Source: Chloropicon primus
Taxonomy: Eukaryota
Length of the DNA: 64,000 nucleotides
Reading direction: 5' to 3'
Assembly (NCBI GenBank): GCA_023205875.1
Contig: CP060770.1
Location: 186,001-250,000, forward strand
Shown here: positions 1-64,000 of the stretch, piece by piece
How positions within the stretch are numbered: the stretch's first letter is position 1
Layout: the number at the start of each line of letters is the position of its first letter
Notes under the pieces: model-generated
What the model was told of the DNA's origin: nothing
Seen by the model: only the letters and a program-made list of their open reading frames with translations
The model's database searches: none
Position numbers and translations under genes: made by a program

Positions 1-749
1 TTGAGCTTCTCCACCGTGTGACCCGTGTGCTTTGACAGTATGCCAAGCATGTCGTTCTTCTGCGCCTGAACCTCCCTGTTTCTGATGGCAATCTCAATCG
101 CTTGCCTGCTCCCCGTCGCAGGGATCCTCGGCTGGTGAAGCATGGCGGTCGCGTTCGGAAGCATGGCTCTCTTGCCCTTCTGCCCGGCGGCGAGAATCAT
201 GCAAGAGTTACCAATGGCCACGCCCACGTTGATGGTCGCGATATCGCTGCTCACGTAGTTCATCGTGTCGTAAATCGCCGTAGCCTCCGTCTCGAAGCCG
301 ACGACCGAGCCATCGGCCCGGCACGTCCCTGTGCTGTTGATATACATGTAAATATCCTTGCCGGGTTCCTTGTACTGCAAGTACAGGAGCTGGGCGATGA
401 TGAGCTCGCTCACCGCGCTCACGATGGGCATGCCAAGCCAAATGATCCTGGCGTCAAGAAGGATGGAAGGCAAGTCAGGGGGAGGCGTCTTCGCCCTGTG
501 CTCGTCGTATCCGCCGCTCGCCGCTGCCGGAGCCCCGCTGTTCATGCTCGTCTCCGACCTCAAGTTCGGCAGCGTCAAGCCAGGAGGCACCCAAAGCTTC
601 TCAGCTTCCAGCGCAGACCTCGTCACAACTCTGGACACTCTAGCACTCGCTCCTGGCACCCTCCTCCCGAGGTGAACCCGAGGCGAACCTCTTGCCTTGG
701 CCACCTCCCTCGCACCTCCCTTGCATCTCGTGCCAACCTTCGTCAACAT
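1..749 (-). CDS. clpR: Plastid Clp protease non-catalytic subunit ClpR (ClpR3-like); runs off the left edge of the window
   Basis: Manual minus-strand translation from ATG at 749: Arg/Ser/Ala-rich transit-like N-terminus, then PPPDLPSILLDARIIWLGMPIVSAVSELIIAQLLYLQY..YINSTGT..HQPRIP..ILSKHTGHTVEKL, typical of ClpR. Confidence 0.85.
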   Translation of the reverse strand, partial: MLTKVGTRCKGGAREVAKARGSPRVHLGRRVPGASARVSRVVTRSALEAEKLWVPPGLTLPNLRSETSMNSGAPAAASGGYDEHRAKTPPPDLPSILLDARIIWLGMPIVSAVSELIIAQLLYLQYKEPGKDIYMYINSTGTCRADGSVVGFETEATAIYDTMNYVSSDIATINVGVAIGNSCMILAAGQKGKRAMLPNATAMLHQPRIPATGSRQAIEIAIRNREVQAQKNDMLGILSKHTGHTVEKL

Positions 750-784
750 CTCTCCCTCCCTCCTCGTTTCTCCCCTTTTCCTGC

Positions 785-1461
785 ACCAATCCGGTCGACC
801 AAACGACCAATCGAAAGAACTCGAGACAAGCTTTCGTTCCGTCCAACTCTCTCCCCTCCCCCGTGCCCTTATCCCTCCTCAAACTCCGTCCAAACACTCG
901 CTCCACACGTCACAATTCGTCGTAATGACAACCCCTTTTTCTCTTTTCTCCCCTTTTCCTGCACCAATCCGGTCGACCAAACGATCAATCGAAAGGGCAA
1001 GAGACAAGCTTTCGTTCTGTTTCACTCCCTTTCCTTTCCCTCGCCCTCCTCCTGCCTCAAACTCCCTCCAAAGACAACGCAACACACGAAACACGTCACG
1101 AGGACCCCAAACGCCGACTCTTATCTAGAGGGACAGATCTCCGTTTTCCTTTCGAGTTCCTGCGACGGAGGAGAACACATAGGTGAGTGATGGGGAGGAG
1201 AAGCACGACGATGGATGGATGGATGAACGGATGGAATCCTCGTGCTCTCCTCTTTCCAATGAGCCCTCGCTTGAGAAAAATGACAAACGGACGAGGATCT
1301 GACAAGACGAATGGTTTTGTTCTTGTGGTTTGATTGCAGTGACACAGGTAAGGGCAAGGGGCGATGAGGTCGAGGGGACGCACGAAGAGGGAGAGAGGGA
1401 GGGAGGGATAGATTCTATAGCTCGCGATCTTTCCAAGGAGACCTCGGTCGAGAAAGATGAC
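785..1461. promoter_or_regulatory. Divergent promoter ClpR/PTRHD1 with four copies of the 52-bp element (+ 785-836, 963-1014; - 1233-1284, 1410-1461)
   Basis: tcgaaag at 811 and 989; ctttcca at 1252 and 1429; each pair lies within a ~178-bp tandem duplication. Confidence 0.75.
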
Positions 1462-2010
1462 AAAGGGACGAGGATCTGACGCGACGAATCAATCGTTTTG
1501 CTCTGTTTGATTCCAGCCCGTCCAGTGACAACACAGGTAAGCGCAAGGGACGTTGCAGGCGATGCATACGAGGGAAGGGGCGAGAGGAAGGGCCACCGAT
1601 CCGTCCACTGTCCTCTTTATCTTTCTGCTGGCAGAGCCACTCGATGGGATTGGCCGAGGACTCGTACTGAAGCGCAAGCACACTCTTGGTTGGTCTTCGC
1701 CTGGTTTCGTTGCTTCTCTCTCTCTCTGCTGCCAGTGCTTGGTCAGTTTGCCCCTTTGCTGCGAGGCATGAGATACATCCCAAAGACGTCCAATTGCATC
1801 AAAAGGTATTCAAGCGTGAAGCATTTGGAAGCTTTTTCGATCCATTCCATCGCGAGGCAGGAGCGCGGAGACTCCTCTCCACAGAGGCCAAGGCGAACAC
1901 AGTTCGGGGCGAGGGCGGCAGCGTGGTTTGGTCTTCCAGCGGGTTCAGTTCAGGGGTCGAGGGAATTTTCGGACAAGTTCAGGTTCACGAGGGGAAGGCC
2001 TGCGACGACG

Positions 2011-2460
2011 ATGGCGGCGGCGGGCACCGGAACCAACAGCACGAGCGAGGTCCTCCTGCAGTACGTGGTGCTGAGGAGAGACCTTTGGGACGTGAAGGGC
2101 GACGATGGGAGTGCTACTCCATGGCCCCTTGGCGCGGTTGTCGCTCAGGGCTGCCACGCCTCCACCGCAGCGCTTTGGCTGTCCAAGGATGACGAGGAGA
2201 CCATCGCCTACTGCGGAGAGGACAACCTCGATCACATGCACAAAGCCGTGCTGGAAGTGAAGAGCGAGACCCAACTTCGGAACTTGAGCGAAAAGCTAGG
2301 GCAGTCGGGGGTCAAGCACAAGCTCTGGATCGAGCAGCCAGAGGACGTGGCCACCTGCCTCGCGACGGCGCCGTTGCCAAAATCAAAGGTGTATCCCCTT
2401 TTGAAGAAATTCCAGCTGTGCAAAGCTTCGATCGTCCAGCAGACTAACAAGAAAAAGTGA
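2011..2460 (+). CDS. PTRHD1: Peptidyl-tRNA hydrolase PTH2-family protein, PTRHD1-like
   Basis: QYVVLRRDL..WPLGAVVAQGCHAS..MHKAVLEV..LWIEQPEDVATCLA; start uncertain (in-frame ATG also at 1768). Confidence 0.85.
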   Translation: MAAAGTGTNSTSEVLLQYVVLRRDLWDVKGDDGSATPWPLGAVVAQGCHASTAALWLSKDDEETIAYCGEDNLDHMHKAVLEVKSETQLRNLSEKLGQSGVKHKLWIEQPEDVATCLATAPLPKSKVYPLLKKFQLCKASIVQQTNKKK

Positions 2461-2539
2461 CACGTCGGCGAAGGGTGCTTATAATAATTTGTAACCTATA
2501 CTTATACAAGAAGCGGGGACGGCGTTCCCTCTAAGCCAG

Positions 2540-4197
2540 TCAGTCTTTTGGAGGCACCCCCGGTTGGTGCACTACTCTTTGGATCAGGCCGTCCCTCTTG
2601 GTGTAACGTATGCCAGACCAGTCGATCTCATCGCTCACCAGGGTCTTGAATGCCGCTGGAACAAAGAGCGCAACATCGATGCACAGCGCAGCCCACATCC
2701 GCACGTATTGCGACCAGCCCCAGTCCAACGAGTACCAGGACGTTTCCTTGTCATTGTCTGCACGAGCCCCGTCTTTCCCTTTCTTCTTGGTGGAACACTC
2801 CAAGTTCCCAGAGAACCCGTAAAGCTGCGCAAAGAGTCTGTCCATGGAACGGACGAAGCTGGTCATCGCGAAGAATCCAAGCACCACACAAAGGAAGAAG
2901 AACACCGCGCTCACGTTGCTCGAAAGCCACCGCATGAGGTGAACGTAAGCGAGCCTAGTGCTGTACTGGTACACCTCGCTGTGCCCAAGGGATGCCTTGA
3001 CAAGAAACCACGCGATTGCGACCAAGCCGTAGCCGTATCTGATCAAGTTTTGGATCACGGCAAGTACGAAGAAAGTGCTGAGATAGACGTGAATCACGAT
3101 GAGCATGTGGTTGAGTCTCTTGTGCCACCCGGACGTGTACGTGTCCAACACGAAAACTTGTCTGCTCATGTAGTTCCAGTACTGCTTCAAGGTGGTCCGC
3201 TTGGGGATCCTTTGGATCAGGACGTTGCTCGGGTTGCACATGATCGTCAGCCCGTTTGCCTGGCAGACGCTCGACGCGATGAGGTCGTCCGAGTAGCCGC
3301 CATTCTCCCAGCTCGAGACCAAGCCGTAAGCGTCCTTCAAAAGGTCTTGCGTTCGGTACATCATGCAACCGCCCCAAACAAAAGTTGTTTTGAATGCGAT
3401 GGAGAAAGCAATGATCAGCCTCATGTGGTACGCGGCCACGCAGTAGGACAGAAAACAAGCGCCCAGGGCTGGCACATCAAATGGGTATGCCGTGCACATG
3501 AAACAGTCCTTGCCCCTATTCGCTTCCATCGTATCCACGAGATTGTCTATCAGCTTGTCGTGAATCTTGATGTCATCGTCGAGAAAGAGAACATAGTCCC
3601 ACTTACGCCCGCTCCCAACTGAACGGGAAAAGAAAGATGCCAACCAACCAGTCAGTCCAAACTGATCCACCAAAGAGGATGCGAAACTTTTCACTTACTT
3701 TTCCCTTCCTTCAACGCTTTGATTCCGCTCACGATGTTGTGCAGCTTCTGCGAGCAAGTTGCAGCCCTTCCGCAAATGACCACGCCGTGATCCGACACGC
3801 TCTCTCTCACGGCAGCGCAGGCCACGTCCTCCTCGCTCTCTATGCAGAAGCACATCCCAAACCTTCCCTGATAGTCTCTCCCTCCCTCCACAAAACTCAA
3901 CCAGTTCCTCACGCTCCCCTCCTTCAAACCTTTTGCCGGGACAAACGCAAAGACACTCGACCTCTCCCTCGGCTCAGCCCCATCTAAGTCCTCCTCTCTC
4001 CGTCCCGTCCCTCGGTGACCCACCCGCTTGTGCTGCCTCTGCCTCCTCTCCTGTGATGACCCCTCCTCGTAAGAGCAAGGCTTTCCGAGAAGGATGCGCC
4101 TCGTCTCGCGCCGCTTCAGCCTCGCAGAGACCAACCAACCCGTGGACAGCGTCAACAATATGACGCTGCCATGCCAATCCACGATGGCGGACAACAT
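2540..4197 (-). CDS. GCS: Ceramide glucosyltransferase (plant-type GCS, GT21); intron near 3620-3698
   Basis: N-terminal TM segment, then TCSQKLHN, YVLFLDDD, WGGCMM, GGYSDD and YWNYMSRQVFVLDTY across ORFs 3691..4227 and 2540..3694. Confidence 0.85.
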
Positions 4198-4273
4198 CTC
4201 GCTTCCCTCTCTCTCCTGCTCTCTCAAGTCATCTCGTCATCCGCTTGAAGCAACCTCACACTTCACTCCGGAA

Positions 4274-4946
4274 GCCAAACGAGGCGTGCGACCAGTCTAC
4301 CGAAAGATAGTGAGGTAATATTTCGTATGATACCCTCCCCTTCTCCCTTACCTGTCTTAATCGCCGTCACTGGTCTTGATAAGGTGGACCACTCCGGTAC
4401 TTTCTCCTTCCCTTTCCGTCCTCCCAGTCGATCCCTCGATGACTCCGGAAGCCAAATGGGTCAATCAAGGTATCGTTGGAAAGATCGCGAGGTCTAGTTT
4501 CGTCCCGCGTCCCCTCTTCTCCTCTTTACCCCTCGTTCGACCGCCAGGCCTCGCCAAAGCGCTCTCCTTCCTCTCCTCTGTCGTCCTCAGAGGTTCCTAT
4601 CCTATTTTCCCCACGCCTTGGTCGAACTCAGGCCAACTCCACAGGAGGGAAGCGGAGGGAAGCGGAGGGAAGAGGGGGACGGTAGAGAGGGAGGGGAGGC
4701 GAACGGAGGACGAGAGACGAAAATAGACCTCGCGAGCTTTCCAACGATACCTCGATTGACCCATTTGGCTTCCGGATCGGTCGAGGGATCGACTGGGAGG
4801 ACGGAAAGGGAAGGAGAAAGTCCCGGAGTGGTCCACCTTGTCAAGACCAGTGACGTCGATTAAGACAGGTAAAGGAGAAGACCAGGGTACCAGACGAAAG
4901 AACATCTCACTACCTTTCCGTAGACTGGTCGCCGGCCCGGTTTGTG
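4274..4946. repeat. Long imperfect inverted repeat (arms ~4274-4510 and ~4711-4946) spanning the GCS/QueG divergent promoter
   Basis: Left-arm ttacctgtcttaatcg..ggtggaccactccgg..gccaaatgggtcaatcaaggtatcgttggaaag is mirrored on the right arm; each arm holds two 52-bp elements 177 bp apart. Confidence 0.95.
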
Positions 4947-5055
4947 TCTGAATCGCGCAAAGAAGAGACTTTTTTAGAGTAACGCCTGGAAGTGGAGTGT
5001 CACCTCATCTCTTCATGGTCCATCACTTGCAGGTTTTTTGCCGTCTGTTGGGGAG

Positions 5056-6495
5056 ATGATCAAGTGGACGAAGGTTTCGAGCCGTGTCATTGCTCGATGG
5101 TCGTGTACCTTGACGGGTGGTGGCCCTGGAGGCGGAAAGGCTGAGGAACAAACATGCTTTTTGCAGGATGAGGCAGCTGGGGGGAGGACACAGCCACAGA
5201 AGAAGAAGAGGAGGAGAAGGAAGAAGAAGAGTGATGTGTTCTCCATGCTGGAGCCATCGGTACCGAGTCACCTGTCGACGTGGGTGGACGTCAAGGAGGC
5301 CATTCGGGACAAGGCCAAAGAGCTGAAGCTGGGTCCCACGAGGTTCGCGGCGTGCGAGAAGCCCAGGCCAGACAGGATGGCAGCGTATCAGAAGTGGATT
5401 GACAGTGGGATGCACGGTGAGATGGCTTACCTTGCGAGGGAGGACAGGCTGGAGCGGAGGAGGGACCCGAGGATCGTGCTGGATGGTGCAAAGAGCATCA
5501 TCGTCTCGTCCATGTTTTACTGGCCGGGCAAGGGTGGCTTCCCTTGGCCCAAGGTCAGCGAGAGGGAGAGGCTGGGGGCCGACTCGGAGGGGAGGGGACT
5601 GGTTTCGTGTTACGCTTGGGGGGACGACTACCACCAGATCATGGGGAGCAAGCTCAGGGACCTGGCGACCTTTGCCGTGGAGCTTTGTGGCGGCAACTCG
5701 CGTTGGTATGTGGACACTGGCGCGGTCATGGAGAGGGACCTGGCCGAGAGAGCAGGGCTCGGTTTCACGGGGAAGAACACCTTGTCCATTCATTCGAATT
5801 ATGGTTCTGGTTTCTTCATCGGGTCTGTTTTCACCACTCTGCCCTTGCCACCAGATGAGCCCATGAAGAAGCCTTCGTATTGCGGGTCCTGCACGAAGTG
5901 TCAAGTCGCTTGCCCGACCGGGGCGCTGGCTCCCACAAGGGATTTCGTGATGGACGCCAGGCGGTGCATAAGCTACCTGACCATCGAGCTCAAGGGCAGC
6001 ATTCCTGTGGAGTTGAGGCCTTTGGTGGGGACTTGGATCTACGGCTGTGACATCTGCCAGGTAAGACTGAGAAAGGTGGGACCAAGCCACCATTTCCTTT
6101 TTGTATCGTTGATTTCTGACTCGCTGTTGGTCGTCTGTTTCCTTCCGCAGGAGGTCTGCCCTTGGAACCAGTTCTCTTGGCAGGGGCAATCCTCGCCCTC
6201 GTGGGGCCAGGTGTCGAAGGACATTAGCTTTCCGGTTCTGAGGGACCTGCTGCACATGGACGAGACCGAGTTCGAAGCGCGGTTTGCACAAAGCGCGGTG
6301 AAAAGGATAGGGAGAGACCGGTTCTTGCGAAACGTGTGCGTCGCCCTAGGAAACTCCGGGGACGTCCGAGCCATCCCTCCGCTGAGGAAGGCCATGGAGA
6401 CGGAGTCTGACTTGGTGAAAGAGCACGCCTCGTGGGCGATCACCCGGATCGCGGAGCAGCAAAGGAGCAGCAGCAAGACGACGACGACGACCTAA
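5056..6495 (+). CDS. queG: Epoxyqueuosine reductase QueG (cobalamin, 2x[4Fe-4S]); intron 6061-6150
   Basis: YAWGDDYH, YVDTGAVMER, GFTGKN, CGSCTKCQVACPTGA, RCISYLTIE, YGCDICQ|EVCPWN, C-terminal HEAT-like RNVCVALGN..EHASWA; GT..AG intron splits the second cluster motif. Confidence 0.9.
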   Translation: MIKWTKVSSRVIARWSCTLTGGGPGGGKAEEQTCFLQDEAAGGRTQPQKKKRRRRKKKSDVFSMLEPSVPSHLSTWVDVKEAIRDKAKELKLGPTRFAACEKPRPDRMAAYQKWIDSGMHGEMAYLAREDRLERRRDPRIVLDGAKSIIVSSMFYWPGKGGFPWPKVSERERLGADSEGRGLVSCYAWGDDYHQIMGSKLRDLATFAVELCGGNSRWYVDTGAVMERDLAERAGLGFTGKNTLSIHSNYGSGFFIGSVFTTLPLPPDEPMKKPSYCGSCTKCQVACPTGALAPTRDFVMDARRCISYLTIELKGSIPVELRPLVGTWIYGCDICQVRLRKVGPSHHFLFVSLISDSLLVVCFLPQEVCPWNQFSWQGQSSPSWGQVSKDISFPVLRDLLHMDETEFEARFAQSAVKRIGRDRFLRNVCVALGNSGDVRAIPPLRKAMETESDLVKEHASWAITRIAEQQRSSSKTTTTT

Positions 6496-6615
6496 AAACA
6501 AAATACATTATTTATTAAAGAACTTTATTTTCGATATGCACCATTACAAAACACAGGCGAGTTCACTTGAGGTCGTCCAGCAGATTGTTCACGGTGGCGT
6601 TGATGATTGCCATCA

Positions 6616-6865
6616 CCACGATCCGTCGTGATGCGAGGGCAATCGCAGGCGATCTCGCCGCCCGAGCGCACTCCCAAGCGTCCTCGTGTCCTATTAGTGA
6701 TGATGCTGATGTTGCTGCTGCTGATGGGGAAAATGGAGTTCCTCCTTGACCAGGGCACCAAACAGGCCAAGCAAGGGCTCTTTGGAAAGATCTCGCCACG
6801 ATCCGTCGTAATGCGAGGACAATCCCATGCGATGTCTCCGTCCAAGCCCACTCCCAAGCGTCCTG
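6616..6865. repeat. Diverged tandem duplication, 180-bp period (6616-6685 vs 6796-6865), with a 52-bp element at 6757-6808
   Basis: ccacgatccgtcgt..atgcgagg..actcccaagcgtcct present twice. Confidence 0.85.
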
Positions 6866-7220
6866 TTCAAGTCTCCTGGCGACGCCCCCCATGATCATGA
6901 TCTGGAGTGTCCACGGGCGAGAAAGAAGTGTCCTCCATCTGTCACTTGAAAAAAAGAACTTTTCCCGGGCTTTTTTTCCTCGAGGCTTTGGATTGTGGAA
7001 AAGTGTAGAAATTACACTTTAGGGTCGGCGGAACATTTCAAATTTTTTCAAATCCTCGTTTTCCCTTTCGTCGGTAGAAATCCCTTCTTGAGAGGACACG
7101 AGTGACTCCCCGGAGGAAAACACACCAAAAACCGATCGATCGATCGATCGGAAGACGAGCACCGCAGAGCAGAGCAGGACGGAGGAAGGTAAGGACGACG
7201 ACGACGACGACGACGACGAG

Positions 7221-7526
7221 GAGCGGAGGAGAGGAGGAGGGAGAATATCGCTCTCTCCATCTCTTGCTCTCTCTCTCTCTCTCTCTCCATCTCTCTCCAT
7301 CTCTTGCTCTGGTTTCTTTCTTCATTTTTTCATGGGAAAGAGACAGTTTGCTTGGTGGGCTCCATGTTGTTGTGGACGAGCGAGCGAGCGGAGGAGCGGA
7401 GGAGAGAGAACATCACTCTCTCCATCTCTTGCTCTCTCTCTCTCCATCTCTTGCTCTGTTTTCTTTCTTCATTTTTTCATGGGAAAGAGACAGTTTGCTT
7501 GGTGGGCTCCATGTTGTTGTTGTGGA
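7221..7526. repeat. Tandem duplication (~150-165 bp period) upstream of MYB3R, probably in a 5' UTR intron
   Basis: ttcattttttcatgggaaagagacagtttgcttggtgggctccatgttgttg at 7321 and 7468; GTAAG donor at 7189. Confidence 0.85.
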
Positions 7527-8016
7527 AAGTATCCTCGTGTTGAGGTGGAGGACAGAGGAAAGGAAAAGAGAATCTCTTCATCTCTTGCTCTGTTTTTGTT
7601 TCAGGGAACAGAACAGAACAACAGAGAGACCTCTTCCTCTTCCTCGCGTCTCGTCCACAGAGCAGAGCAAAAAGAGAGAGAGCCTTCCTCCGTTCCATCC
7701 TCCATCCTTATTCCTTTCCGTTTCTAACGCCAACGCTTCTCCTTCTTTCCTTTTTTTTTCGTTCAGCTTGGCTCCTGTTGGGTTTTTGTTTTTGATTCAG
7801 TAGCGGGTTGGGTTGCTCGTCGTGAGAGTTTGTTGTTGTTGCTGCTCTGAGAAGAACAGAACAGAATCGACTGGACTGGACTGGACTCTGCTCCGTTCCT
7901 TCGTTCGTTCGTTCGTTCGTTCAATTTTTTTTTATTTTTTTTTGCTTGTTGGTCGACTACTACTCGCTCGTCGTCCACCAGCAGCAGCAGCAGCACCAGG
8001 TAGATAGAGATAGAGC

Positions 8017-10128
8017 ATGGAGTCCATACCGGAGGGCTCGCAAGCGGCCGCGGAAACGCAGGCGGCTCGCCCCCCCCTGGCGCAGTTGGACCCGCAGAAC
8101 CAGCCGGTCGCCTCCGGGCAGCCCGAGGACCCGAAGAAGGAGTCCCCGTCGAGCGTGCCCGCCCAGCAGCAGCAGGCCAAGGCGGCGACGACGAAGGTGG
8201 ACGTCGCGAAGAACGAGAAGTTCACGGAGGCCGCCCTGAGCCTGCCGCCCGTGCTGGGAAAGACTGGCGCGCCGAAGAGGAAGTCGAGCAAGGGGGGTTG
8301 GACGAACGAGGAGGACGAGATCTTGAGGAGGGCGGTGCAGCAGTGCGAGGGGAAGAATTGGAAGAAGATCGCAGAGTACTTCACCGACAGGAGCGACGTC
8401 CAGTGCCTCCACCGGTGGCAGAAGGTGCTGAACCCCGACCTCATCAAGGGGCCGTGGACCCCGGACGAGGACAGGAAGATCATCTCCCTAGTCAAGGAGC
8501 ACGGCCCGAAGAAGTGGAGCGTGATCGCCGAGAAGCTCCCGGGGAGGATAGGCAAGCAGTGTAGGGAGAGGTGGCACAACCACCTGAACCCCGACATCAA
8601 GCAGGACCCTTGGAGCATGGAGGAGGACAAGACCCTGATAGACGCGCACAAGAAGCACGGAAACAAGTGGGCGGAGATCTCGAAGCTCCTGCCGGGGAGG
8701 ACGGACAACGCCATCAAGAACAGGTGGAACTCCACCATGAAGAGGAAGTACGAGGAGCGCACCTCCTCCAACGCGGGTGGAAAGTCAAAGCAGCAGGCCA
8801 GGAAGACTCAGAAGACGTCTGCGGGCGGCAGCGCGGGCGGGGTGAAGGCCGGCAAGGACAAGGGGGCCAAGTCCCAGGAGCAGAAGAAGAAGGCGCAGAG
8901 GCAGGGGGCGGGAAGGAAGAAGGCGGCCTCGAAGAAGGGCCCGAAGGGCAAGGAGGTGAACGTCGCCGCCATGGCGTTTGGCCAGCAGCAGCAGGTCGCG
9001 CACCCCTGGCAGAACCTCTACGCCGCCACCGGTCAGTTCCCCTTCTCCGCGGCGAACATGGGCATGTACGCCCCTCCCGGCGCGGATCCCCAGGCGCACG
9101 CCCAGCAGCTCAGCGCGTACGCCGCGGGCCAGTACCAGCCATTCGCGATGTACGCGAGCCCCCAGGGCAACCTGGTGGGGCAGCCCTTCAGCGCCCAGCA
9201 GCCCGGAGCCGCGGCAGGCCAGTCGAGCGGAGCGGCAGGGCAGCAGCAGCACCAGAGCATGCTGCAGCAGAACAACCTTGCGAGCGCTTTGCACAACGCC
9301 TCGAGCCTCCAGGACCTCACCGGCTTTGGCCTCACCTCCCCCGAGGCTCACCAGGCCCTCTTGCAGTCCTCCATTAGCTCGCCCCTCGGCATTTCCCAGC
9401 TCTTCATGGGGGAGGGAGGGCTCGGTAACGTGGGGTCGCTGACGCCAGGGCAGTTCCTGTTCGCGGCGACGCCAAACCAGAGCGCCTCGGGACCGAACGG
9501 AAGCCCGCAGTCGAGGCTCAGCTCCGCGGCGAAGACCTTTGGCGCGACCCCTTCGATTTACCAAAGGAGGCACAGGGCCGGAGCGAGCGGGCAGCAGGTC
9601 GCTGCACTGGAACCGGACAGTGCCTTGGGAGGCGTCAAGACGGAGCAGGTGGGCTCCGCTCCTGGAAGGAACCACATCGACCAGTCGGACTTGGCGAGCC
9701 AGTCGGACTTGGCGAGCCTGGCGAGGCCCCTTTTCGCCAGCCCAAGCACGAGCTACGGCCAGAAGGAGAGGCAGCAGCAGAAGCTCGAGGACAAGCAGCA
9801 GATTGTCGCCGAGAAGAAGGTGCTGGGAGAGAACCATATGATCCCCAAGCAGCCAGCAACCCACAAGGGGCCAAGACTCAGTCATGTCTTCAGGCAACCA
9901 CAGGACGCCTTGACCATGATGCAGACGGTCGAGGCCCAGAACCAAGGACTTTTCATGGGGTGCGAGGAGGTGCTCGCGGGGAAATCCGGAGACACGAAAA
10001 CGAAAGCGAACGCCGCTGGGGAAGGAAACATCAGCCCAACGGGCAGCAAAGAGAACCACAACATTCACCTTCTCACCCCAGGAAGCAGGTACTTAATGCA
10101 GCATACTGCAAACCTTTGCGACAATTAG
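8017..10128 (+). CDS. MYB3R: Three-repeat MYB transcription factor (R1R2R3-MYB)
   Basis: Three MYB repeats: [61 protein letters not shown]. Confidence 0.95.
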
Positions 10129-10279
10129 GAAGCACACACACCCCTATGTTTTAATATATGAGAAAAAATATGAACCCCAAAACGAAACAAAACGAAACTG
10201 ATGTACTACAATGTCACTTGACTTCACGCGACGGCGTTAGAATGCGCCTCGCTGTGCCCAAACCCTCGCCTAGCAAGAC

Positions 10280-10651
10280 CTACTGCCCTCCCTTCATCTC
10301 CTTGATGGTGGGCCAGACGCCCGACGCCGCCGCGATGGCGAGGAGCACGACAGCTACCTTGACCATGACGCCCTTGGTCCCGGAACCCTGCGATGGGATC
10401 ACAAGCTGCTGCCCCGGAAAGATCATGTCCCCTTCACCAATCGTCTTCGTGTTCGCTTTCCTCAACTTCTCCGTCGTCACGTTATGGCCGGCTGCGATGC
10501 TGGACAGCCACTCGCCCTTCTGCACTTCGTGGTACTTCTTCGCGTCGCATGACACGAGTCTCGAAGATCTCGAGCACCTCGATGCCGATGGAAGGGAAGG
10601 GGGGCTCCTTCCAACGGAGAACCTCCTCGTCGTAATAGTGTTCACGTTCAT
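10280..10651 (-). CDS. Small LysM-domain protein with transit-like N-terminus and C-terminal TM helix
   Basis: HEVQKGEWLSSIAAGHNVTTEKLRKAN..IFPGQQLVIP is a LysM domain; Ser/Arg-rich N-terminus; VMVKVAVVLLAIAAASGVW. Confidence 0.85.
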   Translation of the reverse strand: MNVNTITTRRFSVGRSPPSLPSASRCSRSSRLVSCDAKKYHEVQKGEWLSSIAAGHNVTTEKLRKANTKTIGEGDMIFPGQQLVIPSQGSGTKGVMVKVAVVLLAIAAASGVWPTIKEMKGGQ

Positions 10652-10704
10652 CGCACGAAAATAATCTTCAGCCCACAAGAAAAAACAGCAAGCAGAATCA
10701 CTCG

Positions 10705-11000
10705 TTCAGTCCCTCCACGTTGTCATCCGTTACCCGTAACGCTCGGGCGAGCGCTCTTTCGAAAGATCAAGAGACGAAGACACCATCTAACGAGCGTCAC
10801 CTCCCTCCAGAACACCACCACGTCGTCCAATCTCTCCAAAGCCACCTCATTCCGTCCAAGAGGCAGCCACGAATCACACGTTTCGCGTCTCAACATCCTC
10901 GTCCGTGAAGCGTAGCGCTCGATCGAGGGCTCTTTCGAAAGAGCACGACACGAGTATTCCATCGGCTTCGCTTCTTGTTCCCTCACCACTCGCCCTCGTC
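10705..11000. repeat. 296-bp promoter module, copy 1 (upstream of the LysM gene)
   Basis: Nearly identical to 13802-14097 (4 mismatches found by eye); contains two 52-bp elements 176 bp apart. Confidence 0.95.
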
Positions 11001-11479
11001 GTCCAAATCCTCCTCTCCACTTACCGGTCGCTGGAGTCACTCCTCTCTCTTCCTGTGCACCAATGGGAAAGCCCCGAGGAAGTTGGCGAGAGAGGAGCAC
11101 AGCCTCCCTTTGCTCGAGGAATTAGACGACGAGGGCGAGGATTGGTGCGCAAGAGAGATCTATTGAGCGAAGCTACGTCTCGAGAGCTTTCGAACGGTAC
11201 CTTGGTTGACGCGTTTGACGCTCGGAGTGCTCGACGAGGTTCGCATCAGTGTTTGCTGAAGCAGGATTCGATTGGGATGGAGTGACTTTGTGGAGGAAGT
11301 GGAGGGAGATTGGAGCGCTGGGAGGGATAGTGACCAGCATCGAGCGGTAGCGTGACTCACTGTTAGGTTGCTTTCTGAGGATGATGCCCTGAGTGCTCGT
11401 GGAGGTCACGAGGGAGGGAGTTCGAGACCATGATGGAGGAGGTTGGCCTCAGCATGAGGTTGTGAGTGTCACCAACAAC

Positions 11480-12832
11480 ATGAGGAAAGAACTGGAGGGG
11501 GATGACTCTCCTCCTCCACGTGGCTTCCAAAATCAGCTCAAGCATGACAATGAGGTTCTCAATCGTGAGAAGTGGCAGCCGGGGGACGACGAGTTTGTCA
11601 CAAAAGCAAAAACAAATCCTCAAAGTCTTCCACTTGAGCAGCAGCAGCAACCCAAGCAGGTGGAGGGAGGGGGCAGCCGGGATCGAGCCGGACTCAAAGC
11701 TGTTGGCCATGGCGAAGGACTGGCATCGTGGGATTCTGTTCCTTGGGTTGGCATTGTGACCTTCCTGGTGGTGTGTTGTGCTTCGGCGTACCTTTACCTG
11801 CGCGGAGCTGGTGGGTTGCTCACTGGAACGGGAAGGGTTGTTGTCGGTGACGATGCGACGAGCGAGAGGAAGAAGAGGAAGAGGGCGAGAAACAGAAAGA
11901 ATCGCGCGGCGAGGAAAGCGACAGGGGGTGCGGTCACAAGCGTGCAAGGGCACGGTGGAGGGGGGTTGGCTCTGAACGACGCCAGTGCTCCCGCAAGTTC
12001 AACGGCGGTGGACCAGGGGGTGGTGGAGACGGTGGCGTCGTTGGCCCGGGGCCTTGGGCTCAACCCTGCCGAGCTCGATCCAAAGACCAAACTGCAGCTT
12101 GTCCAAACGGCGCTGAATTCGGAGGCATTGAAGCTGCGAAGGGAACAGAAGGACGTGGCCGGGGAAGCGCACCGGTTGAACCTCAGCAGGGAGGAGAAGC
12201 GGTGCGTCGAGGAGGAGGTCTTCAAATTCAAGGCCTCGTGCGCAGACTCCCTCGTTGCGGGCATCCTGGTGACCTTCCTGTGCATTGGCGTCAAGGCGTT
12301 CGATCTTGAGGGCCAGTGGACCTCCATTTTGGAAGCTTGCCCTGCGGGAACAGGCCCCGGAGAGGGAGGGGAGAGACACTCCTGGTTCCCTTTCGCCGTG
12401 CCCTTCCTCTTGAGCAAGGTTGAAATCCTGAACCAAGCCCTGTGTCTCTTGAAAGTCACTCTGTCCAGGGTCGGCGGTTACCTTGTGGCGGCCTACTTTT
12501 TGGCCAAATTCTTCCACCACGTGGCCTCCTTGGCAGTGACTTACCACAGAGCACCAATCACGGTGATCCTCCTGCTCCTGGGTCTTGGCATGGGCAGCGC
12601 TCTGAATGTGCTGGTCTCCGCTTGGGGCGGGAGTGGTACCCTGTTCTTCTCCGTGTGGATGGTCTTGTGCGCTTTGCACTGCGTCCTCGTCACGAGAGCG
12701 CAAACAATTGTGAGACTGCTCGGGAGAGAGAGAATCATCCCATGGAAGCACTTTGCGCTTCACGTCGTCCTCATTGTGGTGCTGCCAGCGACTGCTGGAC
12801 TCCTGCCCTTTCAAGTTGTATCATATTTTTGA
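11480..12832 (+). CDS. Multi-pass membrane protein resembling plant CPR5
   Basis: Coiled coil then SCADSLVAGILV..SWFP..ALCLL..SRV..APITVILLLLG..WGGSG..W..LCALH, similar to the CPR5 C-terminal TM region as I recall it; start uncertain. Confidence 0.55.
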   Translation: MRKELEGDDSPPPRGFQNQLKHDNEVLNREKWQPGDDEFVTKAKTNPQSLPLEQQQQPKQVEGGGSRDRAGLKAVGHGEGLASWDSVPWVGIVTFLVVCCASAYLYLRGAGGLLTGTGRVVVGDDATSERKKRKRARNRKNRAARKATGGAVTSVQGHGGGGLALNDASAPASSTAVDQGVVETVASLARGLGLNPAELDPKTKLQLVQTALNSEALKLRREQKDVAGEAHRLNLSREEKRCVEEEVFKFKASCADSLVAGILVTFLCIGVKAFDLEGQWTSILEACPAGTGPGEGGERHSWFPFAVPFLLSKVEILNQALCLLKVTLSRVGGYLVAAYFLAKFFHHVASLAVTYHRAPITVILLLLGLGMGSALNVLVSAWGGSGTLFFSVWMVLCALHCVLVTRAQTIVRLLGRERIIPWKHFALHVVLIVVLPATAGLLPFQVVSYF

Positions 12833-12859
12833 TATATAGTTGTATTATATTGATGCCTC

Positions 12860-13655
12860 TCACATCTCACCGCACTGAGAGATGACCACGTCCTGTTGGT
12901 GGCGAACGAGCGAATACAATGCAAACAAGTCAGGGGGCGAAAGGCCTTGAGAAGAAGAAGCGGGGAGGGAAGAAAAGGAGCTACGAGGACTTACGAGCCT
13001 TGGCTTGTTGTTTGGTCCGCATTGCACGTTCTCCACTTTCCTGACCACGAGGAGTCCGTCGCCCAAGACCCTGCCGAAGACAACGTGCTTTCCGTCGAGC
13101 CACTCGCACTTCCCGCAAGTGATGAAGAACTGGCACCCGTTGGTGTCCTTTCCGCTGTTTGCCATCGAAAGAAGACCCGGTCCCGTGTGTGTTGCCACAA
13201 AGTTCTCGTCATCAAACCTCGTGCCTTGCGTTCGAAACGGGGAGAGGGGGAGAAGAAGAAGAACAACAAATCGTCCAACCGTTCAGTCCCTGGAGCAACA
13301 CCAAGAAAGGGCAAGAGAAAAAGGGAAGGACATCCATAGACGGGTTCACTCGCAGGACTGCCTTACCGTAGATACACAAGCTCCCCGACCCATCGCCCTT
13401 GAGGAAGTCTCCGCCCTGAATCATGAACTCTTTGATAACCCTGTGAAACTTGCAGAGCTTGTAACCGATGGGTTGGCCGTTCTTTCTGAATTCACCGGTG
13501 CAGAGCTGTCGAAAGTTCTCACACGTCCGGGGCGCTACATCAGCAAAGAGCTCCATCTTCACCCTTCCCGCATCGATCCCTCCTATCTGGACGTCGAAGA
13601 ACACAACTGGGTTGCTCAGGTTCTGAGGCCTCGTGTGCCAGCTCTCGTCCGCCAT
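12860..13655 (-). CDS. PPIH: Cyclophilin, spliceosomal PPIH/CYP22 type; two introns
   Basis: [80 protein letters not shown]; ends ISQCGEM. Confidence 0.9.
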
Positions 13656-13801
13656 GGCGCGCTATCGATCCGCAACTCACGGAAGAACGATCACACCGAG
13701 TCACAATGGAAGCTTTCCGCCGGAAAGCAAGTCGCCAAACTCCTGAACCTCGACCAAAACAATTCAATACCTTGAGGAAGAAAAATGAACAGATCTCGAG
13801 T

Positions 13802-14097
13802 TTCAGTCCCTCCACGTTGTCATCCGTTACCCGTAATGCTCGGGCGAGCGCTCTTTCGAAAGATCAAGAGCCGAAGACACCATCTAACGAGCGTCACCTC
13901 CCTCCAGAACACCACCACGTTGTCCAATCTCTCCAAAGCCACCTCATTCCGTCCAAGAGGCAGCCACGAATCACACGTTTCGCGTCTCAACATCCTCGTC
14001 CGTGAAGCGTAGCGCTCGATCGAGGGCTCTTTCGAAAGATCACGACACGAGTATTCCATCGGCTTCGCTTCTTGTTCCCTCACCACTCGCCCTCGTC
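13802..14097. repeat. 296-bp promoter module, copy 2 (upstream of the cyclophilin gene)
   Basis: Direct repeat of 10705-11000, offset 3097 bp. Confidence 0.95.
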
Positions 14098-14270
14098 TTC
14101 CATTCTCGCCCCCAAAACTCACCTGGCGGTCGTCTCCTCCGTCCTCTTCAGCTTTCAATTCAAAAAATTGAGCGGCCAGAGGGAGAAGAGAGAGAGAAGC
14201 GAAGGCGAGCGGTAAGTGAGGGGTCTTGCGCGAAACGGGGAGGGTCTTTGGTGTGGTGGAGGGGGTCGTT

Positions 14271-14499
14271 GGATAGATCTTGTCGCGATCTTTCGAAAGA
14301 GCTCTTGCTTGGGACGACTTTCGTCCTGTGGAGGATTTGACGTACTGAAGTAGAGTTCTGTTTTGCAGAGTGTGAAGGAAAGAGCGAGAGGTAAGTGAGG
14401 TGAAGCGTGGAGTGGAGGGTGTTGTTGTGGTCGTGGATGGTGTCATAGGATAGATCGTGTCGCGATCTTTCGAAAGAGCTCTCGATCGGGACGATTGAC
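14271..14499 (-). promoter_or_regulatory. Pair of 52-bp elements upstream of the TPR gene
   Basis: ggatagatcNtgtcgcgatctttcgaaagagctct with cores at 14290 and 14467 (177 bp apart). Confidence 0.75.
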
Positions 14500-14564
14500 G
14501 TCGATTTGAGCCATCTTGAGGAACTGAAAGGAGATCTGTTCGCTTCTGTTTGTCTCAGTGGAAG

Positions 14565-15323
14565 ATGACGATGAACGCAGAGGAGTTGAAGCAGGAAGGG
14601 AATGCGCTTTACAAGGACGGAAAATACTTGAAAGCTGCTGCGACGTATAGCCAAGCCATCAAACTCGACAAAGAGAACGGCGTCCTGTATAGGTAAGGCC
14701 ACGAGACCTGCTCGGCGAGGACCGCAGGGGAGTGACACACTCTCTTTGCTTGGGTCTTGCACAGAGGACGGTGGTCTCTTGCTCTCGTGTGGCACGATGC
14801 TTCCCTTGGTGAGATGTCTCATGCTTGCCTGCCTCCTCGCCCGGTTTGCTTCTTGACGGCCCGGTGGTGTGTGAGTTCTCTCAAGCGAGCGAGCGCTTAA
14901 AGTTCGCTTGAGAACGACGACCGGCCGCGACGAGGAAGGGGGAAGGCTTGCTCGGAGACCCTTCGATCATCTGACCGTCTCGTGTTTTTTCCTTGCCTCC
15001 CTGGCGATGTGCGCAGCAACCGAAGCGCTGCCTTGCTTCAGTTGAATAAGGTGAAGAAAGCTATCGCCGACGCGGACGAGTGCATAAGACTCAAACCAGA
15101 CTGGGAGAAGGGTTACTTCAGGAAGGGGACCATTTACGAGTCTATGGACAAGACGGAGGAGGCGCTTGAGGCATACAAGCTCGCATTGGAGAAGAACCCG
15201 GACAACAGAGACTGCACCAACAAGGTCAAGCTGCTTACGAAGATGGTACAAAGGCAGCAAGCGAAGGCGGAGAAACTCAGCAAGCAAAATTTTAGTTTTG
15301 ACAAGAAAGCCGACAAGAAGTAA
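14565..15323 (+). CDS. Small TPR-domain protein (STI1/Hop TPR-like); intron 14693-15016
   Basis: AEELKQEGNALYKDGKYLKAAATYSQAIKLD..LYS|NRSAALL..ADECIRLKPDWEKGYFRKG. Confidence 0.85.
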
Positions 15324-15554
15324 GAAATAACGAGCCGGGAGGCGGGCTTGGCCTAGCCAGAGGGATGGGGTACCCGCTCTCGCAGCACTTGGAGCTCAAC
15401 AAGCTAAGGTATCTCTACTCGCTCACCACGAGGTGAACAAACTAAGTTAGTATACAAACAGTTTCGCTTGCACCGTCTTATTTGCCGTGTCCTCTTGGCT
15501 TCCCTCCGCTTTCCGATCTCTCCCGAACGGGGCGTCGGGGCACCCCTAGCCACT

Positions 15555-15884
15555 CTACCGATTCTGATTCAGCTCCACCGTGATGCTTTTGAAGTCCGGC
15601 TTCCGGTAATACACCACTTTGTTCTTCAGCCTCAGTTGCTTCTTCTTGCCCTGGTAGTTCGCCGTGTGCACCCTCTTCACGTCCAACCCATAAATTGTCC
15701 GCAAGTAATTCTTGATCTCGAGCTTGCCAACAGATGGAGCAGACCTGAACTTGAGCATCGACGGCATCTCTCCCTTGGATACTGCTTCAAGTCCTTCCTC
15801 GCTCAAAGGCATGGCTTGCAGAACCATGTTCGGAAAATATATGGGAAGACGAGTTCCCGGTATCACCTTCTTCAGAGCACTCAT
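15555..15884 (-). CDS. rpl23: Ribosomal protein uL23, probably mitochondrial
   Basis: IYFPN..FRSAPSVGKLEIKNYLRTIYGLDVKRVHTANYQGKKK..RKPDFK. Confidence 0.85.
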   Translation of the reverse strand: MSALKKVIPGTRLPIYFPNMVLQAMPLSEEGLEAVSKGEMPSMLKFRSAPSVGKLEIKNYLRTIYGLDVKRVHTANYQGKKKQLRLKNKVVYYRKPDFKSITVELNQNR

Positions 15885-16039
15885 GAATGAACGATTCCCT
15901 TCGACCAATCCACGCTCTCAGGATGCCAAACAACTTGCTCCGTGCTCCCAATGCCTTCCGCCGTCAATGCCCTGCACAAGGAGGTCGAAACGAGAACAAA
16001 ACAAATGGACGTCTCAGTCTTTGCGATACTCAATACGAC

Positions 16040-16732
16040 GCCAACCGTTTCGAGTGACGACTCTTTCGGAAGATCACGACCTAATACGTCGCACTGTTCC
16101 CTCTCTCGACCCCTTACGACCACGACACGACCCCTGGATCGCCTTGAACCCCAGCCTCTCCTCGCTTCCGGCCTAGGCATTGGTCTTCTTCTCAAGCGCA
16201 AGATCCTCAAATGGGGTCCAAATCTTTCGAACGACGGGTCTATCGAAAGAGGAGAAGGCGACTCTTCGTTTCGTAACGCTTTCTGTCGCACTCAAAAGCC
16301 TCGTCGCTCTCCTTACCTTCGAGTTTGCCTCGCTCCTCTTCGCTCCTCTGCGTGGGATCCCAAGGACAAGAAATGGAGACGAAATTTGGGGATCTCAACG
16401 GCGGTCGAGACGGCGGTCGAGACATCAAGCAAAGGAGGTGAGTTTGAGTGGAAATGACGGAGAGGTTGGGTCTCTGGAGGAAAGTGATGAAGTCGAAGAC
16501 GAAATAATATTGTGTCCTCTTTCCAAAGACTCCTCTCTCGAAGGATTTGAAGCCGTTTTGAGGATTTGAGAGACGAAAGATTGCATGCTTGCCATGAAAA
16601 TGTGCTCTGACATCTGGCGGACTCTTGGTGTGGTTTTGACGACAGGCATCGGGTCGAAGCCAGAGTTGGCCCACGCAGTGCGACGCTACGTTCCACGATC
16701 TTTCGTTTGGCTGGTCCCTTGACGCACTTGGC
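16040..16732. promoter_or_regulatory. Divergent promoter rpl23/ABCA with four 52-bp elements (+ 16040, 16217; - 16500, 16681)
   Basis: Cores at 16066, 16243, 16519 and 16700 (last one degenerate). Confidence 0.7.
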
Positions 16733-17015
16733 TCTCTGCTGTGTTCGCTTGGCTCGAGGACTTGACTCCTTTGTTTGAAACACTCGGCCGAGTGTGTGAG
16801 AGGGTGGAGGAGCCTGAGGACCCCCAGGCTGGAGGAAAGCTGAAGACGAGTGTGAACCCGCTGCTTCAGGCGAAGTCTAAGGAGGTCGAGGGATTGAGGA
16901 CGCCGGCACACCTTGGTGTTGAGGGGGTGCCAGGCCTTGGTGCAAGAAGCGTCCTTGCTGAGGACTTGTGAGAAGGGGAGTTCGAGGAGGGAAGGTTAAG
17001 GGAAGGAGGCACCCG

Positions 17016-20000
17016 ATGGGCCAAAGAAAATTAGGGCAGCACACCAATGCTGTCATCAAAAAGAATGTCTCGCAGCAAAGGACAAAGAAGGGCTTCAACG
17101 CTTGTTTGGTGGTTTCACCTCTCGTACTGTGCGGCCTGCTCTTCGGCTTGCAGCTCGCGATCAACTATCTGTTCCTCGATAGACCGGAGTTCAGGTGCGG
17201 GTGCAAGTGCTTGGACTGCTGCATCACATCGCCGGAAGGGTTCGAGACGTGCTACCAGAACGAGCCCGAGAAATGCCTCGTGGCGGACTCCTGCAAGAGG
17301 AGGGACTACGATCAGTGCACCATCGCGTACTCGACGCCTCAGCAGTTTAGTTTTTGTGAGATCAAGGACCCATACCGGTGGCCATCACAACTCCAGATGC
17401 CTGACTCTATCTTCCACAACGAGACGAACTGGGAATCGGAGACCCAACTGAGAGCGCACACCCTGGTCACAGGCAGGACGCCTGCCTTGGACGAATTGAC
17501 GGCGAGGCTGGTGCAGCAGAAAAGCGTCGAGCCCGAAGTCTTCTCCGAGCTGATTGACTTGACCAGCTCGCTTTGGGCGAGCAAGGCCATGGACGGAGGC
17601 GTTGGCGGTGGGAGCATGAACGTAGACATGGGGAACATTCAGGCGATGCTCGAGGACTCGAACTTGCTGACGTACGCGCTGTTCTCAAACCCTGAGGTGT
17701 TGACGAAGATGACGGAAGCGGATCTGGTTTACGCCACCCCCTTCTGGAACGACCGCCCGGTCGCGTTCTTTGACAGCGCGTTCAGCGTGCCAAGGATGAT
17801 GCATTACTTGCAGAAGAACTGCTCTGCGGTGAGCGTGTCCCCGGGGGAGGACACGCATTGCGCGGAGCTTGATCTGGTCAACACGTTGACCAGGAAAGAC
17901 ATGAACGAAAGGCAGTACTGTGGTTTCGAGAAAGCTGTGATCACACAGCAGGTGGACTGCGAGGGGAAGGGGTATCCTTTGATGGAGTACTCCACCGGCT
18001 GGGACTTCGGGCTGACCACCGAAAACAACTTTGACCTGATTGTCGCGTACAACGATTCTGGCCTCAGGAGGGACCAGCGAGAGGAAGGGCCCGATTGGCA
18101 GAACCGTGCGACGGAGCAGATTAATATGGCTACCCAAGCTTTCGTGAAGTGGGTGCTTGGCGACGAATACTCGGTGAAGTTGCGGGCGCTGAGAGACATG
18201 CCTAGGGAAAAGAAGGGGCTCACCCTGGACTTTGCGTCTTTGCTTGGGCCCGTCTTTTACGTCCTGCTTTTCCAACTCCCGGCGCCATCCATGCTGGTGA
18301 CCCTGATCCAGGAGAAGGAAAACAAGGTTCTGACCAGAATGAAGATGCAAGGGATGTCGCCCCTCGCCCACTACATCGGGTGCTACCTGTGGAACCTCCT
18401 GCTCTGGGTTCTCTTCATGGTCATCACCCTCATTTCTGGCTACGCCGTGTACGACCTCAAGTTCTTCACGCTCTCTGACGCGGGCTTGCTGATCGTCTTC
18501 ATCCTGCTGTATGGGAACCTGCAGATCGCCTTTGTGTTCATCCTTTCCCACGTGTTCAAGAAGTCCAAAAGCGCTGCGGTTTCTGGAAACCTGTGGCTCA
18601 TGCTGAGCGGCTACCTCTGCGGCACCCTGTTCACGCCGATGATTGCGAAGGACAGGTGGTACATGGTTTTCTTGGAGCTCATTCCCACGCTTGGATTGTT
18701 CAGGGGGCTCTTTGAGTTTGCCGAGTATGCCTTCTTGGGGGCGTACACGGGAAACGCTGGGATGAATTGGAGCAAGTTCTCCGACCACAAGAACGGCATG
18801 GAAGCAGTCATGCTGATCTTCTTCTTCGAGTGGATCGTTTTCGTGGTCATCGGCGTCCTCATGCACGACGAGAGTTACTGGAGGATGGTTTTCGGGAGGC
18901 CCAAGTCGTCGTCCTCGAAGCAGGGCAAGTTCGTCGAGATGACCGAGATGAACAAGGAGAAGATCTCTCCCCTTGAGATCGAAACGGAGGTGCAGGAGGA
19001 GGACGTGGCGGAGGAGAGGAGGAAGGTCAGAGCCCTCGAGGGGTCTGAGAACAAGGGTCCGATCTTGGCATCGAACCTGAGAAAGGTTTACAAGGTCGGG
19101 GCTTCGGAGAAAGTGGCGTGCAACGGGGTCGACCTCGGCGTCGAGGAGGGCGAATGCATTGGCCTTCTTGGTCCAAATGGCGCAGGAAAGACGACTTTGA
19201 TTAACATGCTTGTGGGCTACGTGGAGCCCACGGAGGGAGAAGCTTATGTCAGCAACCTGAACATCCGGCATGACAAGTCGAAGATATTCGAGAGCTTGGG
19301 AGTTTGCCCTCAGTTTGATGTCCTGTGGCCCGAGCTCACGGCAAACCAGCACCTCCTGTTTTATGGCAGGATCAAGGGCCTCCAAGGGCAGGAACTCGAG
19401 CGTGCTGTGGACGAAGCCCTGAAATCGGTGAACTTGTTGGATGTCAAGCACAAGAACGCCGGGTCTTACAGTGGAGGAATGAAGAGACGCCTCAGCGTCG
19501 CGATCAGCCTGATAGGAAAGCCCAAGGTCGTGTTCTTGGACGAACCCACGACGGGGCTTGACCCTGCCTCGAGGAGGGAGCTTTGGGCGACCATCAACAA
19601 GGCGAGGGACTACGCCTCTGTGGTGCTGACGACGCATTCCATGGAGGAAGCCCAGGCTCTGTGCGACCGAGTGGGCATTTTCATCAACGGGAGGTTGAGG
19701 TGCATCGGTACCCCCACCAATCTCACCAACAGGTTTGGGGAGTACATCCTTCTCACGACTTCCATGGGCGAAGGGGTTGGCGAGGAAAGGGTTGCTGCCT
19801 ACTTGAAGTCCAACCTGACCCCCAACGCAAAGGAGGTTTACTCCTTCAACGGCATTCAGAAGTTCGAGTTGCCATCGCAGGACGTTCAGTACTCCCAGAT
19901 TTTCGACCACATGTCGAAAGCCAAGGGCCAAGGAATGGTCACGGACTGGGGAGTCTCCACGGCCTCGCTCGAGGATGTGTTCCTCAAGGTTGCAGCACAG

Positions 20001-20021
20001 TACATGAACTTCGACGGATGA
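17016..20021 (+). CDS. Half-size ABC transporter, subfamily A
   Basis: TM domain with EKENK..MKMQG; Walker A GPNGAGKTT; YSGGMKRRLSVA; LDEPTTGLDP; SLEDVFLK. Confidence 0.92.
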   Translation: MGQRKLGQHTNAVIKKNVSQQRTKKGFNACLVVSPLVLCGLLFGLQLAINYLFLDRPEFRCGCKCLDCCITSPEGFETCYQNEPEKCLVADSCKRRDYDQCTIAYSTPQQFSFCEIKDPYRWPSQLQMPDSIFHNETNWESETQLRAHTLVTGRTPALDELTARLVQQKSVEPEVFSELIDLTSSLWASKAMDGGVGGGSMNVDMGNIQAMLEDSNLLTYALFSNPEVLTKMTEADLVYATPFWNDRPVAFFDSAFSVPRMMHYLQKNCSAVSVSPGEDTHCAELDLVNTLTRKDMNERQYCGFEKAVITQQVDCEGKGYPLMEYSTGWDFGLTTENNFDLIVAYNDSGLRRDQREEGPDWQNRATEQINMATQAFVKWVLGDEYSVKLRALRDMPREKKGLTLDFASLLGPVFYVLLFQLPAPSMLVTLIQEKENKVLTRMKMQGMSPLAHYIGCYLWNLLLWVLFMVITLISGYAVYDLKFFTLSDAGLLIVFILLYGNLQIAFVFILSHVFKKSKSAAVSGNLWLMLSGYLCGTLFTPMIAKDRWYMVFLELIPTLGLFRGLFEFAEYAFLGAYTGNAGMNWSKFSDHKNGMEAVMLIFFFEWIVFVVIGVLMHDESYWRMVFGRPKSSSSKQGKFVEMTEMNKEKISPLEIETEVQEEDVAEERRKVRALEGSENKGPILASNLRKVYKVGASEKVACNGVDLGVEEGECIGLLGPNGAGKTTLINMLVGYVEPTEGEAYVSNLNIRHDKSKIFESLGVCPQFDVLWPELTANQHLLFYGRIKGLQGQELERAVDEALKSVNLLDVKHKNAGSYSGGMKRRLSVAISLIGKPKVVFLDEPTTGLDPASRRELWATINKARDYASVVLTTHSMEEAQALCDRVGIFINGRLRCIGTPTNLTNRFGEYILLTTSMGEGVGEERVAAYLKSNLTPNAKEVYSFNGIQKFELPSQDVQYSQIFDHMSKAKGQGMVTDWGVSTASLEDVFLKVAAQYMNFDG

Positions 20022-20168
20022 TGATGGAAAAGCATGAAACGATGCTATATTATCATAAAATTGCTTGCAATCCACTATGGCTTCTTCGTTTGGTGCGCTA
20101 AAGGTGAATCATTCAAAAGAAATAGCAACGAACAGGAGGACAATCTCTCATCATCATCATCATCATCA

Positions 20169-20197
<29 letters not shown>

Positions 20198-20201
<4 letters not shown>

Positions 20202-20310
20202 ACAACTCCAATCCCAGAGAGAGAGAGAAAGAGAGAGTCAAAGAAAGAAAGGCAGAGACAAGAAGAAGGAGAAGAAAAGCAATTCACCATCGTCATTCAT
20301 CCATCCATCC
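20198..20310 (+). repeat. Dispersed ~110-bp intergenic module, copy 1
   Basis: cacaacaactccaatc(ag)n gtcaaagaaagaaaggcagagacaagaagaaggagaagaaaagcaat..atcgtcattcatccatc; reverse complement at ~32960-33100. Confidence 0.9.
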
Positions 20311-20311
20311 C

Positions 20312-20352
<41 letters not shown>

Positions 20353-20443
20353 GTCTGTCTTTCTCCTGGTTGAACTTCACAACTCAAAACAGAGCAAAGT
20401 CGTGAGGAAGTTTGGTCAGAGGCCCCAGCAGCAGGCGACCAAG

Positions 20444-22480
20444 ATGCCACCCAGTACTGAGATAGTACCGGTAGACTCCGCTCCCAGAGAGGAGCAGGCC
20501 TCAACATCTGTAGCAGACGAGCTCACAGGGACTCCAACTCACCTCAAGCCCACAGCAAACTTGCCCAAAGGCAGCGAGGTAAGTTCAAACACAAAGAGCT
20601 TTGGGGGCCTTGACTACTTGGTCTTTGTTACAAGATAAAGGGACACACGAAAAGCTTGGACGTGGAAAGAGTTTAGCTTCATCCACCTGCATTGACAAAG
20701 CATTGGCCTGACTTTTCCCATCCCTTCTCTCTCTCTCTCTCTCTCTCTTTGAACTTGGTCCTCTCCTGGTCTTGGTCTTCTTGGTTTTGCCAACTTGCCA
20801 TGGTTTCAAAAGGTGTCTGAGGTAGCCACCAGGTTGGGCATTGACCCCGTCTATGACACGGACTTGTTGTACATTGCTGAAGAGTTCCTGCTGACGCCTC
20901 TGCCATGTAAGTAGCATCTTTGGACATTCACCTTGGACCATTGGTTTTTGAGTTTGACAAAGGAGGTATGCTGACACAGTCGTTGACTCTTGCTCCTCTT
21001 CGCAGTGGGCTGGACAGAGTACAGCAACGATGACGGCCGAATTTATTACTTCAATGAGAAGAGCAGAGCTACCCAGGTGAGTCCACACATCTTTGCCTTT
21101 CCCTTGAAGCGTTGTTGGGGACTGGATACTGAACGAAACCGCTTCGGTTGACTCGCTGGCGCTCGTGCCAACCACTAGTGGGACCACCCGCTCGAAGACT
21201 ACTACAAGGGCATTGTCTTCATGCGCAAGATTGGTTACAATGTCCTGGAGAGGAAGATGCAGGAGCATCCACCAACGCCAGCAGAAGTCAGAGAGATGGC
21301 CAAGTATTATGGAGTGAACTTGTACGAGGAGTGGTCGATCATACCTTTTGTGAAGCTGACGGTAAACGCTCCGCTGCCACCAGAGTGGGAGGAGTACGAG
21401 GAGGAAGACGGGTCGAATTGCTACGTTCACGTCAAGACAGGGAACAAGAGCACAAAGGTGAGTCACGTTCAGAATTGTTCTTCCTGGTCTTGCTTCTTAC
21501 GACGACGCCTCGGGCCGTGTTTCTCTAACGTCGATTGCGTATCCCTTTCTTCATCATAACGGTCGTTCCAGCACCCTTTGGACGCTTACTTCTTGGAGGT
21601 GATCCGACAGAAGAGGTCCGAGGTGAACCAGGGAGCGAGCGATGGCGGCAAGAAGCTGAAGATCGACTTTGCGAAGTACTCGAGCTTCAACGACGAGACG
21701 ATACCGGAGCCTTGGATCGAGTTCTATGACAAGACCCTCGGAAAGAAGTTTTACTTCAACTTTGTAGCGAACGAGAGGACCTACCACCACCCATCTTTCA
21801 TCATGAGGTCAGACGTGATGCAGGACGCCTCGGTGCTGATCCAGGCCTGCGCCAGGAGCTGGCTCGCGCGCAAGAGGAGAGAGGACCAAAAGATGTCCGA
21901 CTCTGCGCGGGTCATCCAACGCAGCTGGAACCGAAGAAAGGAGAGGAAGGAGGGGAGGAAGCTTTTGGAGATCATGAAGTACAGGGACAATACCCCTCAG
22001 ATCGTGCTGATCCAGAGAAGCTTCAAGAAGCACTTGGTGGAGAAGAGGGAGACGGAGAAGAAGGAGGCGGATGCCGCGGTAAAAATACAATCTCACTGGA
22101 GGGGGAAGCAAGCCAGGTCCAGCGTGCCCGCCACTCTGAACAGGAAGAAGGCGGGCAAGCTGCCTGACATCTCCATGGAGCTTGGGAAGAGCGCGAGGAG
22201 CGAGACTTTGGGCAAGATCGAGGATTCCATCCAAAAGATGAACGCCTTCGCGCTGCCCCCCGAGCCCTTGCTAGAACCAAGCCTCCTGCAAGCCGAGTCG
22301 AGTAACTCCACGATACTCTCCGTCAAGAAACTGAAACCAAAGCCAGCAAAGAAGAGGCGGAAGAGAAGGAGCACGATGGTTGGTGGCGGTCGCAGGGCAT
22401 CGGTGGCCGGAGGATCCTCCGCCCGAAGAGCTTCGATCGCTGGAGGCCGAAGAGGATCCGTGGCAGGAAGTAAAAAGTAA
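20444..22480 (+). CDS. Multi-exon WW-domain plus IQ-motif protein with two CEP164-like N-terminal modules
   Basis: RLGIDPVYDTDLLYIAEEFLLTPLP..W..YYFNE..WDHPLEDYY; EVREMAKYYGVNL..APLPPEWEEY; third WW-like PEPWIEFYD..FYFNF; IQ motifs IQACARSWLARK and IQSHWRGKQAR; exon boundaries approximate. Confidence 0.7.
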
Positions 22481-23183
22481 AAGTAAGCGCTTACCAAGAA
22501 GCCTTTTTCTTGCTTGCCAAACCCAAATCAAAATTCTTCTTTTGTCGCATCACCATCATTGTCATCATGAAGAAGGGAAGAGGAGGAGATGCCCTTCCGT
22601 GCTGGAAAGGCAAACGAGAAGCAGCCACCTCCACACGACCTCTCTCTCTCTCTCTCTCCTTTCAAAGATGATGAGGATGATGATGTTGATCCTCCTCCGT
22701 CATCTCCCTTTCCTAGGACGCGGCGTCCTTCCACTTAACGTCTAAAAAAAACGACAAACAATGAAATTTGCGGGGGAAAAAATTAACGACCGAGCACGAA
22801 CTCGAGGCCCCGCGGCCTAGTCCAGCAAAGGTTGTTGCAGACTTCCAACAATTCTTGCTGTCGTATAGGATTCAAAACACCGAGGCCATTGAATTGCCTA
22901 CACCTTGCATCCTTTGCTGCTTGCTGCTCCACAAGACTTGAGGTAGAGACGAAGCTTTCCCAAGAAGACACTTGGCAATAGCATAGGCATCAACACCAGC
23001 AGCATCAGCACCAACAGCAACATCTTTGTGTCACCCTTTCTTTTGAGCATGAGCTTCAGCAGTAGAGCGTGAGGGAGAAGAGAGGCAGGGAGATACGATA
23101 CACGGGAGGATTCAGCATCCCCTCAAGTTTGTTAAAGGGAGAGAGCCCGAACGAACTGGAAAATATTTTCAGAGTGGGACAAG

Positions 23184-25286
23184 ATGACATCTTTTTCGTC
23201 GAGCAAAGGCCTTGGCGTTGTCCTGGCCTTGGGAATTGCCATCCTTTGTGCCTCAGCAGCGGCACAGGAGGTGGTTTACGAAGGTAGCTTCCAGTGGAGG
23301 GATTACGTAGAGGAAGGGGAGATCGTGTCCGTTCGGCACTTGGTAGGCAACGAAGGAGCCAGTGGGGGGAGCTACCTTGACAGAGAATATGGGGGACATT
23401 CCTTTTATGGTTTCTATGGTGTTCTCGCAGAATTTGATGATCTATTTGAGGAGGAGGCACCTCCTGCACCGGAGCCAGCACCAACACCTCCTACACCAAC
23501 ACCGACTCCAACACCAACACCAACACCAACACCTCCTACACCAACACCAACACCTCCTACACCAACACCCACTCCAACACCAACACCCACTCCAACACCA
23601 ACACCCACTCCCACTCCAACACCCACACCCACACCCACACCAACACCCACTCCAACACCCACTCCAACACCGACACCAACACCGACACCAACACCCACTC
23701 CAACTCCCACTCCAACACCAACACCCACACCAACTCCTACACCAACACCAACACCAACACCAACTCCTACACCCACTCCAACACCCACACCCACTCCTAC
23801 ACCCACTCCTACACCAACACCCACACCCACTCCTACACCCACTCCCACTCCAACACCCACACCCACTCCTACACCCACACCCACACCCACTCCCACACCC
23901 ACACCCACTCCAACACCCACACCAACTCCTACACCCACACCAGCGCCAGCGCCACCAGTGGTACCTCCCACTGTTTCTGGCAGAGCTATCAGCTTCGGGC
24001 CACTGGCATCGTGTGATTACGAGACGAACACTGATGTGACAGGAAAGACAGACGCCAAAGGAAAGTTCAGCTTCGTCGTGCCTGCTGATGCCACCGACAA
24101 CCTCGATGTGATCTCGATTCGCGTCTTTGCTACGAACCAGGATTGCAAAGATACTTTCTCGGGCATGACTTTGGCTGGAGAACTGAAGTCGGTCACCCCC
24201 ACCTCATTCATCGGCGGACATTCCTTGGTGGTCTCCCCAATGTCGACCATTGCGGAAGAGAAGTACGGCTCCGCTTCACCCTCCATCACCGTGGCAACTG
24301 CAGAGTCCATCGTGGCAACTTCCTTCGGTCTGGGAGCGCACAAGTCGACGTCGTTTGATCACATCAATGCCTTGTCTTTGGAAGACAACAGCGTGGCCTT
24401 GGATGTGATGGCGACGACGGCAAAGCTCAACGCGGTAATCAACCTTGGCTCCGGCTACATCGCGAAGAAGGGACAGGCCAACGGCGTCACGGAAGCGTCA
24501 GCGAGGCAGTACATGTACACGGCTCTGACCAGTTACCTCGGGGTGGACCAAGCGTTTGACTTCACCACAACCACCGACACCATACAGGTTCTCAAGAACG
24601 CCCTTGCTTCTTTCGGTGCGGAGATTCTACCGGCAACCAGCAGGAGGGCCTTGCTGCAAGTATCGGAGGATGATCTGAACGCTCTCGCGGACGTTATGCT
24701 CGTCGTTTTCGAGACGGTGGAGAAAAAGAAGTCGGAAGGCACCGACGTGGCCACTGCTGTGGAGGAGCTGACGAAGACCACCATCGCTGCGGAGACAGAA
24801 GTCGTCAAGGACGTGGAGGCCCTCGGGGCGGGAACCTTGACTCCAGAGGCCTTCAAGGATGCCAATACCGCAGAGAAGGTGGAGAGCAAGGTTGCTGCTG
24901 CAGAGGTTCCAGCGACATTCCAGGACAGTCTTGAGGAGGCCCTCACACCTGACACGGCGGTGGTCCTGCCTCCGGCGCCTCCTTCGGGAGGGGACGACAG
25001 CACGACCTTGATCATAATCATCGTTGTTGCCGTTGTTGTCGTTGCTGGTGGCGGAGGAGTCTATGCCTTCTGGTACCGACGTAAGAGGAAGGGCCAGCAG
25101 GTTGCCGTCATGCCCGCCTTGGATGCTACCAAGCTTCCTGACCTCGAGGAAGGATCGAGGGGTGGGTTGCTGCCTCCTTTGGATTCTCCGGGTGGCGGAT
25201 CCAGCGGGGGGAAGGTCAGCGTAATGCCTTTCGTCGCATCTCCACCCTTGAGTCCCACACCAGCGATGCAAAAGAAGGGCCAATGA
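23184..25286 (+). CDS. Type I membrane/surface glycoprotein with a long (Pro-Thr)n stalk
   Basis: Signal peptide, ~155 residues of PT repeat, globular region, [29 protein letters not shown] followed by RRKRK. Confidence 0.85.
23480..23942 (+). repeat. Coding hexamer repeat ACN-CCN (Thr-Pro)n
   Basis: acaccaacacccactcca.. array with synonymous variation. Confidence 0.95.
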
Positions 25287-25428
25287 GGCCAGCCGCGCCC
25301 CTACGCCGCAGCAATCGGAGGGTTCTTTGGCTTCAGACGCTATCGTAATATCTCGGACCAACAAAAGTTGAAACCAACTTTGCCGCCCTAATGTACTATA
25401 GATTCAGATTCTTCGGTACGCCGTCGTC

Positions 25429-26526
25429 TCAGTATTTGATGATCTTGACCTCAGTCTCAAGCTCGATCCCCGTTTTTGCTTTCACCTTGTCCTTCACGAC
25501 CCTGATGAGCTCCTTCATGTCCCTCGAAGATGTCTCCCTGGTTTCTGTGCACACGAGATAGTTGGCGTGAACCGGTGAGACCATCGCAGTCCCCACGGAG
25601 TAGCCCTTCAAACCCGCTCCGTCGATCAAAGCCCCGGCGGAGGGAACCTGCTCCTGGCCAGGACTGCAAGGCTGCTCCGGATTCCGAAACGTGCAACCGG
25701 CACTCTTGTCCCTCAAGGGCTGTGTCTCATTCCTCCTGTGCATGTAGGCCCGAGCGGTGGCTTTGGCGTTGGCGCTCGCCGCCACCGAGAACGTGCCAGA
25801 AACAATCGCAAAAAGATCATCCATTCCCTGGAACGGTGAAGTCCTGTACGTGAAACCCATATCACTCGACGAGCAACTCCCACTGCCACCCAATTCGAGC
25901 CTCCTGACTTGCCCACTTCTCGTCAGGAACTCCACGGAGGACAGAACCTCACAGGTCTCCCTGCCATTCGCCCCAGCGTTCATGTAGATGGCTCCACCCA
26001 CTGTGCCAGGAATCCCCGTTGCGAATTCGAGGCCACCCCATCCCGCCGTGCTCAGCCTCTGCCCAAGAGTGTTGAATGCATAACCCGAACCAACCTTCAC
26101 TTCAAGCTTGGCTGTCGTCCCATCCACTTCATCCACTTGATCAACATCATCAACATCAACAACAACAAGAGTAACTTCATCATCAACCTGTTGCTGCGTC
26201 GTTGTGGACGCCATCGTCGTCGGTTGCACGATTCCTTTCCTCGGCAAAGGAACATCGTCGCAGGACGTCAACTCGTTCAGGACCACGAGGCCTTGGTACC
26301 CTCGATCATCGAAGAGCAAGTTCGATCCCTTGCCAACGATGAGGACTTTGGCAAAGTTTTGTTTAGCAAAGTGTGCCGCCTGAGTGAGATCTTCCACCGA
26401 GGCGCATCGTGCAAAGTAACGTGCGGGTCCTCCGATGCCCAGCGTCGTGTAACGGCCGAGGGGGACGTTACGTTCCACCTTCAACGCTGTGCAAAGCGGC
26501 ATCCTCCTTGCCCAACCCACCATCAT
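25429..26526 (-). CDS. murB: UDP-N-acetylenolpyruvoylglucosamine reductase MurB
   Basis: TTLGIGGPARYF, VGKGSNLLFDD, GLEFATGIPGTVGGAIYMNAGA, FTYRTSPF, TQP..SAGCTFRNP, HANYL, LETEVKII. Confidence 0.93.
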   Translation of the reverse strand: MMVGWARRMPLCTALKVERNVPLGRYTTLGIGGPARYFARCASVEDLTQAAHFAKQNFAKVLIVGKGSNLLFDDRGYQGLVVLNELTSCDDVPLPRKGIVQPTTMASTTTQQQVDDEVTLVVVDVDDVDQVDEVDGTTAKLEVKVGSGYAFNTLGQRLSTAGWGGLEFATGIPGTVGGAIYMNAGANGRETCEVLSSVEFLTRSGQVRRLELGGSGSCSSSDMGFTYRTSPFQGMDDLFAIVSGTFSVAASANAKATARAYMHRRNETQPLRDKSAGCTFRNPEQPCSPGQEQVPSAGALIDGAGLKGYSVGTAMVSPVHANYLVCTETRETSSRDMKELIRVVKDKVKAKTGIELETEVKIIKY

Positions 26527-26912
26527 GAGGAATGAGGAGGAGGAGCTCCAGCTGTCAACCCATGAGTTTGAGGAGGGAATGGGGCCTCACTTGACTTGAC
26601 TTTGATGATTGAGAGGAGGAGGGGAGGAGGAGGGGAGGGGAAGAATGGTGGTGCACCTCCCCTTCTCTCTCTCTCTGTGAATGGATCTTGTTCAGTTGGG
26701 ATCTCCACGTTCCTCAAAGGATTGTAGCCATCGATGGTGAGGGGTTGCAGACTTGGAGAGAGAGAGGGAGGAGGAGGGGAGATGGATGGTTGGTTCAATC
26801 GTGTTTGTCATCGGCAGCACAGAAACAAGATCTTGTGCTTGATTCAATCCTCGGCTTGCGTCTCTTTTTACAACACAAAAGTTGTGGAAGGTTTTATACA
26901 TCGGTTGGTTGG

Positions 26913-28645
26913 TCAGATGTAGACCAAATAGTCGTGCAAGTTGATGCCGAGGCCTTTGGCAATCTTGAGCGCGGCGGCTTCCTTCAAGTTGCACTGGAGT
27001 CTGTAGTGCTCGCAGCACATCGATGCCGACTCCACGGAACCTGGGCTAAGCAGGCTTTGACTCGTGAACGTCTTGATGATCTGATACGTCTCTTGGCTGT
27101 GGACTTTGGTTCTGAGGTAATCCTCGTAGTCCGTGTCGCCTGACTCCTCCAGCTTGTCGAGAAGGTCCGAGTCCTCGAGGTAATCGCCCTCCAGCTTAAA
27201 CAGGGACTTGAGGATGCTGACCAGGCGCTCGACTGTGAAGGTTCCGGGGCCACCCAATTTGGCCTCCTGGATCTTCTCCGCCTTCTTGTTCATCAAGAGT
27301 GGATCCTTCCTCCTCCTCTTTACCGTTTTCGTGCGCCCAAAAATCCTGTTGTCGCTCGTGTGAGGGTTCCAACCAGCAATGTATGCGGCGAGAAGTATCA
27401 TTTTACCCATGTAGGGCATCGAGGTGACAAAGGCCTGCGAGTGCAAATCAGGAACGGCCTCACAACCAAAAGTGATCTCCGCGTCCCCGCCGTCCTTGGA
27501 TGATTGCTGCTCCAAGACCCTTTCCCTCTCGAAGAACTCGGCGAGGGTCACGTTTGATATCCCTTTGGCCCTCATGTGCTGAATCACCTTTTGCAACTTT
27601 GGCTTGAACCTCTTGCCTTCGGCGCCATCATCACAAGCGTACGAACCAAACAGCTTGGAGCTCAAGTACCTCAGCATGTGGATGGAGTTCGTGCACTGGC
27701 TGACGGAAGGCACCACGATGTTCAAGAACCTCTTCCACTGCTTTTCCTTCTCCTCTTCGCTGCTCAGGGCCACCGCGCCCGACAGCAGTTCCGAGGGCGA
27801 TAGTTTTGGAATCAGAACCTCTCTCTCGCTCAGCAAAATCTCTTGGAGCTGCTGCACGGTGTACGCGGGGAAGAACAAGCTCGTTGGTCCGTTCTCTTCG
27901 TACGACGAGCCCTGCTGAAACGAGTCCCAGCTCACCCTGGAGATCAGAATGATGCAGAGCTTGCACCGGATCTGAAACTGTTTCAGTTGAACCAAAAATT
28001 GCAGAAACTTTGTCCCTTCGGTGCTTCGCGCGCCTTCCGTGAGAGTCTCCACATCATCGATGACCCAATAAGCCGTCGATTTGGAGTTCCGCGAAGCTTT
28101 CAGCACGTTCAGAAGGTCCGCTGGCCCATTGCAGAGCAACCCACCCCTCTGCAAGCGACCACAAGAAAAGGCAAGGCAAGACAAGACAAGACAAGAAGAG
28201 TCAGAACCAAGCCTTCCCCGAGCACCGTACGCGGGCGGAGGGCCTCGCGCCGCCTTACCTTCCCCCCCATTTCCGGAAGCCACCCTTGCTCCCTCAGCTG
28301 CGTCAGGCCACTCGCTATGATGTTCTTCGTCGTTGCACATGCCCTAGCGCTCGTCCAAGCGAAAGGCCTCTCGATGGACCCAAGCACTTCTCTCACCACC
28401 ATCGTCTTGCCTGTGGTCTCCGGCCCGTGAACCAACAGAGGCGGACACTCGTCGTCCTCCCTCGATCCCAGAAGCCACAAAAGCTTCCTCACTTGCTGCT
28501 TCCTTCCGATGTATCCACGAACACTTTCGCTCTCTCCCTGGAGAGACGCTTCACAACCAACATCAACATCAACATCATCAACGCAACCTCCTGGCCCTTC
28601 CTCCGTTCCCCTGGAACCCATCGGCATCTCCACAACCATCACCAT
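26913..28645 (-). CDS. ORC5: Origin recognition complex subunit 5; intron ~28160-28255
   Basis: Walker A HGPETTGKT, VIDDVE, FFPAYT; C-terminal MPYMGKMILLAAYIAGWNP..DNRIF and GPGTFTVERLVSI. Confidence 0.88.
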
Positions 28646-28656
28646 CACTTCGCTTC

Positions 28657-29198
28657 GCTTCGCCTCAAGTGTGACGGTTCGATCGAAAGCTCGTGACAAA
28701 AACTTTCGCTCCGTCACCACCTCCGTCACCAGCTCCTCTCCCCCTCGTTGCCGTCGTCGTCGTCGTCGTTTAGGGTCTCCACCGATCGGGTTCGGCTTCG
28801 TTCGATTCCGATGGCCTCGCCTCGTCCTTGGAGCGACGACGTCACCGGTGGAGTGTGTGGGATCAATGGAAAGCTCGTGAGATGCGGTTTCGTTTGGTCC
28901 AACCCTCGAGTGCACCCTTTGCCCGCCTTCGTCCTCACGTCGCGCGCACGCGCCGCGTCTCTTTGCCTCTTTGGCTCAAACCTTCGTCCCCCTCGATTTG
29001 TGATAGTTTTGGCGCGAAGCCCCCAAAAGCAAAATCTCCATTAAATGGTTTAGCGAGACAAACTCTGATGATGATGATGATGATGATGATGTTGATGGAA
29101 TGGTTGGACAAGAGGAGGAGAAGGTGTTGATGGCATCCACATGGCCTCTTGCACTTCTTCGTGCTCTTTCCAAAGAGCCCTCACTTGATGGGGAAAGG
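28657..29198. promoter_or_regulatory. ORC5 promoter with 52-bp elements (+ 28657, 28841; - 29147)
   Basis: tcgaaagctcgtgac at 28683, tggaaagctcgtgag at 28867, ctttccaaagagccctc at 29166. Confidence 0.65.
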
Positions 29199-29206
29199 GA
29201 TCGTCA

Positions 29207-32200
29207 TCACAAGGCCATGGCGTCCTCCAGGACGGCGTGCTCCTCCTCCTTGTGGAGACAGGCAAAACCGGTGGCAGGGACAGCAGAGGAGCTCCTGCCG
29301 ACGTAAGGCAGGGGCTGGTCCACCGTCATTCCGAGGGCTCGCATGCAGGTCTCCATCCTCGGCATCACGTAGGCGTACGCGCCCATGTTCTTCGGCTCCT
29401 CCTGCAGCCACACGACCTTGGCGTTGGGGTACCTCCTGAGCTCCCTCAGCACCAAGTCGTAGGGGAAAGGACTGATTTGCTCGATTCTCACCATGTGGAT
29501 CTTGTCCTGCAGGCCGACCTCCTGCCTCTTGGCGTCCGCCTTGTAGTACATTTGGCCCGAGCAGAAGAGGACCTTGTCGACGTGAGCCTCCGGGGCGGGC
29601 ACGGGGGCCCGATCCGTGACGGAGGCGTCCATGATCACCCGCTTGAACCGAATCTGAGCCAGCCTATCGTTCTCCGCGTCGTCGTCAAAGTTGTCCAAAG
29701 AATCCTTGCACTTTGGGTGCTTGAGCAGATTCTTGGGCGACATTACGATCAGAGGCTTTCTGAACTCCCTGTGCACCTGCCTCCTCAGGAGGTGGAAGTA
29801 ATTCGCCGGCGTGGAGCAGTTCACGACCTGCCAATTGCACCTCTGAAGGTTCGTCCCCAGGTGAACTCCCTCGAAAAAATCGCTCGTGTCCGGATTCAAT
29901 GCCCCCTCCGGCAACTGAAAGGGATCCTCATCGCACATTTGCAGGAACCTCTCGAGCCTCGCGCTGCTGTGCTCCGCTCCGCCGCCGTCGTAGCCGTGGG
30001 GCAGGAGGACCACGAGGCCTGACTGCCTGAGCCACTTTGCCTCGCCGCTCGACAGGAACTGGTCGAAGATGACCTGGGCCCCGTTCGCAAAGTCCCCGAA
30101 CTGCGCCTCCCACATGATCAAGGAGTTCGGATTCACCAAAGAGTAGCCGAGCTCGAACCCGAGCACTCCGAACTCGGAGAGGGCAGAATTGCAGACCTTG
30201 AACGCCCCCTCCTCCTGGTCCTCAATGACGTGGCTTAAGGGGCAATACCTCTCCCCTGTTTTCTGGTCGTGAACCACGGCGTGCCTGTGAGCGAAAGTTC
30301 CCCTCTCGACATCCTGACCGCTCAGGCGGACGTGGTTCCCCTCGCGAAGCAGAGTCGCAAACGCGAGAGCCTCCGCAGTGCCCCAGTCAATCCCTTCGCC
30401 GGTCTCGATGGCCTTCAACCTGGTGTCGTAAATCTTTTTTATCTTCCTGTGAACATTGAAACCTTCAGGGATCTTGCACATGGCCGTACCAAGCTCTTTA
30501 AGGATCGGCATCTCGACGCCAGTAGTCTTGATCCGACCCAACTGCACGGGACTTTTGAAACCCAGCCAAACGTTCTCCAACCAGTGGAAGTCCTTCGCTT
30601 CGTAGCCCTTGGAAGCCTCCAGAGCAGTGGAGAGCTTGTGGTTGTAACTGTCCTTCATCGTCTTGCACTCCTGCTTCGTAACGGTCCCCTCCTTGAGTAA
30701 CTTGTTGGAGTAGATGAACAACGTGTCAGGAGTCTCACTGATGGTCTTGTACATCAGAGGGTGCGTGAAAGAAGGCTCGTCGCCTTCGTTGTGACCGTGC
30801 TTTCGGTAACAAATCAAGTCCACCACCACATCCGTCTTGAAGGCGGCTCGCCATCTCGCCGCCAACTCCATTACCCTGCAAACAGCCTCGGCGTCGTCAC
30901 CGTTCACGTGAAAGATCGGGGCATCCAGTGCCTTGGCCACGTCAGTGCAGTACGGGGAGGACCTGCTAAACTTGGGGTCCGTGGTGTACGCGACCTGGTT
31001 GTTCACAACGATGTGGACTGTTCCCCCAACAGTGTAGTCTGGCAGGCCCGACATGTCGTACGTCTCGTACACCACTCCCTGGCCGGAGTGCGAGCCATCG
31101 CCGTGCAAGAGAACGCACATGGTCTTCGACCTGTCGTGGTCCTTGGAATAGTGCTGCTTCGCCCTCGTCTTGCCGATAGCCAGGGGTGCCACCGCCTCAA
31201 GGTGGGAGGGGTTGGACAATATGCTGAGCTTGACTGGAAGGCCGGCACTTGTTTTGAAGAAGGGGTTGCTGGTTCCAAGATGGTACTTGACGTCCCCGTA
31301 GCCCGTGTATATCTCCTCACCGTCTTCACCTTTCTGAGGCTTTACCCCCTCGGTGAACTCGTTCAGCATCTGCTCGAGGGGCTTGCCGAGCACGTTTGCC
31401 AAGACGTTGAGCCTCCCCCTGTGCGCCATGGCGAAGGAAACTTCCTCCACGCCGAGTTCCGCGGCGGTGTCGACCATGCTGAGCATTCCGGGAATCAGGG
31501 ACCAGCCCCCATCCAGGCCGAACCTTTTGGTGGCGGGGAACTTCCTGTTCAGGAAATCCTCGAACATCACAGAATGAGCGGTCCTTTCCAAGATCTTCTT
31601 CTTGCCTTCCTTGTCAAACCACGCGCTGGAGGGCTCTTGAATGTTCTTCAGCAGCCAGTTGCGCATTTCTTTCGCAACAACAAGCAAGCGTGAGGCGTTA
31701 GCATCGCGAAAGGCGTGGCACGAAGGAGAGGAGTCTTACCTGGGTTGGAGATGTGGCTGAACTCGTACCCGATGTTGCCACAGTACAGCGCTTTCAGCTC
31801 CTGCACAAGGGACCCGACCGTCTTGTCGACGGACATGCTGACCATCCCGTTGCCTTTGCACGCGCGCGCACGCCGAGGAAAGCAAATTTGTCAGCAGTCC
31901 AAGGTCGAGGGAGGCATCAACGGTGCGACGGACGACTCGACTCACCTTTGATGGGAACGACCAAAGCCTTGATGGGATCTTCCGGATCGAGGCCGTAAAA
32001 CTCAGGCGACAGGCAGCCAAGATCCTCAGGCTTGTGAAGGCCAAGGGGATCCAAGTTCGCCATTCTGTGCCCCAGGTTCTCAAAGCTCTGCATCATCGCC
32101 AGCACTCTTGACATCTTCGCCTCCTGAGGGTTATTGTGTTGCGATCATTTCGTGCGGGGCTCTCGTCAGCAAGTTGCAAGTGGAGCGTGAGGCGCGGCGA

Positions 32201-32672
32201 CGACCGAAGGAGGGGAAACACTTACAGTCTCGACGCTGCGCAGAGTGCCTTGAATGCTCACGTTGGAGCTTGAGTACGCCTCGGACAGTTGCTGGGGCGA
32301 AAGCTTCGCCGTGGCTTCGAAGAACGCAGCCCAAGATGGCTCCACTTCATCGCCCCTGGCATGCTGGGCCTCGAGCGCCTCCACGTAGTTTGCGCTCGAG
32401 GCGGACAGGAAGCTGTCGTTCATCTGGGCCACGGTCTTCGGGTCTGGGGCTGTCGCAGCGCGCTCGCTTCCCTTGGTCCCTGCGGACGTGAGGCAAGGCA
32501 AAGCAGAAGACGGTCAGCCAAATCCACCCATCGATGGCAGGTAAAGCTCATCTCCGCTCAAGAGAGAAAGGAAAAGCGTTTACGTACCGTGAAGTCGAAC
32601 GGAGGAGGACGCGAGAAGCCACGGCCTCCCCCTCCTCATCCATCGCGAAGCCAAAGAAGCAACCGTCGCCAT
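29207..32672 (-). CDS. OGDH: 2-oxoglutarate dehydrogenase E1 component, mitochondrial; several 5' introns
   Basis: NDSFLS..SANYVE, GHRMANLDPLG, YCGNIGYEF, KRFGLDGG, MAHRGRLNVL, GDVKYHLG, NPSHLE, HGDG, SGQDVERGTF, WEAQFGDFAN, EHSSARLERFL. Confidence 0.95.
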
Positions 32673-32831
32673 GACGCTGGTCCCTCGCGTCACGCTCTCT
32701 CTCTCTTCGTCGCGTGTCCCCGAAAGCGAGAAGAGAAAACAATTGACGGAAAGTACGCGGCCAGCCTCTACCGCTGTCGACCCCTTCTCAAGGTTTAGGG
32801 TTGGCGCCAACGCCGTCGTCTAGAAGTTGGC

Positions 32832-32862
<31 letters not shown>

Positions 32863-32959
32863 AGGCTGTTGCACTTTCTGGGGCGTGAGCGTTACTTTTT
32901 CGGATTGGGCGAGCGTTTTATTTAGAGGAAGGTCAAAGGTTGGAGAGAGAGAGAGAGGA

Positions 32960-33100
32960 CGGATGGATGGATGGATGGATGGAGGAGTGATGGATGAATG
33001 ACGATGACGGATTGCTTTTCTTCTCCTTCTTCTTGTCTCTGCCTTTCTTTCTTTGACTCTCTCTCTCTCTCTCTCTCTCTCTGAGATTGGAGTTGTTGTG
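32960..33100 (-). repeat. Dispersed ~110-bp intergenic module, copy 2
   Basis: Reverse complement of 20198-20310; same orientation relative to the downstream gene (OGDH). Confidence 0.9.
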
Positions 33101-33196
33101 GGAGAGAGACAGAGAGAGAGAGACAGAGAGAGAGAGACAGAGAGAGAGAGGGGCTTTGCTCTTTCTTTCGTTCAAAGGTAAGTTAAAGTTATACTG

Positions 33197-35452
33197 CTAC
33201 AATGATGAATGAATAGTGTGTGTGTGTGTCTTCCTCAGGAAAGCGTGGGCGTGGTTCAGGATTCGGAACCTGTCGTCCCTCGCGTTCTTCGCACCCCTGG
33301 CTCTCTTTTGTGCCTCCACGGGGAGGTTGCTGTAGGCCTCCACGAGCTTGTAGCGCAGTGCGATGTCAATCTTCTCGACGCCTTCCATCTTTGACAGGCA
33401 GAAGATGATCTTGGAGAGCGACGGGCCGCCGAATTGAGCCTTGTCCGACTTGTCGTAGCTCTTCATGAACACCTCCAAGGACTGGCTCAGGAGGTCGCTG
33501 CTGATGGGGAGTCCAAGCTCAGACACCGCCGAGATGGCTTGCGCGATCTCGTTCACTTTGGGCGGCGGAGCTTTCGACGGATTGCAAATCAGAAACTTGT
33601 AGAGGTCGTGCATGCACCGAAAGGTCTCCTCGTCAAAGACTTCACCGAGGTTTCCTCTGGTTCGAAGTTTTCTCAGGTTGCTCAAGCTGTTGCTCAGGAC
33701 CTGAGAGTTGCAGTTGCCGTTGCAGTTGCCCGCGAGCTCCGTCAGCTTCATCACGACTTTTTTCAGGTGCTCCGGGTTCACAGCCCGAAGGTGCGGAATT
33801 ACCAGGCCTTGGAGGGCCTGTGAAATATGGATGGGATCCACCGCGACCTTGTCACTGTCCATCACGTGGACGAACTCTCCCAGCAAGTTCGTCAGGCAGT
33901 CAGAGGAGTGCAGGTAACTCTTGTTGCTGTTGCTGTTGACCTTCTGAAGCGACCACATGAGCCCTCCGATGTGCCAACTGTTAACCTCGGAGTCGTCCTC
34001 AAAGTAACGGTCCATGATCGCCCGGATCTCTTCGCTCGAAAGTTCCAGCTTGTGTTTTGCGACCCCAACCATCAATTGAGAGATATTTCGCTTCTTCGCC
34101 GTCGGCAAGGTCTCCAAGAAGCGGGCGAGGACGTCTCGCACCACATCTCTCGGGATGTTCTTTGGCTTCAGCCTGGCGAGGCTGCCCAAGACATTGCCAG
34201 TCTCCTTTGGCCCCGCCGAGCTGAGCTTGGAGTGAAACAATCGCACAAGGTCTTGCAGCAGGGGTTCCATCTTGCCCCTGTCGATGAATTGCATGTACCT
34301 GCTGGCGCACAGGAACACAGCGGCCTGCTTGGCCTCCACGGCATCTTCGCAGCTCAGGAAGTTCTCCACAACCTCTTCCAGGAGCTCACCGAGTCCATGG
34401 TGCCACGCCGCCCTCGGCTGGTTCGCGTGACCAATCGTGTTCAGCTTGTGAATGTTGTCCACGACGACGACCCAGTGCGACGGGTCCACGGCCCCCGCGG
34501 GGCAATCTGCAGTCTCCCTCAGCATTGCCCGCAAGAGCTTCTCCGCAACTTCGATGCCCAACCTCTTCGCAGGCAGTTTTGTCACGGCGAACCAAACCTG
34601 GCTGTACTGCTTGAGCATGTTCGCGAAGCTTTCCCTGTCCCTGTGAGGTGGGAACTCGTTGCAAGCTGCCACAAACTTGTCGATGGCCTTCCCGATCACT
34701 CTGCCCTTGATCTTGCTCTGCAACCCGTCGACCTTGAGGGACCACAAGGAGTTGGCCAGGTCCCTCCTGCTCCTGAAACTCAGTGGGCGCTCGACCAGCT
34801 CCACCATCAGGGCCTCGAACTGCGCCGAGGATCTCTCCTCCATCGAGGACCTCGAGGCCACCATGAGCCTCCGTATGTTCTTGAGCTCCTCCGTCTGGTC
34901 GATCCTCAGGTACGCGCCCACGAGCCGCCGCCCCAAGCTCGAAGGAATTCTCACCCCAAAGTCGTTGAAGGCCTCGAGCGTGTCCTCGATGTCAGACATC
35001 TCAAAGCTCGAGGCTTCCTCCTCCACGTAACGGAGCAGAGTGCCCAATGCCCTCCCCTTGACGCTAGAAGGCGTCGTCCCGGTCAGCCCGTTCCTTCCCA
35101 AAAAGCTCATCTGGCTCGCAATCGCCTTGAAGTCACCCCGGTCCAGCGGCTCGCCCTCGGACAGGACCGCGGTCCACAAGCTCCGCTCGTCCGTGCACTT
35201 CATGATCTCGTCGCTCCTCTTGTTGTACGTCGTCGTGGCGGCGAGCTCGCACTTGGTCCGGATGGTGCTGGAGGAGAGAGAGGCCAGCCGCCCTTTCACA
35301 TCCAAAGCGCCGCTCCACGACGACGGCGACGACGACGACGGGACGCTGGGGGACGTCAAACCTCGAAAGAGCAGGCCAGGCCACGATAACACACCTCGTT
35401 GTCGAATCATCGTCACCATCCTCGCCATCGTCCACGTTGTCCTCCTCCTCAT
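33197..35452 (-). CDS. Organelle-targeted alpha-helical repeat protein (OPR/HPR/FASTK-like)
   Basis: 751-aa ORF with Arg/Ser-rich N-terminus and degenerate repeats RDLANSLWSL, KETGNVLGSLARL, WHIGGLMWSLQKV, SQVLSNSLSNL, NEIAQAISAVSELG. Confidence 0.6.
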   Translation of the reverse strand: MRRRTTWTMARMVTMIRQRGVLSWPGLLFRGLTSPSVPSSSSPSSWSGALDVKGRLASLSSSTIRTKCELAATTTYNKRSDEIMKCTDERSLWTAVLSEGEPLDRGDFKAIASQMSFLGRNGLTGTTPSSVKGRALGTLLRYVEEEASSFEMSDIEDTLEAFNDFGVRIPSSLGRRLVGAYLRIDQTEELKNIRRLMVASRSSMEERSSAQFEALMVELVERPLSFRSRRDLANSLWSLKVDGLQSKIKGRVIGKAIDKFVAACNEFPPHRDRESFANMLKQYSQVWFAVTKLPAKRLGIEVAEKLLRAMLRETADCPAGAVDPSHWVVVVDNIHKLNTIGHANQPRAAWHHGLGELLEEVVENFLSCEDAVEAKQAAVFLCASRYMQFIDRGKMEPLLQDLVRLFHSKLSSAGPKETGNVLGSLARLKPKNIPRDVVRDVLARFLETLPTAKKRNISQLMVGVAKHKLELSSEEIRAIMDRYFEDDSEVNSWHIGGLMWSLQKVNSNSNKSYLHSSDCLTNLLGEFVHVMDSDKVAVDPIHISQALQGLVIPHLRAVNPEHLKKVVMKLTELAGNCNGNCNSQVLSNSLSNLRKLRTRGNLGEVFDEETFRCMHDLYKFLICNPSKAPPPKVNEIAQAISAVSELGLPISSDLLSQSLEVFMKSYDKSDKAQFGGPSLSKIIFCLSKMEGVEKIDIALRYKLVEAYSNLPVEAQKRARGAKNARDDRFRILNHAHAFLRKTHTHTIHSSL

Positions 35453-35715
35453 GTGGTGGCCATCCTATATCCAACCTCCTCGTTTGCTGTGGCCCGACAC
35501 GGGGGGTCGATGGTCAGAGAGCACCGCCAGGGAGAACGAGTCGAGTGATGGCGGGCACCGAACGAGAGTTCGCAATCAATCGCTCACGACTCGTGGTTGG
35601 CCTTCGCCCTCAAGTCCTCCTCCCCTGGCGACGGGTATGCAAATCCAATCCACTGTGTGCCCTCGTCCCTCCTCGAGAAAACCACTGTTGCGACGACCTC
35701 CCGATCACTCCGGCC

Positions 35716-36100
35716 ACCAAAACGGTCAAGTAAGGTATCAATGGAAAGATCTCAAGACGATCTACCGTGTTATGAACCTCTCCGTCGTTCCAAACAAACC
35801 ACTCGTCGTCCTGTGAGCAATCAATGATGATCAACCCTGCAAAACTCTGCAACTCTGATGTGGCTCTATTTCAGCCAGAAAATCTAGAAAAAGATTTCCC
35901 ATTAATAATGTTGGTTTCCCCATTAATTATTTTTTCATTGGAAAAATTTTGACAAGCCAGAGAGAAGGGGAAGCGGTGCGGTGCGGTGCGAAACCATCGC
36001 AAGTGAGGGACGATAACGAGCACTGGAGGGGACTAAGGTGGTATCAATCGAAAGGTCTTCTCACGGGCTTTCCATTGATACCTTACTTGACCGATTTCGT
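35716..36100. promoter_or_regulatory. Divergent promoter (helical-repeat gene/ING) bracketed by inward-facing 52-bp elements sharing a perfect 26-bp inverted match
   Basis: cggtcaagtaaggtatcaatggaaag (35723-35748) vs ctttccattgataccttacttgaccg (36068-36093); AT-rich centre ~35880-35950. Confidence 0.8.
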
Positions 36101-36185
36101 GATCGACAAGTTGGAGGGATCGAAGGAAGAGGAGTGAAAAGTTGAGTTGTTTCCAAGTTTTTGTTTTGTTTTGTTTTTGATTGAG

Positions 36186-37043
36186 ATGGCGTCGGTGAAG
36201 GAAGAAGCGAAGGGCTCTGGCAAGCCGCTTTATACGACTCCGCAGCTGGACATCTTCATCAAGGAGGTGGACACGCTGAAGACGAGTTTGGCGACGAACT
36301 TGAAGAGGATTCGGGAGATTGATGAGGAGGCGCAAGCCAGGAAGGACGTCCTCGTGAGGAAGGCGAGGACCTTGCTCATGGAAGTGAGGAAAGGTCGAGG
36401 AGCTTCGGCATCCGCGTCAGGGGAAGAGACAACTACGACTGCTGCGACTGGTGGGCCTCCTGGCGCGATGAGTCCAGGGTCCGTGAAGAAGCAGGAGGAG
36501 ATAGCGCGGGAGTTCCAGGACTTGATCGAGCGGTCTGAGGACAAGGTGCACTTCGCGAGTCAGACGTACGACCTCGTGGACTTGCACACTTGCAGGCTCG
36601 ACAAGGCGTTGAGGTCGATGGAGGAGGAGCTGAGAAGTCAGAGGCGGATGGCAAGCATGTACGATCCAAAGTACGCGCTTCCCGAGGACCAGCAAGCTGG
36701 GGTGTTGGCGAGGGGGGGTAGGGGGAGAGGGAACAACAAGCAAAAGCAAGCGAAGAGGGGAGCGGAGAGGAAGCTCAAGGGGTCTGCGCAGGGCATCGGA
36801 CAGCAGGCGCTTGGTGCTGCCGCGGGGGGCGCTCAGCCGTACGTGATGGACATGAAAGTCGACCCGAGCGAACCGACGTATTGCTACTGCAACAGAGTCA
36901 GTTTCGGGAACATGGTCGGCTGCGATAACGACGACTGCCCTTGGGAATGGTTCCACATCGCTTGCGTGGGAATCCTGCCCGAGAACATGCCAAAGGGGAA
37001 ATGGTACTGCCCGGAGTGCAGGAAAAGCATGAAGAGGTGGTGA
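36186..37043 (+). CDS. ING: ING-family PHD finger protein
   Basis: N-terminal coiled coil (LKRIREID..EDKVHFASQTYDLVD..RLD); PHD EPTYCYCNRVSFGNMVGCDNDDCPWEWFHIACVG..KGKWYCPEC. Confidence 0.93.
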   Translation: MASVKEEAKGSGKPLYTTPQLDIFIKEVDTLKTSLATNLKRIREIDEEAQARKDVLVRKARTLLMEVRKGRGASASASGEETTTTAATGGPPGAMSPGSVKKQEEIAREFQDLIERSEDKVHFASQTYDLVDLHTCRLDKALRSMEEELRSQRRMASMYDPKYALPEDQQAGVLARGGRGRGNNKQKQAKRGAERKLKGSAQGIGQQALGAAAGGAQPYVMDMKVDPSEPTYCYCNRVSFGNMVGCDNDDCPWEWFHIACVGILPENMPKGKWYCPECRKSMKRW

Positions 37044-37210
37044 TGACGATTGAGGAGGAATACTACCTACCCAAGATTATCCCTGGTGGCCTAAGAAGAA
37101 CACAGACTAAATTTAAAATAAACCCTAACTCTTTTACATGAATGGCTGTGTCGTTTTCAGCCGACTCTTTTGGAGGGCCCCCCACTCGCGTCCCCATTCG
37201 CGTTCCCCGA

Positions 37211-37969
37211 CTAGTAGTAGTTCTTCTCTCCGTCGTCGCCATCGTCGCCGTAGCCGTCATCTTCGGACCCGTCGCCATAAAGGTCGGCGTACTCGTCATC
37301 AGAGTAGTCCTCCTCCTCGGCATCTTGTACCAGCTCCTCCTCCTCGTCCCTTCCAAACTTGTCAGGCGAGGAGGGTCCCGCGCCAAGCCCCGAGACTGAC
37401 GACTCCCTCTTCCTCAAGGTGCGGTCTCCTCCCGCGTCGGCCTCCTCCTTGACGCGAACCAAGCCAGGCTCACGCTCGGTCTCGTGGTCAGCATCGTCCT
37501 CCGCTTTGACCACGCCCCTATTCATCTCGAACCTCTCCTCCTCCTCCTCCGCCTTCGCAAGCTTCGCGTTGAACGTGTCGAACAAGGAGGTCGAACTGCC
37601 GACCTTCCTGGACTCAGCAGAGACCCTCGAGATCTCTCTCGTCTTCGCCTTGGAGCTCCCCGTAAAGAGCTCCTTCGGGTAGTGCTCCTCGTTCACCGTC
37701 GTGATCTTCATGAACTCCGCCTTCTTCACCGCGAGCCTGTCTGGGTCCTTCACATCCTCCCAACTCAAGTAGTAAGGCGACTTGGACCACTTCTGCTTGA
37801 GAGCCGTGTCCCTCAAGTACAACTTCCTGTTCCTCAACGTCTGCGGCGGTGGCGGTGGAAGATCCGCGTAGGGCCTCCACCTCTCCTCCTCCATATCCTC
37901 CTGGCTAGCTGTTTCCTGCGCATCACGACCGCTGTCACTCGCACCGTTCACGAAGTCCCCTTCTGACAT
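37211..37969 (-). CDS. Probable RNA polymerase III subunit RPC7/Rpc31-like
   Basis: Pro-rich segment, KWSKSPYYL, YPKEL and a long acidic C-terminus with Tyr residues. Confidence 0.55.
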   Translation of the reverse strand: MSEGDFVNGASDSGRDAQETASQEDMEEERWRPYADLPPPPPQTLRNRKLYLRDTALKQKWSKSPYYLSWEDVKDPDRLAVKKAEFMKITTVNEEHYPKELFTGSSKAKTREISRVSAESRKVGSSTSLFDTFNAKLAKAEEEEERFEMNRGVVKAEDDADHETEREPGLVRVKEEADAGGDRTLRKRESSVSGLGAGPSSPDKFGRDEEEELVQDAEEEDYSDDEYADLYGDGSEDDGYGDDGDDGEKNYY

Positions 37970-38041
37970 CTCTCCCTCCTCCTCCTCAACAACAACTCGA
38001 GGCAAAAACGAGTTCGCGGCCGTTACCGGCAACTCCAGTTG

Positions 38042-38559
38042 TCAAAACCACTCGAGTGACGACTCTTTCGAAAGCTCTTGAGACGAACTTTCTGATGGAT
38101 CCCTCTTCTCTCACTCTCACAGTCGTTCTCGCCACCACCGTCCTCGTTGAGGTAGCCCAACTCGAATACTTTTTTTTTTCCTTCCCCTTCCGCTCTCCCA
38201 ATCAATGCTTCGACCACTCCAGTTGTCAAACCACCCGAGTGACGGCTCTTTCGAAAGGTCTTGAGACGAACTGTCGTTCAATTGAAACCCCTTCCGCTCT
38301 CTTCGCCCTCGACGTCGTCCAAACCCACGACAAAACAGCCCAGGCGACACTCCACTCGTCTCCTCTGGATCAGTTCGTTTTTGGCGCCGTCGAAGAAACA
38401 GAAACAAAAATCGATCGATCGATCGAGGCGGAGGAGGAGGAGGGGGCGAGTTCGCGACCGATCGCCGCTCGAGGGGTGGGAGAAAAGGGAACGATCACTT
38501 GCGCGATCGAATATACGTCTCGCGATCTTTGGATTCGTGGGTCGGTTGACCCCATTGGC
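38042..38559. promoter_or_regulatory. Divergent promoter RPC7-like/BIN4 with 52-bp elements (+ 38042, 38225; - 38508)
   Basis: actccagttgtcaaa..gagtgacg.ctctttcgaaag.tcttgagacgaact duplicated with a 183-bp period; inverse copy core at 38527. Confidence 0.75.
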
Positions 38560-38587
38560 TTGACGCTCGTCGAGGAGGAGGGAAGCC

Positions 38588-39877
38588 ATGCCAGCATCCT
38601 CCTTGTTGGGTTCGGATAGTTCCGACCCGAGTTGGATCAAAGACTACAAGGTAAGGACACTCGATCCTCTCCTGCATCATTGTCATTGCCACCATCTCTT
38701 TCTCTCTTTCTCTCGTTCTCTGTTGTTTGAGTGTTGGTCATCGTGTTCATCATCAACAACATCATCAACATCATCATCAACATCATCATGTTCATGTTCA
38801 TGTTCAAGTTCTTCTCGTCTCATGAGCGTGAACCATGCACCTGTCACGGATGGCTGTACTCTCTGCCTCTTCGCTACTCTCTTTCACGGTCTCTGTGATG
38901 GTGAGGAAGGCGGTCAGCATCAACATCAACATCAACTTTTGCTCCTGCTCCTGCTGATGTGCACCAATGCACCTGTCACGGATGGATGTTTCTGACTCGC
39001 TCTCCTCTGCTCCTTTTCTGCGTGATCCCTTTGTCTGAAACCACACCAGTCGCCCGAGAAGAAGAGGAAGGCGGATGACGAGGAGCCTCGAGGGAACGCC
39101 ACCACCGAGGTGACTTCTGGTCTGAAGAAGGCCAAGGTGGTCAGGCCGGTGGGCAAGATCGTGGAGAGTGACAGCAGCAGCGAGGACTCCGATGACCTCC
39201 CTCTTGCCGTGGTCACCCAAAAGGCCATGCGAGTTGAGGAGGCGGAGCCCGAGCGTGTCAAGACGAGGGATGATGGAGGGGATGGGGGTGGGCCCCGGGT
39301 GCTCTTCGACTTGACGGACGACACGCCAACAGCTACGCAGCAATCATGCGAGGAGGAGCCTCTGACTCAAACGCAGCAGACGGTGGACGAGACCGTCAAC
39401 ACTTGTGACACTGGGGGCGCGTCAAAGGGTGGCGGTGGCGGTGGTGTCAACAGCGAGTACGTCGTCACGATTCCCGAAAAGGGAGTCTCGAGAACCAGAG
39501 TCCTGGTGCAGTTCGACAAGAACTCGCAGTCGAAGCTCGACCTGAGTGGAGACGTCGGGGCGGTGGGGAGGTTTCTGGTCACCAAAGGGGGCAAGAGGCT
39601 GGACTTTGGTGTCGGAAAGGCTTACGACGCTGCGAAGCATGGCAAGCAGTCTTTGCTGGAGGACAACATAGAAATTAGGATGGACCTCAAGGGGCAAATG
39701 TACAACTGCACGGTGGTGCCCACGTGCACTACGATGATCCTCAAAGTTGATAAGGGGAAGGATGCCAAGGTCGAGTCCATGGCCACGGACGTGCTTCGGC
39801 TGGACCAGGACGTGTACACTCAAGAAGGGAGACACCACGACAGCTCCGCGGGCGCCGTCGCTGCGAAGGGAAAGTAG
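38588..39877 (+). CDS. BIN4: BIN4 (topoisomerase VI accessory subunit); intron 38651-39049
   Basis: Exon 1 SDPSWIKDYK; C-terminal RTRVLVQ..LDLSGDVGAVGR..MDLKGQMY..VVPT..AKVESMATD. Confidence 0.82.
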
Positions 39878-40019
39878 GCGGGCGGCGACGGACTTTCCCT
39901 CCTTTCCATCATGTACAGTAACAGCAATAAGCAAGCTCGTAATTGTATCCTACTCGCAATGATAAGTTGATATCTATCACACACATACAAACAAACCCCC
40001 CGAGGTTAGAATAGTATTC

Positions 40020-40907
40020 TCAATGCAAAGACACCGTGGCCACTTTGCTCATGTATTCCATGAGCGTTTTCCTGACAAACTTTCCGATGGCCTTGCAGCC
40101 CTCGGAGCTGATGTCCACGGTCTCCTCCAAATCCTCTGGCGTCATCTTCGAGTCGCACATCACGCTGACAACGTCCTGGTGGTGGTGCCTCTCACCGCTG
40201 ACTGTGACGGCCAAGCTGAGCTCCATGTGCTTGTTTATCTCCGTGCTGTTGGGATCGAGGAGAAACTTTTGGCCCTCTCCCGCCCCTTGGGCTTGAAGCA
40301 TCCTCGCCTCTCTCAGCGTTTTCCCGATCGGCTGGGCCGTGCAGCCGCAGGAAACCACAAAGTTGCCGCAGGCCAAATTCGCCATACCCACCGCGCACGT
40401 CACCGCATTCACGCAGCAGGACTTGACGCCCCCGTCCGCGGTGAGCACCACAACCTTAATCTGAACCTCCGACGTGCTTCCCATCGCCGAGAAGGACGAG
40501 CTCGACTTCGTCCTCGTCGTCGTCGACGACGAAGAGTTCAGCATCGTTTGAACGGTGCACCTCAAGGCGTTCTCCAAGTCCACGATAAATCGGTCCGTTC
40601 GACCCCGCTCCCTCCTCTCCTGCATCGCGAAGGGAGCCCACGACACTCTGAGCTCCACCACCGGGGCCGAACCCCCCCCTCCCCCCCCTCTGTTCCCCGT
40701 CACGCCGCTTCTCTTCAGCTTGCTCGTGCTCATGGGCACCACGTTGCACGACGCCAGGACCTTGGTCCTCCCCATCATGAACATAGCCGACCCGTCCGCG
40801 CCCTTGACGACATCCAGGTCGCACGTCAGACGCCTCAGCTCGTTCCACTTCCTCCCGTCCTGCCTCAAGTCTCCTCCCAGGACACCTCCCACGCTCCCGG
40901 ACGCCAT
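40020..40907 (-). CDS. RRP41: Exosome RNase PH-like subunit RRP41
   Basis: LRQDGRKWNELR..ADGSAMFMMGRTKVLA..APFA..VLTADGG..VNAVTCA..LLDP. Confidence 0.8.
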   Translation of the reverse strand: MASGSVGGVLGGDLRQDGRKWNELRRLTCDLDVVKGADGSAMFMMGRTKVLASCNVVPMSTSKLKRSGVTGNRGGGGGGSAPVVELRVSWAPFAMQERRERGRTDRFIVDLENALRCTVQTMLNSSSSTTTRTKSSSSFSAMGSTSEVQIKVVVLTADGGVKSCCVNAVTCAVGMANLACGNFVVSCGCTAQPIGKTLREARMLQAQGAGEGQKFLLDPNSTEINKHMELSLAVTVSGERHHHQDVVSVMCDSKMTPEDLEETVDISSEGCKAIGKFVRKTLMEYMSKVATVSLH

Positions 40908-40939
40908 GCTGATCCAACGCCTCAGCGCCTCACCAGGCC

Positions 40940-41435
40940 TCCGTTCCTCTCGTACGACAGCTCTTTCGAAAGATCTGGAAACGCTCTTTCTTGTGATCCC
41001 TTCGCCTTCCCCTTTTCTTCTCCCTTTCGTCCGCCTCGCCTCCACTGAAGGGACGGAGACACCTGCAAGAGGGGTCCAAGAATCCCGTTTACCCAAAGGC
41101 CAACCACGTCTAATGGACGCCAAACGAGTCGATCAAGGTATCGTTGGAAAGATCTCGAGACAATCTTTCTCGTGGCCCCTCACTTGCGTCCTGAAACCCT
41201 CCCTTTCGTCCACCTCGCCTCCTTCAAGTCGTGACGTCGAGTCCTGTGGTTTCCTGTCCTTCCGCCGACAGCTGACTGGACACAAACGAACAGACACGAG
41301 GCGCTCGCTCGGCTGAAGAGGTGAGTTTCAACGCGACATGGAGGACGGAGGAGGAAGATGGAGGACCGAAGGAGCACACCGATGGAACCGTTACGTTCCC
41401 CTCTTTCCATCGATGTCTCGCACGAAAAGAGAGGC
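40940..41435. promoter_or_regulatory. Divergent promoter RRP41/ALDH6 with 52-bp elements (+ 40940, 41119; - 41384)
   Basis: Cores at 40966, 41145 and 41403. Confidence 0.75.
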
Positions 41436-41567
41436 GGCCTCTTGCGGATGGGACGACTGAAAAGGTTTCGTTTTCTTTTTTTTTTCTGAATGGAATGGAA
41501 TGGGAACGAACCATGGGGCAGAGAGAGAGAGACAGAAGCAGACGAGTTCAATCCACCGCGAGCAACC

Positions 41568-43422
41568 ATGTTGAGAGCCCTTCACGTCTTGAAGCGCTCG
41601 TCTTCGCCATCCCTTTCCATCGGCTTGAGACAACTCTCCAGTTCAAGCGATGCCGCAGCTGTAAGTGTCGAGGCGCTTCCTCTTCTCATCATCATCAACT
41701 TGTTCTTCATCTTCTTCATCTTCATCCGTCATCAACTTCATCATCAACTCCATCATCATCAAGAACAACAAGATGGACGAGGACCAGCCTTGCTCCAAGG
41801 ATTGTGGAGAGGTGTTTGTGAATGCAAGCTTCTCGTTGCTGACTTTGTGCTTGTCCACCTCCTTGTTCATCATCAATCAGGACTCTTTGGGCGTGACGAG
41901 CGTGCCGAGTGTGAAGATGCTGATCGATGGAAAGTTCGTGGAGAGTAAGGCGAAGGAGTTCGTGCCACTGACGAATCCAGCGACTCAGGAGGTGATTGGT
42001 CATGTGCCCTTGTGCACGCCGGAGGAGTTCGAGCAGGCCGTGCAGTCCTCGAAGGAGGCTTTCAAGACCTGGGGGAACACTCCCGTGCAGACCAGGGCCA
42101 GGGTGATGCTGAAGTTCCAGGAGCTGATTCGCGAGAACTTCGAGGAGCTTGCCGTCAACGTGTCCGTGGAACAGGGAAAGACCTTGGCGGACGCCAGGGG
42201 AGACGTTTTCAGGGGACTGGAGGTCGTCGAGTTTGCCTGCAGCATGCCTTCCCTTTCCATGGGAGAGCTCATGGAGAACGTCTCCAGCGGAATCGAGACG
42301 TACTCCATCAGGAAGCCGCTGGGCGTCGTCGCTGGAATCTGCCCCTTCAACTTCCCGGCGATGGTCCCTCTTTGGATGTATCCCATGGCTTGCACCGTCG
42401 GAAACACGATGGTGCTCAAGCCTAGTGAGCAGGACCCCGGTGCTTCTCTCATGCTCGCGGAGCTCGCTCTTGAGGCAGGCCTCCCAAAGGGCGTCCTGAA
42501 CATTGTTCACGGGCAGCACGACATCGTGAACGCCATCTGCGACCACCAGGACATCAAGGCCATCAGTTTCGTTGGCGGAGACGGCGCCGGAAAGCACGTG
42601 TACGCCAGAGGAACTGCCGCGGGCAAGAGAGTCCAGAGCAACATGGGTGCCAAGAACCACGCGGTCGTGCTCCCGGATGCCCAGGTGGAGGCCACCGTCG
42701 CGGCGTTGGCCGGCGCCTTTGCCGGAGCTGCCGGACAGAGGTGCATGGCTATCTCCGCCGCCGTTTTCGTTGGGGATGCTTACGACATGTTCGTCGATAA
42801 GATCACCGAGAAGGCAAAGGGCTTGAAGGTTTCCGGAGGACTGGAGCCAGACTGTGACGTTGGCCCCATGATCAGCCCAAAGGCGTTGGAGAGGGCCGAG
42901 GGCTTGATCCAGGCGGGCATTGACGAGGGCGCGAACTGCATTCTTGACGGAAGAGGGTACAAGCCAGAGGGCTACGAGAACGGAAACTTCTTGGCCCCCA
43001 CGGTCTTGAAGGATGTTACCCCGGACATGACTTGCTACAAGGAGGAGATCTTCGGGCCCGTCCTTTGCGCCTTGAAGGCGGACTCTTTGGAGGACGCCAT
43101 CGCTCTTATCAACGCGAACCCTTACGGCAACGGCACGTCCTTGTTCACCTCGAACGGAGCCGCTGCGAGAAAGTTCCAGAACGAGATCGACGTCGGACAG
43201 GTCGGTATCAACGTCCCTATCCCAGTCCCACTTCCAATGTTCTCCTTCACAGGGTCTAGGGGATCCTTCAGGGGTGACCTCAACTTTTACGGCAAAGCAG
43301 GCATGCAGTTCTACACCCAGTGGAGGACCATCACAGCCAGGTGGCCCGAGGTCGACATCCCAAAGTCCGCGAGAGCCGCTGGCTTGGATGGCGTTGGAGC
43401 TTCCGCCCCTGGGCAGGACTAA
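41568..43422 (+). CDS. ALDH6: Methylmalonate-semialdehyde dehydrogenase (ALDH6), mitochondrial; intron 41661-41880
   Basis: [68 protein letters not shown]. Confidence 0.95.
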
Positions 43423-43491
43423 ATCCACGCGACTACAGATCTTAAAAGCTAAGTTATTATTACACACCGGTCTTTTTTGTTGCATTGTTTT

Positions 43492-46400
43492 TTACGTGCC
43501 CACACCTTCCAGGACCATCTGCGTGTAATCGCAGAGTCCATGCGTGAGAAGCGTTACGGACAGACTGTCGAACCACACTTTCCCCGTGTGCCCCCTGAAC
43601 ATGCAGTAGAGCTGCAGAGCGACAATCGGCTGCTCCGGGTCGATCACCCCGGCTCTGAACTGCCAGGAGTGCGTGCCCACGTCAAAAGGAATGTTGTAGC
43701 CCCACTTCACGCTCCCGTCCTTGTACACGATGTCCACATAGACAGCGTACCCGCCGTCCACCACGCCGGAAACCTTCTCAGCCTTGCTCCATCCCGAGAC
43801 AACTACGGCTTCTGGCTCCTCCTGCTGCAGCCACACCTCCTGGTAAGCGGCATGGGTTCGCCTCCAGTCGCTGCTCTGCATCGTGATCGCCAAGGTGTCC
43901 AGGGAGCCCGCCTTCTTGCCCCCCGCAAAATCGACGGTGTAACCGTCCATGAAGGCCTTCCAGCCCGCGCTGGGATAGTCCACTGGGCCGGTGTAAGCAA
44001 ACTGTGGATTGCGGAGGAGGTTTTGCCCCTTCTTCTGTATCCTTCCCTCCCTGCACAAGCTCTGCAGGGAGGAGGACATCACTTTCACGACCTTTTGGAG
44101 CTCCAAGGTGGTGTACTTCTCCTTCTCCAGCATGGCGTTGTTCTTGTCATGGGACTCCTTCATGCCCTGCGCAAAGAGCACAAGCTGGTGCAAAGATGTT
44201 GGAATGGTGTCCAAGTAAGGCCTGATGGTCCTGACCTGGTTGCCATGCTTGGCTGTCGTCCTACTGTGAGAGGTCACACGCAATCGGTACCAGTACAGCG
44301 GGAGGGGCAGCGTCACGAGCTTGAACCCAGAGAGCACGGACTTGCTGAAGAGCTCCCAATCCTCGAGAGCGTATCCGTAGTCGTCCGGGAATCCGCCAAC
44401 CTCATCAAAGGCGGTCTTTCTTATCATCGCATTCGTGTCGCCGTACATGTTTTGGAACATGCCGACCGTCTTGGCGTCTCCGATGGGCACCCACCTGCCC
44501 GTGGGGGTGAGGCCATAGGGCGGGGGATCGTTCCCAAAGAAGTAGTCGTTGACGCAGGTGAGCACGTCGGCGCCCGTGAAGGCAGCGACATTGACGAAGG
44601 TCGTGATCTCTTCCCGCTTCGCATAGTTATCGTCATCCATGAAGAAGAGGAACTCTCCGCTGGCCAGCTTGGCAGCCTGGTTCCTTGCTGCTCCGGGTCC
44701 CCTGTTCACCTGCTGCATCACCTGCCAGCCCTTTGGGGCGAACTTCGCTCTCAGGTCCTCCAGCAAAACGTTCGCTTCCTCGAGGGTGCTTCCATCGTCC
44801 ACGACAATCACCTCGAGCCTCGCGTAGTCCTGGTGCTCAATGCTCTCCAGGGTCTGCTTGAGGAGCGCCGGGTTGTTGTACGTCACGACGCAGACGGAGA
44901 CCAGGGGGGTGCCGTAGTGCATCACGGACAAGTCAAACGCTCTCGCCTGGTGCTTGAGGATGTGGTGCCAGATGCCCCAGGTCCTGGAATTGCTGCTGGC
45001 AAAGGCATCGTAACCGACGAATCCTGGGTATATCCCCCCAAGCAGAATGGTTTCCAAGCGCTTGGCCATCTCTTTCGCCGCGGGGATCACCAAGGCCTGC
45101 TCCCTCAGGTACGGCGGAACGAGCTCCTCCACGCCTCCAACCCTGGACGCCAAGAAGGGGACACCGGCTATCAGGCACTCCAGAACGCTCAATGGGGAGT
45201 TCTCCATGATCGAAGGCATCACCGCGAGCCTCCTGCCCACGGTGCCTTCGATCGTCCTGTTGCTCTCTTCCTTGAGGTACTCCAGCCTGTGCTGCGGCCC
45301 GGCCTGGTCGTCCAAGATCCGCCACTCGAAGTTCCACTTCACGGATCGATGCTTCACGTAGTCCTCGATTCTCGCGTTGATGTTTCCTGGCAAGGTGAGG
45401 AACTCGTCCTGCTCGTTTGGAAACTTCCCGAGGAACGTTACGGAGAACTGGGGCAAGTTTCGCTTGCTAAGCCTGTCGAGCGCATCGCAAAACAGGACAA
45501 TCCCCTTTTTCAGCTCTGCTCGAGCAAAGTACACCAGCTCGGTGATCTTCACGGGGTTCCCCTTCATCACCTCGAGGCCCTCGTCCAGGACCTCACTCGT
45601 GGTTCTCGGCATCATCTGGTGCCTCTTCAGCCACTTGGGCGCCACGTGCTGCTGCACGACGACCTTGTCCCTCGGCAGGACCCAAGAGTTGTCCTGCAGC
45701 CAATTCAGCATGTAGTGGGAAGGGGAAACCAGGTAGTCCGCGTTCTTGGCCGTCTCTCTCTCGAGGTGGTCAGAAACCAAGTCGTTCACCTGGTCCAGCA
45801 GCTTGAGCGAGTTGATCTTGTACCACATGTGAGGACAGTGCAAGTGAACCACCAGGATGGTCTGCAGGAAATCCAACCCTTGCTTCTTCGCGCTCGTCGC
45901 GAAGAATCCCGCGCCCTTGTTGTCCGCAAAGTGAATCACGTCGAAGCTCTCCTGAGCCCTCAGCCACATGAAGACCCTGTGGGCGATCTCCACGTCCTTG
46001 TCCACGTCGTAGCTTACCGGCTTGGGCAGCGCGACGAGGGTCAACCCAAGCTTCTTGTAGTAATCGACCCAGTGGTCGATGGAGCCAACATCTGTGCGGG
46101 CGCCATTCCTCGTGTACAGCAGAGTCACCTCGAACCCGGACTTGCAGAGGCTCTCCGCCAGCGTGGTGAGGGCCGTCCCCGGTCCCGAGGACAATGCCAG
46201 GCCCATGAAAGCGTTGGACACGATGCAGACTCTGCCGTATTTCTTGATCCTCCAGCTCTCCGAGTGGGATCCGAAGAACGCATCGTACGTCTCGAAGAGC
46301 TCAGCCTCCGTTCGAACGACCTCGTCGAGCATCGGCCACACCTCCGTGGAGTAGTCCTTGGCCGAAACTCCCGCGCTGGCCTGCGTCGGCACCGTCGTCG

Positions 46401-46578
46401 TCGTCGGCTGGGTGGGCCGGGCTTGCGCCTCGGAGCCCCGGCCCTGGCCGCCGTCCGACGAGAGGGTCATGTAGAACACCAAGTTCCATGCCGGAAAAGC
46501 AAGAAGGACCAAGATGAACCAGTTCGACTTGAGCAAGCTCAAGTAACTAGTAGTGGTCCGCTTCGAAGAGGAGGCCAT
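43492..46578 (-). CDS. Type II membrane bifunctional glycosyltransferase (GT4-like plus GT2) with a C-terminal beta-rich domain
   Basis: N-terminal TM; FARAELKKG and PSIMENSPLSVLEC..GVPFLASRVGGVEE (GT-B); VSVCVVTYN..VVDDGS..NRGPGAARN..FMDDD..EDWEL (GT-A); NLLRNPQF..W. Confidence 0.85.
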   Translation of the reverse strand: MASSSKRTTTSYLSLLKSNWFILVLLAFPAWNLVFYMTLSSDGGQGRGSEAQARPTQPTTTTVPTQASAGVSAKDYSTEVWPMLDEVVRTEAELFETYDAFFGSHSESWRIKKYGRVCIVSNAFMGLALSSGPGTALTTLAESLCKSGFEVTLLYTRNGARTDVGSIDHWVDYYKKLGLTLVALPKPVSYDVDKDVEIAHRVFMWLRAQESFDVIHFADNKGAGFFATSAKKQGLDFLQTILVVHLHCPHMWYKINSLKLLDQVNDLVSDHLERETAKNADYLVSPSHYMLNWLQDNSWVLPRDKVVVQQHVAPKWLKRHQMMPRTTSEVLDEGLEVMKGNPVKITELVYFARAELKKGIVLFCDALDRLSKRNLPQFSVTFLGKFPNEQDEFLTLPGNINARIEDYVKHRSVKWNFEWRILDDQAGPQHRLEYLKEESNRTIEGTVGRRLAVMPSIMENSPLSVLECLIAGVPFLASRVGGVEELVPPYLREQALVIPAAKEMAKRLETILLGGIYPGFVGYDAFASSNSRTWGIWHHILKHQARAFDLSVMHYGTPLVSVCVVTYNNPALLKQTLESIEHQDYARLEVIVVDDGSTLEEANVLLEDLRAKFAPKGWQVMQQVNRGPGAARNQAAKLASGEFLFFMDDDNYAKREEITTFVNVAAFTGADVLTCVNDYFFGNDPPPYGLTPTGRWVPIGDAKTVGMFQNMYGDTNAMIRKTAFDEVGGFPDDYGYALEDWELFSKSVLSGFKLVTLPLPLYWYRLRVTSHSRTTAKHGNQVRTIRPYLDTIPTSLHQLVLFAQGMKESHDKNNAMLEKEKYTTLELQKVVKVMSSSLQSLCREGRIQKKGQNLLRNPQFAYTGPVDYPSAGWKAFMDGYTVDFAGGKKAGSLDTLAITMQSSDWRRTHAAYQEVWLQQEEPEAVVVSGWSKAEKVSGVVDGGYAVYVDIVYKDGSVKWGYNIPFDVGTHSWQFRAGVIDPEQPIVALQLYCMFRGHTGKVWFDSLSVTLLTHGLCDYTQMVLEGVGT

Positions 46579-46990
46579 GTTCCTCCAATATAGAGTACAG
46601 GATTGGATTGTCACAGAGCGCCTCGTCCTTCGTCAAAAGAGTCAGGAGCCGATCCGGTTACGAAGGGATGCAAACCATGCGTTGACGAAGGTCGCGCGCG
46701 CGCGTGTCTTTGATCAAGACTGGGACTCACCACCACCGGGTGCCATGATGATGATGATGATGATGATGATGATGGGACAACTAGACGCAACCTCGAGTCG
46801 CAAAATGACCCGTTTCAATCGAGAGATCACGAAGCGGAGAGAGTATCATCCATGGTAGTCTGACCCTCCCCTCTCCCTCGCACCTTCCTCCTCTGCAAGC
46901 TCTCTCTTTCTCTCTCTCTCACACACACACTCTCGATGAGAGTCCCGCTCCAAGATCCAGTGATCCCGGAGGAAAACACGTCTCCTGGAC

Positions 46991-47410
46991 GCCAAATGGG
47001 TCAAATGACCACTCGTTGGAAAGATCGTGAGACGTATGTTTCGTCTAAGCAATGAACATCCTTTGAATCGTCGTCACTTGGTCTCCAATTGCACCGCAAG
47101 CGTCGCCCCTCTCCCTCGCACCTCCTGGATTCCGACTGTCAAAATTGTCCATGGGATGAAGATTCATTTTGTCATTTTGTGATAGACGTTATATTTATAT
47201 AACGTCCCACACCGAAAAACCCTAATTGGTAACGTCGCGCGCAGAATTCTGCAAAGCGGCGATCAATCGCGATCGCGGGTCGTCACGGAGGGAGGTACGT
47301 TTGCAGGCGAAATACGACCCTTGGACGAGGGGAAAAGGGTGACGAGAAGGTTACCACGGCGTCCGCCATCTCGTGATCTTTCCAACGACCCCTCGTTTGG
47401 ACCGTTTCGT
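46991..47410. promoter_or_regulatory. Divergent promoter GT/TRRAP with 52-bp elements (+ 46991; - 47359) around an AT-rich core
   Basis: gccaaatgggtcaaatgaccactcgttggaaagatc; gatctttccaacgacccctcg; ttatatttatataa at ~47189-47202. Confidence 0.75.
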
Positions 47411-47838
47411 CGACGCGGTGACTGAAAACTTGCGACCTTTGTGCGCTCATCACCAGCGGTCTTGATTCTTTGATTGAATCTTGTGGGTCTTGTGGTGCGA
47501 GGAGAGACGGAGAGGGCGAGGAGCGACGGAGGGGGGAAGCAGGAGAGGTCTTCGAGGGCGAAGGATCTCTTCGCCACCGCCGCCGTCGTCGCATTTCTTT
47601 TTTTTTTTTTCCGTCGAGGAGATCATAGCATTCCCCAGGCTTCTCTTTTTGTCTCCTGCGGAGGTCCCCTCTCGTGAAGGCATCAGCATTCATCATCAGC
47701 TGCTCGATCAGCATCGACGATTGGAGTGACTCGAAAGATCCCGATGGTAAAGCAGTGAGTGATCGATCACCTTTTTCGTGGTGCTGAAGAGAGGAAGAAC
47801 GGGACGGGTTGGCGCCACGCTCTGCCACCACCACCAAG

Positions 47839-50800
47839 ATGGTGCACTCGCTCATATTGCTGAGCAAGTTTCAGGAGCACGCCAAGGACTTTATCAATCC
47901 GGAGTCAAGTAAGTGGAGAGACCGAGGAGGTTGGGAGATCGGGATCGGCCCTCAATCCCCCCCCCTCCTGTTTGTTTGTTCTTGCTGCTGCTTGCTTTTT
48001 CTTGCTCCTCCCCGCGTGTACTGAACCACCACTGAACTCTTTGTCCTTTGTTCGTCACCGCTGTTGTTTCTCCTCCCTGCTGCTCCTCCTCCTTCGCCGC
48101 CGCAGGCTTGGACACCTTGATACAGTTGGCCACCGAGGTGAGGGACTGCATCGAGATTGCCCACACTTCGGAGTACAAGAAGTTCCTCCACTTTTACTTC
48201 CCGGCCTTTGAGCACGTCTTGAGGCAGAGGACCAAGCCTCAATTCACGGCAAACAAGGAGAACAAGCTTCGAAACTCTGTGGTGGAGATCTTGCACAGGT
48301 TGCCTCAGAACCAAACGCTCAAGGACCACGTGGAGAAGCTCTTGCTGCTGTGCACGGACGTGCTGAAGAACGACAACGAGCTCAACGCTCTTGTTGCCCT
48401 TCGGGTGATCTTCGACGTTCACAAGAATTTCAGGCCTCAGTTGGAAGACAAGCTCAAGGCTTTCTTCGAGTATGTCGTCGAAAAGTACAAGCAGTTTCCG
48501 GACACGGTCAAGTACGTCTTCAGCGGGGTCGCGGGGAGCGAAGCAGGTGCTTTGCCTGGCTCTGCGAAGGATCCTTCCTCGGCAGGGACGAGCGAAGGCG
48601 GCGCGGGGACGGCGCCGGCATCTGGCCAGCAGGCCATGGACACCTCCGAAGTTCCGGAGGGAAAGAAGCCAGACTCAGGAGACAAGAAGGAAGGTGCCGA
48701 GGCCGACGCATCGGCGGATCCGAAGGCGGGCAAGGACTCGTCCACCCCTGCCAAGGAGGGGGAAACAAGTGACAAGGGGGACACCAAGGCAGCCAAAGGC
48801 AAGGGGAAGCAAGCAGAGGCAAGCGGGGCCAATGACAAGAAAGACGCGGATGCCGAGACCGGGAAAGGATCGAGTGCGAAGGCCAAGAGCGTCGGAAAAG
48901 CCGCGACAAGATCAAAATCGAAAGAGGCTGAAGCTGGGAACAAGGGAAAGGCAAAGGACGAGGACGCGCAGGAAGGAAATAAGGATAAGGATGACATGGA
49001 AGTCGACGAGCCAGGAAAGAAGGACGATGGCAAGGCCAAGCAAGGCGCTGGCGCGAAGGGCAGCGATTCTGATAGCAAGCCTGCCGCGAAAAGCGACAAG
49101 GAGGATGAAGGCCAGGGGGTCGAGGGCATCGAGAAGCCGGCAGGTGATGTCCGTGGAAGCTCCGGCCTGATTTTGCCAAGCACTCACTCTTTCAAGGTCC
49201 TGACGGAGTGTCCCTTGATAGTGATGTTCCTCTTCCACTCGTACCCGACGCACATCAACAAGAACGTCACGAGGCTCTTGCCCTTCATGCTGGAGGCGAT
49301 AGCGGCTCAGCCGCCAGGGAGCCTCGATGAAAGCCAGATGGCAAAGTACGCAGATATGAAGGCGGCGCAGGTGAAGACTGTGAGCTTCCTTACGTATCTT
49401 GTCAGGTCTTTCGCCACGTATTGCAATCCTCACAAGGAGAAGATCGCGAAATGTGTCGTCGTGTTGCTTACGAAGCAGCCTGACACCGTCAGCGTGAGGA
49501 AGGAGCTCCTGGTAGCCACGAGGCAATTCTTTGCAACGGACTTTAGGACGCCCTTCTTCCCTTACCTTGATAAGCTTATGGAGGAGAACTTGTTGATTGG
49601 AGACCCTCAAGGTCAGAACGAAGCCCTTCGACCACTAGCGTATGGCCTGCTTGCCGAGCTGATCCACCACATGAGGATGCAGCTGAATATCAAGCAGCTC
49701 CACCGGATCATTTTCGTCTTTTCAAGGATTTTGCATGACAGCTCTCTGACGTATTCGGTGCACGTCACTTGCGTCCGATTGCTGCTGAATCTCGTGGAGT
49801 CGATCTATCACCAGCGCAATGATCCTGCCAATGCCAGAGACGGGAGAATGCTTTTGGGCAGGATCTTGGATACTTTCACAGACAAGTTTGGTTCCCTGAA
49901 GACGAAAGCTGGCAATTTCGACATCAAGCTTCTGGAAGAAATGAAGAAAGACACTTCCAATCCCAAAGCAATCAAGGCCTACGGGGAGAAGAGGAAGGCG
50001 AGGTACGAGTACATCCAGCTCCTTCGGACGCTGATCATGGGCATGAAGGCTCTCTTGTGGAGCATGACAAACTATGCGCAGATGAGGAAGCAAAAGAGCC
50101 ACACGATACACCCCGTGTCACCCTTGTCTGAGTACGAAGTGGTATCTGTAGCAAAGCTTGTAGCGAACGGGTTTTCCTCCCTTTGTGTTCTGCGACAAAC
50201 TGAGATCGGAAGCGTTTCAGATCACTTCGCTTCCATGTGTCAAGTGATGGATCCCAAAAACATGACAGAAGTGTTTGCGCGGCACATCTCAACCCTGTTT
50301 GAGAAGGCTTTGGAGTACCCACCGTTGATACACGTGCTGGCCCAGCTTTTATTGAACAGCGAGACGCATGCACCGTTTGCAGACGTTCTTTCGGCCTATT
50401 TCATCGGGACGAAGCTGGATGCCATTGGCGATACAAAGTCTGCTGAAGGAAGGCTCGTGTCCCGATTGCTGAAGCACTTGCTCAGCTGCTTGGGAAAGTA
50501 CCACTCGTGTGAATTTTACATGAAGAACAGGCTTATTCCTCTGGTTCAAGGCTGTCTAGACAGAGCTGTCAAGACGGTGGATTGTACACCATACATTGAA
50601 ATTTTGAACTTGCTGTTCCATTCCTTGGCTGGAGGAAAGTTAGACAAGCTGTACCAGGAGTTCTTGTTTGTGTTGCAGCCAACGATCAATGCCATTTTGA
50701 TGATCTTGCAGGGGCCTTCAGGCAGAACACACCGAAAACAGATTGTTGAGCTTTGCCTGACCTTGCCCGTAAGGTTGCAAAATTTGCTTCCCTATCTGAG

Positions 50801-53800
50801 CAAGCTCATGAACCCGATCCTTATTGCATTGAAGGGCCAAGACGAGCTTGTGAACATGGGCCTCAGAACACTAGAATTTTGGGTGGATTCGCTGAATCCG
50901 GAATTTTTGGAGCAGGAAATGGCGAGCATAGAGGTAGAGCTCATGGAGACTCTTTGGAGTCACCTGAAGCCTCCGCCATATCCTTTTGGCGCCCGGACTT
51001 TGCAACTTCTGGGTAAGCTGGGAGGGAGAAACAGACGCTTCCTCTCGAAGCCTATGCCACTGGAATTCAAATCAAACCCGGAATACGGACTGAGGGTGAT
51101 TCTGTCATTCAAGCCTCAGACTCGATTCTTGATTCCTTTGGACAAGTGCATCCAGATGGCCACAAACGTCGTGAAGAGCTCGAACAACAAGCACTACAGG
51201 GCAAGCCCTTATTACATCGAGCAGGCAGCGGACTTCCTTCAGTCGTGCTTCATATCTTTGCTTGATCTGAAGAACGCCAAGGAGGTGAGCAGGGACACCC
51301 TCATCCAAGTTCTCGTGGGCAAGGAACATGTAGAACAGAAGGAAGACGAGGCGGCACCTACCGGGGACCAAGTCGCCAAAGCAGGAACCCAAGAGAAGAG
51401 CCAGCCGTTGGCTCCGAAGACAAAACTCCAGTTTGGTGCGGAGCAAAAGCAATTTATCACTCTGGTGGCATCTGTTATCATTACGAGTCACCGGAAAGAT
51501 TCCCCCAAAGCTAGCAAAACGGGTCTTGATCCTTTTGTGGTCCACATGTGTGACCACTTCATGATCATGCTCCTTGCGCAAAAGGAGCTGAAAGTTGCGA
51601 ACAATGATCAATTCAGGAAGCTTGACCCTTCCCTGTTCTTTGACGCTGTCGTGGCCACGATCTGTGACCAAGAAGCGGACTACTCTGAAGTCGGACTGAA
51701 AATCGTGAATCATATCTTGGACACGATCGAGAGCGTCAAATCTGAGCCAAAGGTGCTTCCCGTCAAGGAAAAGGTGGAGACGAGAAGTGTGGAAATTATT
51801 GAGATCTTCATGAGCAAGCTCATTCACCATTGCTTCAAGCTGCCTTCCTTGGATCACCCGAATCTGATGAACGCGATTAGCATAGTGTACAATAAAATAC
51901 CCTCCCAGAAGAAGATCGAGCACATCCCGGCGATCATGAAGGCGCTCTTCTTTGTTCTGAGGAACCTTCCATGCCATTCCTTGCACGATTGCAAGGAAGT
52001 GAAGTATTGGATCAAGAAGTATCTCTCGGAAGAGCTGAAGAATGCTCAAGTGGAAGAGGGCGCTAAGGATGCCGCCATGAAGCAGATCATTGAGAGCACG
52101 GTCAACGAGGCACTGAATGCTAATGCAGGGCGCATTGCAAACGAGTGCGCGACCGAAATCCTTCAGATCTGTTCAGACATGCTGCAAAAATCTGTCAGTG
52201 CGATTCTTGAACCGGTGAGCAAAAAGCTTCTTGTCTCAATTTTGCACAAGCCCTTGAATAGCAGGAAGCTGGAAGTTCAGATCCAGGCACTGTCCATCGC
52301 GACGTATTGCATCAACTTGGGCCCGCAAATCATAGCATCTTTGACTCCAGAGCTGATGCGCCTTGTGGTCGAGGCAATGAACATCTGTAACGCCGATCAT
52401 GCCCACTTGCCTCAGATCAAGAGTTCTGAGAAGTGCAATGTCTCGTACGCAGATCTGAAAGCCGCTTCCATCAAGTTCTTGTGGGCCGCTTTGACCCTGA
52501 GGCAGTTGGAGGCCGCTGGCCAAACGAATCTGAAGGGAAAGATCATACCTTTGATGTTCAAGCTGTTGGCCTATCCTAACGAAAAGGTTGTCAGCGCTGC
52601 ACTGGATGGGTTGAGTCAGATGGTCAAGAGCTCTGGGATTCCAAAAGAGCTGCTGCAGCAGAGCTTGAGGCCCATCCTTCTGCATCTGCAGAGGCACAGC
52701 CACCTGACCATTCCACTGCTGAAGGGAATCGCGAAGCTCCTCGAGCTGCTTGCGCATCACTTCAACACGACGCTTGGAGAGAAGCTTGTCAACCACCTGA
52801 AAAAGTGGCTTGAGCCCGAGAAACTAGCGAGCAGCAGGCACGACTACGAGGAAACCAAGTTAGCCGCAGCCATAATCGAGCTCTTCCACCTGCTTCCTTC
52901 ACAGGCCTCCAAGTTCTTGGAGTCGACGCCCGAGAGGCCGGGTTTGGTGGTGTTGACCATACAGCTCGAAGCGCACATGGGCATTGGGGCTCCAGCTTTG
53001 GATACGATCTCTCCTTACAGAAGGCCATTGACAAAGTACCTCAACAGGTACGCGGACACGGCGATCGAGTATTTCCTCGTCAGAATGTCAAACCCGTCGT
53101 ACTTTGTGAGATTCATCGACATTATCTGCTCCGAGGAAGGTGTGCCACTCCGGGACAAGCTTGCTTCGAGTAGTGACAAGATCATCAAGTACTGCTTTAG
53201 CAAGGTTCCAGAGAAGCCCAAAGCCCAAGCTAGCGATAGCAAAGGTAACGGCAAAGCGGCAACGCCAACAACTGGAGCGGCGGGAGCCTCTACACCGGCT
53301 AAAGAAGGCCAGAAAAACCCACCAAACGCCCCCTTTGAAGGTGTGAAGCTGGTTTCTGTTCTCAGCGAGCTGAAGCCCGACTGGATTGTCACTTGCACTG
53401 ATTTGATTGAGGTGCTCAAGGAGAGGTGGAACTCTCCAGAACGCAAGGCAAGGATTGACGTGGAAGAGAAACTTCCACCGATGCAGGTGAAGGAGAGTAA
53501 ATGGCTCGCAAAGTGCTTCATCTCCTACATCAGGGTGAAGAGGCTTGAGAGCATTGACCTCCTCATTTCTCTGCTCACTTCCTTCACGACGAAGACGAGG
53601 GTGGATTTCACGTTCCTCCGTTCCTTCTTCTCAAAAGAGATTGTGGAGACGTTCTCGGTGGAGGAAAAGAAAACTCTCCTCGAGAAGTTCTTCTCCTTTT
53701 TCAAGTCAAAGGGCGAGCCTGCAGAATTTTTCGCTGGCCTTGAGGTACTGGTTTTCCCAATATTTGAGAAGGAGTGCAAGGATGAGACCAAAACGGTGAT

Positions 53801-56800
53801 GGATGAGAATCTCATGTCGTGTATCATAAAGGACTACCTGGGAACAGTAGACAACATGGATTCTTCCCGTTCCGAGCAACACCGCATAGCCATGCTGAAG
53901 TTGGCGACTTCGCTGATAAAGCACAACTCAAAGGAGTTGGTTGCTCACCGAAAAGAGCTCATCAAGTTCGGCTGGAATCATTTGAAGAGGGAGGACTCCA
54001 CGAGCAAATGCTATGCTTTTGTGAATGTTTGCTACTTCTTGAACGCATACCAGGCTCCAGAAAAGATTATTCTACAAGTTTTTGTTGCGCTGTTGAGGAC
54101 ATGGCAAGTTGAAGCGAGGCCGTTCATAAACGAAGCGCTCGACATCTTGATGCCAGCCCTGCCACACCGGCTTCAGGAGGGAAATGAGCACCAAAAGGTG
54201 CCTATCTGGAATCGCTATGTCAAGAAGATTTTGATCGAGGAAGGGCATATCATTACTCATACCATACACCTGTGGCATCTGATAGTCAGGCACGATGAGA
54301 TGTTTTACCAGAACCGGGCGCAGTTTGTGCCTCAAATGATCAATTCCTTGCCCAAGCTCGGCTTGCTGCCCAACAGCTCATTGGAGAATCGAAACTTGGC
54401 GCTTGATTTGGCTAAGCTCATTTTGAAGTGGGAGGAAGACAGCATGTCACAAGAATCTGGCCAGGGGGGCTCAGACGGAGTGAAAGGCGACCAAGGAGCT
54501 CCTTCGAGCGATGCCGGAAAGGCCGAGACGGACTCCAAGAAGAGGAACAAGCCTGATCAGTCTTCTGGAGAGAACAAAGAGAAGGCAAGCAAATCCAAGA
54601 GCGAAAAGGCAGAGGACATGGATGTTGATTCCAAGGAAGGGAAAGAGCCAGCAGCAAAGCAAATGAAGCTTGACGATACGTCCGCGAAGGCGACCGCAAA
54701 GAAGCCAAGCGCAGGGCAGGCTGTGAAAGAGTCTGATGGAGCGACCGGTCAAGGGCAGAAGACTGGGAAACAGGAGTTCCGGCTGACCGCTGCTATGCGG
54801 GAGATGCTGGTCAACTTCATTATCCGTTTCTCTTTCCTTTGCGGTGAATCCACAGAAGCGAGAGTGAGTCTGTACCATCCAACGATGAAAGCACTCACAA
54901 GATCGTTGAAGATATGGCCCAACGTTACAGTCAAGATACATTATTTGCACCGTTTGCTGCAGAGTAACCTTCAGAGGCACCAGGACCCTACCTCTGCGCT
55001 CGTCGCTGGCTTGGAAGTCTTGAGAAAAGTTGCTGATAGCCAGTACGAGGACTTCCTGAAACAGAACAGCAACCTCATCATCATGATTATGGAGCTGACG
55101 TTCAATTCGAAGATGCTATCAATATCCGTGAACTTCGTGTACATCATCAAAAAGATGTTCACAAAGTATTACCCAGTGCAGCCAGAAAACACTGACGTGC
55201 AAAAGCTTTTCGATCACCTGAGCGATCTGATTACAAAGCACTTGTCTGCTTGTGAGAAATCTATTCACGGAGATAACTTGGGCAATGGGCATCCTGGCTG
55301 CGTTGCGGTTGCTTTGATGATCCTTTACGAGCTAAGCAACGACTTCCCTCAATTTGTGGAGAACTTCACAGGGCAGTTGATGAAAGTCTTCAAGAAGCAT
55401 GTCCAAGAATGCAGCACGGAGCACAGCGCGAGCAAGCACAAGAAGGTGCCAGCGAGGAGCCAGCCTCAGATGAAGGGCGGCGATGTCGCAAAGCCATCAG
55501 ACAATATGTGTATTATCCTGAAAATCCTGGGCGTCGAAAAGATCGCAAACTCGGAGACCAAGAAGATGTTGTCGCAGACCATAATGTCCTTGATGACCCT
55601 CAAGGGCCACGCGGATGAAATGTACATGGAGCTGACGAGAACGGTTTGCAAATGGGTTTCCCTTCCAGAGGGGCACCGAAATGAAGTCACCGCAAGGGAA
55701 ACGGTGTCTTTCTTGCAGAAATTAGCAGCTCTGGAACGAAATGGAAACATCTCAGTTAGAAGAAGCGCAGAATGGCAAGAAATCTATCTGAAGACACTTC
55801 ACGGTCTCTGCACGAATTCTGGGGACACTGACAAGGCGAAAGAGCTGCGCAGGGATGCCTTCAACAAGGTTGAGGCTTATTGCCTGATCGGCCTCCGCGC
55901 AAGGAGCATCTCGTGGAGGCACGCCTTTTTCGACGTTCATTGCAAGACCATCGGAAAGACGCCATATGATTGCCTCCAGTACATCTTCCACACGCAGGAT
56001 TGGGAAGCCTTGTCCAACACGTTCTGGTTGAACATCTGCGTGAACCTTTTGTTGAACATTGTGGATGGGAAGCCGTCCCCGAATCTAGCACCGAACAGCT
56101 CTCAACTCCACTCCCTGCTACCGCAGGTTGAGGAGGAGGTGGCTCCCAGGGCGGCCGAAGCGCAAAAGTCTTTGCTGCCAGGCAAAGCTGCCGAGGGTGA
56201 CAAGGCTGCGGGCGGAAAAGGGCTTGCTTCTCCCATGAAAGTCGACTCCGCACAAGACAAGGGTGGTGATTCGGACAAGGTTGCAGTGAAAGCTGAGCCA
56301 GGGCAGGACGGATCTGGTGCGCAAGCCTCGGAGGGGGCGGCCGATGTGAAAGAGGCCGAAAAATCCGAGGGGGGTGCCGAGAAGCCACCTGAAGCTCAAG
56401 CTGAGAAGGACGCAGGAGTGGAAGTCAAGGCAGAGAAAGATAAGGGCGGGGATGCCAAGGCAGGAGATAAGGGTGATGCCATGGAAGTGGATGTTCCTGA
56501 AAACGATCAGCCAAAGGATCAAAAGCAGGAGACAGGGAAAGCAGAGGGGGATGCAGAGGCGTCCAAAGATGGGCAAGGAAAGAACGGGCAGGAGAAAGCC
56601 ATGGAGGTGGAGGCGGTGCCAGTGAAAGCTGAAGGGGTCGCGAAAGCAGATGCAGGTGCATCTCAAGCAGGTCCTCTTGCTGCGACCACCAAGGTACCCT
56701 CAGAGAACAAATCTGAAGGAAACGTGGCTACATCTCAGGCCAACGCGTCAGCTTCACAGGCTGAGGGAGCGCTGAATCTGACCAAGGAGAGAAAGGCGAC

Positions 56801-59800
56801 GTTACTTGAAATTGATGCAAAAAGCGCAGAAATCTCCGATCTCTTTGAGAGGCATGCGGCATTTATATCGACAGTGTCCAAGGTGAGGATGAAAGACCTC
56901 ATCTTTCCACTGCAAGAGCTTGCGTACAACGACCCGAACTTGTCCTATCATTTGTGGGTGCTTCTTTTCCCGATTGTCTGGGCTACTTTGGCAGACGTAG
57001 AAAAGAAGCAACTGGCCCGACCAACTGGGCCCATTGTGGCCCTCTTGTCGAAAGACTACCACATTGTCCAGGCGCCGTCAAGGCCAAACGTCATTCAAGC
57101 TCTGCTGGAAGCGTTCATTGTGAGCCAGCCATTGCCAAAGCTCCCGATGGAGCTGATCAAGTATTTGGGGAAAACCTACAATGCATGGCATGTTGCGATC
57201 AAGTTGCTCGAGAGTTACTTGCCTCGTGTTGAGGACAAGGACAGGTGCCTCGACGCTCTGGCAGAGTTATATCAGGCTCTCAACGAGGAAGACATTTACC
57301 TGGGCTTGTGGAAGCACCGTTGTCTCACTGAGGAAACACGCATCGGTCTTAGTTATGTGCAGCATGGGAAGCACACCCAGGCGCAGGAGGTGTTCTTGCA
57401 AGCAATGGCCAAGGTCAGAAGCGGGGCCATCAGCAAGTTACCGAAAAGGGAGATTGTTCTTTGGGAGCATCAATGGATATCGTGCGCAAAGGAGCTGAAC
57501 CAATGGCAGCAGCTTTCTGAGTTTGCGCAGAAGGTCGACCACTACAGCTTACTTGTGGACTGCTTGTGGAAGGTCTCTGATTGGCACACCTTGAAGGACC
57601 GAGTGTTGTACAGAGTTCAGATGGAGGATACGCCGAAAGTGATGATGGTGCAAGGATACCTTCACTTGCATGAGGGGCAAGTCATAGAGGGAGACCAGTG
57701 TATCAACCACGGGATCCAGAGAGCTCTGCACAAATGGTGGCAGTTGCCCCAAAACAGTGCCACGTCTCACCTTCCTCTGTTGAGCCTCTTCCAGCAACTT
57801 GTGGAGCTCCAGGAATCCACGAGGGTTCTTCTGGAACTTGGAATGGTGCAACAGCAGCAGCAGCACCACTCTTATAGCGAGTTGAAGGACATTTTGGAGA
57901 CTTGGAGGCTGAGGACACCTAATTTCTGGGACTCTCTTGGTCAGTGGCACGATCTGTTCCAGTGGAGAAATCACATCCACAACATCGTGATCAGTGCTTT
58001 CAAGACCTTCCAAGATCAGCCCCACCACATGCATCAGATCGGATACAGGGACAAGGCTTGGAGCATCAACAAGTTGGCGAGTATAGCCAGAAAGCAGAAT
58101 CTCCACAGCCTGAGCCTCGATGTCCTGAAGACGCTGTACGGGTATTACCAAATGGAAGTCCAGGAGGCCTTTGTCAAGATCAGGGAGCAAGTGCTTGCGT
58201 GTTTGAATATTCCAGGGGAGCTGGTGTCTGCCCTGAACCTGATCAACACCACGAACCTCGAGTTCTTCCCTCAGCAGCACAAGGCAGAAATGTTCAGGCT
58301 GAAAGCGACGATTTATCAGAAGCTGAACAACAGTGAGCAAGCCCACTCGAACTTTTCCACCTCTTTGAGCATTGACCCTGGTCTAGCTGAAGGCTGGTAC
58401 TCTTGGGGATCCTACTGCGAAGTTGTCTACGAGGCGCATGGGAACATAACGTACCTTGAGTACGCGGCGTCCTGCTACTTGCAAGCGATCAAGATAGACA
58501 CCAAGCTTGCCAAAAAGCTCATGTCAAAATTCTTGTTGTGGCTTTCATTTGACAACACCTCTGGCGGGGACATCGTCGGCAGAGTCTTCGATAAGTACGG
58601 TGAAGGGGTACCAAGCAGTGTGTGGCTTCCTTACGTTTCGCAGCTCATCTGCTCGCTTCAAAGGCCCGAGGCCGCCCGTGCGAAGGCTCTTCTATTCCAG
58701 TTAGTCCAGTCCTTCCCACAGAGCGTTTACTACTCTTTGAGGACGTTCCTTCTCGACCGAAGGGAGGGTTCACCCCTGTCGAAGAACCAGTACTCGAGGT
58801 CTCAGCAGGGCGATTCAAGCGGCCAGAAACAGAAGCAAAGTCCCGCGGCACACGAGTGGGGCTTTGGCCACATTCCCACTGTAGCGGAGGCCTTTGCGGC
58901 GGGAAAGCAAGTGATGGAAGTGCTTCGGTCGGAGTGGGCGCTCATGATCCACGAGCTGGAGACGTTTATTCACGAAATTGGCACCAAATTCGTGCCAACG
59001 CCGGAGGAAAGGCTCCTTGCTGTCGTGCACGCCCTTCTTCAGCGGTGCTACAAGTACAGCAGCGCGCCCCTCACGGCTGAAATCCCGCAAATGCTGAAGA
59101 GGGAGCTGACCCAAATCTGCAGAGCCTGCTTTTCGAGCGAGACCGTGACCAAGCACGAAGTGTTTGTCAAGGAGTACAAAGATGACTTCTGGAGGGACCT
59201 GAATCCTGATGTGGAGGGCTCCACTTTCCCAAAGAGCTTAGGGGAGCTCACGAAATGTCTGAAAGAGTGGAAGACGAGGCTAGAGACTTCGATTGCAAAG
59301 AAGGGTTGCAACGTGCTCAAGCTAGAGAAGGAAAGCACTGCGCTTCAGCACATGGTGTTCGAAAACATTGAGATCCCTGGTTACAGGCAATCAAGGCAGA
59401 TCTCCACGCAGGAGGAGCCTGTTTATGTCGAGGGGGTGCTCTCTGACATAGAGATTGTCCAGAGGTACGGCTCATCTCACAGGAGGATCACCCTGCTGGG
59501 TTCCAATGGCGAGAAGTTCACTTTCCTCATCCAGAGCGGCCTGGGCCCCTCAAGCTCATGTGACGAGAGAGTCATGTCCTTGCTGAACGCTTTCAACAGC
59601 GTGCTGGAGGGCAACTCGGAGACCAGGAGGAGGGCAACAAAGTTCTTCACGCCGGCGATCATATCGCTGTGGCCTCAGATCACTCTGGTGGAGGACCACG
59701 AAAGCTTTGTGAGCTTCATGGAGGTGTACGAGTGGTTCTGCTCACGCTTTGGGAGGGAACCAGATGCTCCGATCATGAGGTTCAAGGAGCTGGTTTCCAG

Positions 59801-60527
59801 CGCCCTGGCTTCGTCCCAGGAGCCGCTGACCTCGCAAGTGATGTTGGAAGTTCGCTACAGGGCTTTCAACGAAATCTGCAACCAGATTGTGGCGAACAGC
59901 ATCTTTGCACAGTACATGTACAAAGTCTTGCCCACTTGCAGTCACCTGTGGGAGTTTAGGAAGCGATTTGCAACTCAGCTCGGCCTGTCGAGCGTGATTT
60001 CGCACGCGTTACAAGTCGGCGGCCGGTCCCCCAACAAGATCATCTTTTCTAGATCATCCGGTGCCATCTTCAACTCGGACTTCTACCCACTATTTGACAG
60101 CAACGGGAACGTGGAATGCTCGGAACCTGTCCCGTTCAGGATCACAAGGAACATTCAAGTGCTGCTGACGCCGTTCTGCCTGGAGGGAATCTTCGTGACT
60201 ACCATCGCGTCATGCGCACAGGCCATCAACTCAGAGGTTTCTCTCATCCTGCCGCAACTCAGTATCTTCTTCAGGGACGAGCTGCTGAATTGGAGTTGGA
60301 GGAGACTGAGGTCACCCGGGCCAAACCCGATGGACCTCAAGACCATGGTCAAATCAAACGTTGGCCACACCATGAACCGATTCATGAACTGCTCTCCACA
60401 GGAAGTTCACGTCAAGAACGGAGTGAGCTCCCAGCACTTGCAAAAGGGAGCGTACGATCTCGTCGAGCAAGCAGTAAACCCAGAAAACCTCTGTCGAATG
60501 GAGGGAACCTGGATGCCGTGGTTCTAA
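47839..60527 (+). CDS. TRRAP: TRRAP/Tra1 (PIKK pseudokinase of SAGA/NuA4); intron 47909-48105
   Basis: ~4160 aa; SFKVLTECPLIV, AAQVKTVSFL, RKELLVATR, LRTLEFWVD, LGKLGGRNR, FAT region, VPFRITRNIQ, C-terminal LCRMEGTWMPWF. Confidence 0.96.
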
Positions 60528-60616
60528 TAAATAAATATAAATAGTTCTTGTGTGAATATGGTAATATAGTACAACACAATTTGTTCAAAACATGCAGTTG
60601 CTGTTGCTTGATGCAA

Positions 60617-62148
60617 TCAATCGATCCCATGGATTCTTCCAAGGGCCAACTCGTTGGACCAAGGGGTGTCCTCGTTGGTGTAGGCTTCCGGAGGGAATTG
60701 GAAAGGGAGGGGAACGTCCATATCGTCAGCAACCTTGACCGCTACGCTCAGTTCGTAGTGTCTGATACAGAGCTGCGACCCCTGCTTCTGAAGGCACCCC
60801 CAGGCCGCCTTGGAGAGGTTGTGGCTGCCGACGACAACCCACGCCAGCTCTGAACCGGAGTAACGCATGTAGGTCTTGATGTGCGGCGCTGCCCGGACAG
60901 AGCCCCACTTCCTGTAGTGGGGGAGAAGAAAGTCTTTGCAAACATTTTTCTGGGCCCCGGGGATGCTTGTACCCGCACTCAGGCCTTCCAAACTTGTCGC
61001 TACCTCTCTGTACGTGGGCCAGACCAAGTGCAAGTCTCGCTCCAGGTTCGCAGGAGGGCCCAAATGCCCACTTCCAGAGAGCCTTCCTGCTGACAGTGAC
61101 GTTACGAACTCCTCTTGCACCCACTTCCTATCCAAGCTGCCTACTGAAGAGTACTGGCAGATCAAAGGCGAGCCAGAAAAACAATACTTGAAGGTCTCCT
61201 GGCTCAAAACCCTCCTCAGTTTCATGTGGCCGTAGAGGTTGATGGTGTTCGCTTTATGGTAACCGGGAACAGACGCGATTAAGCACAACGCCTTTGCCGG
61301 GGAGAAGTCCACCTTCTTCACGTTTTCCAAGAACTTCATGCAGGTGCGAGGCAGGTTCAAGTGGTTCAGGTACTGGATGAACTCGATCTCAAAGCTGCAA
61401 CTCGATCTCTCCTTCTTCAGGAAAAAGTCTTGAAACCAAATTCCTTGCGTCTTGTAGCAACAGTCTTTCTCAATGAGGTTCGCCGTTGTGATGATGAGCC
61501 TCATCTTGTCTCGGAAAAAAAGTATGAAGAACTGCAAGGAAGAGAGAGAGAGAGAGAGAGAGAGAAAGTCAGTCGCTTTTCATGGAACAACTTTTTCAAT
61601 GGTCAACTTACTTTGCTGTGATGGGTGCCGTAAGGGATGGGCAAGGGCGGCGCGTGCAAAACAAGCCTGCTTCTGTCTTGGTCCATCCATCCCCTCTCCT
61701 TCACGAGTCTTTCCTTGATGCACTTGCTCTGCGCATTCCTCTCGTCATAAGCCACGATAAGCTCTGGAGCACGCACCACGTCTGGAAAGTTCTCTATGAG
61801 GAAATCCGCGTCAAGCAAGTAATTGGAGACTAACGCGGCTTTCACTTCTCCCCGGCACAAGTCTTGCAACCGTTTTCCCTTCGGGTGGACACCGCCCACG
61901 TGCATGATTTCAAATGCCTTTGGCCGACACTCCACAGCGTGAACCTTCTTCGCTTCCTTGACCAGGTCCTGCTTCTCGATGAAGCGTGTGAAGTCTGTCA
62001 CCCCCTTTCTTCTCAGCCACTCTTTGAGCTCCTTGATGCTGTACTCATCGAATTGGGGCGAGGACCTCGACCCTGACGAGGATCCAGCGCCACTGGCATC
62101 ACCCGACCCTCTCTTCCTCTTCCTCTCCCTCTCCCTCTCCCCGTCCAT
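60617..62148 (-). CDS. TDP1: Tyrosyl-DNA phosphodiesterase 1; intron 61532-61611
   Basis: YGTHHSK|..TTANL, LIASVPGYH, QYSSVGSL, RAAPHIKTY, GSHNLSKAAWG, IRHYEL; N-terminal SAP-like IKELKEWLRRKGV..EKQDLV. Confidence 0.92.
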
Positions 62149-62385
62149 CCTTCCTGCCAAGCTCTCGTTCTCGTCCAAACTAAAACCAGGAGGTGGCACC
62201 TTTGGGTCACCCGAAAGGGTCCGAATGAGGACACAACCAAGCGATCCGCATACCAAGCTTCCCAATCTCTCCTTCCCTTCACCGCTCCCTCGTCCTCCAC
62301 GCGGCAACAGCTGCGAGCCCGAGTCTGGGCTCTCCCTTCCCGTCTTCCCAAGCCCTTCACCCAGCCTCAACTCCTTCCTTGGAGA

Positions 62386-62867
62386 AGAAAATCGGTCATG
62401 CGACCACTCAAACGAAAGAACACAAGACGACAATTCGCTCTATACCTCGTTTGCTCCCTCCCTCTCTCCCCCTCGCCGCTAATCGTCCCCTCCCTTCAAA
62501 CGCTTCGGCCTCCCTTCGTCTTCCTCATCCAATGGAAACACTTCTCGGGAGCCATCCCGGGCGCCAAATGGGTCGAGTGAGAGCTCTTTAGAAAGACCAA
62601 GAGACGGAGCGTCGTTCTACGGTCCCCTCTTGTCCTCTTTCTCCCATCCCCGTCGACCAAACCTTCGAACACCTTGTTCTCCTGCCTGGAAGGAAGCTGC
62701 TTCGCGCCAAAAAGTGACAGACGTCCTAAACGAAGAGGAGAGGCAGAAGAGCGCGAGGCGTGGAGTGCGTTAGCGGGCGGCGAGGGTCGAGAGAGGGGAA
62801 AGGGACCAGTCGAGGAGAATCTTCATCCCTTCCTCTTTCCAAAGAGCCCTCGGTCGAGTATTATGGC
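62386..62867. promoter_or_regulatory. Divergent promoter TDP1/PrimPol with 52-bp elements (+ 62386, 62563; - 62816)
   Basis: Cores at 62412, 62589 and 62835. Confidence 0.75.
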
Positions 62868-62899
62868 GTCCTAGTGAGCCAGCGAAGGGAAGGCGGAAG

Positions 62900-64000
62900 A
62901 TGGCGGGAAAGAGTTTGCTCTCTGCAATCCTCGCTGCTTCGGAGAGGAAGAGGACGAGGGAGGATGGGAGCGGAGGCCAACGCCGCGAGGGAAGGGTCCA
63001 GCCCTCCTCGATGCTCTCCTCCTCCTTCGGGTCGAGAGCGAAGGGGAGTGAACCCAGAACCAGCGAGGCATCACCATCATCACCATCATCACCAGCACCA
63101 GCACCACCAGCAGGAGGAGGAGGAGGAGGAGGAGGAGGAGGTTGTTTGTGCAAGAAGGATCGTGAGACGTTTTATGGCAGGAGGTGGGAGGATCAGCTTT
63201 GCAAGAAGGGAGTGCCAGGCCACCTGTTTGCCTTCTTTCGATCCTGTTGGGAGTTTCAGAGGGAGGAACTTGGCCAGGTGAGTCACGGACGACGTCGTCG
63301 GGTCGGTAGAGGACTTTGCAGACCTGACGTTCTCTGCTTGTATCGTTCGTTCCAGTCCTCCCCTTTGTCTTCTTCCGTGTTCAGCGATCCCTTCAAGACC
63401 TTCTCGAGGCAGAAGCAAATGTTCCAGTGGGTGGATGGGTTGGGGGCAACGGAGAAGCGGAGCGTGAAGTACTTCACCTTTGAGACCAGCGTGGTGAGAT
63501 CGGCCTCCTCCTCATTCTCGTCGTCGCAGGAGCACAGGAGGACGAAGAGGGTATTCCTGGCAACGACTTTGAGGCGGTTCTGGAGGCACTACAGCATTAT
63601 GCCAGCATTGTCTAGGCATCACTACGGTGAGATTATCCTTCGGGCGAAGAGCCTGAATCCCGGGCGAGCTTGTTCTGACGACGTTCTCTCTCTCTCTCTC
63701 TCTCTTCCTGCGCTTCAGAACTCATCAGAGAAGGGGAGCCTTGCTCCATGTATTTCGATTTGGAGTTTGCGGTGAAGCACAACGCCGGCCTCACCGCTCA
63801 GGGGGATCATCTCGTGGACGTCGTCCTGGAGCTAACCGCGCGTGAGCTACTCGAACGCTTCGGTCTCGGGATCGACTTGGGGAAGGACGTGGTCGAGCTG
63901 GATTCCTCGACAGAAACGAAATGGAGCCGGCACTTGATCATCCACTGGTAAGTTTAGAGTCCCTTCCTCGGGAACCCGATCAAATCCTCTCTGCTGTTGC
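62900..64000 (+). CDS. PRIMPOL: DNA-directed primase/polymerase PrimPol, 5' part; introns ~63278-63384, 63628-63718 and from 63949
   Basis: KTFSRQ, RVFLATT..FWRHY..RHHY|ELIREGEPCSMYFDLEF..LDSSTETKWSRHLI (AEP motifs DxE and SxH). Confidence 0.88.

Follow-up and report, generated by a model that had tools for sequence, protein, structure and literature searches.

A putative nucleosome-positioning module flanks promoter gaps in one Chloropicon lineage

A 52-bp element that recurs near gene starts in Chloropicon, a tiny marine green alga, is confirmed as real and forms the gene-ward third of an oriented module of about 147 bp. The module recurs at regular spacing between the transcription start and the start codon, carries a phase-locked 10.4-bp rhythm of WW with anti-phase SS dinucleotides, is bounded by A/T-rich sequence, and is absent from the loci compared in another Chloropicon. 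Judging from the sequence, we consider it probable that this is a lineage-specific copied module that positions the +1 and +2 and sometimes the -1 nucleosomes, with a core that is probably read by a protein. The study covers a single window, i.e., the whole 64-kb stretch of DNA that was analyzed, and one relative.

The original prediction listed about 36 ungapped copies, and 36/36 were recovered at their coordinates without gaps or register shifts. A matrix built from these copies, as had been proposed, holds 40.7 bits for the 52-mer core, and core scores with a copy's own locus left out range from 13.7 to 56.5 bits (n=36). Above 20 bits, the window contains 37 matches, namely the 36 listed copies and one reverse-strand echo overlapping a listed copy, versus 0 in 100 locally dinucleotide-shuffled windows. 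A gapped nhmmer scan of the window again recovered 36/36 with no indel and found no full copy beyond them. Other transcript contigs match the core and then continue into dissimilar sequence, which lends a genome-wide distribution of the element only indirect support. The features are given below as 147-bp predicted footprints, with the core, strand and held-out score in bits.

785..931, core 785-836, plus: outer copy, leader of the presumably ClpP-like gene with ATG 749, covered by transcript contigs; 42.2
963..1109, core 963-1014, plus: inner copy, tandem duplicate of 785 at 178 bp; 42.9
1138..1284, core 1233-1284, minus: inner copy, core in first 5' intron of the PTH2 gene (Pfam), spliced joint; 41.2
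1315..1461, core 1410-1461, minus: outer copy, core in second 5' intron of the PTH2 gene; 39.7
4274..4420, core 4274-4325, plus: outer copy, 77 bp before ATG 4197; 34.3
4451..4597, core 4451-4502, plus: inner copy within inverted duplicate 4276-4524; 48.8
4623..4769, core 4718-4769, minus: inner copy, QueG-like gene leader; 46.6
4800..4946, core 4895-4946, minus: outer copy; 23.5
6615..6688, plus: truncated outer module, 180-bp tandem duplicate of the 6757 module, keeping positions 39-112 without 1-38
6757..6903, core 6757-6808, plus: unpaired module beyond the QueG-like 3' end, facing the A/T-rich gap before the Myb3R gene, predicted -1; 47.0
10733..10879, core 10733-10784, plus: outer copy, LysM gene leader; 35.0
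10909..11055, core 10909-10960, plus: inner copy; 41.3
11073..11219, core 11168-11219, minus: single copy, leader of the 450-aa gene at 11480; 50.6
13830..13976, core 13830-13881, plus: outer copy, cyclophilin gene leader; 30.3
14006..14152, core 14006-14057, plus: inner copy; 42.9
14176..14322, core 14271-14322, minus: inner copy in intron ~14212-14368, spliced joint in 2/4 runs; 37.6
14353..14499, core 14448-14499, minus: outer copy in intron ~14391-14558, spliced joint in 3/4 runs; 49.4
16040..16186, core 16040-16091, plus: outer copy, ribosomal L23 gene leader, transcript contigs; 39.5
16217..16363, core 16217-16268, plus: inner copy, transcript contig ends at 16345 (module position 129); 40.3
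16405..16551, core 16500-16551, minus: inner copy, ABC transporter gene leader; 30.4
16586..16732, core 16681-16732, minus: outer copy; 27.4
28657..28803, core 28657-28708, plus: outer copy, 12 bp before the ORC5 ATG; 18.2
28841..28987, core 28841-28892, plus: inner copy; 25.4
29052..29198, core 29147-29198, minus: module at the OGDH E1 3' end, facing the ORC5 promoter, predicted -1; weakest, 13.7
35716..35862, core 35716-35767, plus: single copy; 48.2
35866..35914, no strand: A/T-rich block in the gap between two modules, gap GC 0.29
35954..36100, core 36049-36100, minus: single copy, ING gene leader; 43.5
38042..38188, core 38042-38093, plus: outer copy; 51.5
38225..38371, core 38225-38276, plus: inner copy; 51.5
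38413..38559, core 38508-38559, minus: single copy, 29 bp before ATG 38588; 36.4
40940..41086, core 40940-40991, plus: outer copy, RNase PH gene leader; 39.9
41119..41265, core 41119-41170, plus: inner copy; 56.5
41289..41435, core 41384-41435, minus: single copy, aldehyde dehydrogenase gene leader; 24.5
46991..47137, core 46991-47042, plus: single copy, glycosyltransferase gene leader; 45.6
47264..47410, core 47359-47410, minus: single copy, Tra1 gene leader; 30.8
62386..62532, core 62386-62437, plus: outer copy, TDP1 gene leader; 39.5
62563..62709, core 62563-62614, plus: inner copy; 46.6
62721..62867, core 62816-62867, minus: single copy, 33 bp before ATG 62900; 46.4

The placement of the copies is closely tied to gene starts. 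All 10 divergent pairs have plus copies on the left and minus copies on the right, with inner centers 249–364 bp apart (~245-360 bp had been claimed), and, as also anticipated, 0/36 copies overlap coding sequence in a window that is ~71% coding by approximate annotation. The element is not restricted to divergent promoters as first thought, even though it marks all 10: the 11th inward pair, 28841/29147, lies at a tandem junction, with copy 29147 just beyond the stop codon of a minus-strand 2-oxoglutarate dehydrogenase E1 (OGDH E1) gene. Copy 6757 is unpaired and has no recognizable gene, and the overlapping 111-aa frame has no Pfam match. These two copies sit at the 3' ends of tandem genes yet are oriented toward a promoter gap, which would support a role at the DNA level. 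Most gene starts in the window are flanked by one or two module copies, and no stray copy lies away from promoter gaps in the 64 kb. Five genes lack a copy (best scores <0 bits), none of them in a divergent pair bearing the element on their side. The supposed location in the promoter itself did not hold, as transcript contigs place the copies after the transcription start, in the transcribed leader (5' UTR or first introns) and outside the promoter gap. Four copies (cores 1233, 1410, 14271 and 14448) lie inside RNA-supported introns, and others lie in unspliced transcript contigs.

A signal acting in the RNA of 5' leaders, through structure, splicing, export or translation control, is very unlikely. 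The orientation relative to the transcript is constant for the 34 copies preceding a start codon, and a pseudo-palindrome is centered at module position 28.5, both of which such a signal would predict; against it, copies occur in exons, in spliced-out introns and, in opposite sense, in a 3' end, and the mean folding z is -0.31, with 3/36 below -2. Membership of a structured RNA family was rejected: among 41 Rfam matches at E<=1, none lies over a copy and none reaches the gathering score, and the palindrome shows no covariation, with paired counts equal to the independence expectation at all 20 positions.

The idea of a chromatin-organizing element longer than a transcription factor site is sustained by the 10.4-bp phase over positions 1–147, the 177-bp spacing and the A/T boundaries, but it needs revision as to the location downstream of the start and the lineage specificity. 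The helical spacing proposed inside the 52-mer is present for WW/SS (top period 10.5, p=0.001) but weaker for information content, which peaks at 6.5 and 9.5–10 bp. In the flank (positions 53-130), the best free period is 10.5 bp for WW and SS (p=0.0025, random-offset null, 30 de-duplicated copies), and this rhythm is present separately in 21 inner, 9 outer and 10 single copies (p 0.001-0.003). It also exceeds a null in which a shuffled common ancestor was decayed to equal identity (p=0.001, 2000 simulations; Rayleigh R 0.77, n=28). With the phase fixed, the projection takes positive values at positions 1-21 and 43-147 and negative values at 148-168, with t values that are optimistic because the phase was picked from the same data; gene-ward of the last copy, the projection at period 10.4 is not significant. 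A/T runs of at least 6 begin at positions 149-182 in 12/17 cases and at 46-148 in none, and in 11/11 pairs the sequence separating the footprints has a lower GC content than positions 98-147.

The spacing of neighboring copies is also regular. Same-strand neighbors are 176–184 bp apart in 13/13 cases (9/13 at 176-178), with at most two copies per row and never a third. Alpha satellite with its CENP-B box and the plant 178-bp centromere repeat are likewise nucleosome-sized monomers with an internal box, and they share with the module a unit of about one nucleosome repeat, a conserved internal box and homogenization by copying; they differ in forming long heterochromatic arrays, whereas the module is dispersed at promoters. 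A tandem satellite was rejected, since Tandem Repeats Finder did not report the module and long head-to-tail arrays are absent from the window. For Ostreococcus, nucleosome repeats of ~180-183 bp have been published. Counting against nucleosome positioning, a 172-184-bp period outside modules was not significant in the window (8 dinucleotide classes, lowest p 0.07), and for phasing deeper into genes, 1/8 tests reached p=0.019, which was not significant after correction.

It is improbable that the module is a long downstream core-promoter or transcription factor element whose task is to bring in the initiation machinery at a set distance, nucleosome positioning being a by-product. Its strict orientation and near-invariant core columns would be expected, as would three transcript-contig 5' ends at module positions 122-135 and splice-donor-like sites at positions 95-120 in 11/36 copies versus 4% at random. 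However, the core lies ~90-105 bp downstream of the inferred start, farther than TFIID usually reaches, the outer copies are conserved as well as the inner ones by held-out scores, and it would remain unexplained why second copies lie at 177 bp, why the rhythm runs for 147 bp and why an A/T boundary stands at 149.

Under the preferred reading of a nucleosome-positioning module, the rhythm would set the rotational and translational position of the histone octamer. The dyad would most likely fall near module position 62-72 and less likely in other 10-bp registers (30-51), leaving ~30 bp of the 177-bp unit as linker. A dyad at ~72 would leave only 11-28 bp between footprints in 6/11 pairs, which counts against that register; C. 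elegans promoter gaps of 120-140 bp, as reported in PMC7706728, are far above this. A dyad near 30-41 would give normal gaps, center the four RNA-supported introns on the dyad and fit the pseudo-palindrome, with the drawback that the rhythm at 106-147 falls outside the footprint. Positions 22-42 interrupt the rhythm and carry near-invariant bases and are therefore probably read by a sequence-specific protein or remodeler subunit, which may act on the promoter-distal half of the nucleosome and thereby give polarity. Forty bits of base-specific information also exceeds what histone shape readout needs, which counts against the preferred reading.

The element is missing from the relative and is therefore lineage-specific. 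A scan of a related alga had been suggested, and congener loci L001-L003 contain no core match above 3.3 bits. One syntenic congener locus lacks the element and has leaders 400–500 bp shorter, with start-codon distances of 207 and ~152-161 bp versus 619 and 661 bp here; the longer leaders coincide with three module copies. The A/T-rich block 35866..35914 aligns to the congener ING upstream region (L001 93-144; local alignment, score 34) and likely represents the ancestral core promoter. The congener orthologues and the five window genes without a copy function without the module, a further point against the preferred reading.

Several features point to copying, among them a register-specific likeness of positions 53-147, detailed below. 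The closest copy comes from the same locus in 12/36 cases versus 2.3 expected, and local duplicates are found at 98%, 87% and 83% identity, including 10705-11004 versus 13802-14101 (98%) and 4276-4524, an inverted duplicate of 4696-4944 (87%). The truncated module at 6615..6688 is identical to the 6757 module at 0.93 over positions 39-52, 0.80 over 53-112 and 0.34 over 1-38. The modules may descend from a single ancestor and may have spread since this lineage and the relative separated, with whole leader units copied in tandem, in inverted form or to ectopic sites, a process that may still be under way.

The signs of copying would also fit a mobile or self-copying repeat, now decayed, that inserts in fixed orientation shortly after starts and is tolerated by the host, with nucleosome-like features that are element-serving or inherited, although we regard this as unlikely. 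Lineage restriction, the longer orthologous leaders, the recent duplicates and the register-specific likeness over ~147 bp (at positions 53-147, best shift 0 in 19/28 held-out copies with no peak at +/-10) speak for it, and C. elegans has MITE-derived promoters with 10-bp periodic TT (PMC9757741). The ends speak against it: the promoter-side end (positions 131-180) has no conserved columns (majority letter at most 0.57), and target-site-like repeats, with a shared 6-mer at both ends, show no clear excess (13/28 versus 8.9 expected, with ends placed only approximately). The gene-side end has one column at 0.75, and age could have erased the ends. The terminal inverted repeats or conserved ends that would mark a MITE were not found. 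The absence of stray copies from the 64 kb, the limit of two in a row and the lack of indels also count against a mobile repeat, as does column conservation far from neutral: neutral decay would give 0.0075 near-invariant columns, and 7 were observed (chi2 p=1e-27). S/W-preserving changes are more numerous than transitions (201 versus 183), a pattern that recent duplicates do not share. This constraint also supports the preferred reading. The data oppose a lack of function rather than a mobile-element origin.

It is highly improbable that the module instead marks promoter gaps for a different DNA transaction, for example origin licensing, the targeting of adenine methylation, or insulation. 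Inward-facing pairs around open gaps would suit such a role, and in prasinophytes 6mA is a mark of the first nucleosome territories downstream of the start site (PMC12695648). Inward pairs are, however, tied to genes at one per ~6 kb, and the module shows no strong enrichment of ApT (0.047 per bp at positions 1-52, 0.033 at 53-147 and 0.052 at 148-177 versus 0.039 in the window).

Several known systems resemble the module in part. Ubiquitous and germline promoters of C. elegans, fly and zebrafish carry a 10-bp WW signal at +1 and -1 (PMC7706728), which is alike in the phase-locked WW with anti-phase SS on both gap sides and in promoters that are often bidirectional, with a weak signal also at -1 of unidirectional ones; that signal is a statistical, low-information bias, whereas the copies here are individually recognizable (41-bit core), repeated at +2, of one origin and missing in the congener. 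CERP2/CELE2 MITE germline promoters, with m1m2 pairs bound by HIM-17 (PMC9757741), are lineage-specific copied elements with oriented motifs and 10-bp periodicity at many promoters. They differ in having short motif pairs 10-30 bp apart in inverted repeats of annotated MITEs and thousands of non-promoter copies, and in serving about a third of germline promoters, whereas the Chloropicon module lacks terminal repeats, has no stray copies in the window, is nucleosome-length and lies downstream of the start at most genes. Sequence also encodes nucleosome positions near starts in the DNA-guided "seed" nucleosomes of Tetrahymena (PMC4617968) and where yeast INO80 reads DNA shape and Reb1 (PMC8163841), but these signals are GC content or shape without a shared motif, and Reb1 binds the gap ~145 bp upstream of the dyad, whereas the Chloropicon core would lie inside the predicted nucleosome, in its distal half. 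Introner elements (10.1101/2022.06.06.494994) are a repeated intronic family in a picoalga with nucleosome-scale geometry; they are whole introns found throughout genes, in many cases bearing terminal inverted repeats and target-site duplications, whereas the module has many exonic copies, unconserved ends and confinement to promoter flanks. They were rejected, with 4 copies in introns, others unspliced or at a 3' end, and both donor and branch site around 3/36. MuvB/LIN54 on CHR elements stabilizes +1 nucleosomes (PMC4974476, PMC8792015) and likewise pairs a minor-groove reader of a short site with a tightly positioned +1; here, the published CHR consensus hexamer is present in only 12/36 copies, mostly housekeeping genes are involved, and the element is much longer. 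The invariant block would lie near a predicted outward-facing minor groove, as its phase suggests, and a LIN54-type CXC protein is a candidate, as a lead only.

How much of +1 nucleosome placement is set by DNA sequence, as against remodelers, has long been asked, and the natural signals described so far are weak, statistical ones. A more far-reaching version of the preferred reading, which we hold only tentatively, is that one Chloropicon lineage replaced the diffuse positioning code with a copyable 147+30-bp nucleosome cassette. This natural 601-like sequence with a dedicated reader would have swept most promoters since the congener split, would fix +1/+2/-1 genome-wide and quantize 5' leaders in nucleosome units, and would still be spreading by whole-leader swaps. 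If nucleosome positioning by the module is true, a genome with individually recognizable modules at most genes, comparable with the orthologous promoters of a congener without them, would make the sequence-versus-remodeler question directly testable. It would also show that the architecture of promoters can change across a whole genome inside a single genus. The module could also lead to a new protein that reads nucleosomes and to natural parts for positioning them in engineered algae.

The ~52-bp element of the original prediction is a real core, and the signal around it extends to ~147 bp, which is larger than reported. The core forms the gene-ward third of this module, whose positions are counted from the first base of the 52-mer on the strand pointing to the shared promoter gap. 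Same-strand neighbours are spaced 176–184 bp apart in all 13 cases, and none of them is followed by a third copy in a row. Both flanks of the element carry a rhythm of A/T and G/C dinucleotides (WW/SS) locked to the element, with a best free period of 10.5 bp over positions 53–130, and the rhythm is present in inner (gap-proximal), outer (gene-proximal) and single copies taken separately. It is stronger than a random common ancestor would leave behind after decay to an equal 33% identity (p = 0.001), and its phase is common to 28 copies (R = 0.77; 8 near-duplicate copies left out). The projection onto a single phase, which was derived from the same data as tested, is positive at positions 1–21 and 43–147, absent at 22–42 and reversed at 148–168; gene-ward of the last copy, at a period of 10.4, it is not significant. 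As independent evidence, long A/T runs have their first base at positions 149–182 in 12 of 17 cases, with no start anywhere from 46 to 148; in 11/11 pairs, the stretch that separates the two facing footprints is lower in GC. Because of the spacing, the extent of the rhythm, the start of the A/T runs and the GC of the gap, the unit reads as 147 + ~30 bp.

All 36 predicted copies are present and required no register shift, and their gap-free alignment is borne out by a gapped HMM search, which returned the same 36 without indels. The core matrix built from them holds 40.7 bits of information, and held-out copies score 13.7–56.5 bits against a matrix made without the copy's own locus. A cut-off of 20 bits yields 37 matches in the window (the 36 copies and one reverse echo) versus 0 in 100 shuffled windows. 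As had been claimed, the copies avoid coding sequence (0/36 overlap, with coding sequence making up ~71% of the window in an approximate annotation), and all ten divergent gene pairs carry inward-facing module pairs. The arrangement is not confined to divergent promoters: an eleventh inward pair lies at the tandem ORC5/OGDH junction, where the copy in the ORC5 leader faces one immediately after the stop codon of OGDH, a gene on the same strand. The 11 pairs measure 249–364 bp from centre to centre, and the copy at 6757 is the sole unpaired one.

The window is a compact piece of eukaryotic chromosome with ~28 genes, among which we take one to be ClpP-like and another to be Myb3R. No copy was found in the leaders of five genes (Myb3R, the IQ-motif gene, the Pro-Thr repeat gene, MurB and OGDH). 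A hidden proximal part of the module at these genes or at six leaders of a related genome was rejected, with scores of 2.8–8.7 against a random median of 5.2. The upstream regions of the five genes are rich in CT/GA microsatellites (7200–7480, 20150–20370, 22620–22700, 26600–26800 and 32820–33160) and possibly represent a second promoter class. Further features of the window genes are as follows.

5056–6495: algal gene for a QueG-like epoxyqueuosine reductase, which is expressed and spliced
9681–9718: Myb3R gene with an 18-bp tandem duplication that the transcript contigs of three runs lack; a strain or allele difference
20169–20366 and 32984–33153: ~95-bp inverted repeat (94%) with microsatellite arms; its two halves are separated by 12.7 kb, and each sits at a gene 3' end
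23184–25286: predicted surface protein of 700 aa that has a long Pro-Thr repeat and matches nothing in Pfam
25429–26526: nuclear MurB gene (peptidoglycan precursor enzyme) in a Chloropicon, which bears on plastid peptidoglycan in chlorophytes

Splice joints, unspliced contigs and contig 5' ends place the element downstream of the transcript start and upstream of the start codon. The contigs came from four public runs of three studies, presumed to be RNA, and were compared with positions 1–20000 of the window. Splice joints put the cores 1233, 1410, 14271 and 14448 within 5' introns of ~156–168 nt, and unspliced contigs cover 785, 963, 16040 and 16217. Three contig 5' ends map to 122, 129 and 135 of the module and two more to 82 and 93; they are lower bounds on transcript extent, not start sites. 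In the 20 genes tabulated, the element is 12–484 bp upstream of the start codon. A downstream core-promoter element at this location, weighed against the usual TFIID footprint, is improbable. The element is oriented antisense to the transcript, and its pseudo-palindrome at 28.5 has no covariation, folding excess or Rfam match; an RNA hairpin was rejected on these grounds, and an RNA signal of any kind is very improbable. Other contigs of the same runs match the element alone and then diverge into pyrimidine-rich sequence; these loose ends suggest further copies elsewhere in the genome, in a number that they do not give. A 178-bp skip at 766–945 in one run lacks splice ends and probably arose when the assembly collapsed the tandem duplicate. 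Contigs of three runs match the 11111–11360 leader with many differing letters; this suggests that a second expressed gene, at some other place in the genome, has a copy of that 5' region as well. At ~1339–1346, a micro-exon of ~8 nt lies between two nucleosome-sized 5' introns, with its joint in 2 of the 4 runs.

Among 30 copies retained after removal of those >80% alike, 7 of the 52 core columns are near-invariant, compared with 0.0075 predicted by neutral decay, and substitutions that preserve strong or weak bases are as common as transitions. Positions 53–147 resemble each other across copies in a single register (19 of 28 held-out copies match best at shift 0, with no secondary peak at a 10-bp shift), a sign of either shared ancestry or base-specific constraint over and above the rhythm. 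Module copying appears to be recent and ongoing. The leaders of a LysM-protein gene (10705–11004) and an unrelated cyclophilin gene (13802–14101) are 98% identical over 300 bp, both modules included, in what was probably a recent leader swap. A 249-bp stretch inverted across one promoter is 87% identical, tandem module pairs reach 83% identity, and a truncated module duplicate lies 180 bp from 6757. For 12 of the 36 copies, the nearest neighbour is within the same locus (2.3 expected). A tolerated mobile repeat would fit the recent duplicates; the module shows no terminal repeats, and we regard this account as unlikely.

The closest named relative of the ING protein is from Chloropicon laureae (57% identity), which places the host in Chloropicon. 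Three of the 80 metagenome loci (435 kb) retrieved with the ING alignment, L001–L003, belong to a related Chloropicon-like genome with a GC of 59–61%, and their best element score is ≤3.3 bits. L002 has the same six-gene order as window 36186–46578. Orthologous start codons are 207 and ~152–161 bp apart in the relative versus 619 and 661 bp in the window, where the two gaps hold three modules each. Upstream of ING, the two species share an alignable A/T-rich block, located precisely where two footprints leave a gap. An 18-bp core likeness in the relative's intergenic region has the wrong orientation, with leaders below −12 bits, and was taken as chance. No real match occurs in the 80 loci (best 12.9 bits, apparently one site in 4 non-Chloropicon contigs; best nhmmer E 0.15), in two viral-contig scans or in a phage search with one module. 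Along L002 1–10538, gene order is kept and intron places differ from the window: its ING gene has one intron missing from the window's, and its glycosyltransferase and RNase PH genes have several additional introns. Published values, in the accessible text, are 60.4–60.5% GC and mean introns of 122 bp for C. roscoffensis, and 57.4–57.5% and 152–154 bp for C. primus.

Each module probably seats one nucleosome. [quoted passage not shown] We infer that the WW/SS rhythm would provide rotational setting and the A/T edge translational setting, with the invariant, rhythm-breaking block as a probable protein docking site on the promoter-distal half. The dyad may be best placed at module positions 62–72, which leaves a gap of only 11–28 bp in 6 of 11 pairs. 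A dyad at ~30–41 would give ordinary gaps and centre four supported introns, although duplication of a unit made up of the first exon and intron accounts for these introns as well. A role of the module as linker between +1 and +2 was rejected: in most pairs, the 201–316 bp that separate the inner 52-mers leave too little room for two nucleosomes and a gap. A 177-bp period independent of the modules is missing from the masked window, a point against the nucleosome reading, and phasing in gene bodies was rejected. That the modules constitute another DNA mark is highly unlikely.

The module belongs neither to Rfam families nor to satellites, the nucleosome-sized ones included. It likewise falls outside Introners and CHR sites (PMC4974476, PMC8792015) as the accessible text of the sources describes them. 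As far as the available parts of the reports go, it resembles the 10-bp WW-periodic +1/−1 nucleosomes of ubiquitous and germline promoters in C. elegans (PMC7706728), and in the way it has spread it is reminiscent of MITE-derived promoters (PMC9757741); unlike both, it is individually recognisable, nucleosome-length, tandem and at most genes. Partial texts also describe DNA-guided "seed" nucleosomes in Tetrahymena (PMC4617968), reading of DNA shape by yeast INO80 together with Reb1 (PMC8163841), prasinophyte 6mA at the first nucleosome territories after the start site (PMC12695648) and nucleosome repeats in Ostreococcus (10.64898/2026.07.10.737489, 10.1101/2025.04.21.649811; for further comparison, 10.64898/2026.08.08.743475). 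The main texts of two Chloropicon genome papers never use "promoter", and "motif" is absent from one and appears once in the other; their supplements may list the element as an unclassified repeat. The literature covered, which excludes most subscription papers, yielded no description, and the element is apparently undescribed. Sequence-encoded promoter nucleosomes are a known kind, and the form taken by the module is not; across one window and one relative, the element is real, non-random, under constraint and larger than first reported.
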